Part shown: piece by piece, positions 1 through 64,000 of the stretch | Numbering within the stretch: position 1 is the first letter of the stretch | How the letters are laid out: each line of letters starts with the position of its first letter | Assembly: GCA_964503315.1 (NCBI GenBank) | Contig: CAZCZL010000007.1 | Location: 12,327 to 76,326 of the forward strand | Direction of reading: 5' to 3' | Origin: an uncultured Ignavibacteriales bacterium | Lineage (GTDB): Bacteria; Zixibacteria; MSB-5A5; GN15; FEB-12 | DNA: 64,000 nt | Notes under the pieces: model-generated | What the model saw: only the letters and a program-made list of their open reading frames with translations | Database searches by the model: none | What the model was told of the DNA's origin: nothing | Program-made: the position numbers and the translations under genes

Positions 1-145
1 TAATATCAAACGCCCGGAACCGGGCGATGAGGCGGCCGCCGGCTCCGATGAACCGCAGGTCCCGCCTATGCCGACCGACCGGGAGTCACTTCGCGAACGA
101 CTCAAACGAATTCCCCCTGAGGAATTCGGCAAGTTCTCGCTGTAG
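1..145 (+). CDS. 3' end of a probable bifunctional nuclease (DUF151/BFN-like) protein, truncated by window edge
   Basis: Frame from position 2 reads ...RESLRERLKRIPPEEFGKFSL* (TAG 143-145), resembling the 'L+PEDFGKY' C-terminus of this family; only the tail is visible. Confidence 0.5.
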   Translation, partial: NIKRPEPGDEAAAGSDEPQVPPMPTDRESLRERLKRIPPEEFGKFSL

Positions 146-146
146 T

Positions 147-1910
147 ATGCGACATCTGCTTTCTGTCTGGCTGATAGTCTGTCTGCCGTGGCTTGCTGTC
201 GCGGCCGACCAGAACGATTCGCCCGAATTGACCGCGCTCTCTGCTCAGGCGGAAGCCGCGCTCAAGGCCGGCAACTGGCTGGAGGCTAAACGTGTCACCG
301 AAGAACTGGCTACCCGCTTCGCGGATTCCCCGCGGCGCGACCAGTTCATCTTCGATCACGCGAAAGCAACCTACCACGGCGGTGATCTCACCGCTGCCGC
401 GACCGAGTTTTCGCAATTCATCACGCAGTTCCCCAAGTCAGCCTACATCCCTGCCGCGCACTATTTCCGCGCAGCCAGTTGGCACAGGCAGGGGAAACAG
501 GATGAAGCCGCGGTCGAGTACCTGCAGTCATACATCAGCGGCGCCGATGACAAACTCGCCGCGCTCATTGCCGATGGACTCGCCACCTTCGACCGTCCGC
601 ACCTCTCTATCGTTTTTTCGCAGGCCTCCACCGCGACCCTCAATGAAGAACGGCGCTGCGCCCTTATTCAGCAGGTCTCGACCTTGCTCATCGAGCGCCA
701 GCGCATGGACGATGCCGTCCTCATCTTGAGTCGTTGCGGCGAGACCGTCCCTGCTCAAGATGCCGGCGAACTGCTCCCCGAGATCATCCGTGTCGCGATC
801 TTCCTTCCGCTATCCGGTGAGTTCCAGCGTTATGGCGAAGAGATGCTCAACGGCGCGATGATCGCGCTCCAGAGCGAACCGACCGTTGCCAGGCGTGTCC
901 GTCTCATTCCGTTCGATACGCAGTCCGATCCGGTCATGGCCGGGCGCATCTGTCGTGAACTGGCGGAACTGAAATACGATGCCATCATCGGACCGCTTAC
1001 CTCCAATGAAGCCGCTGTCGCCGCGTCCGCGATGAATGACCACACTATCCCATTACTCATTCCAGCCGCAACCAGCGCTGGATTGACACTGTTGGGTGGA
1101 TCCGCCTTCCAGCTCTCACCGAATATTGAACTGCAGGGCATTCGGATGGCGGAGTATGCCCGCCGTGGTCTCAATGCCGACACCGCGCTCATCATCACGC
1201 CGACCGGATTTGATCATCTGCAGATCGGCCAGGCATTCGCCCAGCGTTTCGAGCAACTTGGCGGGACGATCCTCGGCGTTGAATACTATCGTTCAAGTGA
1301 TCGCGATTTCGGCGCCTACATCCACTCGGCGAAAAAACTCATTCTGCGTGGTCTGGATGAATCCGCCACCTACCTCGATGCCCGCGGTGATACGGTCGAG
1401 ACCGAAGCTATCCCCGCGCAGGTCGATGTTATCTTTCTCCCCGGCCCGACCGATCAACTGCGCCTGCTTGTGCCGCAGATGCGTTTCTACAACCTGACCG
1501 GTCAACTGCTCGGCTCCGATGGCTGGGGGAGCGAAGAGATCTACACGCTTGGTGATGATGTCATCCGTGGCGCGGTTTTCGCCTCGCCGTTCGTGCAGCC
1601 GGGACGCAATAAGCCGGCGTTCACCAAAGCGTATAATGATCGCTACACTGAACAACCGTCGCGCCTCGCCGCGCTGGGGTTCGATGCCGCCTCGCTTCTC
1701 TTGACCACCCTGGCCGAGAATCCGACGAGCCGTATCGAGTGGCTCACCGCTCTTGGTCAGACTCTCAATTTCAATGGCGCGGCCGGGACCATCAGTTTCG
1801 GGCACTATCGCGAGAATGTCGAACTTCCTCTCTATCGCATTCAATCCGGACGGCCCGAGCCGCTCTATCCGTCGCGCGGATTGACCGAAGGCTCCGGCGC
1901 CAACTGGTGA
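147..1910 (+). CDS. TPR + periplasmic-binding-protein fold protein (LpoA/LppC-like penicillin-binding protein activator family)
   Basis: Signal peptide from ATG 147 (MRHLLSVWLIVCLPWLAVAA); BamD-like TPRs; then 'IAIFLPLSGEF..YG' and 'AIIGPL' of type I PBP/LpoA C-domain; 'F.GAAGTISF' end. Confidence 0.75.
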   Translation: MRHLLSVWLIVCLPWLAVAADQNDSPELTALSAQAEAALKAGNWLEAKRVTEELATRFADSPRRDQFIFDHAKATYHGGDLTAAATEFSQFITQFPKSAYIPAAHYFRAASWHRQGKQDEAAVEYLQSYISGADDKLAALIADGLATFDRPHLSIVFSQASTATLNEERRCALIQQVSTLLIERQRMDDAVLILSRCGETVPAQDAGELLPEIIRVAIFLPLSGEFQRYGEEMLNGAMIALQSEPTVARRVRLIPFDTQSDPVMAGRICRELAELKYDAIIGPLTSNEAAVAASAMNDHTIPLLIPAATSAGLTLLGGSAFQLSPNIELQGIRMAEYARRGLNADTALIITPTGFDHLQIGQAFAQRFEQLGGTILGVEYYRSSDRDFGAYIHSAKKLILRGLDESATYLDARGDTVETEAIPAQVDVIFLPGPTDQLRLLVPQMRFYNLTGQLLGSDGWGSEEIYTLGDDVIRGAVFASPFVQPGRNKPAFTKAYNDRYTEQPSRLAALGFDAASLLLTTLAENPTSRIEWLTALGQTLNFNGAAGTISFGHYRENVELPLYRIQSGRPEPLYPSRGLTEGSGANW

Positions 1911-1978
1911 CCCGCATGCGTCTGGGCCGATTCACCTGGTTCACCGTATAACCAACTGGACTCATAGAGAAAGCTGTT

Positions 1979-2185
1979 ATGGACGAAAAGAAAGTTGCGA
2001 TCAGGATGGTGGTCGATGGCAAGGAGCGCGAAGTTTCCTTCGAGGAACTCTCCCTCTCCAACAACCTCGCGCTCGAAGCGCTCGCCCGCCTGATGATAGA
2101 GAAAAAACTGCTTGAACCAAAAGACCTGCTTGAGATGATGGAGCGCGTCAAAAAAGAACGCTACCGTCCGGAGCCGGGCGCGTAA
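1979..2185 (+). CDS. small conserved hypothetical protein (68 aa)
   Basis: Compact ORF with host codon usage, co-directional in operon. Confidence 0.7.
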   Translation: MDEKKVAIRMVVDGKEREVSFEELSLSNNLALEALARLMIEKKLLEPKDLLEMMERVKKERYRPEPGA

Positions 2186-2188
2186 CCA

Positions 2189-2665
2189 ATGACCTCGGCC
2201 AGCGACCAGACCAATCAATCATCTGAAACGACCGACCAGCCAGTCGGACGGTCGGTCTCGTGGAAGATCCATCCGGTAAAACGGAAACCCTGGGTCTCCG
2301 CCATGGTGACTCTGGTCGTGCTGATGTTCTCATTCCTCGTCTATGTCTCGACCGAGTCGGCCTTCTTCTGCGTATTGTCGCTCGTCGTGCTGTTCGCCTC
2401 GCTCGCGAAATTCTACATGCCGACCAGCTACACCCTGACCGAGAAAGAGGTCATTGTCAAGACCACGACACAGACACTCAAGAAAGAATGGTCGCTCTAT
2501 CGAAGCTGGTGGCCGGACAAAAACGGCATCCTGCTTTCGCCGTTTGTCGAACAGTCGCGCCTGGAGAACTTCCGCGGCCTCTATCTGATCTTTGGCGATA
2601 ACCGCGAGGAAGCGACTTCGTTCATCAAAGAACATATCGCGCCGCGGACCGGGGGAGAGGCATGA
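2189..2665 (+). CDS. hypothetical membrane protein (two TM helices, PH-like C-terminal part)
   Basis: Two hydrophobic segments at aa ~37-75; overlaps next gene by ATGA. Confidence 0.7.
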   Translation: MTSASDQTNQSSETTDQPVGRSVSWKIHPVKRKPWVSAMVTLVVLMFSFLVYVSTESAFFCVLSLVVLFASLAKFYMPTSYTLTEKEVIVKTTTQTLKKEWSLYRSWWPDKNGILLSPFVEQSRLENFRGLYLIFGDNREEATSFIKEHIAPRTGGEA

Positions 2666-3126
2666 GCTGGCTCGGCAATGATCCCATTCCGAACGAAGGA
2701 AAAGATATCTTTCCCGAGGAGGAACTGGCCGTCATCGAAAAAGTGGCCAAGAAGGTGGTCGAAAAAGGAATGACCGTCCCCGCCATCGTTTTCCTCGAAT
2801 CGGTCAAGCCGCTCAATTTCATCTCCGCGCAGGCGATGATCTTCTTCGAGCCGATCGTCCAGACCGTCTTTAATCTCCGGGATTACGACGCGTTCCGCTC
2901 CGCGCTCGAAAAACGACCCAGTATCGAAATGCTCATCCAGCGTATCGAAGCGATGGATGCCGAAGCGTCGGTCCGCGAGAAGCGCGTCAAGAAGTTCATG
3001 AAAGAAGAGCGCAAGAAGTGGAACTGGTACCAGCGCTATCTGGGAGTTTTTACGCCGAAGGTCGTTATCCCCGACGAGATCCTCAATCCGCCGAAAGCGG
3101 AGCCCAAAAAAAACGACGGCCAGTAG
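2662..3126 (+). CDS. conserved hypothetical protein
   Basis: GGGGAG RBS, ATGA overlap, 'PAIVFLESVKPLNFI.AQAMIFFEP' segment. Confidence 0.7.
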   Translation: MSWLGNDPIPNEGKDIFPEEELAVIEKVAKKVVEKGMTVPAIVFLESVKPLNFISAQAMIFFEPIVQTVFNLRDYDAFRSALEKRPSIEMLIQRIEAMDAEASVREKRVKKFMKEERKKWNWYQRYLGVFTPKVVIPDEILNPPKAEPKKNDGQ

Positions 3127-3168
3127 GCCGCCGTCTATTCAACAGGTCAGTGATCTCCACGACACTGA

Positions 3169-3795
3169 CTACTTCTTCTGTATCTCCTGCAATTGCGACA
3201 GCTGATAGACCTCTATCGAGCGGGCCAGCGTGTCGGCATACGGCGACCGCATCTGCTTGAGGAAATCAAGTTCCGCCTGGGCCCGTTTCAGCTCATGCAT
3301 TGCCAGGTAGGTCTCGCCGCGATATTCGCGCGCCTGCGCGAAATCCGGCTTGAGCGCAAGCGCCTCATCATATGCCGCCAGTGATTTTGCCAGGTCCCCC
3401 ATTTTGCGCCAGCAGTACCCGAGATAATTGTGCGCATCGGGCATCAGCGGATTAAGTTCAACTGCCTTATTGAACTTCTCGATCGCCTTCTCGTATTCTT
3501 TGCGCGCCTTGGCGTCCGAGGTCGCCCGGTAGTTGTAGGCGTAGAGCGAATCCCCTTTGATCCCTATGTCACGCGCTTTCTCGACATGCTTCACGCCGTC
3601 GTTGTATTCGCTGGTCGCTTTCTTGAGATTATCGGCGGCTTGCTCTTCGGGAGTTTTTTCACCCCCGCCGATCGCCATGGCGGTCGAGGAAAGAAGGATC
3701 ATGCTGAGAACTACGACGGCCGACGCCAAGGTGGCGCGAGTAACCACCCCGACCCGACCGGCGAGATTTGCGTAACATGAAAAGGCGCGTCGCAT
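3169..3795 (-). CDS. secreted tetratricopeptide repeat protein
   Basis: Signal-like N-terminus; TPRs 'AHNYLGYCWRKMG', 'AREYRGETYL'; exact start uncertain. Confidence 0.75.
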   Translation of the reverse strand: MRRAFSCYANLAGRVGVVTRATLASAVVVLSMILLSSTAMAIGGGEKTPEEQAADNLKKATSEYNDGVKHVEKARDIGIKGDSLYAYNYRATSDAKARKEYEKAIEKFNKAVELNPLMPDAHNYLGYCWRKMGDLAKSLAAYDEALALKPDFAQAREYRGETYLAMHELKRAQAELDFLKQMRSPYADTLARSIEVYQLSQLQEIQKK

Positions 3796-3850
3796 GTTAC
3801 AGACAACACGCGTCCGCGCAAAATGGTTCCGATAAGTCTATCTTGATGAT

Positions 3851-6460
3851 TTACTTGATGATAACCAGTTTCCCCATCTGCACCGAGCCGTCCGGCGCCT
3901 CCACTGTCCAGTAATACAGCCCCGACACCACCGCCTGTACATTCCGGTTTATCAGATCCCAGGTTTCGTATCGCGAATTGGGGTCGTCCGGGTCGACATC
4001 GTGTCGCAGTTCCCGCACCAGATCCCCATCCAGAGAATGAATTCGTATCGTACACTTCGGCGGGACATTCACGAAATGTATCCGCCGCTCTCTATCCGCA
4101 ATACGATCCGAGCCGCGCCCTTCGTAACCGGCGTCACGATAGTGCGCGTCGATTCGATACGGATTCGGATAGATATAGACCGGCGGCAACACCGAGTCCG
4201 CCTGGGCTTCGTCGGCGTACGGATAACAATTCTTGATGCCGGTCATTTTCGAGGTCTCAAGCGCGGGAAGTTCGACTTTGGGCGAGCCGTAATCATATGC
4301 CGTAATGTTGATATAATATGGCACGGTCGGCAGAAGGTCACGTATGATGCACTCATACTCGTAATATTTGAGATTTCCTTCCGGCGTCAGATCCTCCGCG
4401 GTGACCGTATCCAGTGGCCCGGGTCGACGCGCGTCCGGATACACTCGCTTGATTGGGGTCTGCAGACCCATCTGATAAACATTATGGTCGTGGGGGGTAA
4501 AACAGAAGAGAGAATCTAAAGAATATTTGTACTGATACGGATTGACCCGCGTGTAGGCCAATGGATCGAACAGCGAGTCATGGCACGGGTCGTTGCCGCG
4601 ACCATACAGGCACCGAATTTCATCAAGCGTCATCGGAATATCCTGTATCTCAAAATCCCCCGCGGGCGGCACCAGCGGATTCCAGACCCACTTGTCGTAA
4701 TTGCGACGGTCGTACCCCGCAAGCAGAGACATCGATCCCTCCCGATCATCCCTCCCGAGCCAGATATGATATCCCTCGAAATCATATAAGCCGGAGAATA
4801 TATCCTTGGTCGTCTCCGAGCGTTGGCCGTTAAAGCGGATGCGGATCGCGTTCAACTGCGGCTCAACCCAGAACACCGGTGCCGGGGGCGGTTGCACTCC
4901 TCGCCAATCCGCCACACCGTCGCCGCGATGATAGGTCGTATCCGCAAGGCTGATCACCCACTGGCCGTCGATCAGGACAGAATCAAGTACACAAACTCGA
5001 TACTCTCCCGCGTAACCATCGGAATCGGTATCGACTCCCGGGTTGTCGAATATCCACTCCGCCCAGGTCGCGTTGAGCGCGATATCCTCGAACGATACAT
5101 CGTCATACCACTTGTTGGGCCACTTGTTGATCAGGTCATATCCGTTATCTGGATCGGTATGGAAATTCTCACCGGCAACATAAGCGAACGCGAGCGACAG
5201 CTGCGCGCCCGGCGCCAAGCGGAATGGTCCGAACGACAGCACATAATACGCGTCATCGCCATTGGCGAGCGAGTCCCGATACTCGTACGGTGGGAACATC
5301 CAGACCGGATCATCCGGCCAGATCGTGCTGACATACGCCTGGTCGTAATCCCACTCGCCGTTGCTCATCAGGTAGTATTTGTTCCGGTCGCCAAGTGGCT
5401 CGCCGGTCCCGCCGGTATGAAAATCGCGGAGCGGTTTCTCCTCGGTCGGCTTGTGACGTGGCCCGAAGTCATAATTGAGACTGTAATTGTTGACCCACCA
5501 GTTGTACGATATCTGTTGTGTCTCCTCTGGTATCTGAAGAAACCGTATCCCTTCTATCGAGGTCGGCGACTTGTTGCTTCCTTTCCGCACAAACTCGCCA
5601 TCGATCGGGTCACCGTCATTATCCACGACCCAGGCCAGCCCCAGCGTATCGATGAATCCGCATCCGCGCACTGACGGGTAGGTTCCCAAAAAACCACAGA
5701 TATCATCTTCGGAGATGTAAAAATGGTCTTCGGGCCAACTCGGCTGACCGCAGTCCTGGTCGGATTGGATGCCGATATACGCCTGTTCTATAAAGCTGTA
5801 GCCGATATTCGTTATTTTCACATCAAACAACACAAAATCTTCTGCATACGACACTGACCAAGCGTACGAACGTTGTTCTATCTCAAGATTGAGTGGCCTA
5901 TGTGGGCGATGATCAAGATGGTCAAGAATCCCAAGATATCCATAACCATGTTGGGCGGTAAAGGTGTCGACGGACCAGCAGATAAAATCTTCTTCAGATA
6001 GGGCCCCGATAGACTCCGGCGCTTCCGGGTCCGCAATCGATCGGTGAACAAGAGCGTGATTAGGGTCCCCGTCAAAATTGAACTCCCATCCTAATTCATC
6101 CCTGTCAATGAACCCGACCATAGAAACTAGGGTATCACCACCGAGGATGCCTCCAACCCAAAGACTTGCTTCGTTGAGATATTGAATGCCCGACCACCGG
6201 GGGTACTCGCCACCAGCTCCACGCCAATCACCAATAATGCACTGCTCGTCAGCATATTGATACATGCCACCGATCCACCCCGCCGCAATCCCTATCCCCA
6301 ACTTGCCGATCGAGTGCGAAGCGTCGCAATACTCGACTTCCTGCGCCGCGCGAAGCACCGGCCGCTTTAACGAGTCTGAAGCATCAGGGATGGGTCGGGC
6401 ATAGGAAGGCGAAGAGCCCAGTACCAGAAACAGCAGGAATGCAATCGTGGCGTGTCGCAT
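3851..6460 (-). CDS. large secreted protein with C-terminal FlgD-Ig/T9SS-like sorting domain
   Basis: Signal peptide; C-terminal 'VYIYPNPYR...IRIHSLDGDLVREL...WDLINRN.Q.VVSGLY...GKLVIIK'. Confidence 0.8.
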   Translation of the reverse strand: MRHATIAFLLFLVLGSSPSYARPIPDASDSLKRPVLRAAQEVEYCDASHSIGKLGIGIAAGWIGGMYQYADEQCIIGDWRGAGGEYPRWSGIQYLNEASLWVGGILGGDTLVSMVGFIDRDELGWEFNFDGDPNHALVHRSIADPEAPESIGALSEEDFICWSVDTFTAQHGYGYLGILDHLDHRPHRPLNLEIEQRSYAWSVSYAEDFVLFDVKITNIGYSFIEQAYIGIQSDQDCGQPSWPEDHFYISEDDICGFLGTYPSVRGCGFIDTLGLAWVVDNDGDPIDGEFVRKGSNKSPTSIEGIRFLQIPEETQQISYNWWVNNYSLNYDFGPRHKPTEEKPLRDFHTGGTGEPLGDRNKYYLMSNGEWDYDQAYVSTIWPDDPVWMFPPYEYRDSLANGDDAYYVLSFGPFRLAPGAQLSLAFAYVAGENFHTDPDNGYDLINKWPNKWYDDVSFEDIALNATWAEWIFDNPGVDTDSDGYAGEYRVCVLDSVLIDGQWVISLADTTYHRGDGVADWRGVQPPPAPVFWVEPQLNAIRIRFNGQRSETTKDIFSGLYDFEGYHIWLGRDDREGSMSLLAGYDRRNYDKWVWNPLVPPAGDFEIQDIPMTLDEIRCLYGRGNDPCHDSLFDPLAYTRVNPYQYKYSLDSLFCFTPHDHNVYQMGLQTPIKRVYPDARRPGPLDTVTAEDLTPEGNLKYYEYECIIRDLLPTVPYYINITAYDYGSPKVELPALETSKMTGIKNCYPYADEAQADSVLPPVYIYPNPYRIDAHYRDAGYEGRGSDRIADRERRIHFVNVPPKCTIRIHSLDGDLVRELRHDVDPDDPNSRYETWDLINRNVQAVVSGLYYWTVEAPDGSVQMGKLVIIK

Positions 6461-6845
6461 GATCCCCCGATCTGTGCGTTCGTGAACGAAATCCTCAGAC
6501 GACTATACGATAGAAACAGAGACGAATCAATCGGTTTTCCGTGCAACAATCCCCGCCATTCGACCATCCAAGCTTTCCAACGTTCCGGCAGGTCTTGCTT
6601 CGCGGCTATTTCTTCCGCTATCAGCCATGCGACAACCGATAGCCGCACTCGCCGCGAAGTGTGACCTGCCGGACCCCTTTTGCCCCCTCTACATGGGGGG
6701 AACAACCGCCCCAAACCCCGGTTATCTGTATAGTAATTATTATCTTGGCTGGATTGGGCCTCAGGGCTATATTTCAGGCCGGAAGTCCGGCTGTTCAGTT
6801 TTTGCACTGTCTGCCGATAAAGATAACACGTTCAAGGAGTTGAAC

Positions 6846-7160
6846 TTGAGTCAGGATTGGTTACTCCTGATGGCTGGCGACCCGAACTCACAGGGTTCGC
6901 CGCTGTTAATGATAGTATGGTTTGGGCTGATATTTCTGGTCATGTATTTCCTCATGATCCGGCCTCAGCGCAAACGCCAGAAAGAGCATGAAGCTCTGCT
7001 GAAAGATCTGAAGAAGGGTGACAAAGTCGTCACCAGCGGCGGGATGTTCGGAACGATATTCGCCATCGACGAAGAAAAAGGGCGTGTCGTTCTCAAGATC
7101 GGAGAGGAAGTCAAAATGGAGTTCCTCCGGTCATCCATCTCGGGTAAAGTAGACAAGTAG
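6846..7160 (+). CDS. yajC: preprotein translocase subunit YajC
   Basis: 'FLVMYFLMIRPQRKRQKEH...LKKGDKVVTSGGMFGTI'; AGGAG RBS before TTG 6846. Confidence 0.95.
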   Translation: MSQDWLLLMAGDPNSQGSPLLMIVWFGLIFLVMYFLMIRPQRKRQKEHEALLKDLKKGDKVVTSGGMFGTIFAIDEEKGRVVLKIGEEVKMEFLRSSISGKVDK

Positions 7161-7188
7161 TTTTTAGGAAAGTTTTTTAGGAGTTAGC

Positions 7189-7695
7189 GTGGCTGTTCGT
7201 CCGATCGTCACTTACGGCGACCCTGTTTTACGACAAGTCTCAGCGCCGGTCACAGAGATAGACCAGGCGGTCAAAGATCTGGTGTCGGATATGATCGACA
7301 CCGTGAAAAAAGCTCAGGGTCTTGGATTGGCGGCGGTACAAATCGGCGTGTTGAAGCGAGTCTTCATTGTCGACCTCTCTGCGGTCGACATCACTGCCAC
7401 CCTCACCGTTTTCATCAATCCGGAGATAATCGAAGCCACCGGCCAGGTTGAGCTGGAAGAAGGCTGTTTGTCATTTCCGGGGATCTACCAAAAATGTACC
7501 CGTCCCGCCAGAGTGCACGTGCGCGCTCTCGGACTCGATGGCAAACCGTTCGATATGACGGTTGATGGCCTGGCGGCACGAGCGATTTTGCACGAGTATG
7601 ATCACCTTGAGGGTAAGCTGTTCATCGATTACATCTCGCCGATAGCCAGGACGCTTTTGAAAGGGCGGTTGAGAAAACTCGCCGCCGCTTCGTGA
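7189..7695 (+). CDS. def: peptide deformylase
   Basis: Motifs GLGLAA.Q, EGCLS, HEYDH. Confidence 0.97.
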   Translation: MAVRPIVTYGDPVLRQVSAPVTEIDQAVKDLVSDMIDTVKKAQGLGLAAVQIGVLKRVFIVDLSAVDITATLTVFINPEIIEATGQVELEEGCLSFPGIYQKCTRPARVHVRALGLDGKPFDMTVDGLAARAILHEYDHLEGKLFIDYISPIARTLLKGRLRKLAAAS

Positions 7696-7784
7696 ATCTG
7701 ACCCGTCAGACTCTCTGAACCGGTCACTTGCCTTTGCATGTCGCCCTCATGCGACATCGGGCCGTCCAGTCATGCTCCACCTAC

Positions 7785-8744
7785 ATGAGAATTGTCTACA
7801 TGGGCACGCCGGAGTTTGCCCGGTTGCCGCTCGCGCATTTATGTGAGAGCCGGCATTCCGTGCTTGCGGTCGTCACCGGTCCTGACAAGGTCGCCGGTCG
7901 CGGTCACAAGCTTATCCAAACCCCGGTCAAACAGGAAGCCGAATCGCGCGGCATCCCCGTCCTGACTCCCGCTTCCCTCAAGGAGCCAGGACTGGACGAT
8001 GCGTTGCGTCAATTCAATGCTGACCTGTTTGTGGTGATCGCGTTCCGGATATTGCCTGCCAGGCTGTTTACTATCCCACGGCTTGGCTCCATCAATATCC
8101 ACGGATCACTCCTTCCCAGGTACCGTGGCGCGGCGCCTATCAACTGGGCGCTCATCAACGGCGAGACCGAAACCGGACTCTCCAGTTTCTTTTTGAAACG
8201 CGAGGTCGACACCGGGAATGTCATCGGTCAGGTCAAGTGTGCCATCGCTGATGACGACACGTATGATTCTCTGGCGGAGAAAATGAGCGCGATGGCCGGG
8301 CCATTCCTGCTCGACACGCTCGACGCGATCGAAGCAGGCAAAACCGACGGCATGCCGCAGAACGATGCCAAGGCGACCGCCGCTCCCAAGCTAACTCCTT
8401 TCAATTCGATGATCGATTGGGGATTCCCGTCGGTCAACATCCGCAACTTTGTGCGGGGTCTCTGTAGCAAGCCGGCGGCCTACAGCTACTTTCGAGGGAA
8501 ACGAATCAAGATCCTCGCGTGTGAACGCGCGGATGACATGGCGCAACCCGGTCTTCGACCCGGCACCGTCCTGCAGGATAAACGACGTCTCCTCGTCGCC
8601 TGCGGTCCCGGCGCGGTCGACATCACCCGGATCGTGCCCGAAGGGAAAGCGGAAATGTCCGGCGCCGCTTTCGTCAATGGCTTTAAACCTCTCACCACCG
8701 AGCTGTTCGGGGAGATCCCGCGCGGGGTGAAGGAGCATGAGTGA
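7785..8744 (+). CDS. fmt: methionyl-tRNA formyltransferase
   Basis: 'MRIVYMGTPEFA', 'INIHGSLLPRYRGAAPINWA'; follows def. Confidence 0.97.
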   Translation: MRIVYMGTPEFARLPLAHLCESRHSVLAVVTGPDKVAGRGHKLIQTPVKQEAESRGIPVLTPASLKEPGLDDALRQFNADLFVVIAFRILPARLFTIPRLGSINIHGSLLPRYRGAAPINWALINGETETGLSSFFLKREVDTGNVIGQVKCAIADDDTYDSLAEKMSAMAGPFLLDTLDAIEAGKTDGMPQNDAKATAAPKLTPFNSMIDWGFPSVNIRNFVRGLCSKPAAYSYFRGKRIKILACERADDMAQPGLRPGTVLQDKRRLLVACGPGAVDITRIVPEGKAEMSGAAFVNGFKPLTTELFGEIPRGVKEHE

Positions 8745-10294
8745 AAACTGAAATTCTTATCAACTCGACCGAGTACGAAAAACGACTGGCTATGCTCGAA
8801 GATGACAAGCTGGTCGAACTGCAGGTCGAACGGCCGGATACCGAACGGATGGTTGGCGATATTTACAAAGCCAAGATCAAAACCGTTCTCCCCGGCATGC
8901 AAGCCGCCTTCGTCGATATCGGCATGGAAAAAGCAGCCTACCTGCATTCCTCCGACATCGGCAAAGATTACGGCGGCCGAAGCTACGATTCCGAAGAACT
9001 GGATGACGATGAAGCCCCCGTGCAGGTGGTCCGCAAGACCCGCCGCGCCGGTATCGAAACCGTTCTGAAGAAAAACCAGGATATCCTGGTGCAGGTCATC
9101 AAGGAACCTATCTCCACCAAGGGCCCGCGCGTCGCGACCGAGATATCCATCCCCGGACGCTTCCTCGTGCTGGTTCCCGATGATGACCATATCCGCATTT
9201 CCAAACGCATCACCGATTGGGGGGAGAAGCGCCGCCTCAAAAAAGTGGTCGCGCCACTCCGCCCCGAAGGATTCGGACTGATTGTCCGGACCGAAGCTGA
9301 GGGGGTCAACGAAGAAGATTTCCGCGCCGATATCAAACGCCTCCAGAAACTCTGGGCGAAATTGAAACGAAAAGCGGATACCATGTCCGCCCCGGCGCTC
9401 ATCCACAAAGAAGCGGATATGATGGTCTCTATGATCCGCGACGTCTTCACCGACGATGTCTCTCGTGTGCTGGTCGACAATCGCGACGATTACAAAAAGG
9501 TTGTGCAGTTCGCCCGCCAGGTCGCGCCGCATCTCAAAGACCGCGTCCAACTCTACAAAGGAAATCAGCCGCTCTTTGACATGTACAATCTCGAAAACGA
9601 GATCGACAAGATGCTCTCGCGCAAGGTCTGGATCAAGAAAGGCGCTTATATCGTCATCGACCAGACCGAAGCGATGGTGACCATCGATGTCAACACCGGA
9701 CGGTTTGTCGGCGGCAAGGATCAGGAACAGACGATCTTCGAGACCAACTTGCAGGCGGCGCGTGAGATCGCGCGGCAGATCCGTCTCCGCGATATCGGCG
9801 GACTGATCATCTGCGACTTCATCGACATGTACTCCCGCGAGAACCGCCGCCGATTGTACGAAGATTTCAAACGTGCGTTCTCGCGCGACCGCGCCAAACG
9901 GGGCATCAACCCGGTCACCGAATTCGGCCTGGTCGAAATGACCCGCGAACGTGTCCGCCCGTCGCATATGCACACGCTCTCCGAACAGTGCCCGCACTGT
10001 CAGGGATTAGGGCGAATCGTCTCCAAAGAAAACCTGGCGACCAAGATCGAGCGATGGTTCATTCGCGCAAAAGCGGCGAAGAAATTCGACAAGTTCCACC
10101 TCATCGTCAATCCGAACCTCGCGGCGACGATGGCGGAATCCGGTGAGAACCGCGTGGAACGTCTGATGAAGGCGCACAAGTTCCGCATCAATCTGGTGCG
10201 CGATACCACTATGCCCCAGCACGAGTTCCATATCTACAACGCGGACGACAACGCCGAGATCACCGACCAGTACAAGGAGCAAAAGGGCGCCTGA
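8741..10294 (+). CDS. rng: ribonuclease E/G family (RNase G-like)
   Basis: S1 domain 'GDIYKAKIKTVLPGMQAAFVDIG', 'IDVNTG', 'IRLRDIGGLIICDFIDM', CPHC Zn-link. Confidence 0.95.
   Translation: MKTEILINSTEYEKRLAMLEDDKLVELQVERPDTERMVGDIYKAKIKTVLPGMQAAFVDIGMEKAAYLHSSDIGKDYGGRSYDSEELDDDEAPVQVVRKTRRAGIETVLKKNQDILVQVIKEPISTKGPRVATEISIPGRFLVLVPDDDHIRISKRITDWGEKRRLKKVVAPLRPEGFGLIVRTEAEGVNEEDFRADIKRLQKLWAKLKRKADTMSAPALIHKEADMMVSMIRDVFTDDVSRVLVDNRDDYKKVVQFARQVAPHLKDRVQLYKGNQPLFDMYNLENEIDKMLSRKVWIKKGAYIVIDQTEAMVTIDVNTGRFVGGKDQEQTIFETNLQAAREIARQIRLRDIGGLIICDFIDMYSRENRRRLYEDFKRAFSRDRAKRGINPVTEFGLVEMTRERVRPSHMHTLSEQCPHCQGLGRIVSKENLATKIERWFIRAKAAKKFDKFHLIVNPNLAATMAESGENRVERLMKAHKFRINLVRDTTMPQHEFHIYNADDNAEITDQYKEQKGA
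10256..10294 (+). repeat. 39-bp direct repeat, copy 1 (last 13 codons of rng)
   Basis: GAGATCACCGACCAGTACAAGGAGCAAAAGGGCGCCTGA, identical to 12891-12929. Confidence 0.97.
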
Positions 10295-10321
10295 GCTGTC
10301 CCCCACTACTCTGAACTTTTC

Positions 10322-10358
10322 GACCCATCTGACTTCGCTCAGGCGGGTCTTTTCTTTT
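10322..10358 (+). terminator. intrinsic terminator downstream of rng
   Basis: Hairpin GACCCATCTGA..TCAGGCGGGTC followed by T-rich tract. Confidence 0.7.
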
Positions 10359-10488
10359 GACCTGTGGTGGACGGCTCTGGGATAATCCGGCGTCCGGCCG
10401 AATGACCACGACCGGCAAATGGGTTGTTTTTGGAGGAAAATATAGTATATTATAGCCACATTACTTACACTATCCAGCCGGGGTATGT

Positions 10489-12891
10489 ATGGGGTTCCGA
10501 ATCTGTCTGTTATTACTGCTCTTCTGTATTCTCTTCACATCGCTGACTTTGTCTGCGCAAAATTCCGAAAACCAATGGTGGTCTGACCAGTTCTACTTAC
10601 CTGGCCTTGATGGTCAGGTGAATTGCATGGTCGAGTTTGAAGGTGACCTTATCCTCGGTGGCGCTTTTACCCACGCCGAAAAGCTGACTGTTGGTCGGAT
10701 TGTCCGCTGGGATGGAACGTCGTTCTCACCGATCGGTGCTGGCTTCGACAAAGATGTCTCCGAACTGACCGTGCATCGTGGGGTGCTCTATGCCAAAGTC
10801 TTTACGTCCGAGCCCTACACTCTTGCCGAGTATTCTGTCTATCGATGGGAGAGAGGTGCTTGGGAGCCCATTGTTACAGTTCCTGAGGGTGGCATTCGGA
10901 CACTCGCGACCTGCGGTGATTCTCTTTTCATAGGTGGAATGATAGACTCTGTCGAAGGAGTCGCCGTCACCAACATTGCCGTTTTTGATGGCCGCGCCTG
11001 GAGCGCTATTGGAGCGGAACTGGATACTATGGTGACGCAGGTGACTTACCATGATGGGAGTCCTTTGGCCGTCGTCAGCAAAGCGACGGAATACACAAAC
11101 CTTTTCAACGAATCCTCGATTTGGCGTTTCGACGGTACGTCCTGGATTCCATTCGGCCCCACTTTCTCCGGCAGAGCGACGGTAGCCATGACGACTCACC
11201 TTGGCGAGCTGTATGCGGTTACCTGGGATCCAAACGCCAATGCCCCTGAGATCCAGTATCTGCTGCATCGGTGGTCAGGCAGCAACTGGGTCACCCTTGA
11301 TGAACAACAATCCACGTGTTATCTCACCAGTGTCCGAGACCTTTTCAGCTATGATGGTAGGTTATTTGCCGCCGGTTGGTTTTTCATGCGTGATGACACA
11401 TCCTATACGGCTGTAGTTGAATGGGATGGTACATCATATCGCAAGACCGGAGCCGAATTTGGAAACACCGCTACCGCGCTTGCCACATTCAACGGAGATC
11501 TGATCGCCGGCGGCGAGTTTGTTTGGGCTGGTGATTTCGGCGTCAACTATATCTCTCGATACGATGGCTCGACCTGGCGCCCGCTCAGCGATCAGTTTGA
11601 GGGTTTGGGGATTCAGGGAACGGTGAACTCGGTCTGTGCCCATGATTCACTGCTGGTGGCGGGCGGATACATGTTCACGGCTGGACAAGCCGCGGTGCGC
11701 GGTATCGCTCTGTTCGATGGGACGAAATGGTCGGCGATGGCCGGCGGTTGCCCTTCGGGATTGATCGGCAGTTCCGGTACTGTCGCGGACATAGTCTACT
11801 TCCAGGGTTCTTTCGTCGCCTGTGCCTCCGAAGGCTTCTTCGTCGACCAATCGGGAAATCGTTTCACCATTGCACGATGGACAGGTTCCGATTGGGAGAG
11901 GCTGGGAACAAACCCGCCAACGGCGTCGGCACTGGCAGTATACAACAACGAGCTCTATTGCGTGAGGCTGAGTCGAGTTTACCGATACGAAGGGGGAAAT
12001 TGGACTGTTCAATCGCCCGCACTTACGGGTAACATCTTTGATCTGGTTGTACACGAAGGTTCATTATACGCGGTAGGCAACCTTGCCTGGAATTTCGGCG
12101 ATGTCGTCAAATTGCTTCTGCGTTTCGATGGAACGACGTGGTCGACCATTGATATCCCAGGCAGCCCACTTCAGGTGTATGCCCTGGGGTCACTAGATCA
12201 TCATCTGTATCTTGGAGGACGGTGGGCCGGTCGTGGTGGAATCGGTGGAGTGAGGACGATGATGCGGTGGGACGGCAATATCTGGTCGGCAGTTCCTGAA
12301 TTCGAAGGTGCTGTCGGTTTCCAAATGCAGAAGATGGGCAGGTACGGAAAACATCTGATCACTTTTGGCTCCTTTACCGTGACCGATGGCCCAGACTCCT
12401 GCAAATTCATCGCTGGATTCGACGGGCAGGCATGGCACCAAATGGGATCAGGTTTTGATCTGCCGAACGGTGCAACTATGACCGAATACCTGGGCCGTTT
12501 GGTCGCGGGAGGTCAGATATCGATGGCGGGAGGCAAGCAGTCGAGAGGTATCGCCTTTTGGCAACCAGATCACGATGTCGACGCCCTCTACGATGGTGTA
12601 GACAACTGCCCTTACCGTTACAATCCTGATCAGGCCGACATCACCGGTGACGGCATCGGGGATGCCTGCTGTTGCGTCGGAACGACCGGCGATTTCAACC
12701 AGAGTCAGACCCTTGACCTGACTGACCTGAGCATTCTCATAACGATCCTCACGGGTTCCTACAACGAAACTCTCCCATGCCCATATGAGACGTACGCTGA
12801 CGGTTACGCGGGTATCACTCTTTCGGATCTCTCTCAACTGGTAGCCTATTTCACGCAATCGCCTAAACCGCAATTGCCAGGTTGCCCGTAG
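10489..12891 (+). CDS. secreted beta-propeller repeat protein with TSP3-like motif and C-terminal dockerin-like domain
   Basis: Signal peptide; repeated 'RWDG..W..+G.G' blades; 'DNCPYRYNPDQAD..GDGIGDACCCVG.TGDFN...DLTDLS...DLSQLVAY'. Confidence 0.85.
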   Translation: MGFRICLLLLLFCILFTSLTLSAQNSENQWWSDQFYLPGLDGQVNCMVEFEGDLILGGAFTHAEKLTVGRIVRWDGTSFSPIGAGFDKDVSELTVHRGVLYAKVFTSEPYTLAEYSVYRWERGAWEPIVTVPEGGIRTLATCGDSLFIGGMIDSVEGVAVTNIAVFDGRAWSAIGAELDTMVTQVTYHDGSPLAVVSKATEYTNLFNESSIWRFDGTSWIPFGPTFSGRATVAMTTHLGELYAVTWDPNANAPEIQYLLHRWSGSNWVTLDEQQSTCYLTSVRDLFSYDGRLFAAGWFFMRDDTSYTAVVEWDGTSYRKTGAEFGNTATALATFNGDLIAGGEFVWAGDFGVNYISRYDGSTWRPLSDQFEGLGIQGTVNSVCAHDSLLVAGGYMFTAGQAAVRGIALFDGTKWSAMAGGCPSGLIGSSGTVADIVYFQGSFVACASEGFFVDQSGNRFTIARWTGSDWERLGTNPPTASALAVYNNELYCVRLSRVYRYEGGNWTVQSPALTGNIFDLVVHEGSLYAVGNLAWNFGDVVKLLLRFDGTTWSTIDIPGSPLQVYALGSLDHHLYLGGRWAGRGGIGGVRTMMRWDGNIWSAVPEFEGAVGFQMQKMGRYGKHLITFGSFTVTDGPDSCKFIAGFDGQAWHQMGSGFDLPNGATMTEYLGRLVAGGQISMAGGKQSRGIAFWQPDHDVDALYDGVDNCPYRYNPDQADITGDGIGDACCCVGTTGDFNQSQTLDLTDLSILITILTGSYNETLPCPYETYADGYAGITLSDLSQLVAYFTQSPKPQLPGCP

Positions 12892-12929
12892 AGATCACCG
12901 ACCAGTACAAGGAGCAAAAGGGCGCCTGA
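12891..12929 (+). repeat. 39-bp direct repeat, copy 2
   Basis: Identical to 10256-10294; its first G is the last base of the TAG stop of the 800-aa gene. Confidence 0.97.
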
Positions 12930-12959
12930 ACAGCTCCTATAGCTTCTCCAGAGCATCAC

Positions 12960-12985
12960 AAAGCCGCCCCCTCGGGCGGCTTTTC
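12960..12985 (+). terminator. intrinsic terminator
   Basis: AAAGCCGCCC-CCTC-GGGCGGCTTTT. Confidence 0.85.
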
Positions 12986-13010
12986 TGTGCCTGGATCGTC
13001 CAGATAAATA

Positions 13011-13040
13011 TTGACAATATTGTCTTTAATCTGGTATATT
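13011..13040 (+). promoter_or_regulatory. sigma70-type promoter upstream of 13176 gene
   Basis: TTGACA (13011), 18-bp spacer, TG-n-TATATT (13035). Confidence 0.7.
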
Positions 13041-13175
13041 TGTGACATCTTAAGGCTATCCCAGCAATCCGTTTCGTCACGCGGACCGATCCTATCCGGC
13101 CCCTCTTGCCATGTCATCCTATCGCCCGGACGAATTGCTGAGGCAGTTCACCTGTGATCTGCGAAAGGGCGCGTT

Positions 13176-14582
13176 ATGTTCTATCAACCAATCTCTCAAC
13201 TCATACCCGCTGCGCGGCCTAGGCTCGCCATCCGATTCGCTGCTTTGACGCTGACCATTCTGGTCCTCTCCGGCGTGCACGCGATCGCACAGCCACTATT
13301 TGGAACAGGCGTCGACGGAGCCTGGGTCGTGAGCAACAACATCTATCTCTCGAATGAGATGAACTTCACCAATCTCACCGTCGACCCCGGCGTCACAATC
13401 TACACGAATGGCCATATCATTCGCGTGAGCGGTACATTGACCAATTATGGCACCATCACAGACTCAAGCTCAGGTGGCGCCGGTGGCCCCGGCGGAACAG
13501 GCGGTGCGGGTGGGCATATCTCTGGTGTGACTCTAATACCCGGAGCGACAGGCGGCAACGGCTTACCCGGACTGAGTGGAATATCTGGCGCTGGTACCGG
13601 CGGCTCTGGCGGCGGCGGCGGCGGCGGCGGCGGTCCCGCCCAAGATGTACTTGTCTCGAACATTGCTGATGGCGGCAGAGGCGGCGATGGCGGCGCGGGT
13701 GGCAAGGGTGGCGGCTATGTCCGCGTCTACGCGCGCACGCTCGACAACCTGGGTCTCATCCATGCTGACGGTGCCTCGGGGAATACAGGTGACAATGGAG
13801 CGGATGGCGAGAAAGTGCATTACTACCTGCCTTTCAATTATTTTGACATGGGTGGCGGTGGGGGTGGAGGGGGAGGCGGCGGGAATGGTGGCAATGGCGG
13901 AACCGTGCTGGTGGTGTACGACTCGCTCGTTTCGCTTGGCCTCCTGAGGGCAAACGGAGGTTCGTACGGCTCTGCTTCAGCGGGCGGTCGAAGATTCGTT
14001 CTGGCCGGAACCAAATCAGCGACCGCAACATGGACACACGGCGGCGATGGCGGCAACGAAGGCTGGGCTGGCGAAGGAGGGGGCGGACTGGTCGGATGGG
14101 CAGGAGTGTCCGCGGAGTATCGTGGCGGTACGGGAGAGGTTGGCATTATAGGCGCCAATGGCGTAGTTTCCATCTTCACATCCATCACTTGCTACAGCGA
14201 TATTGACGAAGACAACTGCGGGTGTCCTTCAGACTCAGCCCAGTTCGCTGGCTCGTGTGGCGCTGGTTATGTAGCTCTTGCCAACGACAACTGCCCATTG
14301 GTGTATAACCCGGACCAGGATGATGCCAATGGCGATGGCGTTGGCGATGCCTGCTGTTGCGTCGGCAAAACAGGCAATGTCAATGGGAGTGTGATCGAAG
14401 CACCTGATCTCACGGACCTCTCGATGTTGATCGGCTATTTGACCATCACGCCGACTCCCGTATTGCCATGTCCGCTAGAGGCAAATGTCAGCGGCACCGG
14501 CACTATCGATCTGACCGATCTGTCGATGCTCATCGGCTATCTGACGATCACCCCAACGCCAATTCTGCCGGACTGCCTTTGA
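13176..14582 (+). CDS. secreted glycine-rich protein with TSP3-like motif and C-terminal dockerin-like domain
   Basis: Signal peptide; poly-Gly GGAGG/GGGGGGG tracts; duplicated 'DLTDLSMLIGYLTITPTP'. Confidence 0.85.
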   Translation: MFYQPISQLIPAARPRLAIRFAALTLTILVLSGVHAIAQPLFGTGVDGAWVVSNNIYLSNEMNFTNLTVDPGVTIYTNGHIIRVSGTLTNYGTITDSSSGGAGGPGGTGGAGGHISGVTLIPGATGGNGLPGLSGISGAGTGGSGGGGGGGGGPAQDVLVSNIADGGRGGDGGAGGKGGGYVRVYARTLDNLGLIHADGASGNTGDNGADGEKVHYYLPFNYFDMGGGGGGGGGGGNGGNGGTVLVVYDSLVSLGLLRANGGSYGSASAGGRRFVLAGTKSATATWTHGGDGGNEGWAGEGGGGLVGWAGVSAEYRGGTGEVGIIGANGVVSIFTSITCYSDIDEDNCGCPSDSAQFAGSCGAGYVALANDNCPLVYNPDQDDANGDGVGDACCCVGKTGNVNGSVIEAPDLTDLSMLIGYLTITPTPVLPCPLEANVSGTGTIDLTDLSMLIGYLTITPTPILPDCL

Positions 14583-14615
14583 CCGATTAACGATTTGCTG
14601 AAACTCATCTTGACC

Positions 14616-14645
14616 AACACCCCGCCGGGGCGGGGTGTTCTTTTT
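14616..14645 (+). terminator. intrinsic terminator
   Basis: AACACCCCGCC..GGCGGGGTGTT followed by CTTTTT. Confidence 0.85.
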
Positions 14646-14770
14646 CGGGCAATCACGATTTCATCTTAACCGAACTTCACAATTTCTCTGAAACCTGTAT
14701 CCCGTCCCTTCCGTACCTCAATTACCATAAGGTACAAGACTCATCACCACGCCGGGAAAGAAGGTGTCTC

Positions 14771-15106
14771 ATGAAACAGAGGGATTCCCTCTCAGGTGAC
14801 ATCGTCACTGTAGAACTGTCCGGCAAGCTCATTGCCGGCGACCAACTCACCTCATTCCTCGGGCGCGTGCAGTATTACCTGTCGCTCAACAAGAATCGGT
14901 TCATAGTCGATCTGCACGATGTCGAGCGAATGAACTCAGCCGGGATCGGCGCGCTCGTGGCGGCCCACATGGCGGCGACGCGCGCGGGAGGGAAGTTCGT
15001 GCTGGCCAACATCACCAATGTCGAGGATCTGTTGAACGTCACGCAACTGCTCCGGGTCTTCGAGAGCTACGACTCCCGTGACGAAGCTATGCTGGCCCTG
15101 CAGTAG
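14771..15106 (+). CDS. STAS-domain anti-sigma factor antagonist
   Basis: 'VDLHDVERMNSAGIGALV' with phosphorylatable Ser. Confidence 0.9.
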   Translation: MKQRDSLSGDIVTVELSGKLIAGDQLTSFLGRVQYYLSLNKNRFIVDLHDVERMNSAGIGALVAAHMAATRAGGKFVLANITNVEDLLNVTQLLRVFESYDSRDEAMLALQ

Positions 15107-15143
15107 GGGCTGTCGGCAGAATTCGTGACCGAATCCGTGTAAC

Positions 15144-15170
15144 AAAAAAGCCCACCATTCGGTGGGCTTT
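15144..15170. terminator. bidirectional terminator between STAS gene and gyrB
   Basis: AAAAAAGCCCACC-ATTC-GGTGGGCTTT. Confidence 0.85.
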
Positions 15171-15196
15171 GTCAGTCAATTCAATGTCGTAAAGAT

Positions 15197-17502
<2,306 letters not shown>

Positions 17503-17541
17503 GGGAACTTGCCTCTTAATCCTTCCCTTGTATAACCCTCA

Positions 17542-17570
17542 AAGATACCATTTGTTAAATCAAAACGCAA
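17542..17570 (-). promoter_or_regulatory. sigma70-type promoter for dciA-gyrB
   Basis: Minus strand TTGCGT-17 bp-TATCTT with TG-n extension. Confidence 0.6.
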
Positions 17571-17754
17571 CATAAAATCCCTATTTATCCCGTTGATAGG
17601 CAATGGGATAGTGGCGATTTGCAGCGAATGTGAAATGCCCGCGCACGGGCCCTCATCTCATGCCAGTCACGACGTCTTTCTATTCCCGAATTCGGGTGCG
17701 AAATTCGCCAAACCGACTCCATATTTGAGGACCTGAAGAACGCCGGCGCCGAAC

Positions 17755-17788
17755 AAAAAAAACGACGGTGAATTCGCATTCACCGTCG
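17755..17788 (-). terminator. intrinsic terminator for DUF2807 gene
   Basis: Hairpin CGACGGTGAAT..ATTCACCGTCG plus T run on minus strand. Confidence 0.8.
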
Positions 17789-17818
17789 CCTTACCACCAC
17801 ACGATCCGTGTGCGATGA

Positions 17819-18505
17819 TCATCTCTTGGATGCTTTGATCGTCCCTGAACCAGTTACGCTGGTCGACAGATGCGCCGGCTGGCTGACATACCGGATATTG
17901 CCACTGCCGGAGATATCTCCATCCAGCGAGCCTGCCGCGTACACCACGGCATTCCCCGAGCCGGAGATCTCAACCTCGACATCCTGCGCGATCAGGTCGC
18001 GTGTGTCGACATCTCCCGAGCCGCTCAACTCAATGAACAGCTGGTCGACCTTTCCCGATGCTTCCAGCGAGCCGGAACCGGACAGATTGAACGTAAACTC
18101 TTTGCTGTCGAGATTGGTAATCGTGATCTCACCGGAGCCGGAGATATCAACTTCCTCCAACGAGGCCACCGTTATCTCTATCCGGCAATTCTCATTCGTC
18201 GAGAATGATCCGCGCGAATCGATATCCAGCGTTTTGCCATGCACTCTCATCCGGATATTGTCCAGCAGATTGTCATCGAATGTCAGCGTGACCTTCTGCG
18301 GTGTACCGATCACTATATCGATATCCACGCCAAGACTTGACTCAATACGGGTGAACGCGTCAAGCGACCGTTCTTCGGTCTCGAGTTTCCCCGAGCCTTT
18401 TTCATGTCGACCTGAGCTGAAGAAATTCCAGTCATCGGCGCTGGCCGGGATCGCCGCCACCGCGATCAATGCAAGCAGACTGAGGGATAAAAGTATTCGC
18501 CTCAT
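17819..18505 (-). CDS. DUF2807/GIN (autotransporter-adhesin head-like) beta-helix protein
   Basis: Signal peptide; repeated 'ISGSG.+' strands. Confidence 0.9.
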   Translation of the reverse strand: MRRILLSLSLLALIAVAAIPASADDWNFFSSGRHEKGSGKLETEERSLDAFTRIESSLGVDIDIVIGTPQKVTLTFDDNLLDNIRMRVHGKTLDIDSRGSFSTNENCRIEITVASLEEVDISGSGEITITNLDSKEFTFNLSGSGSLEASGKVDQLFIELSGSGDVDTRDLIAQDVEVEISGSGNAVVYAAGSLDGDISGSGNIRYVSQPAHLSTSVTGSGTIKASKR

Positions 18506-18614
18506 CGGTACCTCTCTCCAAATGATAACGCTTCAGTTGATACCCAAGGTACGAACTGAAGCGTTCAGAAGTTTCGTTTGGATTGAGAAGGTTACCGTCC
18601 GGAGACGAACAGTG

Positions 18615-19064
18615 TCACTCCGTCGACCGTGGCGTGACTGATTTCAGTTTCGTGCGGCCCGGATGTTTGTGCGAAGGAATATAGAAATCCGGCCCTTCCG
18701 GGCGACGCATCCGGATCGTGTAATCCTGACATCCCTGGCAACGGCGGATCTTGCCGAGCGCTTCTCGCTTTATCCGGCGACGTTTCGTATGGGTCGGCGC
18801 GTAGACCGGATCGACAATTATTCGATGGCCCATGAACGGGTCATTTTCGTTGACGAACTTCACGCCGCGGATGACGTTGTTCGTCCCAGGTTCGTACAGT
18901 GTCGCGCCGGGGCATTCGATGAAAACATACTCATCGCTTTCGACCCCTTCAATGACGCCATCGAGGACGGCGTCGAGCTGCGTATTGCACTGCTGACAGA
19001 TCCAGGTACCATTGCGCTGCACCAGTTCGCGGTGGCAGTTGATACATTTTTTAGCTTCGTCCAT
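18615..19064 (-). CDS. hypothetical Cys-motif (zinc-ribbon-like) protein
   Basis: CxxC pairs at CINC, CQQC, CQGC; good codon usage. Confidence 0.7.
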   Translation of the reverse strand: MDEAKKCINCHRELVQRNGTWICQQCNTQLDAVLDGVIEGVESDEYVFIECPGATLYEPGTNNVIRGVKFVNENDPFMGHRIIVDPVYAPTHTKRRRIKREALGKIRRCQGCQDYTIRMRRPEGPDFYIPSHKHPGRTKLKSVTPRSTE

Positions 19065-19233
19065 GGTCGTTCCCGAGATGCAGGTTCTGTTTCAGAGGGA
19101 GTAGTGCAAGGCGCGGGCCGGACGGGGAGAAGATCACTATCCTGTTGATGGACGCGGAATTATCCGGTCGTCGATCTTCGGCTCAAGCGAATTTCAGAGA
19201 GAAAATCTTGGAGAAATCCAATAGTCTGATGGC

Positions 19234-19563
19234 TCAGCCTTTGAACAGCAAAACCAGCGAACAGCCCGCCACCGTAAAGGGAAGAACAGTGGCAAACGTA
19301 TAGGGAAGAAATAGCGTCGCCAAAAATGCCAGCACGAGCGAAGGTATCACCACGTACTTGAGCGCGGCGAACGCGAGCTGGACCAATTTCCAGACAAGCA
19401 GAAAGCCCAGGACGGCTGCGACAATGTAAGTCGCGAGAAGGCCGTTCGGGCCGAAATGAGTCTCAATGAGGGTCTTCAGTGGATACAACAGTGACGCGAG
19501 GTTTTCGACTGTCGCTGTCACGGCCGCACCCACCGTGGCTATGTAGTCAGTCATGCCCGGCAA
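19234..19563 (-). CDS. hypothetical membrane protein
   Basis: Three hydrophobic helices. Confidence 0.7.
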   Translation of the reverse strand: MPGMTDYIATVGAAVTATVENLASLLYPLKTLIETHFGPNGLLATYIVAAVLGFLLVWKLVQLAFAALKYVVIPSLVLAFLATLFLPYTFATVLPFTVAGCSLVLLFKG

Positions 19564-19568
19564 TCACC

Positions 19569-19787
19569 TCAGGTTTCTTCGAGCGGTTCAATGGTGAGCG
19601 ATGATTCCCCAACGCGGGTCAGGCCGACCATCCGCTGGGTCAGGAAATTCTGCGTGGTGATCCACTGGTGAGAGACCTCCAGGATCTTCTGCTGGTCTAT
19701 CTCCGTCTCCCAGTCCATGATGATCTGGTCGATGCATTTGTCCTCGACCACTACATCATCCATCGTCAGCGTGAATTTCACTTTCAT
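19569..19787 (-). CDS. small acidic hypothetical protein (~72 aa)
   Basis: MKVKFTLTMDDVVVEDK...; start inferred at internal ATG of the 117-aa ORF. Confidence 0.6.
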   Translation of the reverse strand: MKVKFTLTMDDVVVEDKCIDQIIMDWETEIDQQKILEVSHQWITTQNFLTQRMVGLTRVGESSLTIEPLEET

Positions 19788-20015
19788 GGCACCTAGCCTC
19801 GCTTCCATTTCGTTCGCCGACAGAAATGCAAGCGGGATGCCTTGAACGGCCGGTCGCCGCCGGCCTTCTCCAATACTATTGGGAGACAATAGGTTAACTG
19901 GAAATTTGTGCAGCAATTGCACCGGAGGGAAAGGATTTCATGCCCTGGAGTCTCTTCGATTCAGGATCGGATTATGGGGGAGAAACAACAGTCTGGGGAG
20001 TAAGTCGATGCTACC

Positions 20016-20050
20016 AAACAAAAACCTGACTCCGCCGCAGCGAAGTCAGG
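20016..20050 (-). terminator. intrinsic terminator closing an unannotated minus-strand unit
   Basis: CCTGACTTCG..CGGAGTCAGG-TTTTTGTTT on minus strand. Confidence 0.75.
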
Positions 20051-20414
20051 CCCGTTCATATTGCGAATCTGTCCCGAGCGAAACTCGATGGTTTCGCCAA
20101 ACCTTCCTCATCGACCACGTCATCCGTGAGCAGCCGACTGATAGGTGAGCGTGTGCGCCGGAGTCGGCCGGGGAGGCCATCCGGAAGCTGGCTCGATCAA
20201 TGGCGCGGTCGATCCATGCTTCTACCGGCCCGGACAGACGACCGGACACCGCATGGTCTCTTCCTCGGTTTGTTCTCCTTTGAATCTGCCTGGAGGGGAT
20301 CCGGCCAAATCCTCAGGAAAACCTCCTTTCCATAGGTCTCCTCCTTTACGTGCTTCATGCCACGCAGAACGGCCATGAGGAAGCCAGTGGGGCTATACGC
20401 ATATGTTGTACGAG

Positions 20415-20443
20415 AAAAAACGAATCGTGTGAGGTTCGATTCG
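20415..20443 (-). terminator. intrinsic terminator downstream of terminase gene
   Basis: CGAATCG-loop-CGATTCG-TTTTTT on minus strand. Confidence 0.65.
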
Positions 20444-20514
20444 ATACGGTGAAGGGATGATTATCTACGGCTAAGATATGGAGTGCATGGGTCGGTGTCA
20501 AGGGGAAAGAGGGA

Positions 20515-21858
20515 CTATGCGCGCCCTACCCTCGGCATTACGATCGCCGCCGCCCGTGTCGCCAGAGGTCGCAACGCCAGCGCCAACGCCATCAACGCAT
20601 CGCACTCGTTATTGTCATCCCACCGCGCTGAGCGAAGTTCATCCTCCAATGACCACGTTCTCCCCGGGCCATCCGGCAACTCCCAGCGATCATAGGCGAC
20701 GAGACCACGGGCATGCATCAGCTCAACATTGGTGAGCAGTTCAGCTTTGTTCATCGGTGTGAAGATCACTCCCGTCGGTTTGACATCATCAAGCTGTTGA
20801 AGTATCACATCCCCAAGTCCGGTCGCGTCGATAAGCAGTTCACCCGGAAACTCCATCTGTCGTTTCCGTATCTTCTCAAGTATCACCGGCCAGTCGAACA
20901 TCCTGAGCCGTTCCAGTTTCACAATTCGCGCGATACCTTCGTGAACACAGATCGTGATCCCAACTGTCGCTGTTCTCTTCCGCGCCAGATCCCAACCGGA
21001 AATAAAGCGACACCCCGTGAGATCATCTATCGGCGGAAGCATGCGCATCCGCGCGAGCGCGGCATCGATATCCCTCCCCGGGATCACCTCACCGCCGGAA
21101 TCGACAAATTCGCCAAGAATGTTCTGCTTCAGTCGCGTCTCGGAAAAGTACCGCACCCGTTCGTCCAGATACTCCCGCGAGATATGTTCATTATCCCGGC
21201 TGTCGCCGCGCTGGCAATAGCCCGGCCGTTTCCCGTCGACAATCTCATTCGCCCGACGGTACAGCCAGTTTTTGCCGTTCGGTGTCGAAACGAGATCAAG
21301 CGTCCCTTCGCGATCCGCAAGGCGCATCATCAACACCTCTTCCACGACATGTTCCGCGTTCGGGTCAAATGCGACTTCGTCATAGACGACAAAGTCATAA
21401 TCATTTCCGAGCAGATAATCCCCGCGGTTCTGGGTAGTGCGCGCTTCAATCGTCGCGCCATTCGTCAGCGTGATCTGGAGAAACGGCGTATGCAGGACCG
21501 ATTGAACCAGCGGCTTCATCCATGCCGAACGATATATCAGCCGTAAGGCATGCAGCAAAACCAGGTCCGCCTGATTTTGCGTAATAGAGACCACCGCCGC
21601 TCGGTAACGATCGGCGCTGTCGTACTTCCGGTCTCGATATCTATAGACCGCGTGGTGCAGAAGTTTCACCGCCGAGACAAACGACTTCCCCCAGCGATTC
21701 CCCGTCACCAGGATATTCTCCCGCCTGACCGAGTTCGCGAGCCATTGCCGCTGGCCATCGTGCAGTGAGATGCCGAGTATCTTCGTCGCGAACGATGGAA
21801 TATCCAGCACGCCGTCGAGCCAGACATTTTCTACCGGCGGCACTATATCATCCGGCAT
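20515..21858 (-). CDS. phage terminase large subunit (Terminase_6-like)
   Basis: Walker A 'GNRWGKS', Walker B 'FVVYDE', motif III 'STPNG', nuclease 'GWDLA', 'DATGLGD', 'CDALMALALA'. Confidence 0.9.
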   Translation of the reverse strand: MPDDIVPPVENVWLDGVLDIPSFATKILGISLHDGQRQWLANSVRRENILVTGNRWGKSFVSAVKLLHHAVYRYRDRKYDSADRYRAAVVSITQNQADLVLLHALRLIYRSAWMKPLVQSVLHTPFLQITLTNGATIEARTTQNRGDYLLGNDYDFVVYDEVAFDPNAEHVVEEVLMMRLADREGTLDLVSTPNGKNWLYRRANEIVDGKRPGYCQRGDSRDNEHISREYLDERVRYFSETRLKQNILGEFVDSGGEVIPGRDIDAALARMRMLPPIDDLTGCRFISGWDLARKRTATVGITICVHEGIARIVKLERLRMFDWPVILEKIRKRQMEFPGELLIDATGLGDVILQQLDDVKPTGVIFTPMNKAELLTNVELMHARGLVAYDRWELPDGPGRTWSLEDELRSARWDDNNECDALMALALALRPLATRAAAIVMPRVGRA

Positions 21859-23075
21859 GCGCGCTCGCGGGCAACTGATTCATCGATCAGACCGGCCTGG
21901 AACAGCCTGAGCAGATTGTCCACCCGCTTCGACTCTATCCCGATAGAATCCGCCGCCTGATAGGCGAAGGTATTGTCGAATTCAAACCGGCACCTGACAT
22001 CAAATCCACCCAGCGCCAGTTCGATATTTCCGATCCATTCAAGAAAGTCCGCCACCTGTGCCTGCACCGAGCGGACCTGACGCATCACGATATCGAATTT
22101 GAAATCCGACCAGGTCGTAGTGGCGCCGTATGAGTAGCCGAGCAGGAATGGCGCGAGGTTAGTTCCGGCGCAGATATCCTCGATCAGCGCGCGATGATTG
22201 ATAAACCAGCTATTGGTCACTCCGCGCGCGGTCTCCGGCCCGATATAATCGATCGTCACATTATCCCAGGTGACCGGGTTGTCATCCACTTCGCACTCGC
22301 GGATCATCGAGACCGTCGCGTCGAAATACTTATTTATCCGGTCAGTGTACGCGTTGTCCGATTCCCCGGCCATCCGCTCCGGCGGCGTTATCTTGACATG
22401 CAGGCGGCTGTAACCGGCGTTATGTTGCGCGCGCTGAAGATCCCGTATCAACTGCTGTTCGATAAAAGAAATGAACGGCACCGGATGGAGGATCGACCTC
22501 CCGAACGGCTCGGATATCGTATTCGCCAACGCGACATACCGGAAATCCGCGCGATCCAGCGGAAGCGTGATCTCGCCGTTGTCATACACAAGTTGAGGTC
22601 CGCGCGCGGTTTGTTCGCCACGGAGATGTACCGCGTCGACCGGCACAAATTGATCGACTCCGGTTGCATCAGGAAGCATGGTCACAAATCCGCCAAATAT
22701 GCCGTCTCGATAAAGCGAAGTGAAAAGATCGGGAAGCATCGTAGCGACGCCGAGGTGGTGACAGTTTGGCATCCTCATGATTCGTTCGGACAGACGGTTG
22801 AGTCGCGCGAGTGGGGCGCTGATTGATTCTTTCTCCGGGATTTCCTGACCATCGGACGAAAGAATCAAAAATCTCCCCGGCGCGGCGGAGAGGCGTGCCC
22901 AGGTCCAGACACAGGCGGAGATTATCGGTATCTGATCGCACAGGAAGCGGTAGAGCATTGTGCGATAGCGCCCCGAGTGCAAGTCATTGGGGGAGAGGGC
23001 GAGCATCCGGTTCAGTTGTTTGGTGGTGAGGGAAGGATTTTCTTTGACGGTGGTGGCAAGACGGGCTGTGGTCAT
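21843..23075 (-). CDS. phage portal protein
   Basis: ~410 aa; 'PIISACVWTWARL', 'PFGRSIL', 'IEDICAGTNLAPFLLG', 'GLIDE' end; overlaps terL start; AAAGGAG RBS before ATG 23075. Confidence 0.8.
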   Translation of the reverse strand: MTTARLATTVKENPSLTTKQLNRMLALSPNDLHSGRYRTMLYRFLCDQIPIISACVWTWARLSAAPGRFLILSSDGQEIPEKESISAPLARLNRLSERIMRMPNCHHLGVATMLPDLFTSLYRDGIFGGFVTMLPDATGVDQFVPVDAVHLRGEQTARGPQLVYDNGEITLPLDRADFRYVALANTISEPFGRSILHPVPFISFIEQQLIRDLQRAQHNAGYSRLHVKITPPERMAGESDNAYTDRINKYFDATVSMIRECEVDDNPVTWDNVTIDYIGPETARGVTNSWFINHRALIEDICAGTNLAPFLLGYSYGATTTWSDFKFDIVMRQVRSVQAQVADFLEWIGNIELALGGFDVRCRFEFDNTFAYQAADSIGIESKRVDNLLRLFQAGLIDESVARERACRMI

Positions 23076-23269
23076 GGTGCAGACTCCTTTCATATAGGGG
23101 CCGGCACTTGGGAGAACTGACAAATGTAATACAGAGTTGAATAATGGAGATGTACACTAGGAATTGTGTCTGAGCGTTTACTCGCGTGTTTATCCCCATC
23201 TTCTCATCGTTGACTTCTCCGCCCCACTATTCTATATTCCCGTTACAACCCTCAAACGGACACAACACT

Positions 23270-24211
23270 ATGATGAAGAGATTTCTGCTCATCTTAGCTA
23301 TTCTGGGAGCCGCCGCCATGGCCAACGCTCAAGACAATCCATCCCTTCCTGATTTCGATTCCCTCTGGAATTTCGATAAACCGGCCGAAACCGAAACCGC
23401 CTTCCGCGCGCTCATTCCAGCCGCGGTCGCCGCCAATGACACCGGATACCATGCCGAACTGCTGACGCAGATCGCCCGCACACTTGGCCTTCAGCAGAAA
23501 TTCACCGAGGCCGATGCGTTGCTCGATACCGTCAACACCATGCTCCCTGCCGCCGGACCTCGCGCGTATGTGCGCTATCTGTTGGAGCGGGGGAGAGTGC
23601 GCAATTCATCCAAACGCCAGGATGAAGCGCTCCCGCTTTTTGCCGATGCCTGGGAGAAAGCCAAGATCGGCGGATTCGACAATCTTGCCGTCGATGCCGC
23701 GCATATGTGCGCGATCGCCGCGCCTGCCGACCAGAAACTTCCCTGGAATCTAAAAGCGCTCGAGTGGGCGGAGCAGTCATCCGACCCCAAAGCCCGCAAA
23801 TGGCTCGGCTCGCTCTACAACAATATCGGATGGGACTATTTCGACCAGAAGAAATATGATCTCGCGCTGGAGTCGTTCACCAGCGCAGTCGCTATCCGCG
23901 ATTCTCTGAATCAGCCGACACAGTTGCGAATCGCCATCTGGTGTGTCGCGAAAACATACCGCATGTTGGGCGATCTGGAAACCGCGTTGGCAATGCAGCA
24001 GGATCTCGAAGCCGAATGGAAAGCGTCCGGCGAAGAGCAGGATGGCTACGTCTTTGAGGAACTCGCCGAATGTCTGCTCGCGCAGGGCCGCACCGATGAG
24101 GCGACCCCATATTTCGCCAAAGCGTATGAGCTGTTGTCGAAAGATCAATGGCTCGCTCGCGATGAACAACCCCGCCTCCTGCGACTGAAAGAGCTGGGGA
24201 AAGTGCAGTAG
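23270..24211 (+). CDS. secreted tetratricopeptide repeat protein
   Basis: Signal peptide MMKRFLLILAILGAAAMANA; TPRs 'LYNNIGWDYF'. Confidence 0.85.
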   Translation: MMKRFLLILAILGAAAMANAQDNPSLPDFDSLWNFDKPAETETAFRALIPAAVAANDTGYHAELLTQIARTLGLQQKFTEADALLDTVNTMLPAAGPRAYVRYLLERGRVRNSSKRQDEALPLFADAWEKAKIGGFDNLAVDAAHMCAIAAPADQKLPWNLKALEWAEQSSDPKARKWLGSLYNNIGWDYFDQKKYDLALESFTSAVAIRDSLNQPTQLRIAIWCVAKTYRMLGDLETALAMQQDLEAEWKASGEEQDGYVFEELAECLLAQGRTDEATPYFAKAYELLSKDQWLARDEQPRLLRLKELGKVQ

Positions 24212-24272
24212 CTTGGGTTCGCCTCTCGTCTTCGCTCGAGGCGGCGAATTTCAGTCTGCACTTTCTATTGAA

Positions 24273-24430
24273 CACCGTACCCCACCATTTATGGTGGGAC
24301 TCTTAAGCAGTGCTCGCTTCTTAACTTTGTGCCCCACTCAACTCGGGCTGAGCGGAGTCGAAGCCCGAATCCCGTTGTTCAGGGCAAACGGGGACGTCTG
24401 CCTCTCAAATATAGACGTCCCCCTATCCGG
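24273..24430. repeat. REP-like palindrome cluster
   Basis: CACCGTACCCCACCATTTATGGTGGG (also at 50532), CGGGCTGAGCGGAGTCGAAGCCCG, GGCAAACGGGGACGTCTGCC. Confidence 0.8.
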
Positions 24431-24517
24431 ACAAACTCAGTTCTGCTTATTTCCCCTCCCAAAACTCCCTCCAGATTCTTGTTGTCGAATCCTTCAAAAT
24501 AGCCGTACTTATCCCAT

Positions 24518-25153
24518 ATGACCGACGCCGTCAGACACCTCGAGATCGAGATCAAGCTTAAGCTTGAGTCATTCACTGATTATCTAAAATTGATCGGCTA
24601 TCTCGGGCAGATCGAGTCCGAGGATCACCATATCAACGCCTTTTTCGATACCGAGGATCGCCAGCTCGCCCGCGCCGGATGGGCACTCCGTGTCCGCGCC
24701 GAAAACAAGCGCGGCCTGGTGACGATCAAGTCGATCCCGACCACCGAGGGCGCCGCAGTCGTGCGCCAGGAGATCGAGGCCGAGATCCCGCGCGGCGTCG
24801 CGTATGAGATCATCGGGCTGCGCGAGGAACTGATGTCCGTGCAGATCATGCCGGTCGATTTCATCAAGCGCCAGTTCCCTGAATTGAACCTCGCGAAACT
24901 GATCCAGTTCGAGAATGTCCGCCAGAAGAAGCTCTTCCGCATCGGCGGCGACAACTACCTGCTCGAGGTCGACAAAACCATGTACACCGATGGTTCGGTC
25001 GATTACGAACTCGAGGTCGAACTTCACGACATGGATCGCGTCGAGACAGTCGAGGACCATTTGCGCAAGTTGTTCCATTCGCTCGATATCCCGTTCGAGC
25101 ATCAGACGGAATCCAAATTCGCCCGCGCCCTCAAACGCGCCAAGATCTACTAG
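24518..25153 (+). CDS. CYTH domain protein (triphosphate tunnel metalloenzyme)
   Basis: 'EIEIKL', 'FFDTED..L...GWALRVR', 'ELEVE', 'SKFARAL'. Confidence 0.9.
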   Translation: MTDAVRHLEIEIKLKLESFTDYLKLIGYLGQIESEDHHINAFFDTEDRQLARAGWALRVRAENKRGLVTIKSIPTTEGAAVVRQEIEAEIPRGVAYEIIGLREELMSVQIMPVDFIKRQFPELNLAKLIQFENVRQKKLFRIGGDNYLLEVDKTMYTDGSVDYELEVELHDMDRVETVEDHLRKLFHSLDIPFEHQTESKFARALKRAKIY

Positions 25154-25155
25154 AC

Positions 25156-25431
25156 TCACACATCCCGCGGCGAACGCATCTTCCGCAATCGCCGGAAGAT
25201 ATCCGTGTACTCCCGCACCACCTCCCGCTCTGCCTCAGAGAGCGATTCCAGAAGCGGAATCCCCAGCCGCAACACCATCCGCACGATATCCGAGTTGTTC
25301 CTATCCAGATCGAGCGCCAACTGGTCGAGCCGGTTCTTCAACTCGTAGGTTATCCGCACGGCCAGGACATGTTCGTGCGGGCTCCCTAATTCGCTCGCGA
25401 CATCTGCCGTTTCAGGTTTGTCTGGATGCAT
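25156..25431 (-). CDS. ribbon-helix-helix (CopG-like) DNA-binding protein
   Basis: 'LAVRITYELKNRLDQLALDLDRNNSDIVRMVL'. Confidence 0.75.
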   Translation of the reverse strand: MHPDKPETADVASELGSPHEHVLAVRITYELKNRLDQLALDLDRNNSDIVRMVLRLGIPLLESLSEAEREVVREYTDIFRRLRKMRSPRDV

Positions 25432-25446
25432 TGAATTTCTCTCCCA

Positions 25447-25926
25447 TTAGTGAAAACGTTGGTGTGACACGATCGCGTGGTACGACCGTACCCGTATCCC
25501 GAACTCGCGCCGCAATTGTTGGAGCAGTATCCGCCACGGACGGCGTGGGTCGCGCCCGCGAATCAGCTCATCGATCTCCGCGCGATACGGCGACCGGCAG
25601 AGCGGACACCGTGTTGCCGATCGTTTCGCAATTCCGAAATTCTCTTTCGCGAACGACGCCAGCAGTTTCCGAAGTCTCCCTATCGCTCTCAGATGAAGAG
25701 TTGTCGCGCGCGCAAGCGATATCCCCATCCCGTCCGCGATCGAAGACATCTCTTCGAACTGCAGATAGTATCTCTCTATCACGATCCGTTCGTTCGGTTC
25801 GAGCTGTTCGATCGCCGCGCGAACCGCTTCATTGATCTGTTCTGCGAATTCCGACTTCTCTGATTCGGCCGGCGATGCCGTGATAGACGTTATCCAGTGG
25901 CGGTAAATGACTCTGCTATTCCCCAT
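25447..25926 (-). CDS. sigma70 region-4 HTH fused to a C2H2-type zinc/HTH domain
   Basis: 'AIEQLEPNERIVIERYY...IADGMGISLARATTLHLRAIGRLR' then 'CPLC...EIDELI...SHQRFH'; GGAGG RBS. Confidence 0.7.
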   Translation of the reverse strand: MGNSRVIYRHWITSITASPAESEKSEFAEQINEAVRAAIEQLEPNERIVIERYYLQFEEMSSIADGMGISLARATTLHLRAIGRLRKLLASFAKENFGIAKRSATRCPLCRSPYRAEIDELIRGRDPRRPWRILLQQLRREFGIRVRSYHAIVSHQRFH

Positions 25927-26255
25927 GAACTTCCTCCTGGCCGGACTGCAAGCCGCTTCCTATTTGGGCGACATGACCCGGCATTGGTTTTCCCGCAAAA
26001 AGAGGGAGAGGGGTGGGTCCGACAAGGACATGCCCGTCACAAACCAATTGGGGGATAAGGGGATAGCCGTATCACGTGAGTCACTTTGACTACGCCTGAC
26101 CGTCGAGACTGTCTGTCTGCACGCTTTTTGCGTATACTCGAAGAGGGAGGGGGCGTGGTTTAGTTTTGAGCGGCAGACGTCCTCGTCTGCCCTTCTAGAG
26201 AGATAAGCCCGGGCAGAGCAGGAGCTCTGCCGCGCAACTGACAAAAGAGGATCGC

Positions 26256-27032
26256 TTGGACCAATACCCTTTCTCTCGCGAAACCGTCTACCCGAACCCC
26301 GCCGAATCCCGCGCGCTCGCCGAGGACGGCTTTCGGATGACCAGCGGCAATCAGAATTTCCGCACGGTCCTCATGACCTGGGTTTCGCTCACTATTCTGC
26401 TGATCCTCTATCCCGGCGCGTCGCTTCTCGGCACCGGCGAAGATCCCACCTCACTGCTCAAATCGCTCGATTCGTTCATGCTGATGTTCCTGCTGATCAC
26501 CACCATCATATTCCAGTGGGTGATCTTCGGCATCAACTATTGGTCGGTCTATACTGAAGGGACCGGGCTTGCCGGTATCGGCTTCACCAAATTCCGTGGT
26601 ATCTATGTCGCGTGGGGAGTCGCGTTTCTGCTTGGCGCCAATCTTCTGCTCGCCGGTGTCGCCTGGATACTCGGGCAGATCGGCATGCCGCTTCCCGGTG
26701 AAGTGATGTTACTGGTTCCGCAGGATCCGATGGGGAAAGTTGTCTGGGTGATGGTTTCTATTACCGCCGGTGTCTGCGAAGAGACCGCGTTTCGCGGCTA
26801 CCTGATGACCCGCCTTCGCCTGGTCGGACGCATGAACTCATGGGTGATCCCGACCATCATATCGGCGGTCGCGTTCGGCGCCTGCCACGCCTATCAAGGG
26901 ATGCCCGGCTTTATCGCGATCACAATCTACGGCGCGCTCTTCTCGATACTGTATATCCGGACCGGTTCGATCTGGCCGGGGATAATCGCGCACTCACTGC
27001 AGGACCTCGGCGCCCTCATCTGGCCCCACTGA
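26256..27032 (+). CDS. CPBP (Abi/CAAX) intramembrane glutamic protease
   Basis: 'EETAFRG', 'FGACH', 'HSLQD' motifs; multiple TM helices. Confidence 0.92.
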   Translation: MDQYPFSRETVYPNPAESRALAEDGFRMTSGNQNFRTVLMTWVSLTILLILYPGASLLGTGEDPTSLLKSLDSFMLMFLLITTIIFQWVIFGINYWSVYTEGTGLAGIGFTKFRGIYVAWGVAFLLGANLLLAGVAWILGQIGMPLPGEVMLLVPQDPMGKVVWVMVSITAGVCEETAFRGYLMTRLRLVGRMNSWVIPTIISAVAFGACHAYQGMPGFIAITIYGALFSILYIRTGSIWPGIIAHSLQDLGALIWPH

Positions 27033-27049
27033 CGATTTTTTATCCTACA

Positions 27050-27495
27050 TCGTAGGGCGGGTCCGTCATCGAACCCGCCTCTAATGACAAAGCGAAAACT
27101 GACCATCTAAGATTATCGCAATCCCTGCAACGCCTCTTCCCAGCGAAAGCTGGGATACAGACTTCACTGTCATCGCGAGCCTTGCCGGGCAGTGAACGAA
27201 CGTCTCAAGACAGTCTTTCGAGGGCAAGGCGTCGCGATCTCACTTATACGTAGAAGAAACTGAGATCACGACGCTTTGCTTTGTCAAACGGATGAAGCAA
27301 AGCTCGTGATGACGTTCGTGGGTCATTGCGAGTGAAGCGAAGCAATCAATTATCGGGAGTGAATCGGATTAATCTATCGCCGGCAGCGCACTTCGACTAC
27401 GCTCAGTGCGATTACTGGTCGGGCAAACGGGGACGTTTGCCGCGCATAAGAATCGGGCTGAGCGGAGCCTGCCCTGAGTTCATGCTCAGGGTCGA
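27050..27495. repeat. dense cluster of REP-like stem-loop elements (BIME-like)
   Basis: Several palindromes incl. CTGTCATCGCGAGCCTTGCC..GGCAAGGCGTCGCGATC, GTCATTGCGAGTGAAGCGAAGCAATC, CTTCGACTACGCTCAG, CGGGCTGAGCGGAG..TCGAAGCCCG. Confidence 0.8.
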
Positions 27496-27525
27496 AGCCC
27501 GATTCAACGGAGAACCTAAGAACCC

Positions 27526-30267
27526 CTACCGCACCAGCGCCATCTTCTTTGTCGAACTGAAGTCGCCGGTCTCAAGTCGATAGAAGTAAACCCCCGACCC
27601 GACTTCGTCCCCCGCCGAACTCCGGCCATCCCAACGTACCCGATGTTCCCCTGCTGACATCATCCCATCAACCAGTCGCGTCACTTCCTGCCCCAACAGA
27701 TTGTAGATGGTCAGGCGAACATCGGTTCGGCTCGGTAACGTGAAAGATATCTCAGTCGATGGATTGAACGGATTCGGATAATTCTGCTCGAGCGCAAATC
27801 CCGATGGCACCCGCGGATCATCATCCTCGATATCGGTCGGCAGATAGAGATAGACATTCCCCCAGATCGCCGCGCCAGTCGCGCGCGGGTCAACCCAGGT
27901 CGCCCAGAGACGTCCCCGCGATGCCGCTATCGATGGCGCGCTCATATACTCCGGCGTTGTCACCGAAAACGGCTGATTCGATGCCAAAGGCGCGTAGAGA
28001 TTGGAGTAAATGCGATAATAGACCTGGCGGCTCCCGCCGCGACGGTCTACCCATCCGGTGTTGACATACCCCTGTTCATCGAAATCGATCGTCGGCTCGC
28101 TCGGATTGGATCCGATATTATCCGTCACCAGTGTCGCCGCCTGAAGGATCGCGCTCGCGCGACTGATGACCGTCAGATAAAGTTCTTTGGTCGCGGTCCC
28201 CGAAGTTGTCCAGAGCAGACCGATCTGCCCGGAATCATTTATCGCCGCCGCGATATCATGTATCTGCGCGCCGCCGACTGTGGATGTATAGCCGAATGTC
28301 CCACCCGCCGTCTTGTCGGCGTTATACCATGCGCCGCGAAGTCGGGGAGAGGTGCGGCCATTGTCGAGCCAGCAGACATAAAATCGATTCTGCGCGTCAC
28401 GGCGTGCGTACAGTTTCACGATCTGGCTATCCGATGCTGTCGATGAGATCAAGAATTCTGCGCCATCGCGCTGACCGGTCGATGTCATCCAACGACCATA
28501 GACCTGCGGCGATGCTCCGCGGCTGTCTATCCATGCCACCAATCCACGCCCGGTTTTCGCGAGCGCCGCTCGCGGCGAAGTTTTCCCGTCGCCAAGTGTT
28601 GAATCCGACACCGCAAATTCCGATGACTTGGAGGCATTGTAATCAGACATATACCGCGCGAATACGCGCTGCCCCGGCACTCCCGCTATCGCGCGGCCAT
28701 CCACCCAGACAACCAAGTTGACCGTGTCGCCCTCGGCCGCCGATGGTTCCGACTGAAGATTCGCGCCATTATCAAGATTCAGTCTTCGCTGTGGTCCAAC
28801 CGCGGTCGCATCATGCGCGACCAGTTGCGAAAAGATATCGCCGTTGTCATTCCGTCTATCCGCCCAGACCACCAGATCATACCAATCGCCGACGGATATC
28901 ACACAGGGTGAACTTGCCGGCGCGCCTTGCGCATCATCATTCAGGGTGCGCGGCGACAACATCAACTGCCCGCCGAGGGTATCAAACTGGAAGAGCGAAA
29001 TATCCGCGTCCTCATCAGTGAACTCCGTCCAGACAAATCCATATCGATTCGCCGAGAAGAATTTTGTCGCGGGCGCCCAGCGACGTCCGACCGTCGGACT
29101 ATACAATTCCTGCACGCCGGTCAACGGAATGAGACTGGTTGAGAAACGTCGCGAAACAATTCCTATCTCCGCGCCATAACTTGCCCAGGTAACCAGTAAT
29201 TCGCTGTTCGGCGCAATCGCCAGATCCATATCCCACGCCGCCAGTGTTCCGCCGCCATTTGACGCCAGCACATTACTTCCGACCAATCCGGTGGTCGGAT
29301 TGAACGACTGAAGATATATCTCCTGTCCGTTGCGCAGATCGATCCACCCGATCGTGTAATCTCCCAGAGTCGAAAAGACAACCTGCGGCGTGAATTGCAG
29401 TGAATCTGCCGAGGCCGGCGGGACGATCGTAAACTCCGAAGCTACCGCGGCTCCCGCGCCGGTATACTGACGGACATAGATATCCGGGTCAACCGAACGG
29501 TAATCTTCCCACGCGATCAGATAGCCGGAGTTTGGCTGCACGGCTACCTCGGGCGCCCAATGCGCGTTGCTTGCGGCATCGCTGTTCACGGTGGTCGGCG
29601 TGATCACCGATGTTCCCGTATTCGAGTATATCCGCATCTTGATCGTGTTGCCGGAGATATCATAATTCTCCCAGACGACCACCAGGCGGCCATCGGGATA
29701 AATATCAAAATCGTACAGTCCCGCGAACGCGCCATTTGTGGTGTCATTCACGAGATATGGCGCGATATCAACCGCCAGCGCGCTGGTGTAGCGTGTGCCG
29801 AACAGACGGCCGTTGGTTCTATCGCGATAGAACAGAAAGACCCGCCCTGCGGTATCGACCGCGACTTTCGGTTCGACATACTCCGCGCCGGTGGCTGAAC
29901 CAAGCATCAACTGATTACTACCGACCAACGCGCCGAGCGAATCAACCAATTGCAGAAATATCTTGTTGGCGCCATTTCGTTCATCCTGCCAGACCGCGAC
30001 CCACTGGCCATTTTTCATTTTGGCGAGCGACGAAGCATCCTGCGTGAAATGGGCGGGAGAGGTCAATTCCGATATCCGCAGATCCGCGGCATCGGGCGAG
30101 GCGAATTGGAATGACGTCACGACAAAGTCATTCGCACGACTGTCCGCATTCGGCACAGTCACCTGCCGATGATGCTGGTCGATCCGTTCAGTCAGCGATG
30201 TTGAGGCATACCCGGCGAGAGGGCAGAGAAGTAGACAGAGGACGTATTTTCTCAACGCGAACATCAA
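27526..30267 (-). CDS. secreted beta-propeller repeat protein with C-terminal FlgD-Ig/T9SS-like domain
   Basis: Signal peptide; repeats 'VVW.D.R.G..DI+.Q'; C-terminal 'LEQNYPNPFNPST...IYNLLGQEV...WDG...SGVYFYRL'. Confidence 0.88.
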   Translation of the reverse strand: MMFALRKYVLCLLLCPLAGYASTSLTERIDQHHRQVTVPNADSRANDFVVTSFQFASPDAADLRISELTSPAHFTQDASSLAKMKNGQWVAVWQDERNGANKIFLQLVDSLGALVGSNQLMLGSATGAEYVEPKVAVDTAGRVFLFYRDRTNGRLFGTRYTSALAVDIAPYLVNDTTNGAFAGLYDFDIYPDGRLVVVWENYDISGNTIKMRIYSNTGTSVITPTTVNSDAASNAHWAPEVAVQPNSGYLIAWEDYRSVDPDIYVRQYTGAGAAVASEFTIVPPASADSLQFTPQVVFSTLGDYTIGWIDLRNGQEIYLQSFNPTTGLVGSNVLASNGGGTLAAWDMDLAIAPNSELLVTWASYGAEIGIVSRRFSTSLIPLTGVQELYSPTVGRRWAPATKFFSANRYGFVWTEFTDEDADISLFQFDTLGGQLMLSPRTLNDDAQGAPASSPCVISVGDWYDLVVWADRRNDNGDIFSQLVAHDATAVGPQRRLNLDNGANLQSEPSAAEGDTVNLVVWVDGRAIAGVPGQRVFARYMSDYNASKSSEFAVSDSTLGDGKTSPRAALAKTGRGLVAWIDSRGASPQVYGRWMTSTGQRDGAEFLISSTASDSQIVKLYARRDAQNRFYVCWLDNGRTSPRLRGAWYNADKTAGGTFGYTSTVGGAQIHDIAAAINDSGQIGLLWTTSGTATKELYLTVISRASAILQAATLVTDNIGSNPSEPTIDFDEQGYVNTGWVDRRGGSRQVYYRIYSNLYAPLASNQPFSVTTPEYMSAPSIAASRGRLWATWVDPRATGAAIWGNVYLYLPTDIEDDDPRVPSGFALEQNYPNPFNPSTEISFTLPSRTDVRLTIYNLLGQEVTRLVDGMMSAGEHRVRWDGRSSAGDEVGSGVYFYRLETGDFSSTKKMALVR

Positions 30268-30670
30268 TCACCACACATTATGCGATTGGATATTTGGTGC
30301 GGCCCTAATTGGCCGGACACCGGGCTCCCCGAACGCCCTGCCGGAAGCAGGTAACTTATTGTGAGGGCACTACATAATACGCCCCCGGCGACGCTCGTGC
30401 AAGCTCTTTCTAGTATCGGCATTCTGGCAGTAAGTTGCAGCGCAATTAGTTGCCAGAATCTAATCGGCTGCCGCGCAAATCTTTGGCGCAACTTTGCGCC
30501 TCCTCCAAACGTACTGTAACCTAAAGGAATGCAGGCGACTGGCACTGTCCGGCGCCGTACAAAGTAGAGACGAAAGTCAGGAGCAGATGGAACATGTATC
30601 CGCGGCCGGATTCGAACACCCCTGGGACAGCGGGTCCGGCGATGGAAGATAAAGGAAACCTGGGCGTACT

Positions 30671-32602
30671 ATGAGCATGCGTACAAACAAGTGGCAATTC
30701 AAGAATGGGCTCGTCATTGCCCTTTTCGTCGCGATGGTCGTCCCGGCATTTGTCTGGGCACAACCGGCTCCGCCGCCGACCCCCTCTTTCGAGGATCGCG
30801 CGCGCAAAAAATCGACCCTCGACCGCGAATCAAAAGAGGTCGCCGATGAATACGCCGATATTCTCGTCGAACTCCAATCCCTGGTCGCGGATTACCACGA
30901 GTATCTCACGGAATCCGAATCCCCGACCATCATCAAATATCTGAACAAGCTCGATAAGATCGGCTACAATCTCGACCACAGGGTGTATGTCAAAGATCGC
31001 AACAAGCTGGTTGAGGATCTCACCATGCATGTCACAGAGCTAGATAAGATCGAGACCTATATTGAGGACTCCGAAGAGATCTTCCCGATCCGCATTCTGA
31101 AGGTCGTCGGCTCATTGCGTCGAGACCTGGAAAATCTCAACGACCTGTTGCAGGATGACCTGGTCGACCGCTTGGATAATGTCCGCGCCAGCCAGGATGC
31201 CCTCTCTGAGGCGATCGAAGAACTGCTGGCCGAGATTAAGATCGAGCATGGGTATAACTACACCTACGTTACCATTCCGAAGATCGATGAGAAAAAGATT
31301 GAAGCCCTGCAGAAGGAGGCCGAGTTGATGGCCAAGCAGGCGCAAAAAGAGGCTGAGAAGGCTGAGAAAATCAAGAAGTCCGTGAAGGTCCGTACTCCTT
31401 CCGCTTCCGCTCCGGTCGTGATCGATCTGGATGATCTTCCTAATGCATTCTCTTTTGGCGGATCTGGGACTTCCAAGGAGATCAAAGATACTCTGTCCGT
31501 CACCAACCCGAAACTCCCGATCCGCATCCAGAGTCAGTTGGGCGAAGTGACCATCACCGGCTCCGCCTCCAAGCAGATCATCGCGCGTCTTTCCGCCGAG
31601 ATCTCCGCCGATTCCCGTACACAGGAGAAGAGACTACTCTCCGAGATAGATCTGAAACTCGAAACCACCCCCGCGGGCTACCAGATCATTGCCACCGCGC
31701 CGACGCAGAATCGCAGTGGTGAGAGTTGCCGCATTATCAGCAACAGCCTGGAGATCCTGCTCCCGTCGTCGAACCCGGTCGAAGTTACCTGCGCGTTTGG
31801 CTCTGTCAGCGCCCGTGATCTCAACGGCGGCATTCAGTCATCGTCCGAGTATTCGCAAGTGGAGATGGAGGATATCAAGGGAGGCGTCCAGGTCACCAGC
31901 AACATGGGCGGTATCGGATTGATAAGCTGCAGCGGCCCGTTCCGCGTCAGCAACGCGTACGCCCCGATCTCAATCGAGGCATGTTCCGGCCAATTCGACA
32001 TTCAGAACTCGTATAGCGAGATAGAACTCGAAGATTGCACCGGGAACGCCACTATTCGGAACTCGGGCAATATCTCGGTTTCCGAACATACCGGCGATAT
32101 GCGTATCACCAACAGCTTCGGCCCGATCGAGATCGATGGTCTCTCCGGAAACCTCACCGCCATCAATCAGTTCTCGCCGCTTTCCGTGCAGAATATCAAG
32201 GGGACCGTGACGGTTGAGAACGCCAATGCCAATATCGACCTGACCAACATCTCGGGAAAACTTTCCGCCACCAACAAATTCGGCCAGATATCCGCTGAAC
32301 AGCTTGCCGGTCAGTTCAACCTGGCCAGCCAGAACGGCAATATCTTTGTCGTGCTCAGCGATTCTCCCGGAGGGAATTCCTGGGTCTCCACGACTTTCGG
32401 TAATGTCGATGTCACCATTCCGGAGGCGTCCAATTTCATGGTGAAGGCGAAAACGACCTTTGGGGATATTCACAGCGATTTTCCGCTCAAGCTGGATGAC
32501 ATGGGAACCGCCAAATCGGCCTGGTTCAAGCTTGGAAAAGCGAGCGACTCTCTCAGTATCAACGGCCAGAACACTGTCATCACTATCAGTGGCTCGAAAT
32601 AA
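30671..32602 (+). CDS. DUF4097 beta-strand repeat protein with N-terminal coiled coil
   Basis: Signal/TM anchor; helical N-half; repeated 'T.FG.+' strands. Confidence 0.8.
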   Translation: MSMRTNKWQFKNGLVIALFVAMVVPAFVWAQPAPPPTPSFEDRARKKSTLDRESKEVADEYADILVELQSLVADYHEYLTESESPTIIKYLNKLDKIGYNLDHRVYVKDRNKLVEDLTMHVTELDKIETYIEDSEEIFPIRILKVVGSLRRDLENLNDLLQDDLVDRLDNVRASQDALSEAIEELLAEIKIEHGYNYTYVTIPKIDEKKIEALQKEAELMAKQAQKEAEKAEKIKKSVKVRTPSASAPVVIDLDDLPNAFSFGGSGTSKEIKDTLSVTNPKLPIRIQSQLGEVTITGSASKQIIARLSAEISADSRTQEKRLLSEIDLKLETTPAGYQIIATAPTQNRSGESCRIISNSLEILLPSSNPVEVTCAFGSVSARDLNGGIQSSSEYSQVEMEDIKGGVQVTSNMGGIGLISCSGPFRVSNAYAPISIEACSGQFDIQNSYSEIELEDCTGNATIRNSGNISVSEHTGDMRITNSFGPIEIDGLSGNLTAINQFSPLSVQNIKGTVTVENANANIDLTNISGKLSATNKFGQISAEQLAGQFNLASQNGNIFVVLSDSPGGNSWVSTTFGNVDVTIPEASNFMVKAKTTFGDIHSDFPLKLDDMGTAKSAWFKLGKASDSLSINGQNTVITISGSK

Positions 32603-32632
32603 TCGTACTGATCGATACATATACACAAAAAG

Positions 32633-32660
32633 AAACAGCCGGTCATCTGACCGGCTGTTT
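32633..32660. terminator. bidirectional terminator
   Basis: AAACAGCCGGTCA-TC-TGACCGGCTGTTT. Confidence 0.85.
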
Positions 32661-32684
32661 TGATTTTGGAGGAGACAGATTGTC

Positions 32685-34010
32685 TTAAGCGACCGGCTCT
32701 TTCGAGATCGTCTGGTCGATATTCTCAAGCTGCTTCTTCAATTTCGCTTCGATATCGAGAATGTAGGTCTCCGCGTGGTAGACCGTCGTATCGAAACTGG
32801 CGAGGTTCTTCAACTCTTCCATCACCGAACTGATCGTATTCACGCCATTGGTGATGATCGTCATTGCGCTGCGCAACTGTCCGGTCTGATCCTGGATCGT
32901 CCCTTTGGAGATACCGTACTCAATCAACTGGGCACGGCCCAGAATGGTCGCGGTCGCGTTATTCATGTAATGATTGAAGGTCGCGGTGATCGTCTTGAGC
33001 GATTCGAGCGCCAGTTTCTTCATCTGGTCGCGTGCTATCTGCTGCTGCATCTGGCGGTTCTCGCGAAGCAGATTCTCCGTCGTGATATACTGCTCGAACA
33101 GCATCCTGTTCGCTTCCACCAGTAGCTCTTCCGTCGAGCCGATCTCGATCTCCATGAACTTGGCTTCGGCGATCGTTCGTGTCGGCAACTGTTCTTCTAT
33201 GCGGTTCAGCGCTTCCGGTGTAAACCCGAGCGAGATGCGTATGGTATCTTTGTTCTCGTGCGCGAAACTGAGGTCTTTCTGCTTCCCTTCGGCAATGGAG
33301 AACCGGGAGATATGATTCGCCAGATTGACCGCCTGGCTCAGCCCGATCTCACTGCGCGTCGCCGAATCGGGCGGGAAGACCATATGGTGCATCCCGACCG
33401 CCTCGCAGATCCTCTCCGGAATATGCCACTGCTCCAGCAGGAATTTCCCGACACGCGCGTGGTTGGTTCCCCAGAGATTCTCTTCCAACTCGACCAGATT
33501 CTCTCCCTGCTGGACCTGCTGCCATATCTGGCGGTAACGGTCGGGGAAGGAGTTTTCCAGAACAAGTATTCCGATATCATGCAGGAGTCCGGCGACAAAC
33601 GCTTCTTCTGATGGCTTTTTGCCCAGCGCTTCGTAGATCATCCGCGAACCGATCGCCACTTCCAGCGAATGCCGCCAGAACCGCGTCCTGTTTATCTGCG
33701 TTTTCCAGTCGCCGACCAGCTTGTAGACCGAGGATGACAGCGCCAGCGCCGTGATGGTCCGCATTCCCAGCGTCACTACCGCTTGCGTGACCGTGGATAT
33801 GCTTCGTCCGGCGCCGTAATAGGGGGAATTGGCGATCCGCAACACCTTCGCGGTCATCGCGGGATCATGCATCAGAACTTTGGCAAGTTCTGCCGACGAT
33901 GAGTCCTCTTCGCGAGTAACGCGAAGTACCTCCGCCAGGGTCTGGGGGAGGGAGGTCAGCTCCTTGTGGTCGCTGAGGATCTTGGCAAATATCTCTGTTT
34001 GCATCGCCAT
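32685..34010 (-). CDS. HDOD domain protein with C-terminal HisKA-like helix
   Basis: 'DPAMTAKVLRIANSPYY', 'FWRHSL', 'AGLLHDIG'; C-terminal 'FNHYMNNATATILG'. Confidence 0.88.
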   Translation of the reverse strand: MAMQTEIFAKILSDHKELTSLPQTLAEVLRVTREEDSSSAELAKVLMHDPAMTAKVLRIANSPYYGAGRSISTVTQAVVTLGMRTITALALSSSVYKLVGDWKTQINRTRFWRHSLEVAIGSRMIYEALGKKPSEEAFVAGLLHDIGILVLENSFPDRYRQIWQQVQQGENLVELEENLWGTNHARVGKFLLEQWHIPERICEAVGMHHMVFPPDSATRSEIGLSQAVNLANHISRFSIAEGKQKDLSFAHENKDTIRISLGFTPEALNRIEEQLPTRTIAEAKFMEIEIGSTEELLVEANRMLFEQYITTENLLRENRQMQQQIARDQMKKLALESLKTITATFNHYMNNATATILGRAQLIEYGISKGTIQDQTGQLRSAMTIITNGVNTISSVMEELKNLASFDTTVYHAETYILDIEAKLKKQLENIDQTISKEPVA

Positions 34011-34132
34011 ACGCCGGTATTGGGTATATCGGCGGATTGGCTAACTAATTGAGTCCATGTTCCCGAAGGGCAGGCAGATACGGGGGGATTGTTCAGACAG
34101 GGGAGGGGCACGCCGCCCCTCCCCGAAATCGG

Positions 34133-35305
34133 CTAATAGCAGACCGGCAGCGACTGGGTCACCCCCAGCAAATACGCGATGATCATTGATAGGTCAGTCA
34201 GATCAAGAACCCCGTTGCAGTTGACATCTCCCGGTGGGTAGCTGATCGGTGGCCCGACCACAAAACCGACAGGCAGGTCTGCCTGCGGCAGCGCCACCTC
34301 TAACTGCGAGGTCGCGTTCTGAATCTGGATCGAGCTGAAGTAGTTCCCTTCCGGCAACATCGTGCCGTCAGCGGTCACTTGGAACGTCACCGGGGTGGTG
34401 AGACTGCCGGCCGGAAGGCCGAGCATCTTAACCCACGAGTCAGCGGCGCTTAGGTCAAAAGTGATGGCTGTGCCACTCGAAGTGAACGATACGTCGAAGG
34501 TATCCCGCGCCATCTTCCCGGCCGCGCCGTCAAAGGTCAGACTGCTGACCGACATCTTGAGCGTATCCGGCGGGAACTGGTGTTCGTAAAAAACGATCGT
34601 TGGCACCACCAGATCGCCGCCGCGAGAGATGCAAATACGACGGAACTGATCGATCTGATTCTCGACCAGAATGAGATCGGCTCCGGTCGAACCGGGAGTC
34701 AGTCGGCCAAACTTTAACCAATGGAGGTCCTGCTGTCCCGCCAGAACATCCTCTGTCCGATACTTGGCAAATCCATAACTGGGCTTGGTCCTGTCCAAGT
34801 TCCAATAATTCCCCGCCGCAAATCCCTCATTCTCGAAATAATCACCGCTTGAAACGTATTGAAAGCCCCCGTTGCTTCCGGGCATCATCTGTAGAAACAC
34901 ACAGACACCTGCGGCACCCGGTTGCAGTGAACCCCTGATCGTCAGGACAACTTCATTGATGCCGTCCGGCACCGAGGTTAGCCGCGGAATAAAAAGCGTG
35001 TCGTTGGGCGACGGAGCAAAACTGTACGTCTGCGATGGCGAACAGTCGTAGACACCGTTTGGGTAGGTAATGAACAGGTTCTCTACTATCCTGACAATGT
35101 CGCCATGGGCGACCCCTGTCCGGTCATCCATGTCCATCCGTGGCGTCCATGGTGAGGCATTGAAGTAGAAATGGCTGAAAAGATAGGCAATGTCCGCGAT
35201 ATCGATCTGTCCACTGCCATTGACATCTCCGCATTGCTGCGCCCGTGCAGGCAACGCGATGCAAAGAAGCACTGCTACAACCTGAAGCAATCTGTGGATT
35301 CTCAT
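34133..35305 (-). CDS. secreted protein with N- and C-terminal dockerin-like domains and a BACON-like domain
   Basis: 'CGDVNGSGQIDIADIAYL' and 'GDVNCNGVLDLTDLSMIIAYL'; 'SLTF...SW+' BACON-like segment. Confidence 0.8.
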   Translation of the reverse strand: MRIHRLLQVVAVLLCIALPARAQQCGDVNGSGQIDIADIAYLFSHFYFNASPWTPRMDMDDRTGVAHGDIVRIVENLFITYPNGVYDCSPSQTYSFAPSPNDTLFIPRLTSVPDGINEVVLTIRGSLQPGAAGVCVFLQMMPGSNGGFQYVSSGDYFENEGFAAGNYWNLDRTKPSYGFAKYRTEDVLAGQQDLHWLKFGRLTPGSTGADLILVENQIDQFRRICISRGGDLVVPTIVFYEHQFPPDTLKMSVSSLTFDGAAGKMARDTFDVSFTSSGTAITFDLSAADSWVKMLGLPAGSLTTPVTFQVTADGTMLPEGNYFSSIQIQNATSQLEVALPQADLPVGFVVGPPISYPPGDVNCNGVLDLTDLSMIIAYLLGVTQSLPVCY

Positions 35306-35491
35306 TATCCACCCCTTTCCGTTTCTGTTTCGCGACCAAACAGCCAGACCACCACGAGTTCATCGTTCCCCGAGGTGTCATCTACTTCTATTTAGAATCT
35401 GAGAATATTGTCGGAAAAGACGCTTGATTACGAGCTTAACATAGAACGTTGAATCCATTATGTCAAGCGAAAAGGAAGGGGAAGTTGGCAC

Positions 35492-36733
35492 TCAGCGGGC
35501 TAAGTTGTCGAATAGTCGCTCCAGGCGGATGCGGAGCCGTTCCTTTTCCGACTCTCCGTAGGGACAACGCTGCTGCGCGAGCTTGGTGAATTCTATCGCT
35601 TTACTGAAGTTCTTCTCTTTATGCTCGTAGTACACCGCCAGTTCGACTGATGCCCGGTACCCCTCCCGACTGTCAGATCCTGACAGTGAGCGCCAAATGG
35701 CGACCGCCTCTCCCCAGTCACCTGTACGCTTCAACGCGGCCGCATGGAACATCTGCATCTCCGGCGACACTTCGCCGGTCGACTCATCCGCGATCCGCTT
35801 GCAGAGATTGAGCACCTGTGGATTCTTGTTTCTCCGACGGTAAACGCGCGAGAGAGAATAAAGATCATCCGTCTGGTCTAGCACCGCCCCCTCGGTAGCA
35901 AACGCGTTCGCCACATGACTCAGCAGAAAATGGAGACTGATAATATCATTCCGGTTATGTGTCAGCACTCCCGCCATGGTATCCAGCTTCTCGCTCGACA
36001 GCCACTCGAAATAAACCGATGGTACCAGATACCCGGGGATATCATCCTCGCGATGAAACTCAAACAGCCGACGCTCTACATGCGTGAGATTGCATTCTTT
36101 CAATCGACGTTTGAACAATCTCCGCGCCGAATGCAGCAGGTCGATATGCTCGCGATAGATCATCTCCCGCCCGACCCGGTTGACTATCAATCTATCTCTT
36201 ACGACCGGGATATCAAATGCCGCGCCATTGTAGGTAACGACAGACTTCTCCGGCCCGAACTCGGTCTGCAAGACCTCGAGCATCGCCGCTTCATCGGAAT
36301 AATCCGGTATGAGATACTGTCTGACCTCAAATCCACCCTCCACCACCGAACCGCACCCAATGAGAAACGGCACGATCCCCACACCGCCTAAGCCGGTCGT
36401 TTCGGTGTCGAAATAGACGATTTGACGGATATCGATATCGCCATCCCGCTCCAGAGCGGTGAATGACGAATGCGGATGTATCGTCGCGTTCAGCGTCTCG
36501 TCCAACTTCACCTGACCGTGACGATACTCTGTCGGGAAAAATCGTTTGACCAGGACAAATCGTCCCGCGGGATGCTCCACCAACTCGCCCCCAAGTTCGC
36601 GCGCCATCCGTGAATAGCGCTCCGGTATCTCTCGCGCCGAACTCTCCTTCGCCTTATTTGATGACGAGGGAGAGGTCGCGACCAGCCGCGCCATGCCGCT
36701 CAGCTTCTCATTGAGACTTCGCGGCTTGTCCAT
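35492..36733 (-). CDS. YprB/MrfB-like RNase H-superfamily (DEDD) exonuclease with C-terminal TPR
   Basis: 'YFDTETTGL', 'TYNGAAFD', 'HIDLLH', 'HNRNDIISL'; TPR tail. Confidence 0.88.
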   Translation of the reverse strand: MDKPRSLNEKLSGMARLVATSPSSSNKAKESSAREIPERYSRMARELGGELVEHPAGRFVLVKRFFPTEYRHGQVKLDETLNATIHPHSSFTALERDGDIDIRQIVYFDTETTGLGGVGIVPFLIGCGSVVEGGFEVRQYLIPDYSDEAAMLEVLQTEFGPEKSVVTYNGAAFDIPVVRDRLIVNRVGREMIYREHIDLLHSARRLFKRRLKECNLTHVERRLFEFHREDDIPGYLVPSVYFEWLSSEKLDTMAGVLTHNRNDIISLHFLLSHVANAFATEGAVLDQTDDLYSLSRVYRRRNKNPQVLNLCKRIADESTGEVSPEMQMFHAAALKRTGDWGEAVAIWRSLSGSDSREGYRASVELAVYYEHKEKNFSKAIEFTKLAQQRCPYGESEKERLRIRLERLFDNLAR

Positions 36734-37655
36734 TGGTCACGGCTTCAATAGCGGATTGTACTTTGAGGCGGGTAAAACGGTCCGGTTCGGACGCGAGGAA
36801 GGGCGCGCGAAAATCACACACATCAGTCGGGTCAGCCGTCACCAGCGCGACCGCGGCGTGCGCCCGACGGTTCGCGTCTTCGGATTTCGCCTGCGCCATA
36901 AGCGTATGTAGAGCTGTATCGGTTTTCATCAGTCCAAGCACCTGGCATCCCAGATGTCCTACCTGCCGATTCGACGATTCCAGCGAATCGATTATCGTCT
37001 GCAACACCGTCGCGGTATCCAGCATCCCCAGCGATGACGCCGCGGTCATTCGTACGCCGTAGAACGAATCTCCCAGCAAATGCACCAGCTTCGGCACCGA
37101 TCCCTGTACTTTCAGTTGCCCGGCCGCGACCGTCGCCGCTTTGCGTACCAGCATGATACTATCTTCCAGCGCCGTTATCACCGCGTCTGCCGCGCGACTG
37201 TCACCAATTCTCCCCAGCGACCCGATGGACTGCTCGCGCACCTGCCACCGCGGATGATTCGCCACACCGAGCAATCCTATCACCGCCGCGGTATCTTTGA
37301 TATCTCCGAGCGCCCAGGCCACTCGCTCGACCACCAGCCCTTTGGTGAATCCTAATGCTTTCAACAGATACGGCACCGCCGGTGATCCGATCTTCTTCAG
37401 GATATTGATGATCGCCAGACGTTCACGCGGCGACTTTGTCTCCAGCTTATCAACCAGTATCGGGACAGCGTCGGCTCCCATCGCGGCGATAGAATCCTCC
37501 GCCGGCTTCACCATCGGCTGAAATTTCACTTCCCCCGATGACGCGATCACAAACAGCGAATCGATCTTCTTCTGCAACAGATTCTGGGCATCCGCCGTGT
37601 TCCCTATGAAGACAAACAGCAGGATGAGGGAGAGTATCGCTATCACATTCTTCAT
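36708..37655 (-). CDS. secreted HEAT-repeat protein
   Basis: Signal peptide; repeats 'VR..AA.ALG.+'. Confidence 0.85.
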   Translation of the reverse strand: MKNVIAILSLILLFVFIGNTADAQNLLQKKIDSLFVIASSGEVKFQPMVKPAEDSIAAMGADAVPILVDKLETKSPRERLAIINILKKIGSPAVPYLLKALGFTKGLVVERVAWALGDIKDTAAVIGLLGVANHPRWQVREQSIGSLGRIGDSRAADAVITALEDSIMLVRKAATVAAGQLKVQGSVPKLVHLLGDSFYGVRMTAASSLGMLDTATVLQTIIDSLESSNRQVGHLGCQVLGLMKTDTALHTLMAQAKSEDANRRAHAAVALVTADPTDVCDFRAPFLASEPDRFTRLKVQSAIEAVTNGQAAKSQ

Positions 37656-39604
37656 GGCTTCACCCCGGTGCTGTCTTTGGCGAAGAACTCAATATCCATC
37701 CCGCCTCCCCAGCGCGAGTCGGTTTTCCAGTACGAGTTCTCCTTGCCGTTGCCGGTATACTGATCCGCGCCCGCCAGATCCAGCAACAAACCTATCGACC
37801 CAAAATCCCGGCGCGTATCGCCGAACCCGTGCGTGTTTTTCGGATTCTTGATGAAATACCGGTCATCCCCTTCGTTATCCAAAAGCAGTCCCGCACCGTT
37901 GGCTGAGCCGGCTCCCTGCGAAAGGTCATATGCCGTGTAGGTGTCGTTCCCGTGACGGTCCAGCAGGATGCCGCACGAATAATCATGCCCGCACCCGTGC
38001 ATCAATCCCTTGCCGAAATAGACATCATGCCCGTAATCATCTACCAGAATGCCGAGCGTCATATGAGTCGCCGCCCCCTGCGCGTACTGATATGACTGGT
38101 AATTGTCATTCCCCGCCGAATCATACAACATCCCCAATGACCACCAGTAACTGGTCCCCTGGGCAAATATATCCGAGAAGTAGTTATCATTCCCTTTCAG
38201 GTCGATAAGGAAACCCAAGCCGCCCGAGGTCCAAGGACGCAATCCGTACCCGAACCCCTGTGACATCGAGAGGTAATGGTCATCATACCGAAGGACATCT
38301 TTGTATTTCCCACCGGCGTAATAGGAATCAGAGCCATCGAAATCGTACACGATCCCTGCCCCCTTGATAAATCCAAACCCCTGCGCATGCAGCGCGCCAT
38401 TATAAATATCCCGTCCGGACTCATCGATCACGATCCCCATCCCGTATGTCCCCGCTCCCTGTACATGCGTGTCGCCATCATACCAGTCGTTCCCGGCGCC
38501 ATCCCACAGCAACCCCATGCCGAAAAATCCCGAGCCTACACCGAACGATTTGCCGGAATATCGATCATTCCCTTCGAAATCCAGTAGAAGCCCGACCGAC
38601 AGGCACCCCGACGCTATCGTAAAATCCGATTTTGCGTTGTACTGGTCATCTCCGGCGAGATCGATAATGATCACCGGATGCGGATTCGCCGGGTCATAAG
38701 TCAGGTCATAGATATCATCGCCGCCAATATCGAGAATGAATTTGAAATCTCCGCTATAGATATCCCGTCCCGGTCCGCCGACTCGCCACCCCTGCTGTTT
38801 CCCCAGATATTTCTCGGTATTCGTTTTGTCCGGAATATAACCGACCGAATTGAGCAGTTTGTCGCGCGGTATCCCGCCTGAATCGGCGATCGTTTTGAGC
38901 GTCATCAGCTCCGGCATTATCTCTCGCAAGTAGCTGATTCCCGCCGCCAGTATCGGGTCACTGTTGATCTGCGCGCCGAAGGTCACAAACGTATCCGTTA
39001 TCTTCTCTTCTGCTTTCTCCAGCGAGTCCAATCCTTCCACCCCGAGGAGCTCTTCCTCGACGCGCGTCACCAGCAGTTCCTTGAACTCATTTCTCAGGAA
39101 TGCCTTCTGTTTGGCGGTCAATCCGGCCAGCACCGATTCGGTCGAGCGCGGGAAAACCACATGGATATAATTCCCCGACCGCGACAGCACCTGGTTCATC
39201 GCGAAATTGCTGTAGTAGAGATCATACTGCGCCTTCAGATCATCCGCGGTCGGCGGATACGCCCGCCCGCGCTTGGTCTGGTATTCCCCCTGGAGATCCT
39301 GAAAGAGTATCCCCGCTAGGATCTCCGGCTGTCCTTTCACGCACGCCTGCCGGATCTCCTTCGAGTAGGGGATCATCTCAAGGGGCGACCGCATCAGGTC
39401 GGCGACTATCTTGAGTCGGAATGAATCCGGCTCCGTGTAATCCGACCGATAGGTGATATCCCCCGGCGACAGATTGAGATATTCCATCAGATGGACCAGC
39501 CCCGCCATTTCGGGGGAGAGGTTATCCGATGGTTGCGTCGAATCCTGGGCAGAGACTGCCGAACTCAACAGCGCGATCAGTATGGTAATGAGTATTGTTT
39601 TCAT
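37652..39604 (-). CDS. secreted protein with tandem 'G+L+D..G.D.Y' repeats
   Basis: Signal peptide MKTILITILIALLSSAVSA; about ten repeats ending in SQG.G/QG.G. Confidence 0.8.
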   Translation of the reverse strand: MKTILITILIALLSSAVSAQDSTQPSDNLSPEMAGLVHLMEYLNLSPGDITYRSDYTEPDSFRLKIVADLMRSPLEMIPYSKEIRQACVKGQPEILAGILFQDLQGEYQTKRGRAYPPTADDLKAQYDLYYSNFAMNQVLSRSGNYIHVVFPRSTESVLAGLTAKQKAFLRNEFKELLVTRVEEELLGVEGLDSLEKAEEKITDTFVTFGAQINSDPILAAGISYLREIMPELMTLKTIADSGGIPRDKLLNSVGYIPDKTNTEKYLGKQQGWRVGGPGRDIYSGDFKFILDIGGDDIYDLTYDPANPHPVIIIDLAGDDQYNAKSDFTIASGCLSVGLLLDFEGNDRYSGKSFGVGSGFFGMGLLWDGAGNDWYDGDTHVQGAGTYGMGIVIDESGRDIYNGALHAQGFGFIKGAGIVYDFDGSDSYYAGGKYKDVLRYDDHYLSMSQGFGYGLRPWTSGGLGFLIDLKGNDNYFSDIFAQGTSYWWSLGMLYDSAGNDNYQSYQYAQGAATHMTLGILVDDYGHDVYFGKGLMHGCGHDYSCGILLDRHGNDTYTAYDLSQGAGSANGAGLLLDNEGDDRYFIKNPKNTHGFGDTRRDFGSIGLLLDLAGADQYTGNGKENSYWKTDSRWGGGMDIEFFAKDSTGVKP

Positions 39605-39976
39605 GGATAGCTCAAATCTGACAGATTCAGCCCCAAAGGGCAACTACAACATCGTAGTAGATGCATCGGCCTTTCCAGACGAGAATCTGAGCATTGCTTG
39701 TAGGTCAGGAACCTTGCCCGAAGGGCGGCGGAGCCGGTTCCTGACATTACCCTTGTCGCGGAACAAGTTACCGTGAATCGTCAATAGGCAGACCATTTCC
39801 CGAATTGTTTCAAGCAGGTGCCCCCAACTGTTCCGTCAACTCCTAGCCCTCGCCAAACATCTCAAGGCTAAACTCTCATCTCAATCGCGCGAGGGCGAGA
39901 CCTGAAGGCTCAAAAGACAAACGGCTCTTGACAAAACCGCCTCACCATTCGTTCTATTCTGAAAATGGGAGGATAT

Positions 39977-41011
39977 ATGCCGCGCTCCATTTTCATCATT
40001 GTTGCACTACTGGCCAGCTTGGCGTTGACCTGCGATAGCCCGAACGAATCAAAGAATAGCCCCCCTCAAGATTACATCGTTTATGCCCTGATCCAGGGAA
40101 GTGATTACAATTGCTTCCGGTATCACACGCTGACCAAAGAGATTGACTCGGTCACCCTCGAGCTTCCTCAAACGGAGATTGGATTTGGCCTAATGGCCGT
40201 TTCTCCCGATGGAACTAAGCTATACGTCGCGGCAGGATGGTTGGTGGTTGTGAACGCCTCAACCCTTGGGGTCGAAAAGCAGTTTGATTGGCAGAACGTC
40301 TCCAACGTGGTTGTCTCACCCGATGGCCGGCATATTGCCGTGCTCCGCGATTCACTCCATCTCATTCGAACAGATGACTACTCTCAGGTGGCAGTTTACC
40401 CAATAGAGCCAATTGTTGCTGAATTCAGTGGTGACGGTCAGATGCTGTACTTCCAGAAATGGGGTGATACGCTATTCTATGTTTCATTGTCTTCACCCAA
40501 TGAAATAGGCAGGAAACGCATGCCGGGTCAGATAACTTGGTATTGGGGGCTCGCCGTCAATTATGACGGGTCGCAAGCCTTCGCATTCTATCGACGGTTT
40601 TCGATGTATGACCGGAACCTTGATTCCGTGGTCTTTCAGGAGTGGATTCCGGACGGAACAGGCGAAGTTGAGATCTCTAAAGACGGTCGAAAAGTGTACG
40701 TATCATCGCCGGGAGAACAAGAATGGGGGCCGGCCAACTATTCATGGAAAGTATTCGATGTGTCACATCGGGCTTTCACAGACTCCATTACCTTTCCTTC
40801 AGAATGTCACGCGTATGGCTGGGAACCCATCGGCGAGTTTGAGATTACTCCCGATGGTCGACTAATAATCGGCATTGACGCCAACAAAGACCTTGGTACA
40901 AGAGGCGATGATCTCTCGGTCTACGATCTCAAAACCGGTAGAGTCGACTTCGTCCGATGTTTCCGTCAAACTCGGTTTGGACTCTCTTGCCAATCGCGGA
41001 TGATTGAATAG
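39977..41011 (+). CDS. YncE-like beta-propeller lipoprotein
   Basis: GGGAGG RBS; lipobox-like 'SLALTC'; 'SPDG' blade repeats. Confidence 0.75.
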   Translation: MPRSIFIIVALLASLALTCDSPNESKNSPPQDYIVYALIQGSDYNCFRYHTLTKEIDSVTLELPQTEIGFGLMAVSPDGTKLYVAAGWLVVVNASTLGVEKQFDWQNVSNVVVSPDGRHIAVLRDSLHLIRTDDYSQVAVYPIEPIVAEFSGDGQMLYFQKWGDTLFYVSLSSPNEIGRKRMPGQITWYWGLAVNYDGSQAFAFYRRFSMYDRNLDSVVFQEWIPDGTGEVEISKDGRKVYVSSPGEQEWGPANYSWKVFDVSHRAFTDSITFPSECHAYGWEPIGEFEITPDGRLIIGIDANKDLGTRGDDLSVYDLKTGRVDFVRCFRQTRFGLSCQSRMIE

Positions 41012-41165
41012 AGACTTCGGTTCGTTGTCGCCACACATCCCTTTGCCCGGCAGACGTCCCCGTCTCCCCTAACCCCCTCCACAAAAATCCTCTGGTCAAT
41101 CCCGACCTTTCTTACTACCTTTCCCCGTACCCCCGCCGGGACACAAGTCGGGGAATACCAAAGAG

Positions 41166-42692
41166 ATGACCCAGACCATTCGCAAAATACTGATAGCCAA
41201 CCGAGGGGAGATAGCTGTCCGAGTGATTCGCGCCTGCCGCGACCTCGGCATCCGCTCTGTCGCGGTGTATTCCCAGGCGGACAAAACCGCCTTCCATGTC
41301 CGCATGGCCGACGAAGCTATCTGCATCGGCCCCGCACCCTCCAACCAGAGCTACCTCGTCCATGACTCCCTGATTCATGCCGCCAAGCTTTCCGGCGCCG
41401 ATGCCGTCCATCCCGGCTACGGCTTTGTTTCCGAAAACGAAGCTTTTGCCGCCCGGTGTGTCAAAGAGGGGATCATCTTCATCGGTCCCCGCCCTGAAAC
41501 GATTGGCCTGTTGGGCGATAAACTGGCGGCGCGCGAAACCGCTATCAAAGCCAAACTCCCGCTGGTGCAGGGTTCCAATATCGATGTTACCAACCTTGCC
41601 TCTGCCCGTGAGACTGCCAAAAAGATCGGCTACCCGATTCTCGTTAAAGCCGCCGCCGGTGGTGGAGGGAAGGGGATGCGGGTTGTCAACTCCGATGACC
41701 AGTTCGAGGAAGCGCTCCAGTCCGCCGCCTCCGAAGCGAAATCCGCTTTCGGTGACAGCCGCGTCTATATCGAAAAATATCTCGCCCGCCCCCGCCATAT
41801 CGAGATCCAGATCCTCTGTGATCAGCATGGGAACTGCATCCATCTCGGCGAGCGTGAATGCTCCATCCAGCGCCGCCACCAGAAAGTTATCGAAGAATCT
41901 CCATCCCCCATCATGACGCCGGAACTTCGCAAGCGGATGGGGACTGCCGCGGTGGAGATCGCCCGTGCCTCCGGGTATGTTGGTGCCGGGACGGTCGAGT
42001 TCCTCGTCGATGAGCAGAACAACTTCTACTTCCTCGAGGTCAACACCCGCCTCCAAGTCGAACACCCTGTCACCGAAATGGTCACCGGTATCGACCTCGT
42101 CAAAGAGCAGATCGCTGTCGCCGAAGGGAAAAAACTGACTCTTCGCCAGGAAGATATCCAGCTCCGCGGCCATGCCCTCGAATGCCGCATCTACGCCGAG
42201 GATCCCGACAACAATTTCATGCCCTCCACCGGCCTGCTCTCAAGTTACGTTATCCCGGCCGGGCCAGGCGTGCGTGTCGACTCCGGCGTGGTCGTCGGTT
42301 CCGAGATCCCGATCTACTACGACCCGATGATCGCCAAGTTGGTGGTCTGGGGGAAAGACCGGACCGAAGCTATCGATAGAATGAAACGCGCGCTCGAAGA
42401 ATACCGCGTCTCCGGTGTCGAAACGACCATCGGCTTCCACCGCGTCATCATGGATAACAGGAAATTCATCGATGGCGCGCTTTCGACCCGCTTCCTCGAA
42501 GAAGAGTACCCCGACAATATCTACCGTCGCCTGACCGATTTTCTCCGCGAACGCGCCGCGCTCGCGGTCGCCATCGATGCCTACGTCCGTGAGCGGAAGA
42601 TATCAGTCGTCGAACAGCCGCAGACCAACAGCTCCAACTGGTCGGTCTGGCATCGCGTCAACAATCTCCGTCAATTCCGAGGGAGTCGCTGA
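41166..42692 (+). CDS. accC: acyl-CoA (propionyl-CoA) carboxylase, biotin carboxylase subunit
   Basis: 'KILIANRGEIAVR', 'HPGYGF', 'GGGGKGMR', 'RECSIQRRHQK', 'LEVNTRLQVEH'. Confidence 0.95.
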   Translation: MTQTIRKILIANRGEIAVRVIRACRDLGIRSVAVYSQADKTAFHVRMADEAICIGPAPSNQSYLVHDSLIHAAKLSGADAVHPGYGFVSENEAFAARCVKEGIIFIGPRPETIGLLGDKLAARETAIKAKLPLVQGSNIDVTNLASARETAKKIGYPILVKAAAGGGGKGMRVVNSDDQFEEALQSAASEAKSAFGDSRVYIEKYLARPRHIEIQILCDQHGNCIHLGERECSIQRRHQKVIEESPSPIMTPELRKRMGTAAVEIARASGYVGAGTVEFLVDEQNNFYFLEVNTRLQVEHPVTEMVTGIDLVKEQIAVAEGKKLTLRQEDIQLRGHALECRIYAEDPDNNFMPSTGLLSSYVIPAGPGVRVDSGVVVGSEIPIYYDPMIAKLVVWGKDRTEAIDRMKRALEEYRVSGVETTIGFHRVIMDNRKFIDGALSTRFLEEEYPDNIYRRLTDFLRERAALAVAIDAYVRERKISVVEQPQTNSSNWSVWHRVNNLRQFRGSR

Positions 42693-43207
42693 TGCCCCGC
42701 TACTCTGTCGAAATTGACAACCAGGAATTCGATATCCAGCTCGAGTATCGTTCCGAAAAGTTCTTCGCTACGGTCAACGGTCATGCGTTCGAGGTTCAGC
42801 ACCAGTGGCTCGGCGAAAGTCGCGCGCTCCTGTTTATCGGGCATGAATCACTCGAGGTCGATGTCCGTTCCATCGGCGGCAATGGCGAACGATCCATCTT
42901 CATGAAGGGGATCGAGATCCCCGCCTTCATCGAGGATCATGCTGTTGCCCGCATGCGAAAAGCTGCCGGGATCGGCCACCATGTCGCCGCTGATACATCC
43001 ATCAAAGCCCCCATGCCCGGCCTTGTCGTCAAACTTCGTGTTGAACCGGGGGAGAGAGTGGCCAAAGGTCAGCCGCTGCTGATCATCGAAGCGATGAAGA
43101 TGGAGAACATCATCAAAGCCCGCACCGATGGCATCGTCAAGGAGATCAAAGTCAAAGCTGGTCAATCGGTCGAAAAATCGGATACGCTCGTGGAGTTCGA
43201 AGGATGA
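42692..43207 (+). CDS. biotin carboxyl carrier protein subunit
   Basis: 'APMPG', biotinylation motif 'EAMKM'. Confidence 0.93.
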
Positions 43208-44772
43208 CCAAGCAGAAGAAAACAACTTCCGGCATCCCGATCCCGCCGCTGGTCGATGAATCCAGTCATCCCGCGCATCCTCTCGGCAAACCGGGCGAAT
43301 ATCCGTTCACCCGCGGCATTTATCCCGATATGTATCGCGGACGACTCTGGACGATGCGCCAGTATGCCGGCTTTGGTACCGCCGCCGAAACCAATCGCCG
43401 TTTCAAATATCTACTCGAGCGTGGTCAGACCGGCCTCTCTGTCGCCTTCGACCTCGCGACCCAGATCGGTTTTGACTCTGATCATCCGATGTCTCACGGT
43501 GAGGTCGGCCGCACCGGTGTCGCGATCGATTCCCTTGCCGATATGGAGACACTCTTCGACGGAATCCCGCTCGACAAAGTCTCCACTTCCATGACTATCA
43601 ACTCAACCGCGGTGATATTACTTGCGATGTATATCGCGGTAGGGAAGAAGCAAAACGTGTCGCCGGACAAACTCTCCGGCACAGTGCAGAATGATATCCT
43701 CAAAGAGTTCATCGCGCGCGGCACATACATTCTCCCGCCGGGCGGCTCGATGCGCATCATCACCGATATTTTCGGCTACGCCAACACGCATCTGCCGAAG
43801 TACAACACGATCTCAATTTCCGGCTACCATATTCGCGAGGCTGGCGCCACCGCCGCGCAGGAAGTCGCCTTCACGCTCTCCAACGCCATCGCCTATGTAA
43901 AGGCCGCGTTTGATGCCGGTCTGACTATCGACCAGTTCGCCCCGCGCGTCTCGTTCTTTTTCGCCTCGCATAACGAGCTGTTCGAAGAGGTCGCCAAATT
44001 CCGCGCCGCCCGACGTATCTGGGCGCGCATCGTCAAAGAGCAGTTCGGCGCCAAAGATGACCGCTCCATGCTCCTTCGCTTCCACACGCAGACCGGTGGC
44101 TCAACCCTCACCGCTCAGCAGCCGGAAAACAATATCGTCCGTACCACTATGCAGGCGCTCGCCGCCATTCTCGGCGGCACGCAATCGCTGCATACCAATT
44201 CATTTGATGAAGCCCTCGGTCTACCGACCGAACGCTCCGCTGAGATCGCCCTTCGCACACAGCAGATTCTGGGCTTTGAGTCCGGTGTCGCCGACTCCGC
44301 CGACCCCCTTGGCGGATCATATCTGGTCGAACATCTGACCGATGCTATCGAAGCGAAGATCACCGACCTGATGGCTCACATTGAGCGGCTGGGCGGCTCT
44401 GTCCGCTGTATCGAATCCGGCTACTTCGCCGATGAGCTGGCCCGCTCCGCCTATGAGCACCAGCGGATGGTCGAAAAAGAGGAAAAGATCGTGGTCGGCG
44501 TCAATAAGTTCAAAGCCGACCGCTCGGAGATCCCCGCGGTCTTAAAAGTTGACCCGGAGCTGGAACGTCGCCAGATTGAGGCGGTACAAAAGGTCCGGAA
44601 GAACCGGGACAATGCCAAAGTCGCCACGGCTCTCGCCAACCTCAGAGACGCGGCGCAGGGGAAAGATAATGTCGTCTATCCGGTGCTTGAAGCGGTAGAA
44701 CAGTATGCTACGGTAGGAGAGATATCTGATGTATTTCGCTCTGTCTGGGGAGAATATCGCGCGCGCGGGTAG
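43204..44772 (+). CDS. methylmalonyl-CoA mutase, N-terminal (substrate-binding) subunit
   Basis: '[11 protein letters not shown]', '[10 protein letters not shown]', '[10 protein letters not shown]', '[10 protein letters not shown]'; no B12-binding domain in this ORF. Confidence 0.95.
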
Positions 44773-45271
44773 AACCGCCTTCATCTGTCTCGTGATCGGC
44801 ATTCTTATCGGATGCACCGGCGGAGACAACACCGGCACGGCTGACAAACCTGTCGCCGAGATCGATGACCGTGCCGCGGTCCAGGAATCCCTTACCGAGG
44901 TCATCACCCGCTGGCGCTACAAGGACAAAGCCGGCCTCTACGACAACGAGTTCCCTTATCTTCGCGAAAAGATGTCGTTCGACGAGTACCTCCAGACCAA
45001 AGATATGCAGATGGATGCTGACACCGTTATGGGGATCGAAGTGAAGGAGTGTTACTTCCATGACCGCGATTCTGTCGATGTCCTGGTGGAGGTCCTGTTC
45101 GAAGGGCCCAAAAAGATCAAGACCCGCATGCGCGACGCATATCGCATGTTCTTCTGGGACGGCAAATGGATCCGCCCCACGCTTTCCAATATCGATTCGC
45201 AAAAGGAGTGGGAAAAGATGAAGAAAGCGTACGAGGAAGCGGTCAAGGAAGAGGATGACTCGGGCAACTGA
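44729..45271 (+). CDS. hypothetical lipoprotein (NTF2-like)
   Basis: Lipobox-like 'ILIGC'; start uncertain (overlaps mutase end). Confidence 0.65.
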
Positions 45272-45272
45272 T

Positions 45273-45695
45273 ATGTCCGATACACTCATCTCTCATGTCG
45301 GCATCGCCGTCGCCGATCTGGAAAAAGCGATCATCCTCTATCAGCAACTCACCGGACTCGCGCCCGCACCGATCGTTGAGGTTCCCGACCAGAAGGTTCG
45401 CGTCGCCATGTTTGCCGCTCCCGCAGGCCATCCGCACCCCGGCGGACGAATTGAACTGGTCGCGGCCACTTCTCCGGATTCCCCCATCGCGAAATTTATC
45501 GCCCGCAAAGGGGAGGGACTGCATCATATCTGCATCTATGTGGATGATATCAACGCCCGCCTCGCTGCGCTCAAAGCCGCTGGTCTGAAATTGATCGATG
45601 AATCGCCGCGTATCGGCGCCGATGGCGAGAAGATCGCCTTTGTGCATCCCGCCTCCACCGGCGGAGTTCTGCTGGAACTTCAGGAAAAAAACTAG
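45273..45695 (+). CDS. mce: methylmalonyl-CoA epimerase
   Basis: 'HVGIAV.DL', 'IELV', 'GEGLHHIC', 'AFVHP...GVLLEL'. Confidence 0.93.
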   Translation: MSDTLISHVGIAVADLEKAIILYQQLTGLAPAPIVEVPDQKVRVAMFAAPAGHPHPGGRIELVAATSPDSPIAKFIARKGEGLHHICIYVDDINARLAALKAAGLKLIDESPRIGADGEKIAFVHPASTGGVLLELQEKN

Positions 45696-46462
45696 CCGAC
45701 TCGGCTGACTTGACGGCTCTGTCCACAGAACGTACAGACCGACTCCAGATGACGATTCTCCGTCCCGCACGCGCATTTCCAGTGCGATGACTTCACCTCG
45801 TTCATCTTCGCCTTCTGATTCTGTCGAAAGCGCGCAAAGAAGAGAATACCAATAATGAGCAATATGGGAACGCCGAATGTCAGCATCCGATTTTTCGGCG
45901 CCAGGAAGACATCTTTCTCATGTTTTCCCACAAACCGGAAATCCTGCTGCATCCCGGCCAGATCCTCTGCGAATTGCGGATAATCCTCAAACCCGGCCCG
46001 CCCCCAGAGCGTGAATAGATACTGATCGCCGCTATTCAAACGATACAGCACCCCCATCATCCGATGCCGCACCATCGCCCCTTCCGTCATATCCTGCGAA
46101 GTGAACTCCAGCACAAAGCGGACGTTGTCGCCGTCGTTGTAGCCGCTCGAAGTCAGCAGTTTCGAATTGGGGAGAGTCAGGATGACCGAATCGATCACGC
46201 GATCGACCGACGCTTTCAATGATGCCTGATTATCGATCGACCCCTCCAACTCAAGCGTCGACTTGAATATCAGCATCTCCGACTCTTTGCCGGAGGACAT
46301 CAGCAGAAACGGATAGGAACTACTATCCCCCAATACCTCCCAGCCATCATCTACGGGCAGTTCGATCTCATCCGCCAACCGGACCACCTGCGCCGAAATC
46401 GGCAGGGCGATGAGCAGTATGCTTGCCGTCAGAATTACGCTCGGTATAAAGGGAAATCGCAT
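45692..46462 (-). CDS. exported protein with C-terminal TM anchor and cytoplasmic RanBP2-type zinc finger
   Basis: Signal peptide; TM 'FGVPILLIIGILFFA'; 'WKCACGTENR...CTFCG'. Confidence 0.75.
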   Translation of the reverse strand: MRFPFIPSVILTASILLIALPISAQVVRLADEIELPVDDGWEVLGDSSSYPFLLMSSGKESEMLIFKSTLELEGSIDNQASLKASVDRVIDSVILTLPNSKLLTSSGYNDGDNVRFVLEFTSQDMTEGAMVRHRMMGVLYRLNSGDQYLFTLWGRAGFEDYPQFAEDLAGMQQDFRFVGKHEKDVFLAPKNRMLTFGVPILLIIGILFFARFRQNQKAKMNEVKSSHWKCACGTENRHLESVCTFCGQSRQVSRVG

Positions 46463-46513
46463 AGATGCATTATCGGCAGAATCCCCGGAAACCCAAAGGA
46501 GGCCCGAACAATT

Positions 46514-46827
46514 GAGCGGCAGACGTCCCCGTCTGCCCTGAACGTCATTTCTTTCCGTAGAAGAGGCTTCGACCACGCTCAGAATTGTAGGTCGAAACCC
46601 TTGCCCCGAAGGGGTCGCGAAGTGAGGTTTCGACATTCTGGTCTACCAAATCGGGCTGAGCGGAGTCGAAGCCCGACATCTCGTCATAATTCATTCTTGA
46701 CCCAAAGATCGTGTCGGCCGTGAGATCTTTCCCCTCTCCCTCTGGGAGAGGGTGCCCCGAAGGGGCGGGTGAGGGTCATCAACGTAATACCGTCCTGCTA
46801 ATCGGGCTGAGCGGAGTCGAAGCCCGA
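46514..46827. repeat. REP-like palindrome cluster
   Basis: GCGGCAGACGTCCCCGTCTGCC, two CGGGCTGAGCGGAGTCGAAGCCCG, CCCTCTCCCTCTGGGAGAGGG. Confidence 0.8.
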
Positions 46828-46835
46828 TTATCCCC

Positions 46836-47150
46836 CTAAAAATTCCTCTTCAAACTCTCCCGCACCATCTTCACCCGCTCCCGGATGAACTCATCCCTCT
46901 CCATCGCGGGGCGGTACACAAAATTCCGCCCATCTTTCTCTCGCGCCAACATCCCCTTCTCATACAGCCGCGCCATCACTGTCATGATCGTCGTGTATGC
47001 CCGCTTGTTTTCGCCGAGAAAGGTCAGCGCCTTCTTGACGGTCAGCTCGCCATGTTTCCAGGCAAGCTCCATTACGCGGGCCTCGGTCGGCCCGAGAAAA
47101 ACGGTCAGGCCCGATCCCTCGGGATCAAAATAAAATGCGTGATTGCCCAC
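46836..47150 (-). CDS. BlaI/MecI/CopY family transcriptional repressor
   Basis: 'LGPTEARVMELAW', 'AYTTIMTVMARLYEKG.L.R.K.GR.FVYRP'; GTG start inferred. Confidence 0.9.
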   Translation of the reverse strand: MGNHAFYFDPEGSGLTVFLGPTEARVMELAWKHGELTVKKALTFLGENKRAYTTIMTVMARLYEKGMLAREKDGRNFVYRPAMERDEFIRERVKMVRESLKRNF

Positions 47151-47152
47151 GG

Positions 47153-47320
47153 TTACGGCTGTGGAGGATTGTCCCGGCGAGTGTGCCGGAAGATCATCGA
47201 TGCTCCGACCAGGATGATCGCGATCGGCCAGAAATAATCCCACCAGTTGCCACCGATGATATCAAGCTGGCTCAAGAGGATCAGTATGCCGAGAACGAGC
47301 AGAAGTATCCCTACAAACAT
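47153..47320 (-). CDS. small membrane protein (DUF5668/LiaF-TM-like)
   Basis: 'GILLLVLGILILL..L......WWDYFWPIAIILVG'; GGAG RBS. Confidence 0.8.
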   Translation of the reverse strand: MFVGILLLVLGILILLSQLDIIGGNWWDYFWPIAIILVGASMIFRHTRRDNPPQP

Positions 47321-47485
47321 CGCGTACTCCCAATTAGGTGTGTGCTGATATTCCTGATACGATGGTTCCTTGCGGCAGGTTGCGCAAGCCCCAAAATGCC
47401 GGGCCGACCGCAAAGAAAACGCCTCCCGAGGGAAGGTATCTCGAGAGGCGTAAAGGGAGGAGGAGGGTTGGGGTGTTCTTACGGT

Positions 47486-47806
47486 TTATTTTTCAGATTT
47501 GAACTTTCTCGCTACTGCGGCCGCGCCCAAACCGATCCCCATCAGCACCAGCGTACCTGGTTCGGGAGTCGGCGTTGGATTCGGATTCGGAGTTGGACCA
47601 GGCTTGTGGCCTCGACCGTCCTTATCCGTCTTATCATACTTTTTGCCATGGTTCGGCTTGGGATCTTTCCCTTTGCCTTCACCCGGCTTGGTCGGAACCG
47701 TGATACCGTAGACATCCGCGAACGTGATCGACATGACGATCAGGAACGCGAGCGCCGCGACGATCCACTTTCCGATGCCGTTTTCGTTCCGATGATAGAC
47801 CTTCAT
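47486..47806 (-). CDS. small PEP-CTERM sorting-domain protein
   Basis: C-terminal 'PTPEPGTLVLMGIGLGAAAVARKFK'. Confidence 0.9.
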   Translation of the reverse strand: MKVYHRNENGIGKWIVAALAFLIVMSITFADVYGITVPTKPGEGKGKDPKPNHGKKYDKTDKDGRGHKPGPTPNPNPTPTPEPGTLVLMGIGLGAAAVARKFKSEK

Positions 47807-47861
47807 ACCTATGCCCTTTGCCGAAGACTATCTGTTATAAATTCGTTCTGAACCCTATTAA

Positions 47862-47878
47862 AGCAAAGCCGGTGCCAA
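47862..47878 (-). promoter_or_regulatory. sigma54 (-24/-12) promoter of the PEP-CTERM gene
   Basis: Minus strand TTGGCACCGGCTTTGCT: GG-N10-GC spacing. Confidence 0.85.
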
Positions 47879-47975
47879 AGGCTGTCGAGGTCGAATCGAA
47901 TCGCCGTATCTTCGTGATATATAATGCGATAGGTAGCGCACCAAAAACCGAGACTATCCCCCCTGTTTAACACTA

Positions 47976-47991
47976 GTGCAATCCCTTGCAC
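47976..47991. promoter_or_regulatory. palindromic operator/enhancer candidate
   Basis: GTGCAA-TCCC-TTGCAC about 100 bp upstream of the sigma54 site. Confidence 0.5.
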
Positions 47992-48067
47992 AAATATAGA
48001 AGCGAACCATTAGCTCTTCTGAATTGGCTCCCTTTAGCAGAAGCAGTCGCTAAACTCAGGAGCTTGC

Positions 48068-49567
48068 ATGAAAAACTCCCGCGGGCGTATCATCGCCCAA
48101 CTTGATCTCAATTCACCCCTCCCCATCGCCGACCTGGTCCCGCTTATCAACCAGCGGATCAACCCACCCACCCCGGTCACGGAGGCTGATATCTATATCC
48201 GCGCCATGTTCATCCTCTCCGACCAGACCAACGCGTATGGCGGACGGTTCCCCTCCGATGAACACCCCCGCCTGGCCGATCTTCTGGTGGACTCACCCGT
48301 TCTGGTCGGACATCGACGTGACCTTCTTCCCATCGGTCGAACATTCCATGCCCTCTGCGTCACGCAGGATGGCCGCAACTGGGTCAAGAGCTATTTCTAT
48401 TGGCTGAAGTCCGCTGAAGGCGCGGAGACTCTGCGCGATAATATCGATGCCGGCATTTACAAAGAATGCTCTATCGGATTTGTCTACGGTCTCCCCGAAT
48501 GCTCCATCTGCGGCAAAGATATTCGAGTCTGCCCCCATGAGCCGATGCAGTCTTATGCCGTCAATGGTGAACCGACCGACTGCCATTTCAACTACCGCCA
48601 GATCGACCGTGTGCTCGAAACTTCCCTCGTCTACCGGGGCGCCATCCCCGACACCTCCATCACCCGCGACCTCGCCATCACCAAGGCATCCGGCGCCGAT
48701 GAACCGCTCCGTATCGACTCGCTGGATGACCTCCCGCCCGCCACTCGCTATCTCATCACGCCCCGGTACGAGGGAATCGATATTCGCTTGAAAAATCTGC
48801 CGCATGGATTCGTCGCCGCCCGTCTCACCGGCGAAGAAATACCATTACCACTCGACAACCTCACCGACTTGGAACTTGGATCCAGAGACCGTCTGGCGCG
48901 TCTGGTCGGCTACCGCGGACGTGAACGCTCCACCTCCGCGCAACTCGAACGCTACCTTTCCGGCGCCCATGCCGCGGTCAATCGCGCGACGCTGTTTCTC
49001 TATCCACTCTCAGAGCAGGAGACCGGCCTCCTGCTAAAACCGATAGAATCTCTGGACTGCCGCTTCATTCGTTCCCGCTTTGTGACGCGCCCGCAGATTC
49101 AGCAGGCGGTCGATGACCTCGCCACCCGCGAGGGAGTAGAGATACATCTGATCGACCAAACTCAGTCGAACGGGCGATTCCTCTATCAGCCACGCGAACA
49201 CAATGCTCAGCAGATCCCGATCCTTCGTCTCGCTCGCATGTCTCACTCCGATGACTGGCTCTTGGATATCAACACCGACCAGCCGAGGCAATTCATCATC
49301 CGCCAATTCGATATCGCGCGCTTCCGACATTCAGCCCGCTTTGTCGCCGACCAGATCCTTCCGCCCATGCGCATCCCCGTTGATCCCAAGATGCAACTCA
49401 GTTGGCGGTCCGCTAAACTGACTCAGCGTGACAACGCGCTTTCTCTCGAGGTAGGGGAGAGGCAGGGGGGAGTCCTACGAATTCAACCGATCCGGATCGA
49501 AGGGAAACCTCGCTACCTGTTCTACCGTGCGGACAGACCCGTCTCACGTTCCAAGGAGAATCTATGA
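48068..49567 (+). CDS. prohead (maturation) protease with C-terminal extension resembling a degenerate ATP-dependent ligase domain
   Basis: 'PVLVGH', 'NIDAGIYKECSIGF', 'CSICG..CPH', 'ETSLVYRGA'; C-half 'PRYEG', 'TREGVEI'; AGGAG RBS. Confidence 0.75.
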   Translation: MKNSRGRIIAQLDLNSPLPIADLVPLINQRINPPTPVTEADIYIRAMFILSDQTNAYGGRFPSDEHPRLADLLVDSPVLVGHRRDLLPIGRTFHALCVTQDGRNWVKSYFYWLKSAEGAETLRDNIDAGIYKECSIGFVYGLPECSICGKDIRVCPHEPMQSYAVNGEPTDCHFNYRQIDRVLETSLVYRGAIPDTSITRDLAITKASGADEPLRIDSLDDLPPATRYLITPRYEGIDIRLKNLPHGFVAARLTGEEIPLPLDNLTDLELGSRDRLARLVGYRGRERSTSAQLERYLSGAHAAVNRATLFLYPLSEQETGLLLKPIESLDCRFIRSRFVTRPQIQQAVDDLATREGVEIHLIDQTQSNGRFLYQPREHNAQQIPILRLARMSHSDDWLLDINTDQPRQFIIRQFDIARFRHSARFVADQILPPMRIPVDPKMQLSWRSAKLTQRDNALSLEVGERQGGVLRIQPIRIEGKPRYLFYRADRPVSRSKENL

Positions 49568-49917
49568 CCAGTCCTCCTCCCACCACGCGCCGCTCCGCCC
49601 GTCACCCGGCCGAGAATGGGCTCCTCCGCTTCAGCGGTCAATTGTTCAATCTGCTCATGATCGCGCTTTCCATCGCCGCCGCGTACTTCATGACGATCCA
49701 GTCAATCAAAGTTGAGCTGGCTGCCAAAGCTGAGTCCGCCTCGGTCGCGGCGCTCGACAAAAAACTGGGGGTTGTCGAGATCCTCCTCAAAGAGGGAGTC
49801 GTCAACAAAGAAGAATTCTACCGCTTCTCAACCTCCATCGACTCCCGCCTCGCCCGTATCGAATACCTCGTCTCTGACCCCACACAGGAGAGAACCCGTG
49901 CCCAACGACAACCGTAA
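49564..49917 (+). CDS. small protein with one TM helix and coiled coil
   Basis: TM 'LFNLLMIALSIAAAYFMTI'; ATGA overlap. Confidence 0.75.
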   Translation: MTSPPPTTRRSARHPAENGLLRFSGQLFNLLMIALSIAAAYFMTIQSIKVELAAKAESASVAALDKKLGVVEILLKEGVVNKEEFYRFSTSIDSRLARIEYLVSDPTQERTRAQRQP

Positions 49918-50323
49918 CAGTTTCGATCCCGATGAGGGAGCGCGCCTGGCCGACCAGCTCTGCTCCCGGGATCTCCCATCTATCGATTTCGACTCACTCG
50001 CCACCTGGCTCCGCGCCGCTGGCGAACATCTCCGGCAACTCACACACGAAAAAGAGAGCCATCATGCCTTTAAGCGGTCTGTGCAACAACTCGAGCATGA
50101 CCTGAATCTCCTCCGTGCTGATTACCGCGCGCGAATTGCCGGTCTGCTCAAAGCGATCGCCATCGCCGACAACTCCCGCGCCCGCCACGATGCCCTGGCT
50201 GAGATCATCAATTCACTCTCCACTATGTCCGCCGAAGAATTGATTGCCTGCTACCGCCGCACCTCCGCCATCTTCCGCGACCACTTCCCCAACACCCTCC
50301 CACCGTTGAAAGTGGGTCAATGA
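49898..50323 (+). CDS. helical protein, putative capsid scaffold
   Basis: AGGAG RBS + GTG 49898; coiled coil 'VQQLEHDLNLLRADYRARI'; position between protease and decoration/capsid genes. Confidence 0.55.
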   Translation: MPNDNRNSFDPDEGARLADQLCSRDLPSIDFDSLATWLRAAGEHLRQLTHEKESHHAFKRSVQQLEHDLNLLRADYRARIAGLLKAIAIADNSRARHDALAEIINSLSTMSAEELIACYRRTSAIFRDHFPNTLPPLKVGQ

Positions 50324-50329
50324 TCGCGT

Positions 50330-50512
50330 GGGCTTCGACTGCGCTCAGCCCGATTACATCTGCGCGGCAGACGTCCTCGTCTGCCTGTGAGACAGCTTGA
50401 TGTCTGTCATCGCGAGGTTTGCCGGCACTACTCGATCATCTCAACCGAACTCTCCGCGGCAAACCGTCGCGATCTCTACTGATCAATTGGGCTGAGCGTA
50501 GTCGAAGCCCAA
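50330..50512. repeat. composite REP mosaic, copy 1
   Basis: A(rc)-B-C-A arrangement; see findings. Confidence 0.9.
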
Positions 50513-50578
50513 ATTCGAACAACCCAATCACCACCGTACCCCACCATTTATGGTGGGCCATCACAAGGAAAATCCCCC

Positions 50579-51001
50579 ATGTCCATCCGCGACCACAATC
50601 TCGAATCCATCGCCCCCGTCTTCGCCTCCTTCAAGATCCACCAGACCGCCACCGTCGATGACCTCAAAGATCTCCACCTCGGCCAGCCCGTTATGCTGAC
50701 CGGTAACTCCGAGATCGGTCCCATCACCAACAGCGGCCAGCTTCTCGGCAAACTTATCGCGCTGACACTCACCGACAACGACAATGGCAAACGTGTCGCC
50801 ACTGTCCAGATCGGCGGTATCTGCCGCCTGGCCGTTTCCGCGACAGTGCCATCCATCGGCAATCGTGTCGTTGGCGGAACCGCCGGCACTGTGAAACAAG
50901 CACCGGTCCTCGCCGCCTATGACCCGGCCGGTGGCAATATCGCTCGCGGCACCGTCATCGACATCAACGGCACCACCGACTGCCTGATCCTGCTAAACTA
51001 G
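50579..51001 (+). CDS. capsid decoration/cement-like protein
   Basis: 140 aa, Gly-rich beta pattern 'GQPVML', 'ATVQIGG', 'G.+V.+'; immediately upstream of MCP. Confidence 0.7.
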   Translation: MSIRDHNLESIAPVFASFKIHQTATVDDLKDLHLGQPVMLTGNSEIGPITNSGQLLGKLIALTLTDNDNGKRVATVQIGGICRLAVSATVPSIGNRVVGGTAGTVKQAPVLAAYDPAGGNIARGTVIDINGTTDCLILLN

Positions 51002-51031
51002 CATTCCCGTCATCGCGAGCTTCGACAATTT

Positions 51032-51179
51032 GCGCGGCAGACGTCCTCGTCTGCCCGAACACAACGCAACACCTGTCATCGCGAGGTTTGCCTGCACTTC
51101 CCGAACATCTCAACCGAAATCTCCGCAGCAAACCGTCGCGATCCCTTGATCAATTGGGCTGAGCGTAGTCGAAGCCCAA
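51032..51179. repeat. composite REP mosaic, copy 2
   Basis: B-C-A arrangement. Confidence 0.9.
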
Positions 51180-51227
51180 TTTCGAACAACCCAAACCCAC
51201 ATCAACCTCCCTTCCCAAGGAACCCCC

Positions 51228-52322
51228 ATGGACTTCAACTCCTTCCTCTCTTCTGCCGCCCTGGCAAATCTCAATCGCGCCACTCATGAACCGACCAGCA
51301 ACCTCGACCTCACCCGCGCCGCGTCGCTCGATATCTCCCGCGACACCTATCTCGAAGCTGAATCCCGCGGCATGACTCTCTCCGAACTGCTCGAAACCGA
51401 TGAATACGATCCCTCTCCGGTCGGTGCGCCCATCGATGCTTTCGAGCGCCAGCTCGCCCTCGCCGGTGTCCGACTTGGCGGCAAACGCCCGACCACCGTC
51501 GAGCAGTTCTATCAGAAAGCTCCCGCGCTGATGCCCGAGTTCATGTTGCGTGAGATCAAGAAGGGACAGCAGATGCGTCCGGAACTGAGCCGCCTCATCG
51601 CTTCCTCCACCGTCATCAACTCCAACCGCTACACGCCGTTCTTCATCGATACGTCGAGCGACAAGAAATTCGCGCTCCGTCCCGTTGGCGAAGGCGCCGA
51701 GATCCCGCAACTGATCGTCACCGAACAGACGCACGCCATCACCGTCGCGGATTTCGGCCTGACCCTCAAAACTTCCTACCGTTCGCTCCGCCACCGCTCG
51801 ACCGCGCAATTCCGCGTTTTGCTCTGGTACATCGGCTTTAAGATGCAAACCGACAAGATCGGGATGATCGTCAATACGCTCATCAATGGCGATGGCAACT
51901 CCAATTCCGCGCGCGTCGTCAATGCCGCCGCCACCGGCACGCTAGCCTACGGCGACTTGGTCAGCCTCTGGTCACAGTTCGCGCCCTTCGAAATGACCAC
52001 CCTTGTCTGCCACATCGACAAACTGAAAACGATTCTCAACCTGAGCGAATTCAAAGATCCGCTCATCGGCTACCGCTTCCAGCAACAAGGCGATCTGATC
52101 TCGCCGCTCGGCTCGACTCTCATCCGCTCCGATGAAGTCCCCACCGATTATATCATCGGACTCGACAACCGCTTCGCCATCGAAGAGGTCATCGCGCAGC
52201 CGCTGATGATCGAATATGACAAGGTGATCGAGCAGCGGTTCGAGGAAGCTGTTATTTCCGAAGCCGTCTCGTACGCCAAGGTCGTCAAAGAAGCCGCCGT
52301 CATCCTCGACACCGTCTTCTAA
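51228..52322 (+). CDS. HK97-fold major capsid protein
   Basis: 364 aa; 'DAFERQL', E-loop 'PVGEGAEIP', 'LINGDGN', 'IIGLD', 'EYDKVI'; AAGGA RBS; context. Confidence 0.85.
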   Translation: MDFNSFLSSAALANLNRATHEPTSNLDLTRAASLDISRDTYLEAESRGMTLSELLETDEYDPSPVGAPIDAFERQLALAGVRLGGKRPTTVEQFYQKAPALMPEFMLREIKKGQQMRPELSRLIASSTVINSNRYTPFFIDTSSDKKFALRPVGEGAEIPQLIVTEQTHAITVADFGLTLKTSYRSLRHRSTAQFRVLLWYIGFKMQTDKIGMIVNTLINGDGNSNSARVVNAAATGTLAYGDLVSLWSQFAPFEMTTLVCHIDKLKTILNLSEFKDPLIGYRFQQQGDLISPLGSTLIRSDEVPTDYIIGLDNRFAIEEVIAQPLMIEYDKVIEQRFEEAVISEAVSYAKVVKEAAVILDTVF

Positions 52323-52336
52323 CACGCGCTTGATGT

Positions 52337-52450
52337 GCGCGGCAGACGTCCTCGTCTGCCCGATACTATAAGTCATACCTGTCATCGCGAGGCTTGCCGG
52401 CACCACACGATCATCTCAACGCGAATCTCACCGGCAAGCCGTCGCGATCC
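52337..52450. repeat. composite REP mosaic, copy 3
   Basis: B-C arrangement. Confidence 0.9.
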
Positions 52451-52475
52451 CAAACTCACAACAGAAGCACCCCCT

Positions 52476-53891
52476 ATGCTCACCAAACTCTCCGACACCG
52501 CCGCCCTCTATCCTCTCGGCCATGCCACCGGCCAACGGCTCCTGCGCCTGCCATTCGGACCCTATGCCGGACGGCTCGTCGCGCTTTATCTCGATGTCGC
52601 CGGTCACCTCGCGATGCGATGGCGCAACTCCGGCGCCTCCACCTGGTCAACTCCCATCACTATCGCCACCGATATCGCCGACCTTTCGTATGACTGCTGC
52701 ATCGCCGACGATTGCTCCATCCATATCGCCTTTCTCGATTCCGATGGCGTCACGCTCAAATCCCGCGCGTTATCTTACGCAGACGGCACATGGACCATCG
52801 GCGATCCGGTCACCGTCTACAACGCGCACTCAACCCTCAACCCCTCACTCGTTATCGACTCCACCGGCACACTCTGGCTCGCGTTCAATCGTCTGGACAA
52901 CGGCAACTGGTTCATTCAACTGAAATCTTCGACCGATTCCGGCGCCACCTGGGGTTCCGGACCGACCGACCCAGGGGAGACGCTCTCAGCCGGCGCGTCA
53001 CAACTCACCGCCAAGCTGATCGCCACCGCCGAAACACTCCACGCTATTATCGCCTACGGCTCCACCAAGATCGTTTCTCGCGCCATGCCGTACTCAACCG
53101 CGATCTGGTCTGATGAATACATCATCGCCTCCGGTCTCTCCGGATTCAGTCATCAAATTGATGCTGCCCTTGGTCCCAATGGCCGGATCGCTGTCGCTTA
53201 CAATGACTCCGCCTTTCGCGTACGTGAATTCGATGGCCTCACCTGGGGCGCCGCGGCCACGCTCGAAGCAACCGTCCAGCAATCGCCGCAAGTCGTCTTC
53301 CGCAACGGCATCCCGACCATCCTCTGGCTGCGCGGATTCAACTATGAGCAACGTCGCCTCATGTTTTCCTCCCGAAGATCCGGCGACTGGTCAACTCCCG
53401 CGCCACTCGACCCGCGTGCCGATCTCTTTGATTCCGTCATCCTCTACAATCACGGCGCGGGAACCTACATCGACAGAACTGCCGCCGCGTCTGACCTGAC
53501 CGAGTCCGATATTTCACACCCCGCCTCCGGCGCGCTCTTCAAAAATCCCGGAGATGCTCTTTATGTAGGCATGAACTCCCGCTTCCGCTATCTGCACGCC
53601 GTACTCTCACCAGTGGGGAGCGGTGGAACCGTCACTTTCAGCTTCTGGAATGGCTTCCTTTGGGTGCCGTTCACACCGAGTAGCGGCCAATCTAACTTCG
53701 ACTCAACCCCCGCGCGCATCGCTCTTTGGCCTGATTATCAGTCTATTCCGCTTGACTGGCAGAAACGGATCGTCACTAATCAGATCCGCTACTGGATCAA
53801 GATCGAAGTCAACTCTGGATTCACCACCGGCCCGATCGGCTCGCAGATTTCGGCTGTCTCTGAGCTGCAAACGTTCATCGTCCGGAGGTAG
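52476..53891 (+). CDS. BNR/Asp-box beta-propeller protein with C-terminal beta-sandwich (putative virion accessory)
   Basis: 'SSTDSGATW' Asp-box; 'WS.P' blade ends; C-terminal 'RYWIKI'. Confidence 0.7.
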   Translation: MLTKLSDTAALYPLGHATGQRLLRLPFGPYAGRLVALYLDVAGHLAMRWRNSGASTWSTPITIATDIADLSYDCCIADDCSIHIAFLDSDGVTLKSRALSYADGTWTIGDPVTVYNAHSTLNPSLVIDSTGTLWLAFNRLDNGNWFIQLKSSTDSGATWGSGPTDPGETLSAGASQLTAKLIATAETLHAIIAYGSTKIVSRAMPYSTAIWSDEYIIASGLSGFSHQIDAALGPNGRIAVAYNDSAFRVREFDGLTWGAAATLEATVQQSPQVVFRNGIPTILWLRGFNYEQRRLMFSSRRSGDWSTPAPLDPRADLFDSVILYNHGAGTYIDRTAAASDLTESDISHPASGALFKNPGDALYVGMNSRFRYLHAVLSPVGSGGTVTFSFWNGFLWVPFTPSSGQSNFDSTPARIALWPDYQSIPLDWQKRIVTNQIRYWIKIEVNSGFTTGPIGSQISAVSELQTFIVRR

Positions 53892-53895
53892 CACT

Positions 53896-54708
53896 ATGTC
53901 ATACGTCACCCTCGACCATCTCCGTCCCTACCTGATCGCCAACGCCCCGACCGCCGAAACCGTCACCGATCAGCCCTTCCGCTTTTCCGGGATCGACTGG
54001 CAACGATTCCATGGCGGCGCAGTCGACCCATTGTCATTGCGGGTAAAATCCCGCCGCGCCAACATCCTCACACGTCTGCAACTCACGCTCACTGATTCTC
54101 CCGTTCAACTCTCCAACTCACCGATTGTCGCCGAGTCGCTCTTGGTCGCCTCCAATTCATCACTCGGCCGTATCTATCAGCCGAATGTCGATTACACGTT
54201 CGACAGCCATAACAACTCACTCGCCATCAAACCCGGCGGAGATCTTTCGTCCGACACCTCGGTTACCGTTTGGTTCGAGCCGTTCACGCTCTACCACGAA
54301 GGCTCCGACTACTCCCTCAATGCCGACAGGGGAGAGCTTCGACGGCTCCCGTCCGGCTCCATCGCGGATTCCGAATCCGTTCTGCTCGACTTCACGCCGC
54401 TGTACGCGCCCTATTCCGATGACCTCCTCAACGCCGCCATCGCCGAAGCCAATGGTCTCATCGAACGCGAGATCGACCCCGACAAACAGTTTGGCGCCGA
54501 TCCGACACTGAATGCCGCCGCACGGTCTCTCGCGCTTGAGATCGTCTGTCGCGCCGCCGCCGCGCGTGAGCTTGCCTCCGGTCGCTCACTCGATAAGATC
54601 GCCCTCGCCTGGGAATCTCTCGCCGTCACTCACGCCGCGCGCGCCGAAAGACTCCTCAAATCCTTCCGCCCGCCTCTGTTGTCACCCAAATCCCCAACCG
54701 TCAGATAG
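53896..54708 (+). CDS. putative head-completion/adaptor protein with inserted Ig-like repeats
   Basis: 'MSYVTLDHL' start and 'LLNAAIAEANGLIE...AARSLALEIV' end typical of gp6/gp15-like adaptors; internal 'Y.....DY.+' repeats. Confidence 0.6.
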   Translation: MSYVTLDHLRPYLIANAPTAETVTDQPFRFSGIDWQRFHGGAVDPLSLRVKSRRANILTRLQLTLTDSPVQLSNSPIVAESLLVASNSSLGRIYQPNVDYTFDSHNNSLAIKPGGDLSSDTSVTVWFEPFTLYHEGSDYSLNADRGELRRLPSGSIADSESVLLDFTPLYAPYSDDLLNAAIAEANGLIEREIDPDKQFGADPTLNAAARSLALEIVCRAAAARELASGRSLDKIALAWESLAVTHAARAERLLKSFRPPLLSPKSPTVR

Positions 54709-54718
54709 GAATCCACCC

Positions 54719-55090
54719 ATGTCCTCGCTTGAACGTGTTACCTCTCACCGATGTTGGATCATCCATGACTTCTCTGTCTGGGGGAGACCAACCCTCGGTG
54801 AACTCGATCTGCTTCTCTATGAATCACCCACCGCCACCGGTGAGATCTTTTTCAGCACTGCCGATATCGGCGACTCCGCGCAAAAAGTCGAATTCTCCCA
54901 ACTGACCGACCATCGCGGCAACCCATTGCCGTCGATCATCTCCGCGCCGCATATCATCATACGCCCGCGCTCTGCGGACTCCGTCTTTCTCATCGGCCAC
55001 GAAACTAACTCCGCATTTTCCATCGCGCACGATGCCGACCTCGATTCCCCCGTTCTCGTCCACCTCTTCATCACCGAAATGGGGGAGTAG
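54719..55090 (+). CDS. hypothetical protein in capsid operon
   Basis: 123 aa; AGGA RBS; tight spacing. Confidence 0.7.
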   Translation: MSSLERVTSHRCWIIHDFSVWGRPTLGELDLLLYESPTATGEIFFSTADIGDSAQKVEFSQLTDHRGNPLPSIISAPHIIIRPRSADSVFLIGHETNSAFSIAHDADLDSPVLVHLFITEMGE

Positions 55091-55091
55091 C

Positions 55092-55355
55092 ATGGCTGGT
55101 ACCTCTTTCAAAGTCGTCAACCCTCTGGTCAACCTCGACAAGCTCGACCTGCTGATTGACATTTATCTCACCGGTTTGATTGACCGCTCCGAGGATGTGA
55201 AACTCTGCGATTTCGTCCGGCTCGTCGATCTCCGCCACCGCATCGACCCGGTCGTGTCTGATAAAGCAGATCCGATGCATCAAGTCAACTCTGCCCGCGA
55301 GCGTCTCCTTCCCATGAACGGCGTCACCGAAAACGAGGGAGACCCAGACCAATGA
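55092..55355 (+). CDS. hypothetical protein in capsid operon
   Basis: 87 aa; GGGGGAG RBS. Confidence 0.7.
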   Translation: MAGTSFKVVNPLVNLDKLDLLIDIYLTGLIDRSEDVKLCDFVRLVDLRHRIDPVVSDKADPMHQVNSARERLLPMNGVTENEGDPDQ

Positions 55356-56512
55356 CCCGCCTCTTGCTTGTTATCATTCTGACTACATCTTCCATATTCG
55401 CGCAGACGACCATTCACCGTGACTCTCGCACATCTGGGAATAGCCTCATCGCCGCGACCTTTACACTGCGAGATTCTCTCCATGCGACTCTGGGCGATTT
55501 GCGGGACCAAACATTCAAACCGACACTTTCTCTCTACGATTCCGCCGGAGGCGCGATAACGATATTGCTCGCCGATTCACTCCGACCCTACTCCCCCAAA
55601 GAGTGCCGCGTCAGTTCCTCCGATGCCCTCTGGTTCCCATCAGACAACTCCACCCGCCACCTGCTCTATCTTCGCGATGACCACTCCCTCGAGTGGGAGA
55701 TCATCCTCGATTCCCCAACGACCATCACCGCCTATCGCTTCCCGGTCAAACTGCAGAACTTGATTGCGTTTTATCAGCCGGAACTGTCCAAAGAAGAACT
55801 CGCCGAAGGCCACTCCCGCCCCGACTCTATCATTGGCTCCTACGCCATCTATAGAAAAACAGGGGAGAAGGTGCTGCACATCCCACGCCCCCGCGCGTTC
55901 GATGCCGATGGTTCTTCCATCTGGTGCGATCTGCGCATCGATTCATTTTTCACCATCACCGTCCCCTCTGATTTCCTCGCCAAGTCCCGCTTTCCGATCC
56001 GCATTGACCCGTCATTTGGCTACAGTAACGCCGGTGCTTCTTCGCTCGCAGTCGCGTCCATCCGATGTTACGCCAATGGCAACGCCAACTACCGCTATAC
56101 CGCGGGCGCCAACCAACGGGTCGACTCCTTCCGTGTTCATCTCCGCACGCTCACCGGCAATAGTGACACTGTCGATGTCGCGCTCTACTCGTGCAACAAC
56201 GGCATCCAGAACCGCCTCGATACCGCCGTCTGGGTCTACACCGCCAGTGCCACTGCGACATGGGTTAGCTCAGGACCGATCGCTCAGATGCTGACAAATG
56301 GCACAACCTACACACTAGCGACAAACCACCACGAAGGAACCCCGCGAATCTCCTACGACGTCGGCTATTCCGGCGACCATAGCTTTGACAGTGTCAACGA
56401 CCTTCCCGTCACCTGGACCGAGGATGGCGTCGGCACCTACCTCATCTCCATGCAAGCCTGGTACTCAACCATCACCACATCATCCACCCCCACCCGCCGC
56501 CGAAGACTCTGA
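55352..56512 (+). CDS. signal-peptide protein resembling phage spike/fibre and Rhs N-terminal domains
   Basis: Signal 'MTRLLLVIILTTSSIFA'; 'LEWEIILDS', 'PRAFDADG', 'FPIRIDPSFG'; ends 'PTRRRRL'. Confidence 0.65.
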   Translation: MTRLLLVIILTTSSIFAQTTIHRDSRTSGNSLIAATFTLRDSLHATLGDLRDQTFKPTLSLYDSAGGAITILLADSLRPYSPKECRVSSSDALWFPSDNSTRHLLYLRDDHSLEWEIILDSPTTITAYRFPVKLQNLIAFYQPELSKEELAEGHSRPDSIIGSYAIYRKTGEKVLHIPRPRAFDADGSSIWCDLRIDSFFTITVPSDFLAKSRFPIRIDPSFGYSNAGASSLAVASIRCYANGNANYRYTAGANQRVDSFRVHLRTLTGNSDTVDVALYSCNNGIQNRLDTAVWVYTASATATWVSSGPIAQMLTNGTTYTLATNHHEGTPRISYDVGYSGDHSFDSVNDLPVTWTEDGVGTYLISMQAWYSTITTSSTPTRRRRL

Positions 56513-56536
56513 CTTCTGAACTCATCTGGAGTGACC

Positions 56537-58003
56537 ATGAAATATCTTCTGACTATTCTCTCGCTGATTCTCATCTTCCCGTGCGCTCACGCCACCCCCA
56601 TCGTCACCAATAACACCGGCGCCGGAAATGCCGAGGACTCACTTACCCTCACCTTTTTTGTCACCGACACAGTTGGCAATTTCGCGCTCGCCGATTCGTT
56701 TTTCGTGATGATCTTTTCTCCCACCGGCGATTCGCTTTTCGCCGCAAGTTACACCGCCGCGTCCACCGAGATCCGCGCCATTACCCTCGGCACGTCGGGG
56801 CGCAAAGGCTACCGATGGACCAAAGAGGTTGCCGATATTGATGGCTCCTCGCCTCGCTCCGGCACCTACTCCGGTATTTTGATCGCCGTTGATACGCTCG
56901 ATGGTCCCAGCTCCGCCCGCCTCGACCAGGGGTTCGCGTTCTCCTTCATCCTCGAGCCAACCCTCGCTGACCGCGCGAAGATCGGCGATACCTGTGCCGA
57001 CAACAAAGCGATCAACCTCGCGCAGATCTCCGGCGACCAGACCGCGGCCGACAATCTCGAAACCATGCTCGATAACACCGGCGGCCAGACTTTGCGTCTC
57101 GGTCGACTCGTCGTCGATGGTTCCTACGAAGGCGCCGGCTCCGTTTTCATCCGCAATACCAATGCCGCGGGCATGGCGATGCAGATCCTCGGCACCGGTA
57201 CCGGAATTGATATCACCGGCTCCAACTCTGCCGGACTCTCCATCGCGGGAGGTCAGCAGGATATCTACCTCCACGGCTCCGGCAAACTGCACGGCGGCAT
57301 TTCGGAATCATTGCTGGTTGATATGAGCAGCTTGAATGCGTCGTTGGATAATGACAGCTCGCTCGTCACCTTTCTCCGCGCGGGCATCGGGGGAGAGGGG
57401 GGAGGTGGTAATTGCGCCGGTACCGGCGCCTATTCCGTCATGCTGACCGTGATCGACACCACCACCGACCAGGTTATTCCCGGCGCGCAAATCACTGTCC
57501 GCAATCTCGACCAGTCCGCGTTGCTCGCGCTTGTTGAAACCGACAACCTCGGTCGCGCCACCGTTCATCTCGATCCCGGCCCCGCCGTTCTCATCCCGAG
57601 TGCCCCCAATTACATTTTCGCCTCAACCGACACCATTGCGGTCGCTGGCTCCATCTCCGCCACTCTCTCCGGCTATCATTTCGACCCGGGCCAGCCTTCC
57701 GCTCCGAACCTCTGCCGCCTTTACGGATTTCTATACGCAGTCAGTGGCCTACCCGAATCCGGGGCCAAGGTCTCCGCGTCCATCCCATCCGGCGTTGTCC
57801 GTCACAACTCACTGGTCATCTCACCATTCACGACTTCCACTACGACAGATGCCAACGGCTACTTCTACCTCGACCTGATTCCGTCTGATCTGTTGAATCC
57901 TTCCGGCACGAAGTACGAGATTACTATCACCCGCGCTGATGGCACCATCTTGCGTCAACGTCTCAAAATCCCCACCACCCCCACTTGGCAACTTGAATGG
58001 TAA
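56537..58003 (+). CDS. signal-peptide protein with two C-terminal carboxypeptidase-regulatory-like Ig domains
   Basis: Signal 'MKYLLTILSLILIFPCAHA'; 'ISGDQTAADNLE'; 'VIPGAQITVRN', 'TTTDANGYFYLDL'. Confidence 0.7.
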   Translation: MKYLLTILSLILIFPCAHATPIVTNNTGAGNAEDSLTLTFFVTDTVGNFALADSFFVMIFSPTGDSLFAASYTAASTEIRAITLGTSGRKGYRWTKEVADIDGSSPRSGTYSGILIAVDTLDGPSSARLDQGFAFSFILEPTLADRAKIGDTCADNKAINLAQISGDQTAADNLETMLDNTGGQTLRLGRLVVDGSYEGAGSVFIRNTNAAGMAMQILGTGTGIDITGSNSAGLSIAGGQQDIYLHGSGKLHGGISESLLVDMSSLNASLDNDSSLVTFLRAGIGGEGGGGNCAGTGAYSVMLTVIDTTTDQVIPGAQITVRNLDQSALLALVETDNLGRATVHLDPGPAVLIPSAPNYIFASTDTIAVAGSISATLSGYHFDPGQPSAPNLCRLYGFLYAVSGLPESGAKVSASIPSGVVRHNSLVISPFTTSTTTDANGYFYLDLIPSDLLNPSGTKYEITITRADGTILRQRLKIPTTPTWQLEW

Positions 58004-58079
58004 GTGATGGAATATTGATCTCTCTGAGCGTCACTCGTCTCGCCTACTTAACTGAGGCTTTCGGACAACTGCCACCGCA

Positions 58080-58325
58080 TCATTCCGCGCAGGCGGGAAT
58101 CCAGCTTCTTCCTGTCTGCTCTCTGACTCTGATGTGCGAGGTAGGCATCCCCGTCTGCCCCAAGTTGCACGACGTACTTGAGCGGCAGACGTCCCCGTCT
58201 GTCCGAATCCAAATAACCCTGTCATCGCGAGGTTTGCCTGTACTGCCCAAACATCTCAAATTGACTCTTTCTGGCAAACCGTCGCGATCCCTTGACCAAT
58301 TGGGCTGAGCGTAGTCGAAGCCCAA
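58080..58325. repeat. composite REP mosaic, copy 4, preceded by a CATTCCGCGCAGGCGGGAATCC palindrome
   Basis: B 58180, C 58219, A 58300. Confidence 0.9.
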
Positions 58326-58495
58326 ATACGAACAAGTTACGGCAGGTCCACCGTCTCCGCGAGGGTAAGCCTAGCGCTCGCCCAACTTCACAAATCCATT
58401 CTTGCATCTCAATTGCGCGAACGCGAGACCTGATGGCCTATCCTCGATTCTTAAGCAACCCATTCCCTTCCAACTTTCAACCAACAGGAAATACC

Positions 58496-58798
58496 ATGCA
58501 ACCCACCTTCATCTCCGCCGATTCCTTCCTCAGCATCCTCGGCTCTCTCGGCCTGATGTTCGCCACCTTCCTCGCGAAGAAATACATCATCCCCTTCCTG
58601 CAGGTCGGCAAGCGACAGAAATACGCCGAATACATCGCCACTATCGCCGATGACCTCATCGACAACCTCCGCCTGAAATATCCTGACAAAACCTGGCTGG
58701 AACATCTCGATGAAGTCGTCGACACCCTCGTCGCCATCTGCGGCATTACTCCCGAGATCGCGAAACGCGCCCTCCGGGCCTCCGCCGCCCGCAAATAA
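58496..58798 (+). CDS. holin-like small membrane protein
   Basis: 100 aa; one N-terminal TM helix, amphipathic helices, basic C-terminus 'KRALRASAARK'; last gene of operon. Confidence 0.55.
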   Translation: MQPTFISADSFLSILGSLGLMFATFLAKKYIIPFLQVGKRQKYAEYIATIADDLIDNLRLKYPDKTWLEHLDEVVDTLVAICGITPEIAKRALRASAARK

Positions 58799-58973
58799 CA
58801 ACGCTTACGAAGCTATGTGAGCGGCAGACGTCCTCGTCTGCCGGTTCCAACCCCGCCCCCTAGTCCTGTTGCGGCGGGTCTTGCTTCGAAGCCGACTGTC
58901 GCCGTCCTTCCGCTTCTATTTGCCGATATCAGCGGCCGGCTTCGAAGTGTGACCCGCCGCCCTCTCACCCAAC

Positions 58974-59004
58974 AAAAAAGCCCCGCCTTCCGGCAGGGCT
59001 TTTC
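58974..59004. terminator. bidirectional terminator ending capsid operon
   Basis: AAAAAAGCCCCGCC-TTCC-GGCAGGGCTTTT. Confidence 0.8.
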
Positions 59005-59021
59005 ATCAGCTACTCATACTC

Positions 59022-61184
59022 TCAATAACACGGCGCCCCGGCATTCCCCAACATGTAATTCATGTAGTACACCACATCCCCGATATTGATCACGCCATCG
59101 CAATTCGCGTCGGCCCGACCCGCCCCACCCACCGGCGGTTGGCCGTTGTTCGTCAGGAACGAGATCAACCGCGCCAGATCGCTCAGATCCACTTGGCTGT
59201 CTCCGGTGTAATCTCCCGGATCGAAGGTCCCCGCGCAATTGTACCGCGCCAAAACCGCGTCGTATCCCTCGAGACTGGTCGCGTCAATCGCCGTCGAGCG
59301 GAAGAAATAGAGATTATCTTCCGTCAATCCCTCCGGCGTCCAATTGACCGCCCAACCGTTCGCGCCGTTGATATCCAGCCCCACCGGTTCGCGCGTCGGC
59401 GCCCATGTTTTCGCGATCATCGACACCGCGATATCTATCGCGTGCCAGCTTCCGTTGATATATATCTCACTCACCGCGCCATTCACTCGGATCGGCGTGG
59501 TCTGCGGAGCGCCGCTGTTGATCGGATTCGCCACTACTATCTTGTAACTGCCGTCCGGCTGCTCCCATTCGATAAACCCTTCCACCGCCACCCAGTAGGC
59601 AGGTGTGCCGCCGAGCCCGAGCATCACCACCCGCTCTTCATCCTCCACCCAGGTACGGATCTGCCAGTAGTTCGGCGAGCGTAGCAGATCGAAATCAAAC
59701 TCGTCCCCCTTCGCATACGCCCACTGCTTTATCCCGGCAAAAAACTTCTCGTCGTAGGTCCCATGATCCGCCCGCGTCTGGAACAACACCGCGAGCGATT
59801 CCGCTACCTGTAACATCGTCAGATTGGTGAATCCGGATCGCGTGATCGAAGTAAAACCTCTATCCGCCCATTTCTTCATCGCGATCGACCCGACTGCCGG
59901 CGCAGAATAGTAGTTGCCAAATTCGCCGTTCGCGATCGAGTTCCCGTCAGAACCGTTGCCGTTGGCGTCACCCAGCATCTGCTGGTGAAGTGTCGTCAGA
60001 CCGGCAGTGTAATTCAGCGACGCGTCATGGCGATATACCTGTACTCCTGTAAGATTCTCATCCGTCGTCTGCATCAGGAATGAAACCGGCGAGCAGAAGT
60101 CATCCCCCGGATCAGGAGAAATGATTCGCGCCACCGGCGGTGTCGGCTCCAAGGTCGCGCTGATCTCCGCCGATGCTTCCCGCCCCAGCGTATCGACCGC
60201 GCGCGCCCGAATGGTCACCGCTCCCTCTGGGATCGATGAGAAATTCCAATTCACACTGAATCCATTTCCGGCTTCGGCGGCCGCCACGCCACTGCGCAGA
60301 GGCGCGGTGCCGTCATAATCGCGACCGAATTCCGTCCAGACTCCATTGCGGAAATACTGGAACGACACATAGTCGATGATCGATGACCCGGACAACTCCT
60401 GCGCCCAGACCTCGGTCGATCCGTTCAGCACCTTGCCGTCGGCAGGGTAGAGGATCGCGACTTCCGGAGCCGGTTGATTGCCGCCGGAGCCACCGGTCGT
60501 GCCGTATGCTTCCATCACCAGTCGTCCTGGGAAATTGTACTCCGGACCGAACTCCGGAGGAAAATTGCAGAGATCCACAAATCCAACGGTGGTATCCCAG
60601 ATATTGTAGGAGTAGCACGGCAACTGGATCGAATCGATCAGCACCGCGGAACTGACACTGACTGTTGAACCGATAAAGAACCCCGCGAAGAATGGCTCGG
60701 TCACCGCTATTGGCGAATCAAGCGGGATCCAGAGATTGTAATATCCCGCCGCCGGCACGGAGAGCGTGTAGTCCGACGATATCGCCAGCATATTCCCGGG
60801 CACTTTGCAGTTCCCGGTCAGGACCACCGCTTCCTCAACATCCACCGATACGGTGATCGAGGTCGCCGCGCTGAAATACATCGGCATATTGATCCCGCCG
60901 ACCAAATACGGATACGGCGCGTTGCAGTCGCCGGCCGGATCGATCAACGCCTTGTACAATTCGTTGCCACTCACCCAGCCATTCATCTGGTAGATGATCT
61001 CATCAACGCTCGCCGCGGTGCAAACTTCCGCCGCCGTGAATGACGGCGTCAGATGACCCGGTTGAAGCGTAATGAATTTATCGATCTGCGCGCGCTGGAT
61101 CGTTCCCGTCTGGCGTGGCGCCGCAACTAACGACGATGCCAGGATCAGCATGACACAGCCGGCGATGATTGACCGGTTACGCAT
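59022..61184 (-). CDS. secreted multidomain protein: Ig-like, papain/C39-like domain, C-terminal dockerin-like
   Basis: Signal peptide; 'YYSAPAVGSIAMKKW', 'YWVAVEGF'; 'GDYTGDSQVDLSDL...DANCDGVINIGDVVY'. Confidence 0.8.
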   Translation of the reverse strand: MRNRSIIAGCVMLILASSLVAAPRQTGTIQRAQIDKFITLQPGHLTPSFTAAEVCTAASVDEIIYQMNGWVSGNELYKALIDPAGDCNAPYPYLVGGINMPMYFSAATSITVSVDVEEAVVLTGNCKVPGNMLAISSDYTLSVPAAGYYNLWIPLDSPIAVTEPFFAGFFIGSTVSVSSAVLIDSIQLPCYSYNIWDTTVGFVDLCNFPPEFGPEYNFPGRLVMEAYGTTGGSGGNQPAPEVAILYPADGKVLNGSTEVWAQELSGSSIIDYVSFQYFRNGVWTEFGRDYDGTAPLRSGVAAAEAGNGFSVNWNFSSIPEGAVTIRARAVDTLGREASAEISATLEPTPPVARIISPDPGDDFCSPVSFLMQTTDENLTGVQVYRHDASLNYTAGLTTLHQQMLGDANGNGSDGNSIANGEFGNYYSAPAVGSIAMKKWADRGFTSITRSGFTNLTMLQVAESLAVLFQTRADHGTYDEKFFAGIKQWAYAKGDEFDFDLLRSPNYWQIRTWVEDEERVVMLGLGGTPAYWVAVEGFIEWEQPDGSYKIVVANPINSGAPQTTPIRVNGAVSEIYINGSWHAIDIAVSMIAKTWAPTREPVGLDINGANGWAVNWTPEGLTEDNLYFFRSTAIDATSLEGYDAVLARYNCAGTFDPGDYTGDSQVDLSDLARLISFLTNNGQPPVGGAGRADANCDGVINIGDVVYYMNYMLGNAGAPCY

Positions 61185-61296
61185 TGGCTCTCCTTCGCGA
61201 TGTATGCCTTCTTTCCCTTGATTATCGTTAGATTTTGCGTATACTTGATACCCCTTGCCGGAACGTCACTTAGGCGACGACAAGGGAGATGCGACT

Positions 61297-62187
61297 GTGC
61301 AGGATTTGAACACCATGACGACCCCGGGACCCACGCAACGCAAACCCGCCTGGCTGACGGTCAAGCCGTTCGCCGGCACCGAGTTCTCCCGTATCAGTCG
61401 ACTCCTCTCCGACCTCGGACTCCAAACTGTCTGTCAGGAAGCCAACTGTCCCAATCGCGGCGAATGCTTTAATCGGGGCACCGCGGTCTTTCTCATCCTT
61501 GGCCCCAAATGTACGCGTAATTGTCGCTTCTGCGATGTTACTCCCGGCATTCCTTCGGCTGTTGATCCGACTGAGCCAACTCGTGTCGCCGAAGCCGCCT
61601 CGCGCATGCAGTTGCGTCATGTCGTCATAACATCCGTCACCCGCGATGATCTCGCCGACGGCGGCGCCGCGCAATTCGCCGAATGCATCATCCGCGTTCG
61701 CGACGTTCTCCCCAACGCTACCATCGAAGTTCTCACGCCCGATTTCCGCGGCAACCTACAAGCTCTTGAAGTGGTTTTACAACGTCAGCCTGATGTCTTC
61801 AATCATAATGTCGAGACCGTCCCGCGCCTCTATCCCTCCGTTCGTCCCGCGGCGAATTATCAGCAGTCTCTCGCGGTTCTCTCCGCGGCTCGCGACAGAA
61901 AAGGGATATGGGTCAAATCCGGCATCATGGTCGGACTCGGTGAAACAACGGATGAATTGAAACAACTATTCGATGATCTCGCCGCCTCCGCTGTTTCACT
62001 ATTGACGATCGGCCAGTATCTCGCGCCGTCCGCGAATCATCACCCGGTCGTACGCTATCTGCCTCCTGATGAATTCGATCAGCTCCGCGAATTCGCCGTA
62101 CGTGCCGGAATACCAACCGTTTTCTCCGGCCCCTTGGTTCGCTCGTCCTACCTCGCCGACAATATGATAGCGCTTACGCGCTCCTGA
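61297..62187 (+). CDS. lipA: lipoyl synthase
   Basis: 'TVCQEANCPNRGECF', radical SAM 'CTRNCRFC', 'FNHNVETV', 'VRSSY'. Confidence 0.97.
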   Translation: MQDLNTMTTPGPTQRKPAWLTVKPFAGTEFSRISRLLSDLGLQTVCQEANCPNRGECFNRGTAVFLILGPKCTRNCRFCDVTPGIPSAVDPTEPTRVAEAASRMQLRHVVITSVTRDDLADGGAAQFAECIIRVRDVLPNATIEVLTPDFRGNLQALEVVLQRQPDVFNHNVETVPRLYPSVRPAANYQQSLAVLSAARDRKGIWVKSGIMVGLGETTDELKQLFDDLAASAVSLLTIGQYLAPSANHHPVVRYLPPDEFDQLREFAVRAGIPTVFSGPLVRSSYLADNMIALTRS

Positions 62188-62303
62188 TCCCGATTAATCG
62201 CATTTTGCCAAGCGCAATTTCTAAACAATAACTCTCCCGCGACTGGACTTTCCGCTCCCAGAGCCGAAAACTGGAAGGACGTAGCATTGTAACAGAGGAC
62301 TTC

Positions 62304-63818
62304 ATGATACCTGCCACCACCGCTCGCCTTCTTATCGTTGATGACGAGCAGTACATCTGTGATATCGTGCAGGAAACGCTCCTCGACGAAAAGTACGAGG
62401 TCGTCACCTTTTCGTCGCCGCAGGAAGCCCTCGTCCATCTGCGCAACAACCCAGTCGACCTGATCCTCACCGACCTGATGATGTCCGATGTCTCCGGCAT
62501 CGATATTCTCCAGGCCGCGAAAACCTACCAGAACGATGTCGTCGTTATCCTGATGACCGCCCACCCGACCCTGCAGACAGCGGTCGCGGTCCTAAAACAG
62601 GGTGCCTATGATTTCCTCGTGAAGCCGTTCAAACTGGAAATACTCAAAGCGACCATCAAGCGCGGGCTCGCTCACCAGCGCGTCATGCGCGATAACCTCC
62701 GCCTCCGCGGACAGGTGGAGTTCCTCAAAGCCGCCAGCGCCATCTCTATCGGTGTTGAGATTGATAAGTACCTGCAGATGGTCATGACCTCCGCCAAGAC
62801 CGAGTTCTCCGCCGCCGCCGTCGCGGTGCTGGAGATTGAACCGCTCACCGGAGAGGTCACCCGTCGCCTGCATATCGCCGATGACGCCGAGCTGTCGCAC
62901 CTCGTTCTCGATGAATCCCGTATCACCGGATTCGCCGGTCGCCGTGTCTGCGAACCGCGTATCATCAGTGAACCGATCTTGCGCGATGGCGTCCCTATGA
63001 CCCAGACCGTCATCTCCAGCCCGATCTATATCCGGAGAAAACTGCACGGTGTCGTCAACCTGGTCCTCTTCGACCGCTTCTATCGCATCAGCCCGGGGCA
63101 GATGGATGTTCTCACCATCCTCACCAACTCCGCCGGCTCGGCCATCGCCAACAACATGCTTTACCACAATCTGCAGACCTCGTATCTGCAGGCTATCCGC
63201 GCGCTGGCCAACGCTATCGAAGCCCGGGATAACTACACCGCCGGTCACACCGACCGCGTCATCAAACTTGCCGAGCGCGTCGCTCGTTTTATGGGCTGGT
63301 CCGAAACCCGCATCAACCATCTTATCGTTGGATGCACCCTCCACGACATCGGCAAGATCGGCGTTCCCGATTCCATCCTCAACAAACCGGATCGCCTCAC
63401 CGATGAAGAGCGCGAGAAGATGCTCAACCACCCGAATGTCGGTCTCCGCATCGTCCGCGATATTGAACTCTTCAAACCGTCGCTCCCGTATATCGCCGCG
63501 CACCACGAACGCTACGATGGGACCGGCTATCCCAATGGCCTTGCCGGAGAAGAGATCCCTATCGAGGGAAGGCTCCTCGCCGTCGTCGATACGTTCGACG
63601 CTATCCTCTCCGATCGTCCCTACCGCAAAGGCGCAACGCTCGCGATCGCCCTCCGCGAATTGATCATCAATCGCGGACGACAGTTCGACCCGAAATTGGT
63701 CGACATCTTCCTCGATGTCCTCAGAGCTGGATTGATTGATTTCCGGGAATTGTACGGACGCGACGAGGATATCGCTATCCTCGACTCGGTCCTCAAGTCT
63801 GAATCGGTACCGGCGTAA
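62304..63818 (+). CDS. response regulator with GAF and HD-GYP cyclic di-GMP phosphodiesterase domains
   Basis: REC 'LIVDDE', 'TDLMM'; 'HDIGKIG', 'HHERYDGTGYP'. Confidence 0.93.
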   Translation: MIPATTARLLIVDDEQYICDIVQETLLDEKYEVVTFSSPQEALVHLRNNPVDLILTDLMMSDVSGIDILQAAKTYQNDVVVILMTAHPTLQTAVAVLKQGAYDFLVKPFKLEILKATIKRGLAHQRVMRDNLRLRGQVEFLKAASAISIGVEIDKYLQMVMTSAKTEFSAAAVAVLEIEPLTGEVTRRLHIADDAELSHLVLDESRITGFAGRRVCEPRIISEPILRDGVPMTQTVISSPIYIRRKLHGVVNLVLFDRFYRISPGQMDVLTILTNSAGSAIANNMLYHNLQTSYLQAIRALANAIEARDNYTAGHTDRVIKLAERVARFMGWSETRINHLIVGCTLHDIGKIGVPDSILNKPDRLTDEEREKMLNHPNVGLRIVRDIELFKPSLPYIAAHHERYDGTGYPNGLAGEEIPIEGRLLAVVDTFDAILSDRPYRKGATLAIALRELIINRGRQFDPKLVDIFLDVLRAGLIDFRELYGRDEDIAILDSVLKSESVPA

Positions 63819-64000
63819 ACGACAACAGCAGAATTATCAGCGCGATCACTCCCATCCATCGCGCCGTTCGCGTCAACGGCTTTTCATCCTGGATCGTCGG
63901 CGGATGCGCCACCCCGAACACCATCCCGAGCGCCGCGAACAACCACCACATCATCGACTGAAATCCCAACAACGCCAGGCAGACCACCGCGAACCATCCC
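63793..64000 (-). CDS. 3' end of a probable site-2 protease (M50) family membrane protein, truncated
   Basis: 'HPPTIQDEKPL...R...+...+LL.FTPVPI' C-terminal pattern. Confidence 0.65.
   Translation of the reverse strand, partial: GWFAVVCLALLGFQSMMWWLFAALGMVFGVAHPPTIQDEKPLTRTARWMGVIALIILLLSFTPVPIQT

Follow-up and report, generated by a model that had tools for sequence, protein, structure and literature searches.

In a Zixibacteria clade, the DNA from rng to the STAS/gyrB genes varies from strain to strain and takes the form of one of two alternative haplotypes, H1 and H2. In the window (the whole stretch of DNA that was analyzed, 64,000 nucleotides), which comes from a Zixibacterium of sludge and wastewater, the modules of both haplotypes stand one behind the other, and the last 39 bp of rng occur a second time between them. 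We give a probability of roughly 70% to the reading that H1 and H2 were merged by one homologous and one illegitimate crossover, with an rng 3′ end left behind as an orphan. The locus looks like a scar left by a single ordinary recombination, through which two alternative secreted-protein genes were stacked behind rng, and not like a new type of mobile cassette. It would show, in an uncultured phylum, the addition of a gene to a variable locus, rather than an exchange, with no mobile-element machinery involved.

The variable locus and its repeat

The features of the locus are the following, all on the forward strand.

8741..10294 (+): rng, a 517-aa ribonuclease of the Rne/Rng family (PF10150, 358 bits; TIGR00757, 507 bits)
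10256..10294 (+): 39-mer copy 1, the functional rng 3′ end (codons 506-517 and TGA, in frame)
10322..10349 (+): T1, terminator hairpin and U-run after rng (-15 kcal/mol, z -2.35)
10357..10386 (+): promoter-like TTGACC-18-GATAAT upstream of the 800-aa gene (10/12 positions, a consensus match only)
10489..12891 (+): H1 module gene, an 800-aa secreted tandem beta-propeller protein with a C-terminal TSP3/dockerin-like module
12879..12891 (+): the only novel joint, between the end of the 800-aa ORF and rng codon 506, with the TAG stop lying across it
12891..12929 (+): 39-mer copy 2, an orphan non-coding rng 3′ end and the left edge of the H2 segment
12960..12983 (+): T2, a 10-bp GC hairpin and U-run, also conserved in L083 and L002, where it follows the rng stop
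13011..13040 (+): promoter-like TTGACA-18-TATATT with TG, upstream of the 468-aa gene (11/12 positions)
13176..14582 (+): H2 module gene, a 468-aa Gly-rich secreted protein with a C-terminal TSP3-CCCVG-DLTDLS module as in the 800-aa protein
14616..14639 (+): T3, a terminator common to all haplotypes
14771..15106 (+): STAS-domain gene, conserved, which bounds the variable locus on the right; its protein has 100% identity among the window, L002, L003 and L083

The ribonuclease gene is the last of a conserved yajC-def-fmt-rng block, syntenic in about 60 Zixibacteria loci. A first-pass annotation of this DNA had described an exact 39-bp repeat of the rng 3′ end, TGA included, and we find both copies of GAGATCACCGACCAGTACAAGGAGCAAAAGGGCGCCTGA, at 10256-10294 and 12891-12929, with 0 mismatches between them. 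Because the sequences flanking the two copies are dissimilar on both sides, the exact repeat is 39 bp. The geometry is as that annotation drew it: direct repeats of the rng 3′ end around a single gene, with the terminator T1 and the promoter-like TTGACC site between them. It had proposed a search for further copies. There is no third copy in the 64-kb window, even at up to 3 mismatches, and the unitig depth of the 39-mer, about 2x that of its flanks, gives about 2 copies per genome. Dinucleotide shuffles contain no match (0/100). The 39-mer has no structure or fold (z 0.15), and no dyad symmetry was found in it. Neither viral contigs nor JGI metagenomes contain a match to it, and a duplicated rng tail is seen at 0/75 other rng loci.

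The 66-nt stretch that contains T2 (12930-12995) reaches -33 kcal/mol (z -5.45). The first hexamer of the promoter-like site that follows, TTGACA, is conserved in L083 and L002. In keeping with the C-terminal module common to the 800-aa and 468-aa proteins, a further repeat (D5, 12601-12705 and 14286-14390) has 70% identity.

The 800-aa protein had been called a secreted propeller-dockerin protein. The first two parts of that description hold up, with a signal-peptide-like N-terminus and a model of tandem beta-propellers (AF2 pLDDT 78, pTM 0.79) whose best PDB folds are GH74 double propellers; the dockerin match stays below threshold, at 15.7 bits against a cut-off of 22.9. A thrombospondin type-3 repeat is present as well (E 5e-10 against thrombospondin-2). 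Contigs 100% identical to the gene in two soil metatranscriptome runs, X27 and X28, hint that it is transcribed.

Is the gene foreign? Its codon usage had been described as more A/T-ending than that of its neighbors, and the direction is correct (GC3 is 0.575, vs. 0.733 in rng and 0.741 in gyrB), but the value is only 1.35 sd below the window mean of 0.663 (sd 0.065). The gene is about 96-97% identical to its copy in L003 (97% at the protein level, orthologue P0001), in step with the upstream housekeeping genes at 96.2%, so a foreign origin is not indicated.

Three haplotypes and one novel joint

Comparison with relatives gives three haplotypes, all lying between identical flanks, namely rng and STAS. 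H2, in the order rng, 39-mer, T2, 468-aa gene and T3, is found in L083, L086 and L092, and also in L002 and L084. The first three are 98.2% identical to the window over yajC-rng, and in them rng with its one identical 39-mer is followed directly by the sequence that in the window follows copy 2, which is the predicted empty site. The first-pass annotation had suggested comparing the region downstream of rng across strains, and had predicted an intact rng after recombination between the copies. An empty-site allele is indeed there, with an intact rng and a single 39-mer, and the duplication is not fixed in the relatives. H1, in the order rng, T1, 800-aa gene and T3, is found in L003 and L087, which have neither a second rng end nor the 468-aa gene. 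The window has both modules. The shared terminator T3 stands after the 468-aa gene in the window, L002 and L083, and after the 800-aa gene in L003 and L087.

These haplotypes decide which boundaries of the supposed insert are new. T1 is homologous to, and aligns with, the spacer that follows rng in L003, and T2 aligns with the corresponding spacer of L083 and L002. Since in L003 and L087 the rng stop is followed directly by T1 and the 800-aa gene, and a second rng end is missing, the left boundary is native contiguity and not an att junction. With rng-T1 native in L003 and L087, and the 39-mer-T2 linkage native in L083 and L002, only the joint at about 12879-12891 is new. The proposal that the two copies are attL and attR of a minimal cassette mobilized in trans does not agree with a single novel joint.

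From 12879 onward the window departs from its nearest H1 haplotypes, and contigs from X8 and X20 show H1-type tails after an 800-aa gene 3′ end that is identical to the window up to 12878. The joint reads CCGT/A/GAGATC, in which A12890 is explained by neither parent, and no clear microhomology shows when it is compared with the nearest H1 and H2 haplotypes, which may differ from the parental sequences. It falls at most 1-2 nt from the stop of the 800-aa ORF, which is recreated as TAG (12889-12891) vs. the TGA of the H1 relatives. As had been pointed out, the last base of this TAG is shared with the second copy, its G being the first base of copy 2. Such closeness to the stop is somewhat improbable for a random illegitimate joint without filtering by selection.

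More than 10 independent runs, out of several studies, have Logan contigs with the joint 12890/12891, and the contigs that cross it come from X1-X6, X9, X11-X14, X16, X17 and X26. For excision products (circular junction and empty site) within one population, the raw-read runs X21 and X22 contribute 2 reads only, and none of the runs listed was long-read. The merged joint is absent from X18 and X20, despite contigs with the 800-aa gene 3′ end in both; X20 shows an H1 tail, and X18 an H2-type rng end with the T2 spacer. In X6, H2-like and window-type variants of T2 are found together. Contigs of X6, X18 and X20 place the parental haplotypes in the same metagenome runs, which gives an opportunity for exchange. 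Logan contigs are built with k=31, shorter than the 39-mer, and would look alike for an integrated unit and for a circle next to an empty site. The integrated order therefore relies on the assembly of the window, on depth ratios and on the linkage of rng with T1, which is native.

The repeat itself dates the duplication. Copy 1 is identical to the single 39-mer of L083, L086 and L092, and the next relatives differ from it by 6/39 (L002) and 9/39 (L003). The same 6 and 9 differences are present in both window copies, so the duplication is younger than those splits.

Origin of the duplication

Under the merger that we favor, one homologous exchange in a shared flank together with one illegitimate joint would have placed an H2 segment behind the H1 module. 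The illegitimate joint, at about 12879-12891, would link the end of the 800-aa ORF to rng codon 506, the H2 segment starting 39 bp ahead of the rng stop. Two routes could lead there: homology-facilitated illegitimate recombination of incoming linear DNA, or single-crossover integration of a circularized fragment carrying the 39-bp rng tail. We infer both the mechanism and the roles of donor and recipient molecule. Copy 2 would be a recombination scar, an orphan non-coding rng 3′ end, rather than an attachment site. The product would be functional, as each gene retains a terminator (T1 for rng, T2 for the 800-aa gene and T3 for the 468-aa gene); T2, the native rng terminator of H2, would terminate the 800-aa gene in the window. 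The event was probably recent, and RecA-type recombination between the 39-mers could delete the 800-aa module again. What is observed has the parts of a displacement scar: close relatives have alternative modules downstream of one conserved anchor gene, an orphaned piece of that gene stands in front of the displaced module, and exactly one joint is non-homologous. Homology-driven capture, the second alternative of the first-pass annotation, is essentially this explanation, and the haplotype comparison and the single novel joint speak for it.

Could the tandem arrangement instead be the old one? The clade ancestor would have had rng, T1, the 800-aa gene, an rng tail, T2 and the 468-aa gene in a row. 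H2 (L083, L002) would have lost T1 and the 800-aa gene between the rng tails, H1 (L003, L087) the orphan tail with T2 and the 468-aa gene, and gene conversion would have kept the window 39-mers identical. Such a tandem with later deletions would yield an identical set of haplotypes: the rng-T1 linkage (window, L003) and the rng-T2 linkage (L083, L002) are both old, the divergence of the 800-aa gene matches that of housekeeping genes, and H2 has exactly the structure that a deletion between the repeats predicts. We nevertheless regard it as unlikely. The rng tail changes rapidly (6-9 of its 39 positions differ from L002 and L003), yet the non-coding copy 2 equals copy 1; at that rate an old duplication would be expected to show about 9 differences between its copies without conversion, and 0 are observed. 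Conversion over only 39 bp at a separation of 2.6 kb is inefficient, and at least 3 independent deletions are needed, of which the one in L003 must end neatly between the 800-aa gene stop and T3.

More doubtful still is that T1, the 800-aa gene and the 39-mer form a minimal cassette, with the rng 3′ end as a true recombination site and a tyrosine or serine recombinase encoded elsewhere, like recombinase-less SCC-like elements, cis-mobilizable elements or integron cassettes. The single gene would be excised and re-integrated in trans, and H1-only genomes would be secondary deletions. If true, this would make a switchable surface-protein locus behind a housekeeping gene in Zixibacteria. As a cassette would have it, a single gene lies between perfect direct repeats of a conserved gene's 3′ end, L083, L086 and L092 provide a natural empty site, and rng stays intact. 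But the H1 genomes have T1 and the 800-aa gene at the same position without an attR-like copy, there is one novel joint and not two, and the 39-mer is a poor candidate site: it differs in the next relatives, has neither dyad symmetry nor structure, occurs about twice per genome, is unmatched in viral contigs, and is reused in 0/75 other rng loci. The empty-site genomes, moreover, are different strains and not excisants, given their divergence of about 2% and a second indel. The earlier observation that no recombinase lies inside the supposed cassette extends to the ORFs scanned across the 64 kb, and the integrase that it had proposed to look for was not found there: of the 45 longest non-overlapping ORFs of at least 150 aa, 44 were scanned with Pfam (all except 45243-45776), and there is no integrase, resolvase or transposase among them.

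We consider it very improbable that the chromosome really has H2, with the 2,635-bp unit as a separate circle or a mis-join at the 39-bp repeat. Contigs built with k=31 cannot separate these forms, and a complete crossing from the 800-aa gene through the 39-mer to T2 is seen in no public contig (Logan, k=31). However, the insert has the depth of its flanks in independent samples (14.1 vs. 11.8 and 10.8; 9.6 vs. 10.8 and 7.8; 6.8 vs. 6.3 and 5.2), the unit has no replication gene, and the linkage of rng, T1 and the 800-aa gene is chromosomal in L003. The 800-aa protein is also found on a 211.8-kb NCBI contig, reads of 150 nt easily span 39 bp in assemblers with k > 39, and the joint of the 800-aa gene with the 39-mer recurs across those more than 10 runs. 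A transposon with a target-site duplication we rejected: there is no transposase among the ORFs scanned and no inverted repeat at the insert ends, the repeat is 39 bp vs. 2-15 bp for such duplications, and the insert begins exactly where H1 continues after rng.

A perfect 3′-end repeat together with a natural empty site is insufficient to call an integrative element, and it is important to count the truly new junctions. As both parental haplotypes, the product and the scar are all visible in public metagenomes, the locus is a worked example for att-like repeats in MAGs. It also marks, in Zixibacteria, a hotspot of secreted TSP3/dockerin-like proteins, and this hotspot varies between strains that share about 94-98% identity.

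Comparison with known systems

Several integrative elements insert at the 3′ end of a protein-coding gene and restore it, such as SCCmec and the recombinase-less SCC-like elements at rlmH/orfX, and phage 21 and e14 at icd. They depend on a dedicated recombinase and on a core site that is conserved and serves repeatedly in different strains and species. Our locus shares with SCCmec, phage 21 and e14 the insertion at the 3′ end of a conserved gene, the direct repeats and the intact target ORF, and in SCC-like elements too the element's own recombinase may be missing. In contrast to SCCmec, phage 21 and e14, no recombinase was found here in the scanned ORFs of the 64 kb, the site is neither conserved nor reused, and the supposed element also occurs at the same place without the second repeat.

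Two further known mechanisms are homology-facilitated illegitimate recombination, in Acinetobacter, S. pneumoniae and P. stutzeri, and single-crossover integration of circularized fragments, in E. coli conjugation. Like the merger favored here, they combine one homologous with one non-homologous joint, and the single-crossover route leaves the homologous segment directly duplicated on either side of the insert, as at our locus. In E. coli conjugation, single crossovers of circularized fragments gave duplications of the homologous segment of 109-950 bp (PMC3240628), whereas ours has 39 bp, and the process is deduced here only from the comparison of haplotypes.

Homology-facilitated illegitimate recombination has also been proposed for displaced T6SS/Rhs modules, in which the 3′ ends of effector genes are shifted downstream, in Vibrio cholerae T6SS clusters (PMC5361080). 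Displacement arrays of this kind (C-terminal displacement) occur at Rhs, CDI and T6SS effector-immunity loci. The anchor here differs from those of Rhs/CDI/T6SS arrays, being a housekeeping ribonuclease gene of which the last 39 bp only are orphaned; the modules are a secreted propeller and a Gly-rich protein instead of toxin-immunity pairs, and there is a single displacement and no array. What our locus shares with these integrase-free displacement arrays is a conserved upstream anchor with alternative downstream modules in related strains, and an incoming module that is added rather than swapped, with the 3′ end of the resident and the module behind it shifted further downstream as an orphan.

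The repeat and the genes around it

The 39-mer GAGATCACCGACCAGTACAAGGAGCAAAAGGGCGCCTGA occurs in two exact copies, and no third copy appears in the window at up to 3 mismatches, nor in 100 shuffles. Copy 1 is the in-frame 3′ end of rng, which encodes a 517-aa Rne/Rng-family ribonuclease and comes last in a yajC-def-fmt-rng block whose synteny is kept in about 60 Zixibacteria loci. The elements of the locus are:

10256-10294, copy 1 of the 39-mer, end of rng
10322-10349, terminator T1, between the copies
10489-12891, gene for an 800-aa protein
12891-12929, copy 2 of the 39-mer
13176-14582, gene for a 468-aa protein

The first-pass annotation had described an exact duplication of the last 39 bp of rng that encloses a terminator, a promoter-like site and a single 800-aa ORF, with the TAG stop of the ORF overlapping copy 2 by one base. 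All of this is borne out: the copies are identical, the three enclosed elements can be located, and the G is common to the stop and the repeat. The reading of the ORF as a propeller-dockerin gene survives in its first half. The N-terminus of the protein resembles a signal peptide, its sequence includes ~14 repeats of a ~48-residue motif and a thrombospondin type-3 repeat, and its structure is predicted as tandem beta-propellers (pLDDT 78, pTM 0.79; the top PDB folds are GH74 double propellers), but the dockerin-like tail is sub-threshold. Similarly, the codons do tend to end in A/T (GC3 0.575 vs. 0.733 for rng), but only by 1.35 sd under the window mean. A foreign origin of the gene is rejected, as its GC3 is inside the window range and its divergence tracks that of housekeeping genes: it is 96-97% identical to the copy in the related locus L003, where housekeeping genes are 96.2% identical.

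Bona fide Dockerin_1 domains are found in other secreted proteins of the window (34133-35305 and 59022-61184, both minus strand). The 800-aa and 468-aa genes, both variable, have in common a C-terminal module, TSP3 repeat-CCCVG-DLTDLS (12601-12705 and 14286-14390), which is ~57% identical in protein and is present in only those two genes within the window. The 468-aa protein has a hypervariable Gly-rich N-terminal region, which at the protein level is 56% identical to the L002 homologue, with flanking genes 98-100% identical. The loss of 1 bp near window position 13405 shifts the reading frame of the gene in L083 (8407-9809) and L092. Very deep unrelated contigs pile up on the GGC-rich stretch of this gene (13599-13713) when reads are placed.

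Elsewhere in the window there are REP-like intergenic palindromic repeat families, such as GCGGCAGACGTCCTCGTCTGCC and TCGGGCTGAGCGGAGTCGAAGCCCGA, at 24273-24408, 26164-26237, 27167-27446, 41041, 46510-46827, 50329-50557, 51028-51189, 52333-52495 and 58132-58845; they include a ~118-nt unit present four times and a perfect 26-nt repeat at 24273 and 50532. About 3 kb past gyrB, the region 20515-23123 holds a terminase large-subunit-like ORF (PF03237, E 1e-10, minus strand), kept at the same position in L002, which adjoins a 426-aa ORF of unassigned function. Candidate identities for the region are a prophage remnant and a GTA-like module; no integrase was seen.

Three haplotypes among relatives

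We distinguish a haplotype H1 (rng, T1, 800-aa gene, T3), a haplotype H2 (rng, T2, 468-aa gene, T3), and the merged form of the window, which has both modules. T2 is the terminator after copy 2, and T3 the one after the 468-aa gene. Loci L083, L086 and L092, which are Logan contigs (public run assemblies at k=31) from three runs, are H2, with 98.2% identity to the window across yajC-rng. Their sequence runs AACACC, the identical 39-mer, ACAGCTC, T2, the 468-aa homologue, and the conserved right flank STAS and gyrB, which is exactly the window minus 10295-12929, the empty site that the first reading had predicted. L002 and L084 (~94% identical) are likewise H2. L003 (~96% identical) and L087 are H1 (rng, T1, 800-aa gene, T3, STAS), and neither the second rng tail nor the 468-aa gene is present in these two loci. 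Among the DNA runs examined, the majority show the merged form. Its joint has zero depth in runs X18 and X20; X18 has an H2-type rng end and T2 spacer beside its 800-aa gene 3′ end, and in X8 and X20 the 3′ ends of the 800-aa gene match the window through 12878 and continue with an H1 tail.

T1 aligns with the spacer after rng in L003, T2 with the one after rng in L083 and L002, and T3 is common to all haplotypes. Thus, of the three boundaries in the window, two join sequences that are natively contiguous, and the sole new joint lies at ~12879-12891. The tree that results from upstream identities is ((window, L083), L003), L002. The rng tail changes quickly: of its 39 positions, 6 differ between the window and L002 and 9 between the window and L003, yet copy 1 and copy 2 do not differ from each other and both have the window/L083 allele. 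The duplication should therefore be recent relative to the L002 and L003 splits, unless gene conversion homogenised the copies. Judging from these sequences, both parental molecules would have carried the window-type rng tail.

In several related strains (X12-X14, X25, X26) the T1 spacer begins (A/G)CAGCTCC, as in T2, and the same 8 nt follow copy 2 in the window, so that H1 and H2 share ~8 nt past the rng stop; in such strains the repeat would be ~47 nt (window 10295-10302 vs. 12930-12937). A third rng-tail allele (..AAGACCGGCCTAGGC..) is also present in X26. Most other Zixibacteria (loci L004-L033) have a conserved 225-260-aa gene directly 3′ of rng. In the window clade this gene is absent, with the variable locus and STAS-gyrB in its place, and the rng 3′ boundary is thus a synteny breakpoint for the clade.

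A second strain-variable gene (window 3763-6679; ORF 3851-6460, minus strand) encodes an 869-aa protein that matches no Pfam family and whose C-terminus weakly resembles T9SS PorZ. L003 shares this gene with the window; in L083 and L002 ~105 bp of unrelated sequence takes its place, the same presence/absence pattern as for the 800-aa gene. No direct repeat flanks it; it is a plain replacement indel.

Artefact, transposon or att cassette

Logan contigs from many sludge, wastewater, bioreactor and soil runs, assembled with a k shorter than the repeat, break as a true 39-bp repeat predicts: contig ends fall at 10285 and 12920, contig starts at 10265 and 12900, and window-type rng is always broken at the repeat. 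The 39-nt unitig has ~2x the depth of its flanks, and the insert has flank-like depth. Contigs span rng through the 39-mer into T1 in X10, and the 800-aa gene into the 39-mer in X17, X26 and others; none at k=31 was seen to run from the 800-aa gene through the 39-mer into T2. The integrated order is supported by the window assembly, the depth ratios, and the same protein on a 211.8-kb NCBI contig. An assembly artefact is rejected, since over 10 runs have the joint and the insert is as deep as its flanks.

The first-pass annotation took the structure for a minimal attL/attR cassette. The empty site has the expected form, but H1 genomes hold the 800-aa module without a second repeat, and no recombinase is found within the 64-kb window. 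The 39-mer is unstructured, poorly conserved and has only two copies, none of 75 other rng loci reuses the site, and the exact 39-mer has 0 matches to viral contigs, as does a degenerate rng-tail pattern to JGI metagenome contigs. Exact-protein look-ups gave no record for rng, the 468-aa protein or P0122. The empty-site genomes differ from the window by ~2% divergence and a second indel, and are thus distinct strains, not excisants. Contigs with a 10294 to 12930 deletion are absent from 24 DNA or untyped and 4 RNA-seq runs, a count in which k=31 would hide any that occur alongside the merged form. The cassette is unlikely. An attC-like structured site is rejected, the 39-mer being unstructured. 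A transposon with a target-site duplication is also rejected, as its left boundary would be a native one and neither a transposase nor inverted repeats occur.

A probable recombination scar and its known counterparts

An ordinary recombination scar, of a kind already known, is the best explanation of the structure. The simplest single event would combine one homologous exchange in a shared flank with one illegitimate joint, which would fuse the end of the 800-aa ORF to rng codon 506 from a second copy of the locus. This could proceed on linear DNA, by homology-facilitated illegitimate recombination, or through a circularised fragment bearing the rng tail and integrated by a single crossover. 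The joint falls on the stop codon of the 800-aa ORF and recreates a stop (TAG vs. TGA in H1). A12890 matches neither parent, and the nearest H1 tails differ from the window from 12879 on, so that the joint is bracketed, not pinpointed. Since a terminator still follows every gene (rng-T1, 800-T2, 468-T3), the merged product would be functional by construction. As to direction and timing, H1 DNA may have entered an H2 recipient or H2 DNA an H1 recipient, or deletions may have followed a tandem arrangement of greater age.

In E. coli, integration of a circle by single crossover left the homologous segment duplicated on both sides of the insert (PMC3240628). The outcome in the window mirrors that at T6SS effector-immunity and Rhs loci, where displacement arrays form as an incoming module pushes downstream the 3′ end already in place, together with the module behind it (PMC5361080).

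Follow-up and report, generated by a model that had tools for sequence, protein, structure and literature searches.

A portal and large terminase gene pair as the probable packaging half of a domesticated head gene cluster in Zixibacteria

Results

In the window, by which we mean the whole stretch of 64,000 nucleotides analyzed here, two adjoining genes on the minus strand encode a portal protein and a large terminase (TerL). We think it probable that this pair is the packaging half of a head and packaging gene cluster that was domesticated anciently, has been inherited vertically among Zixibacteria, resembles a gene transfer agent (GTA), and happens to be split in this genome. A broader reading, to which we give slightly less than even weight, is that this is a phylum-wide, independently domesticated capsid and packaging system, either a new GTA family or a capsid-based organelle for DNA export or delivery, with a portal–TerL motor, no small terminase (TerS), and links to PEP-CTERM and TPR genes, kept throughout the history of the phylum. 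Our search of the literature found no earlier report that connects Zixibacteria to GTAs, terminases, or capsids in such a context.

The portal and terminase genes

The longest open reading frame of the portal gene runs from a TTG at 23123 to 21843 on the minus strand, and a first-pass annotation of the window had taken the gene to reach that far. From the sequence, we place the start instead at the ATG at 23075, since this codon has a Shine-Dalgarno-like AAAGGAG (23084..23090, minus strand, as read from the sequence) 8 nt on its 5′ side, and since it agrees with the public gene call and with close homologs, both of 410 amino acids. The gene thus occupies 21843..23075 (−), encodes 410 amino acids, and ends with a TAG at 21845..21843. 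A profile search matches the product to PHROG 3753, ‘portal protein’ (E = 1e-15); a Pfam scan returned no match, and a profile search against PDB sequences returned nothing usable. When the AF2 model of the protein (pLDDT 70.8) is compared with the PDB by Foldseek, the top 50 matches are phage or GTA portals only (probability 1.0, TM 0.4–0.5), including those of HK97, phi812, G20c, T4, lambda, and RcGTA (6toa, 6te8). The portal call has thus stood up to structure prediction, and on this model the product is predicted to have the portal fold, with its wing, stem, clip, and crown.

TerL (20515..21858, −) is a protein of 447 amino acids with an N-terminal ATPase and a C-terminal RNase H-like nuclease. 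It scores 41.9 bits against the Pfam family Terminase_6N (PF03237, Terminase_6/T4-like; cutoff 22) and matches PHROG_2 at 1.3e-30. Its motifs comprise a Walker A (G53-N-R-W-G-K-S59), a Walker B (FVVYDE, with D160-E161), a coupling motif (S191-T-P193), and three acidic nuclease residues, D290 (GWDLA), D344 (DATG), and D420 (CDAL). Judged by its profile and motif matches, TerL belongs to the Terminase_6/T4-like family, with the motifs of an ASCE ATPase and of an RNase H/RuvC-like nuclease. The first-pass annotation had described these motifs as intact and had named an alignment as the place where that claim might fail; in the alignment of 29 sequences, which are 59–90% identical, the Walker A, Walker B, STP, and three aspartates are invariant, and no catalytic residue is lost. 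The Walker motifs and STP also align to the solved ATPase of P74-26/G20c TerL, and D290 and D344 align to GADFG and vaDTWG of the corresponding nuclease, in an alignment that stops short of the third aspartate. The best cultured-phage matches are to Thermus phage Riverbug and then to P74-26/P23-45/G20c, at no more than 28% identity. A stop codon falls within 3 of 80 TerL matches, which could reflect pseudogenes or sequencing errors.

The portal gene lies upstream of TerL, the reverse of the usual order. This arrangement, noted already in the first pass, is clade-wide: in 79 of the 80 related loci the portal gene immediately precedes TerL. The reported overlap of the two genes is likewise confirmed. 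It spans 16 nt (21843..21858, −), with the TerL ATG at 21858 falling within the last codons of the portal gene, and it suggests translational coupling. At least 12 related loci repeat the spacing of −16, and in 41 of 61 the two genes are spaced within −16..+20 nt.

As the first pass had claimed, no TerS gene is adjacent to the pair. There is no room for one upstream of the portal gene, because an intergenic region of just 110 nt separates it from a divergent TPR gene, and we found no conserved open reading frame in the 0.6 kb downstream of TerL. A tblastn search with the TerS from the nearest phage relative detected no homolog in either the window or the 80 loci, and no TerS emerged when the small and distal cluster proteins, together with an upstream protein of 193 amino acids, were scanned against PHROG and Pfam. 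It is possible that a divergent TerS exists among the unannotated small cluster proteins. The TPR gene and the 193-aa gene are both conserved upstream of the pair in relatives; the 193-aa protein has no function match in PHROG and Pfam scans. An Rfam scan of 17–26 kb found no RNA family.

Downstream of TerL lies a hairpin, CGAATCG-N9-CGATTCG-T6 (20415..20443, −), with a 7 bp stem and a 9-nt loop, which had been proposed as a terminator closing the unit. The hairpin is present, but it folds only weakly (−7 kcal/mol; z = −0.41 relative to shuffled sequences), a terminator scan missed it, and it is not conserved in the closest relatives, L003 and L004. We therefore regard it as a possible terminator, weak and statistically undistinctive.

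The head gene cluster

The pair was at first described as a stand-alone packaging operon. This is accurate locally, but the matching head genes occur in the same window, at 47486..58798, where a protease-like gene, a decoration-like gene, and the gene for a major capsid protein (MCP) are accompanied by at least six others. That the pair belongs to this larger cluster had been overlooked.

At the start of the head module is a gene for a small PEP-CTERM protein (47486..47806, −; Pfam PEP-CTERM, 4.9e-6). In the canonical cluster this gene falls between TerL and the protease-like gene, and it holds that position in most related loci. The next gene encodes p499 (48068..49567, +), which matches phrog_16951 at 5.5e-11. 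Its N-terminal ~200 amino acids are protease-like with a Cys-rich insert, and are fused to a C-terminal domain; a homolog lies directly upstream of the MCP gene in a gut phage. Comparison with HK97 gp4 by hhalign gives a weak alignment (E = 0.039), whose aligned part contains the invariant H82 and S135 of p499, and in this weak alignment the matching gp4 positions are what we take to be the catalytic His and Ser. The N-terminal part of p499 is thus a probable prohead protease.

Three smaller genes separate p499 from the MCP gene. The first (49564..49917, +) encodes 117 amino acids, is conserved in 45 loci, and has a sequence suggestive of a transmembrane helix and a coiled coil. The second encodes a helical protein of ~140 amino acids (49898..50323, +), whose start is uncertain within the open reading frame 49712..50323. 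Its homologs in relatives have 137–144 residues, PHROG and Pfam scans gave no family match, and its position and composition make it a candidate scaffolding protein. The third, immediately upstream of the MCP gene, encodes the decoration-like p140 (50579..51001, +), which matches phrog_4588, ‘virion structural protein’, at 1e-6 and has a median identity of 70% across loci. The MCP itself (51228..52322, +; 364 aa) matches phrog_3922, ‘major head protein’, at 1.7e-62. It is 33% identical to MCPs of uncultured gut phages, and its median identity across Zixibacteria loci is 69%.

Beyond the MCP gene lies p471 (52476..53891, +), a conserved gene whose product shows weak BNR/sialidase-like beta-propeller signals; a role in a tail, spike, or nozzle would be a guess. 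The virion-associated p270 (53896..54708, +) has an AF2 model of pLDDT 86.5, which shows a helix at the N terminus, then a beta-sandwich (Ig-like) domain, and a three-helix bundle at the C terminus. Foldseek against the PDB and BFVD gave weak domain-level matches to phage tail, neck, and receptor-binding proteins, from which we made no assignment, and a homolog sits beside a tailspike-like gene in a 55-kb phage contig (L094). We consider p270 a candidate neck or tail component; a relationship to the HK97 adaptor gp6 was rejected, as hhalign showed none. The conserved distal genes p123, p386, p490, and p168 follow (54719..58798, +), with CarboxypepD_reg/Ig-like domains in p490. Profile searches against PDB sequences returned nothing usable for p471, p270, p123, or p499. 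Among the cluster proteins there is no PHROG or Pfam match to a tail tube, tape-measure, or baseplate, and we could assign none of them a tail, lysis, or TerS function; p471, p270, p123, p386, and p490 are without annotation. The 3′ end of the cluster in the window adjoins DUF7451(−)-lipA-RR/HD.

Distribution and gene order among relatives

Relatives occur in 247 species-representative genomes, of which 80 species-level genomes were listed; it is to these that our locus counts out of 80 refer. More than 500 homologs are found at 55–66% identity, on Mb-scale contigs and complete chromosomes among others, and the whole clade forms one cluster at 50% identity. Most of the 80 listed genomes are labeled Zixibacteria or GN15. 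The labels are inconsistent, with many ‘uncultured Ignavibacteriales’ and single cases of Thermoplasmata, Calditrichota, and Deferrimicrobium, and so the taxonomic range of the cluster is not rigorously fixed.

The canonical cluster extends over ~12–13 kb, in the order portal, TerL, PEP-CTERM (reverse), protease-like, small proteins, decoration-like, MCP, and then six or so conserved proteins. The MCP module comes directly after portal–TerL in 35 of 43 informative loci. In the lineage of the window, portal–TerL lies ~24 kb from the head genes and in the opposite orientation, with both halves kept, and this split arrangement is common to relatives at 74–93% identity. Likewise, the distal genes are elsewhere in the genome in CP070824 and in the 2.26-Mb contig of L055. 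The halves stand between 24 kb and 270 kb apart in several genomes, both intact, and the sequence conservation of the pair is equal in split and unsplit genomes.

Selection and inheritance

For both portal and TerL, dN/dS is 0.06–0.07 against relatives that are 90–93% identical, and 0.06–0.13 against a relative at 76%; individually, the values are 0.064–0.070 for the portal gene and 0.073 for TerL. The genes are intact in ~77 of the 80 species-level genomes, protein lengths are near constant across loci, and identity falls in the narrow range of 55–66% across 77 species. The earlier proposal that the motor is still under selection is thus strongly supported, by a dN/dS of ~0.07, by the invariant catalytic residues, and by this near-universal integrity. 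Compared with a sister genome, the dS of the pair is 0.50–0.75, which is comparable to that of flanking host genes (0.53 for gyrB).

Where checked, the flanks consist of housekeeping genes (gyrB, leuS, pnp, MM-CoA mutase); these are cellular genes, and part of the neighborhood is shared between deep lineages. In CP070824, whose TerL is 63% and whose lipA is 60% identical to that of the window, DUF7451(−)-lipA-RR/HD abuts the 3′ end of the cluster as well, and in L007, L008, L030, L032, and L057 the cluster is likewise followed by DUF7451. No integrase, repressor, replication, or lysis gene was found in the annotated flanks (both window loci, L001, L002, L084, L101, and L102), and the window contains no tRNA. 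On the basis of synteny, parity of dS, and parity of identity with a few flanking genes, the cluster appears to be inherited vertically in Zixibacteria.

Two further signals were considered and rejected. A strong negative GC skew at 48–60 kb might have indicated foreign origin, but throughout the window the skew at third positions tracks the strand of the genes, and the neighboring host genes lipA, RR/HD, and biotin carboxylase show similar values. Contigs of RNA-labeled runs cover both loci and derive in part from a strain that is 90–95% identical. Because their coverage is low and even, and includes the flanks, it could be DNA carry-over and is uninformative on expression.

Discussion

We propose the following working model. 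A rearrangement in the lineage of the window would have detached portal–TerL from the head genes. The MCP, protease, and scaffold-like proteins would assemble a procapsid on the portal ring; TerL would dock on the portal, its ATPase pumping double-stranded DNA into the head and its RNase H-like nuclease cutting it; and the downstream conserved proteins would then seal the portal, perhaps also building a short neck or tail. The packaged DNA would most likely be chromosomal DNA of the host, because the element lacks replication, integration, and recognizable TerS functions, which would make the product a GTA-like particle. Our results show what the genes are, that their motifs are intact, that they are under purifying selection, that their order is kept across the clade, and that their neighbors are cellular; the formation of particles, the identity of the packaged DNA, and its transfer to other cells are steps that we infer. 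It is reasonable to suppose that the particle packages DNA rather than forming an empty compartment, because a complete portal, a TerL with ATPase and nuclease, and the capsid module are all retained. An encapsulin nanocompartment, which has an HK97-fold shell and cargo-loading peptides but neither portal nor terminase, does not fit the conservation of the portal and a catalytically intact TerL together with the MCP. The first-pass annotation had further argued that the loss of a linked TerS points to non-specific headful packaging as in GTAs. This argument is not supported as made: the absence of TerS is no hallmark of GTAs, since RcGTA encodes a TerS next to its TerL.

The conservation and selection described above would be expected equally if the cluster were a domesticated capsid machine serving some role other than random transfer, such as the packaging of one particular locus or element, DNA export for biofilm or eDNA, cargo delivery, or anti-phage defense in which incoming phages are hijacked or decoyed. 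The PEP-CTERM protein (an exosortase-sorted surface protein) inside the cluster and the TPR and 193-aa genes upstream are atypical of known GTAs and fit such a role, as does the lack of any clear tail among our findings. However, we see no sign of a specific cargo, TerL has retained the full nuclease typical of cutting concatemeric or chromosomal DNA, and the flanks annotated with Pfam and PHROGs contain no defense-system partner. We therefore consider this the less likely reading, although one with a fair minority of the weight.

Could the pair instead be the packaging module of active or inducible temperate phages of Zixibacteria that integrate at a preferred site, so that its wide spread reflects frequent infection and not domestication? 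Every recognizable gene is indeed a phage structural or packaging gene, IMG/VR lists one divergent copy (L088) among its viral contigs, and the conserved TPR and 193-aa genes could be regulators. Yet in the annotated flanks of the window loci and of relatives we found none of the integrase and att sites, repressor, replication, and lysis modules of a functional prophage, a candidate we rejected on that account; the window has no tRNA; the halves remain intact at separations of 24–270 kb; dS equals that of flanking host genes, identity is narrow across the 77 species, and lengths are near-invariant; and IMG/VR holds no relative at ≥55% identity. Repeated infection is thus an improbable explanation.

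Because the pair is separated from the head genes, one might also imagine that portal and TerL work without a capsid in the lineage of the window, perhaps as a DNA translocase or nuclease associated with the membrane. The separation, and with it a separate transcription unit, is common to the whole sub-clade at ≥74% identity. Against this, the head genes are intact in the same window and the pair is equally conserved in split and unsplit genomes; we know of no precedent for such a function, and we judge it more doubtful still. Lastly, a decaying cryptic prophage remnant without present function, as the local isolation of the pair from other phage genes, the lack of TerS, and the weak terminator might suggest, is effectively refuted by a dN/dS of ~0.07, by invariant catalytic residues, by reading frames intact in ~77 of 80 genomes at up to 45% protein divergence, and by the retained head genes.

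An anciently domesticated, GTA-like cluster accordingly stays our preferred explanation. The GTA families that are known to have been domesticated independently are few, and all come from cultured organisms. Here, what would be a vertically inherited head and packaging cluster is conserved in ~250 species-level genomes of an uncultured and widespread phylum (sediments, groundwater, sludge). If confirmed, it would be a further, ancient instance of phage domestication, new to science, would suggest capsid-mediated DNA exchange in the FCB group, and would offer a natural experiment on a packaging motor that has lost a recognizable TerS and its linkage to the capsid genes. The cluster also matters in practice: its loci bear the annotation ‘hypothetical’ or ‘terminase family protein’, and IMG/VR counts at least one of them among its viral contigs, so that provirus calls in Zixibacteria MAGs can come out too high.

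Comparison with known systems

The best solved relatives of the Zixibacteria TerL are those of Thermus phages P74-26, P23-45, and G20c (ATPase and nuclease domains solved as 4zni, 5tge, and 5m1f), at 23–28% identity. These are enzymes of lytic phages that work with a TerS. The Zixibacteria TerL has a Leu at the P74-26 position that is Arg in one and Ala in the other of the structures 4zni and 4znj, which is presumably the trans-acting arginine finger, R139; near that Leu, R140 and R145 are invariant in the Zixibacteria protein.

Three uncultured phages, namely the contig L087, the 55-kb phage L094, and MT835508, share with Zixibacteria the families of TerL, portal (phrog_3753), MCP (phrog_3922), protease-like protein, and p270. 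L087, whose TerL is 39% identical, encodes a CI-like repressor, Exc, and Rep_O, with TerS directly upstream of TerL. L094 (TerL 29%, portal 30%, p270-like protein 28%) places TerL before the portal and encodes large tailspike-like proteins. The MCP of MT835508 is 33% identical to that of Zixibacteria. In contrast to L087 and L094, the Zixibacteria cluster is without the CI-like repressor, Rep_O, TerS, and tailspike-like proteins, and its order is portal–TerL.

The known GTAs (the RcGTA type of Alphaproteobacteria, BaGTA, VSH-1, Dd1, and VTA) differ from the Zixibacteria cluster in several respects. Beyond the generic families of portal, TerL, and HK97-type head proteins there is no sequence relationship, even though the Zixibacteria portal model does match the RcGTA portal in structure. 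RcGTA has the order TerS–TerL–portal as against portal–TerL. Unlike GTAs, the Zixibacteria cluster has no recognizable TerS, tail tube, tape measure, or lysis genes, and a PEP-CTERM gene is embedded in it; its host is an uncultured phylum of the FCB group. GTA particles carry random pieces of host DNA, too short to encode the particle itself, into other cells; in Zixibacteria, the production of such particles and random packaging would be predictions. What the two have in common is that phage-like structural and packaging genes lie in the chromosome without replication, integration, or lysogeny modules. In Zixibacteria, vertical inheritance and purifying selection are indicated by a dN/dS of ~0.07, a dS like that of the host flanks, occurrence in 247 genomes, and a conserved 3′ flank. 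Like GTAs, the Zixibacteria cluster combines clade-wide conservation, purifying selection, and host-like composition, and like them it can be split over several loci.

The portal and large terminase genes

The minus-strand gene at 21858..20515 encodes a large terminase (TerL), with matches to Pfam Terminase_6N (41.9 bits, against a cutoff of 22) and to PHROG_2 (1.3e-30). In an alignment of 29 sequences, 59–90% identical to this TerL, we find that Walker A (T52-GNRWGKS59), Walker B (D160-E161), S191-T192-P193 and the acidic residues D290 (GWDLA), D344 (DATG) and D420 (CDAL) are all invariant; the catalytic motifs are thus intact, as the first-pass annotation had held. The profile of this alignment matches the ATPase domain of Thermus phage P74-26 TerL (4zni/4znj, E about 1e-6) and also the P74-26/G20c nuclease domains (5tge, 5m1f), and its GKS, DE, STP, GWDLA and DATG motifs align with the corresponding motifs of those solved domains.

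The open reading frame upstream of TerL extends at most from TTG 23123 to 21843 on the minus strand, and the portal gene had been taken to begin at that TTG. We place its start at ATG 23075 instead (23075..21843, minus), because this codon is preceded, on our reading of the sequence, by AAAGGAG at eight nucleotides, and because the resulting 410 aa equal the length of the closest portal homologs and of the public gene call. The frame matches PHROG 3753, ‘portal protein’ (E 1e-15), and no Pfam family. When an AlphaFold2 model of the protein (36 homologs in the alignment; pLDDT 70.8) was compared with the PDB by Foldseek, the top 50 matches were all portals, with probability 1.0 and TM 0.4–0.5, among them those of HK97, phi812, G20c, T4, lambda, P74-26 and the Rhodobacter gene transfer agent (GTA). 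The portal assignment, which was to be given up if structure prediction failed it, therefore survives.

TerL begins at ATG 21858, within the portal gene, and the two genes share 16 nt up to the end of the portal's TAG stop (21845..21843), exactly the overlap first described. This overlap is not special to the window: among the loci, at least 12 have a spacing of -16 nt from portal stop to TerL start, about 8 have one of -4 nt and about 15 have one of +1 to +8 nt. Since close spacings recur among related loci, tight coupling of the two genes is a family trait.

Downstream of TerL, the hairpin CGAATCG-N9-CGATTCG and its T6 run are present (20443..20415, minus), but their reading as the terminator that closes the unit is doubtful: the fold, at -7 kcal/mol, is no better than that of shuffled sequence (z -0.41), the terminator scan did not report it, and neither of the two closest relatives conserves it. 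About 460 nt past the TerL stop, beyond a non-conserved 67-aa ORF, a far stronger terminator-like hairpin (14 pairs, then a T-rich tail; 20022-20053, minus) could be the true end of the transcription unit.

We likewise detect no small terminase (TerS) gene beside the pair. The gap upstream of the portal is 110 nt and borders a divergent TPR gene, the 0.6 kb 3' of TerL contain only short, unconserved ORFs, and none of the proteins neighbouring the pair, nor any cluster protein, matches a TerS in PHROG or Pfam. An Rfam scan of the 17-26 kb stretch found no RNA family.

A head-gene locus in the same window

In relatives, what comes after the portal and TerL genes is a PEP-CTERM gene on the reverse strand, then a protein of 437–510 aa and a run of conserved genes. 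The pair had been called stand-alone, but tblastn places all of these post-TerL genes within the window, at 47486..58798 in plus-strand orientation. The locus opens with the PEP-CTERM protein (47806..47486, minus) and continues on the plus strand with p499 (proteins are named by length; 48068..49567, matching phrog_16951), two small proteins (49564..50323), a decoration-like ‘virion structural protein’, p140 (50579..51001, phrog_4588), and the major capsid protein, MCP (51228..52322, phrog_3922, 1.7e-62); p471, p270, p123, p386, p490 and p168 follow the MCP up to 58798.

A gut phage encodes, just before its MCP, a homolog of the p499 N-terminal domain. Alignment of p499 with the HK97 protease gp4 by hhalign is weak (E 0.039), and sets the invariant H82 and S135 against what we take to be the catalytic His65 and Ser114. 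Inside the stretch that aligns to the HK97-type prohead protease core sits an invariant Cys-rich insert (C134, C145, C148, C155, H157), and p499 would accordingly be an unusual protease variant with about 300 further residues fused to it. Among the distal proteins, p471 gives weak BNR/sialidase-like signals, and the confident model of p270 (pLDDT 86.5) resembles tail, neck and receptor-binding proteins only weakly and at domain level. The small PEP-CTERM (exosortase-sorted) protein, which in the canonical cluster lies between TerL and the protease-like gene, keeps this position across dozens of loci at roughly 30–40% identity (e.g. L002:11403-11744, in one such relative); it is an odd companion of a phage-derived module.

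Distribution and synteny

Homologs of TerL number more than 500 at 55–66% identity, and those that are named at all are labelled Zixibacteria or GN15, on contigs that include some of 1.2–3.4 Mb. When one genome per GTDB species was scanned, 247 had a relative, which is a count of carriers and not a share of the Zixibacteria species in the collection, and the best 80 of these loci were compared. The portal is directly upstream of TerL in 79 of these best 80, the remaining one being cut by a contig end, so that the unusual gene order is upheld in relatives; TerL is full-length in 77. Where enough downstream DNA was available (43 loci), the MCP module comes right after TerL in 35 and is split from it in 8. 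Median identity to the window over the 80 loci is 56% for the portal, 60% for TerL, 69% for the MCP, 70% for p140 and 33–43% for the others. Protein lengths hardly vary: 364–368 aa for the MCP (save one 346-aa call), 269–272 aa for p270 (one truncated call excepted) and 122–125 aa for p123.

The window shares its split arrangement with relatives at 74–93% identity (L003, L004, L101, L102). Further split genomes retain the distal genes at another place: CP070824, a distant relative's chromosome, has p270..p168 at 1.71 Mb and portal-TerL-p499 at 1.98 Mb, and the split locus L055 also has p270 on its 2.26-Mb contig.

The organism is found in sludge and wastewater metagenomes, and public annotation calls the cluster genes ‘hypothetical protein’ or ‘terminase family protein’. 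Genome labels of the carriers (L003–L082) are inconsistent: Zixibacteria/GN15, many ‘uncultured Ignavibacteriales’, and single records of a Thermoplasmata archaeon, Calditrichota and Deferrimicrobium. The two closest relatives, L003 and L004, have TerL 90–93% identical to the window's and yet bear different phylum-level labels, which means that some of the labels must be wrong. One assembly, CAZHDS01, carries two portal-TerL copies on different contigs (L073 and L077), which could reflect strain heterogeneity or bin contamination instead of true duplication.

Chromosomal context and selection

The flanks of both loci are cellular. Around portal-TerL we find gyrB, DUF2807, TPR, CYTH, a sigma factor and a CAAX protease; the head locus is preceded by genes for a BlaI-like repressor and for methylmalonyl-CoA mutase, and followed by genes for a DUF7451/dockerin protein, for lipoyl synthase and for an RR-HD regulator. 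No tRNA gene occurs in the 64-kb window, and Pfam and PHROG scans of flanking proteins revealed no integrase. The 3' end of the cluster adjoins DUF7451(-)-lipA-RR/HD in the window and in CP070824 alike, with identities of 63% for TerL, 60% for lipA and 56% for RR/HD; such a conserved junction, with host-like identities despite this divergence, is expected from vertical inheritance. DUF7451 also comes after the cluster in five further loci (L007, L008, L030, L032, L057).

The block adjoining TerL (18615-19064, 19234-19563, 19569-19922 and 17819-18505, all minus) encodes a 149-aa protein, a small hydrophobic membrane-like protein, a 117-aa protein and DUF2807. The first has several CxxC motifs and is 98% identical in L004 (dN/dS 0.015). 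L052, a distant genome, has this block on the portal side of a contiguous cluster, and the arrangement suggests an old neighbourhood with a local inversion in the window's lineage. In about 50 loci a 500-aa TPR protein and a 193-aa protein are encoded divergently upstream of the portal (e.g. L002:6403-8555, minus), the latter with 50–56% identity across loci and no family match; they may be regulators or ancestral neighbours. Both are absent from the window, where a 341-aa TPR gene (23186-24211) stands instead.

GC skew is strongly negative (-0.2 to -0.27) over the head cluster (48000-60000). We rejected this as a sign of foreign origin: third-position skew tracks gene strand throughout the window and host neighbours are similar, so the skew looks like strand asymmetry combined with all-plus-strand genes.

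We computed dN/dS by the Nei-Gojobori method against the closest genomes. Values for portal and TerL are 0.070 and 0.073 against L003 (93% identity), 0.064 and 0.073 against L004 (90–93%), and 0.126 and 0.063 against L005 (76–78%), which indicates strong purifying selection and bears out the proposal that the packaging genes are still under selection. Against L004, the portal has a dS of 0.52 and TerL one of 0.75, in the range of the flanking gyrB (0.53), TPR gene (0.51) and DUF2807 (0.85); the pair has therefore diverged along with its chromosomal surroundings. RNA-labelled runs yielded no usable expression signal.

Interpretation

Gene identity, intact catalytic residues, purifying selection and clade-wide synteny, together with cellular, partly conserved flanks, the absence of mobility and replication genes and persistence after the split, fit an anciently domesticated phage head and packaging module that is GTA-like in its genomic behaviour. 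Capsids would then assemble on the portal, TerL would load them with DNA, presumably host DNA, and cut it, and the distal genes may close the portal or make a short tail.

It is somewhat attractive to suppose that a domesticated capsid has some function other than generalised transfer, such as specific cargo, DNA export or defence, given the PEP-CTERM gene embedded in the cluster and the 500-aa TPR and 193-aa genes beside the portal of so many loci, though not of the window. Several observations disfavour an active temperate phage family: lysogeny and replication genes are missing, the loci are split, dS is on a par with that of host genes, the chromosomal junction is conserved, and the cluster is absent from viral collections (at ≥55% identity, IMG/VR has no relative). 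The dN/dS values and the intactness of the genes refute a decaying remnant.

The genomic pattern is clear and broad, and judged from sequence it is that of a domesticated phage module of GTA-like kind, unusual in its gene order and lacking any recognisable TerS or tail. Full-text searches returned no papers tying Zixibacteria to GTAs, terminases, capsids or prophages in this sense.

Comparison with phages and GTAs

The entire Zixibacteria TerL clade forms one 50%-identity cluster, and the next full-length relatives are 36–47% identical. The best cultured phages reach at most 28%, with Thermus phage Riverbug first, followed by P23-45, P74-26 and G20c at about 24%. Two of the 36–47% relatives, L086 and L088, have the portal-TerL order of Zixibacteria, and L088 has the same cluster as well. 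The latter (IMGVR_UViG_3300027896_005586; TerL 47%, MCP 59%) is a divergent chromosomal copy that IMG/VR lists as a viral contig; surveys of metagenome-assembled genomes may score such loci as proviruses.

It had been proposed that loss of a linked TerS fits headful packaging as in GTAs. This is not established: the Rhodobacter GTA, whose portal is among our structural matches, retains TerS beside TerL. The sole hint on packaging strategy comes from the nearest phage relative, L087 (P0249; TerL 39%), which has a genuine phage context of CI-like repressor, Exc and Rep_O, and in which an HTH-bearing TerS, a weak Sf6_terminase match, lies directly upstream of TerL and overlaps it; neither the window nor any of the 80 loci has a homolog of this TerS. 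In the 55-kb L094 (IMGVR_UViG_3300031920_000406), TerL precedes a phrog_3753 portal, large tailspike-like proteins are encoded, and a p270 homolog follows one of 778 aa; it is likely a true phage that shares the portal, TerL and p270 families. The contrast with these phage relatives indicates that the portal-before-TerL order and the missing TerS are derived in the chromosomal clade, and L094 might be used as an outgroup when the ancestor of this cluster is reconstructed for Zixibacteria.

Follow-up and report, generated by a model that had tools for sequence, protein, structure and literature searches.

The question raised by this locus is why a bacterial chromosome should carry head and DNA-packaging genes of phage type at two sites, with host genes in between, and whether they belong to a phage or to the cell. 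The window, a 64,000-nt stretch of contig CAZCZL010000007.1 (assembly GCA_964503315.1) to which all coordinates refer, is part of a Zixibacteria chromosome. It contains no runs of N. Genes gyrB-like, fmt and that of RNase G are located on its left side. The preliminary description had placed the head and packaging genes in separate loci divided by metabolic genes, and both points were borne out: the portal and large terminase (TerL) genes lie at 20515–23123 on the minus strand and a protease-decoration-major capsid protein (MCP) operon at 48068–58798 on the plus strand, while accC, BCCP, methylmalonyl-CoA mutase, a glyoxalase-fold epimerase, an HDOD protein and others are encoded between them. 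No tRNA genes were found within the window. Pfam and PHROG scans of its larger ORFs revealed no integrase, tail tube, tape measure, sheath or lysin, in agreement with the earlier description.

Packaging and head genes

The portal protein is encoded by a 426-aa ORF (21843–23123, minus strand; phrog_3753, E 1e-15), which matches phage portals in tblastn searches and has 56 complete orthologues with a median length of 423 aa. Its stop overlaps the start of the TerL gene by 16 nt. TerL, the packaging ATPase and nuclease (20515–21858, minus strand; PF03237, E 1e-10; phrog_2, E 1e-30), matches the solved Thermus-phage TerL structures in the PDB, the P74-26 and G20c domains, in a profile search. Across 21 diverse orthologues, no variation occurs in the Walker A motif GNRWGKS, the Walker B residues DE or the nuclease residues D290, D344 and D420. 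A dN/dS of 0.07 was obtained for both genes. No small terminase was identified in the DNA examined.

The head operon begins with p499 (48068–49567, plus strand; tblastn E 1e-8; phrog_16951), comprising an N-terminal head maturation protease (approximately residues 27–206) and a C-terminal part of about 290 aa that is a candidate scaffold. The protease domain matches the head maturation protease of Enterococcus phage fHoEfm07 (hhalign 97.7%, E 1.5e-12), in which H82 and S135, the serine of 'SIGF', do not vary among orthologues. The next gene codes for p117 (49564–49917, plus strand), a small conserved protein in which a single hydrophobic helix precedes a coiled coil; the hydrophobic segment is conserved in 57 orthologues, dN/dS is 0.05–0.09, and among PHROGs only phrog_462 gave weak matches. 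The helical protein p203 (49898–50323, plus strand), whose true length is about 141 aa (median of orthologues, 145 aa), had no match in family searches and is a candidate for a scaffold or a small terminase. It is followed by p140 (50579–51001, plus strand; phrog_4588), a virion structural or decoration-type protein with 85 complete orthologues that are 60–80% identical (dN/dS 0.05–0.10), and by MCP (51228–52322, plus strand; phrog_3922, E 2e-62). Within Zixibacteria, MCP is 55–99% identical, with a dN/dS of 0.013–0.014; its relatives in a metagenome protein database form 703 clusters (90% identity) at E <= 1e-10.

TerL, portal, protease, p140 and MCP all match phage families, and the same head-gene order is present in a siphovirus and in a sheath-bearing IMG/VR contig. 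The genes are phage-derived, with a head module homologous to the one in tailed phages. Like the Zixibacteria cluster, fHoEfm07 and UViG_3300005915_000248 have a homologous portal, a protease or protease fusion, a small pre-MCP protein and a phrog_3922 MCP in the same order; phages of the fHoEfm07 type then carry an adaptor, a tail tube or sheath, a tape measure and Dit, whereas the Zixibacteria cluster continues with p518, p361 and p192. MCP identity to these phages is 20–38%. The system is set apart from phages in that the nearest phage MCP in IMG/VR and GenBank is at most 38% identical and IMG/VR contains only one contig of Zixibacteria type.

A promoter- or operator-like motif, GCAa-N4-TTGC[G/A]CAAAA, precedes the protease gene (47976–47997, plus strand). 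Of 89 non-identical loci, 48 have it 30–60 nt before p499 (at 47986 in the window), and only 4 of 80 have it upstream of the portal gene. A REP-like hairpin mosaic (50329–50520, unstranded) separates p203 from p140, and further copies occur in the cluster at 51028–51190, 52333–52495, 58132–58335 and 58815–58845. These repeats comprise families D1, D2, D3 and D6 and inverted repeats I2–I7. As previously described, host REP mosaics sit between the capsid genes: the units are shared with host intergenic DNA at 24273–24411, 26164–26237, 27167–27463, 41041 and 46510–46827. The upstream extensions of the originally called ORFs run into REP elements; corrected starts are a GTG at 49898 for p203, 52476 for p518, 53896 for p361, 54719 for p192 and 58496 for p168. 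The claim that each locus possesses its own terminator holds in part, in that terminator-like hairpins are present, though no more of them than expected from shuffled sequence.

Conserved non-head proteins and the tail question

Downstream of MCP, p518 (471 aa; 52476–53891, plus strand) is modelled by AF2 (pLDDT 93, pTM 0.88) as a sialidase- or lectin-like beta-propeller with a C-terminal beta-sandwich, without a signal peptide. Its Foldseek matches include sialidases, PLL lectins and chain 9efk_M of the LME-1 phage portal-tail complex. The gene is syntenic in about 80 loci, and tblastn yielded no phage homologue. The AF2 model of p361 (270 aa; 53896–54708, plus strand; pLDDT 85) combines an Ig-like beta-sandwich with a three-helix bundle and weakly matches phage tail, fibre and baseplate proteins; its orthologues contain the phrog_807 Ig-like domain. 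This family is rare (260 clusters at 50% identity among 1.84 billion proteins), and members from outside Zixibacteria adjoin TerL, portal or MCP. The gene always adjoins that of p192 (123 aa; 54719–55090, plus strand), a conserved protein of no recognised fold and without a match in the PDB or PHROGs, in which the alignment revealed the invariant motif LTDHRGNxLP; a deep clade has the two in reverse order. Like the head genes that they accompany, p518, p361 and p192 are conserved, and they could form a short appendage.

Two secreted proteins follow. The first, p386 (55352–56512, plus strand), lies in the variable stretch of the cluster and occurs in a subset of genomes, all orthologues having signal-peptide-like N termini. 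The second, p490 (56531–58003, plus strand), contains a CarboxypepD_reg domain (PF13620) and a signal peptide; its C-terminal part of about 190 aa and the mature N terminus VNNS..EDSL are conserved, and it is syntenic in about 60 loci. Being secreted, p386 and p490 cannot join a cytoplasmic capsid, and they may be linked to the particle system through synteny only. The last gene codes for p168 (58496–58798, plus strand), in which a single transmembrane helix at the N terminus is combined with a helical domain of high conservation; its true length of 100 aa is supported by a gene call of that length in a relative, and its dN/dS is 0.09. The label of holin, formerly given to p168, is unsupported for this conserved single-TM protein, which is not holin-like, and the label of adaptor likewise found no support.

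Neither a lysis gene nor a clear apparatus for attachment or ejection was identified in the DNA examined; genes for a tail or for lysis may be located elsewhere in the genomes. The designation of the system as tail-less agrees with the lack of any long-tail gene in this DNA, but it is unproven, because the three conserved non-head proteins include folds known from phage tail or fibre proteins.

A fixed cluster inherited with the host

Relatives of TerL were found in 257 species-level genomes; for MCP the number is at least 83. These are lower-bound counts of species genomes rather than a fraction of Zixibacteria species. A single syntenic cluster of about 13 kb is present in 72 of the 78 resolvable genomes, in the order portal-TerL-protease-p117-p203-p140-MCP-p518-p361-p192-(p386)-p490-p168. 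About 50 long loci share this order of about 13 genes and have conserved host flanks on both sides; the cluster varies between p192 and p490. The cluster occupies a fixed chromosomal position between conserved host genes. In the window, its right flank (59022–62187; Pfam matches) comprises the dockerin/Ig protein p720 on the minus strand and lipoyl synthase (lipA) on the plus strand; across loci, p720 was seen in 40 and lipA, adjacent to the cluster in many genomes, in 27, with constant order and orientation wherever seen. A tRNA gene is near the cluster in only 3 of 179 loci, no integrase accompanies it in the loci examined, and genes for integration, replication and a long tail are absent from the DNA examined.

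Since 72 of the 78 resolvable genomes have one cluster, the contiguous form is the ancestral and commonest state and the 25-kb split is derived. The clade of the window is one of several lineages broken at the TerL|protease junction, where host-type genes are inserted. In contiguous clusters, the gene for a small PEP-CTERM protein, o106 (47486–47806, minus strand; PF07589, E 5e-6), separates TerL from the protease gene and has the opposite orientation; it has the same position in at least 21 loci. The split reported earlier is therefore true of the window and was confirmed in independent MAGs, but it is not a property of the system.

The cluster is inherited with the host under strong purifying selection, lineages with a broken cluster included. 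Values of dN/dS for unsaturated pairs are about 0.01–0.2 across the cluster genes, also in the split clade; ORF lengths are uniform and reading frames intact in at least 80 species. Six in-frame stops occur sporadically in single gene copies (TerL of L048 and L029, portal of L090, MCP of L033, p361 of L052 and p499 of L055). The GC content of the cluster follows that of its flanks over a range of 35–59% (r = 0.98, slope 1.01). MCP and LipA distances are correlated (Spearman 0.65, Mantel p 5e-4) in a test that is not linkage-independent, LipA being physically linked; divergence is 0.35 for MCP and 0.55 for LipA. The preliminary description had named patchy presence, incongruence with the host, and relaxed selection or pseudogenisation as arguments against domestication; presence proved to be broad and syntenic, divergence follows the host in GC and in MCP relative to linked LipA, and selection is strong, with intact ORFs.

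Possible functions and comparison with known systems

With modest confidence, the cluster can be interpreted as an anciently domesticated phage head and DNA-packaging module of the Zixibacteria chromosome and as a candidate new, independently derived 'viriform' resembling gene transfer agents (GTAs), which are defined by the transfer of DNA. The core of the earlier proposal, a domesticated phage-derived system that would form particles, is strongly supported by synteny, selection and host-tracking divergence. No published description of the Zixibacteria cluster was found.

A capsid-based host function other than gene transfer, such as DNA export or release (biofilm eDNA), DNA disposal or storage, a decoy or an abortive-infection device, is the first alternative and an unlikely one. 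The envelope proteins p117, p168, p386, p490 and o106 would then be functional partners, consistent with the conservation of two membrane-anchored and two secreted proteins inside the cluster, the exported-protein genes (PEP-CTERM, dockerin) flanking it and the lack of recognised lysis or ejection machinery. The extreme conservation of MCP (dN/dS about 0.014), probably unusual even among known GTAs, points in the same direction. However, the envelope genes may be mere neighbours, since the p192–p490 stretch is variable; no cargo-type or enzyme genes are linked, and the intact TerL nuclease/ATPase and the portal point to DNA packaging in closed heads. The system resembles encapsulins in that a capsid-type shell is kept for the use of the cell and inherited as a host gene. 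Encapsulins, however, lack portal, terminase and maturation protease and enclose protein cargo, whereas the Zixibacteria system is predicted to retain a catalytically intact DNA-packaging motor.

It is improbable that the cluster follows the logic of capsid-forming satellites in host-fixed form, supplying its own heads and packaging and relying for tails, as cf-PICIs do, on a helper phage that infects the cell; it would then be retained for interference with the helper phage (defence) and/or the spread of host DNA on borrowed tails. As in cf-PICIs, the gene set is head-only (TerL, portal, protease and MCP), no tube, tape-measure or sheath genes being found, and the closest true phages with the same head module have long or contractile tails. 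The helical C-terminal domain of p361 could be a connector, and p361 relatives adjoin TerL, portal and MCP in small head-only contigs. Yet p361 and p192 show no homology to the adaptor of the related siphovirus or to the gene next to it, and the conserved beta-propeller of p518 suggests a receptor-binding part of its own. Moreover, cf-PICIs are mobile and patchy, and carry an integrase, regulators, replication genes, a small terminase and connectors; none of these was found in the DNA examined from Zixibacteria, where the locus is fixed, ameliorated and vertically inherited across the phylum.

An ordinary prophage or decaying remnant using a conserved insertion site beside lipA is very unlikely and already largely refuted. 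Although all core genes are phage-like, the only Zixibacteria-type contig in IMG/VR (L261) is called viral and a few copies have nonsense codons, this reading is opposed by the lack of an integrase and of att-type tRNA context at the loci examined, GC ameliorated in every genome, strong purifying selection on frames intact across at least 80 species, host genes and REPs inserted within the cluster, the conservation of split loci and an MCP that evolves more slowly than LipA. The chance of an assembly artefact, a chimeric contig joining phage and host DNA, as considered in the preliminary description, or dividing one cluster into two, is negligible: MAG data are prone to errors, and the public 'chromosome' CP070674 has a false split within MCP at 100-N contig joins, but the window lacks Ns, CAYNIJ010000012 reproduces the TerL-side context and JAYRFH010000051 and GCA_016708025 the MCP-side context, an arrangement common to independent assemblies.

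As a GTA-like viriform, the domesticated module resembles RcGTA-type GTAs (Alphaproteobacteria, Rhodogtaviriformidae) in its chromosomal phage-derived structural genes without integration or replication functions, its vertical inheritance and purifying selection across a large clade, and its components, which can lie in more than one locus and would act in trans. Its origin is independent of RcGTA: its phrog_3922-type MCP is most similar to those of environmental siphovirus and myovirus heads. Unlike in RcGTA, genes for a small terminase, tail tube, tape measure or hub were not found; the portal gene precedes TerL; the conserved partners are p518, p361, p192 and membrane and secreted proteins; and particles and transfer are predicted from sequence. 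Other described GTAs and defective-phage particles, BaGTA (Bartonella), VSH-1 (Brachyspira), Dd1 (Desulfovibrio), VTA (Methanococcus) and PBSX (Bacillus), likewise arose by independent domestication of tailed-phage morphogenesis genes and package host DNA. All are described as tailed, their tail and lysis modules lying within the cluster or close to it, and each is confined to a genus or family, whereas the Zixibacteria element extends across a phylum and has no recognisable genes for a tail or for lysis.

In the proposed mechanism, the conserved upstream motif would drive the p499-to-p168 operon, whose products would assemble an HK97-type procapsid on a portal ring, processed by the protease and decorated with p140. 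TerL and portal would be expressed from a separate unit able to work in trans, with TerL cutting DNA and pumping it into the head. The portal vertex may be closed or decorated by p361, p192 and the beta-propeller p518, which may bind a glycan of the target cell, while the membrane proteins p117 and p168 and the secreted p386 and p490 could have a part in release or at the surface of the cell. Particles filled with DNA would be of use to the host, most likely by transferring its DNA between cells.

Gene content of the window and identity of the head and packaging genes

By its gene content, the window is a piece of bacterial chromosome, and no tRNA gene, Rfam family or run of Ns was found in its 64 kb. 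Its left part carries a gyrB-like gene, fmt and the RNase G gene, its middle part accC, BCCP, methylmalonyl-CoA mutase, a glyoxalase-fold epimerase, an HDOD protein and a CAAX protease together with T9SS- or dockerin-tagged proteins, and its right part lipA and a response regulator. Two consecutive genes, RNase G and an 800-aa ORF (10489–12891), share an exact 39-nt duplicate, GAGATCACCGACCAGTACAAGGAGCAAAAGGGCGCCTGA (10256–10294 and 12891–12929), which makes up the final 12 codons and stop codon of each. A GGC-repeat-rich (glycine-rich) ORF with internal direct repeats, at 13176–14582, obtained no Pfam or PHROGs assignment.

The genes of interest, from portal to p168 (hereafter the cluster), occupy two places. 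The portal gene (21843–23123, minus strand; phrog_3753, E 1e-15) overlaps the gene for the large terminase, TerL (20515–21858, minus strand; PF03237, E 1e-10; phrog_2, E 1e-30). On the plus strand, 48068–58798 encodes p499, p117, p203, p140 and the major capsid protein (MCP), followed by p518, p361, p192, p386, p490 and p168; p140 belongs to the virion structural protein family phrog_4588, and MCP (51228–52322) to phrog_3922 (E 2e-62). The Pfam and PHROGs matches of portal, TerL, p140 and MCP bear out the coordinates and gene content of the preliminary description. Several start codons were corrected, because the long ORFs extend 5' into repeat elements: p518 now starts at 52476, p361 at 53896, p192 at 54719, p203 at a GTG at 49898 and p168 at 58496, and with these starts the gene lengths match those called for a relative of 92% identity. 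The ~590 nt located 3' of TerL (19923–20514) contain no convincing ORF and no Rfam match; this stretch ends in a strong 14-bp hairpin and then a T-rich run (20022–20053, minus strand).

The N-terminal ~200 residues of p499 represent a head maturation protease, as evidenced by tblastn (E 1e-8) and by profile comparison with hhalign (97.7%, E 1.5e-12) to the annotated protease of Enterococcus phage fHoEfm07, with which the invariant His82 and the "SIGF" serine align; Pfam scans of all p499 orthologues gave no match. This siphovirus has in common with the cluster the order portal ... protease, small protein, phrog_3922 MCP; adaptor, tape measure and Dit genes follow in the phage. A closer head module, with an MCP of 36% identity, is found on an IMG/VR contig that likewise continues into Dit-like and tail-sheath genes. 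The TerL profile matches ATPase and nuclease domains of Thermus phage terminases whose structures have been solved, and the Walker A (GNRWGKS) and Walker B (DE) motifs and three nuclease aspartates are invariant in all 21 diverse orthologues compared. By these matches, a tailed phage is the source of the head and packaging genes, and the invariant TerL residues give the motor a catalytically competent look. The distance to present-day phages is large: the closest GenBank phage MCP is 33% identical, the closest IMG/VR relative outside the Zixibacteria clade 38%, and IMG/VR holds only one contig of the Zixibacteria type. Profile searches of PDB sequences with p499, p518, p361, p192 and MCP returned nothing significant. 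Assignment of p117 or p203 as the small terminase was dropped, neither having a supporting match.

Distribution, gene order and ownership by the host

Relatives of MCP, at 55–99% identity, are present in at least 83 genomes in a search of one genome per species, almost all of them Zixibacteria, RBG-1 among them. A profile search recovered TerL relatives in 257 genomes, the best 80 of which are all 55–93% identical. In a metagenome protein database, 703 MCP clusters (90% identity) were found at E <= 1e-10, most annotated "hypothetical"; the best 120 of the 703 have lengths of 363–374 aa and identities of at least 68%. The Zixibacteria-type cluster, with Zixibacteria-like flanks, is also found in many MAGs under the title "uncultured Ignavibacteriales" (L002, L003, L018, L028 and others), whose identities are interleaved with those of labelled Zixibacteria, and in individual bins that bear the names Thermoplasmata, Flavobacteriaceae, Calditrichota and Deferrimicrobium. 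Such titles are probably errors of taxonomy label or binning.

About 50 long loci, onto which the proteins of the window were mapped, share one conserved order. Portal and TerL are followed by p499, p117, p203, p140, MCP, p518, p361, p192, a stretch that varies and often contains p386, p490 and p168, all of these genes from portal on being on the plus strand; in at least 21 loci o106, a small PEP-CTERM protein gene on the minus strand, lies between TerL and p499. The order ends with the dockerin/Ig protein gene p720 (minus) and the lipoyl synthase gene lipA (plus). Conserved 5' neighbours are genes for a PD-(D/E)XK nuclease, a TPR lipoprotein and a PEP-CTERM protein. The window itself encodes a 413-aa RNase_H_2 (PF13482) exonuclease-like protein (35492–36733, minus strand); the conserved left neighbour in other Zixibacteria is a different 413-aa protein, the PD-(D/E)XK nuclease, and tblastn detected no homology between the two. 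In the deep-branching Zixibacteria L068, L069, L072, L073 and L076, p361 and p192 are swapped (p518-p192-p361), and in RBG-1 (L070) and L076 p518 lies in two overlapping frames, by frameshift or assembly error.

Among 91 distinct TerL genes, the protease gene lies 0.3–5.8 kb 3' of TerL in 72, and within 1 kb in 60; six have no protease gene within at least 4.5 kb, and 13 could not be assigned as contiguous or split. Because the order is conserved and TerL lies near the protease gene in these 72 cases, the ancestral state is read from the loci as a single cluster of ~13 kb. The window is a further split case, and its 25-kb separation with inversion is derived and real. On the TerL side, the gene context (sigma factor, CYTH, TPR protein, portal, TerL, ..., gyrB-like) is repeated in L083, an independent MAG whose TerL is 90% identical, and the MCP-side context (accC, BCCP, mutase, epimerase, BlaI, o106, p499 ...) in JAYRFH01 and GCA_016708025. 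Splits or large host-type insertions at the TerL/p499 junction are found in other lineages too, the inserted genes coding for a TonB-receptor-like protein, a GT39-like membrane protein and lipoproteins. This repeated return to one junction suggests that portal-TerL and the genes from p499 onward form two transcription units acting in trans. A break within MCP, with parts 590 kb apart in CP070674, was rejected, since this record consists of contigs joined by 100 Ns; the spacers of CP070674.1 lie at 13012–13110 of L216 and 9901–9999 of L079, and distances in the CP0707xx Zixibacteria records are untrustworthy.

A motif GCAa-N4-TTGC[G/A]CAAAA, also written GCAa-N4-TTGCGCAAAA and including the palindrome TTGCGCAA, is located 30–60 nt 5' of p499 in 48 of 89 loci, the window among them (47976–47997; 47986), and is nearly missing 5' of portal. 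It resembles a sigma-54 promoter, but that reading was rejected: of the -24 "GG" only a single G is conserved, and GG-N10-GC would require one more base of spacing.

Several features indicate that the host owns these genes. Across genomes of 35–59% GC, the GC content of the cluster tracks that of its flanks (r = 0.98, slope 1.01, n = 35). Genes for tRNAs are near the cluster in only 3 of 179 loci. No integrase, replication gene or att context was found in the scanned window ORFs or in the ~50 long loci, where no integrase lies between the flanks, which are conserved host genes. REP-like hairpins of the window's genome, already remarked upon in the preliminary description, are found in host intergenic DNA and also in five of the cluster's gaps between genes, a sequence pattern that fits long residence. 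ORF lengths are uniform (50–90 orthologues per gene), and dN/dS, estimated from pairs with unsaturated synonymous sites, is 0.013–0.014 for MCP, 0.05–0.10 for p140 and p117, 0.07–0.10 for portal and TerL and 0.06–0.2 for p499, p518, p361, p192 and p490, with equally low values in the split clade of the window. In 19 genomes, MCP distances correlate with those of LipA (Spearman 0.65, Mantel p 5e-4), the gene of the latter being physically linked to the cluster; divergence is lower for MCP (0.35) than for LipA (0.55), and by these distances the capsid protein would be more tightly constrained than a housekeeping enzyme. Vertical inheritance and purifying selection are therefore seen in phylum-wide synteny, GC tracking and the MCP–LipA relation, the host marker being one linked to the cluster. 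Of several hundred gene copies, six carry a single in-frame stop: TerL of L048 (nt 5192) and L029 (nt 5367), portal of L090 (nt 9310), MCP of L033 (nt 11039), p361 of L052 (nt 12876) and p499 of L055 (nt 8411), L048 and L052 being sister genomes. These stops could be sequencing errors or occasional inactivation.

Genes outside the head module and the question of a tail

Neither the cluster nor the scanned window ORFs yielded a match to a tube, tape-measure, sheath, lysin or holin family. The predicted fold of p518 (pLDDT 93), which has no signal peptide, is a sialidase- or lectin-like beta-propeller with a C-terminal beta-sandwich; Foldseek matches it to sialidases, Photorhabdus lectins and, no better than to these, chain M of the LME-1 phage portal-tail complex. 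On this model, the propeller is a candidate receptor-binding part. The predicted fold of p361 (pLDDT 85) comprises an Ig-like sandwich and a three-helix bundle. The protein weakly resembles pieces of phage baseplates, tails and fibres and the family "major tail protein with Ig-like domain", matches the N terminus of T7 gp17 in fragments only, and has a probability of 0.14 for its best fold match to the RcGTA neck (6toa_C). At the sequence level, neither p518 nor p361 matches podovirus adaptor or nozzle proteins (T7 gp11/gp12, P22 gp4/gp10), and PDB and PHROG searches detected no relatives of p192. Since no tube, tape-measure or sheath family is present, the earlier description of the system as tail-less stands as far as a long tail is concerned; it is not accepted in full, as p518, p361 and p192 could form a short appendage.

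Two labels of the preliminary description were abandoned. p361 and p192 are not homologous to the adaptor and neighbouring gene of the related siphovirus, and the supposed holin at 58292–58798 is a long ORF beginning within REP elements, the true p168 product being a 100-aa protein in which a single transmembrane helix is combined with a soluble domain of high conservation. One hydrophobic helix each is present in p117 and p168, and signal peptides occur in all orthologues of p386 and p490.

The p361 family has few members, with 260 clusters in a set of 1.84 billion representative proteins. Some of its relatives outside Zixibacteria adjoin TerL, portal or MCP, and others are fused to Ig repeats beside a BNR propeller in a phage-like contig; IMG/VR pattern scans for p361 and p518 and tblastn of GenBank phages found nothing. 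Two metagenomic loci illustrate these settings. L265 (IMGVR_UViG_3300009431_001290, 1–8420) is an 8.4-kb contig with head and packaging genes only, namely MCP, a 121-aa protein, a p361 homologue, TerL, portal and protease, in this order, and then two small genes. Several of them are directly preceded by an 8-nt repeat (AACTTGTA-like) in tandem runs. The contig, which showed no terminal repeat, may represent a small element from outside Zixibacteria that consists of a head module alone. L343 (JGI 3300038512 Ga0400909_00464, 260–6783), a phage-like contig, encodes three paralogous ~332-aa proteins, then an 830-aa protein with a p361-like N terminus and Ig repeats, then a BNR beta-propeller protein, an arrangement reminiscent of the p361/p518 pairing.

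Relation to known systems and significance

Known gene transfer agents (GTAs) are few and tailed, and are found mostly in Alphaproteobacteria and a handful of genera. Like GTAs and other viriforms, the cluster consists of chromosomal, phage-derived particle genes without replication or integration functions. GTA particles further package essentially random host DNA, in amounts too small for their own gene set, deliver it to recipient cells and are produced under host regulation; toward these properties the cluster offers the intact TerL motor, p518 as a candidate receptor-binding part and the conserved motif 5' of p499. The RcGTA-like family (Rhodogtaviriformidae) has the order TerS-TerL-portal-protease-MCP-adaptor-tail tube-tape measure-hub; in the Zixibacteria cluster no tail tube, tape measure or hub was found, gene order and MCP family differ, and by its sequences the cluster is not a member of that family. 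Encapsulins combine an HK97-fold shell with a cargo protein and have no portal or terminase, whereas the cluster keeps portal and a catalytically intact TerL with its MCP. Phage satellites such as capsid-forming phage-inducible chromosomal islands (cf-PICIs) carry an integrase, a regulatory and replication module and a small terminase and are mobile; none of these was found for the cluster, whose chromosomal position is fixed.

The sequence evidence fits a domesticated, host-owned capsid and DNA-packaging system, GTA-like in its genes and independently derived. A fuller reading, an anciently domesticated, phylum-wide capsid packager of an independent GTA-like lineage, without a phage tail, with a new vertex or attachment set (p518, p361, p192) and dedicated membrane and secreted partners, is proposed tentatively, at somewhat less than an even chance. 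One rival reading, to be weighed beside the absence of long-tail families and the folds of p518 and p361, is that the heads borrow the tails of helper phages; another, beside the signal peptides and hydrophobic helices of the accessory proteins, is that the capsid performs a function bound to the cell envelope and not transfer. A prophage would bring integrase and att sites, replication, lysis and tail modules, patchiness and foreign composition; none of these modules occurs in the DNA examined here, and the cluster differs in its phylum-wide spread and ameliorated composition. A prophage remnant is essentially excluded, as is an artefact.

To our knowledge, no GTA-like lineage was known earlier in the FCB superphylum, and we know of no cultured Zixibacteria; a full-text literature search returned no paper connecting Zixibacteria with capsids, GTAs or this cluster. 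The separation of motor genes from shell genes in several lineages, with constraint kept, is a natural experiment, and p518, p361 and p192 offer three conserved targets for structural work. For viromics the cluster is a warning that host-owned head genes can score as prophage or viral signal: one cluster-bearing contig is in IMG/VR, and some MCP copies are annotated "phage major capsid protein". If the proposed reading is true, the cluster would represent a new, independent domestication of a virus, phylum-wide, syntenic and strongly constrained, in an uncultured phylum from sediment and groundwater, and a new type of cell-owned organelle for DNA export or transfer. The capsid system could then offer cells in anoxic sediments a means of exchanging genes.
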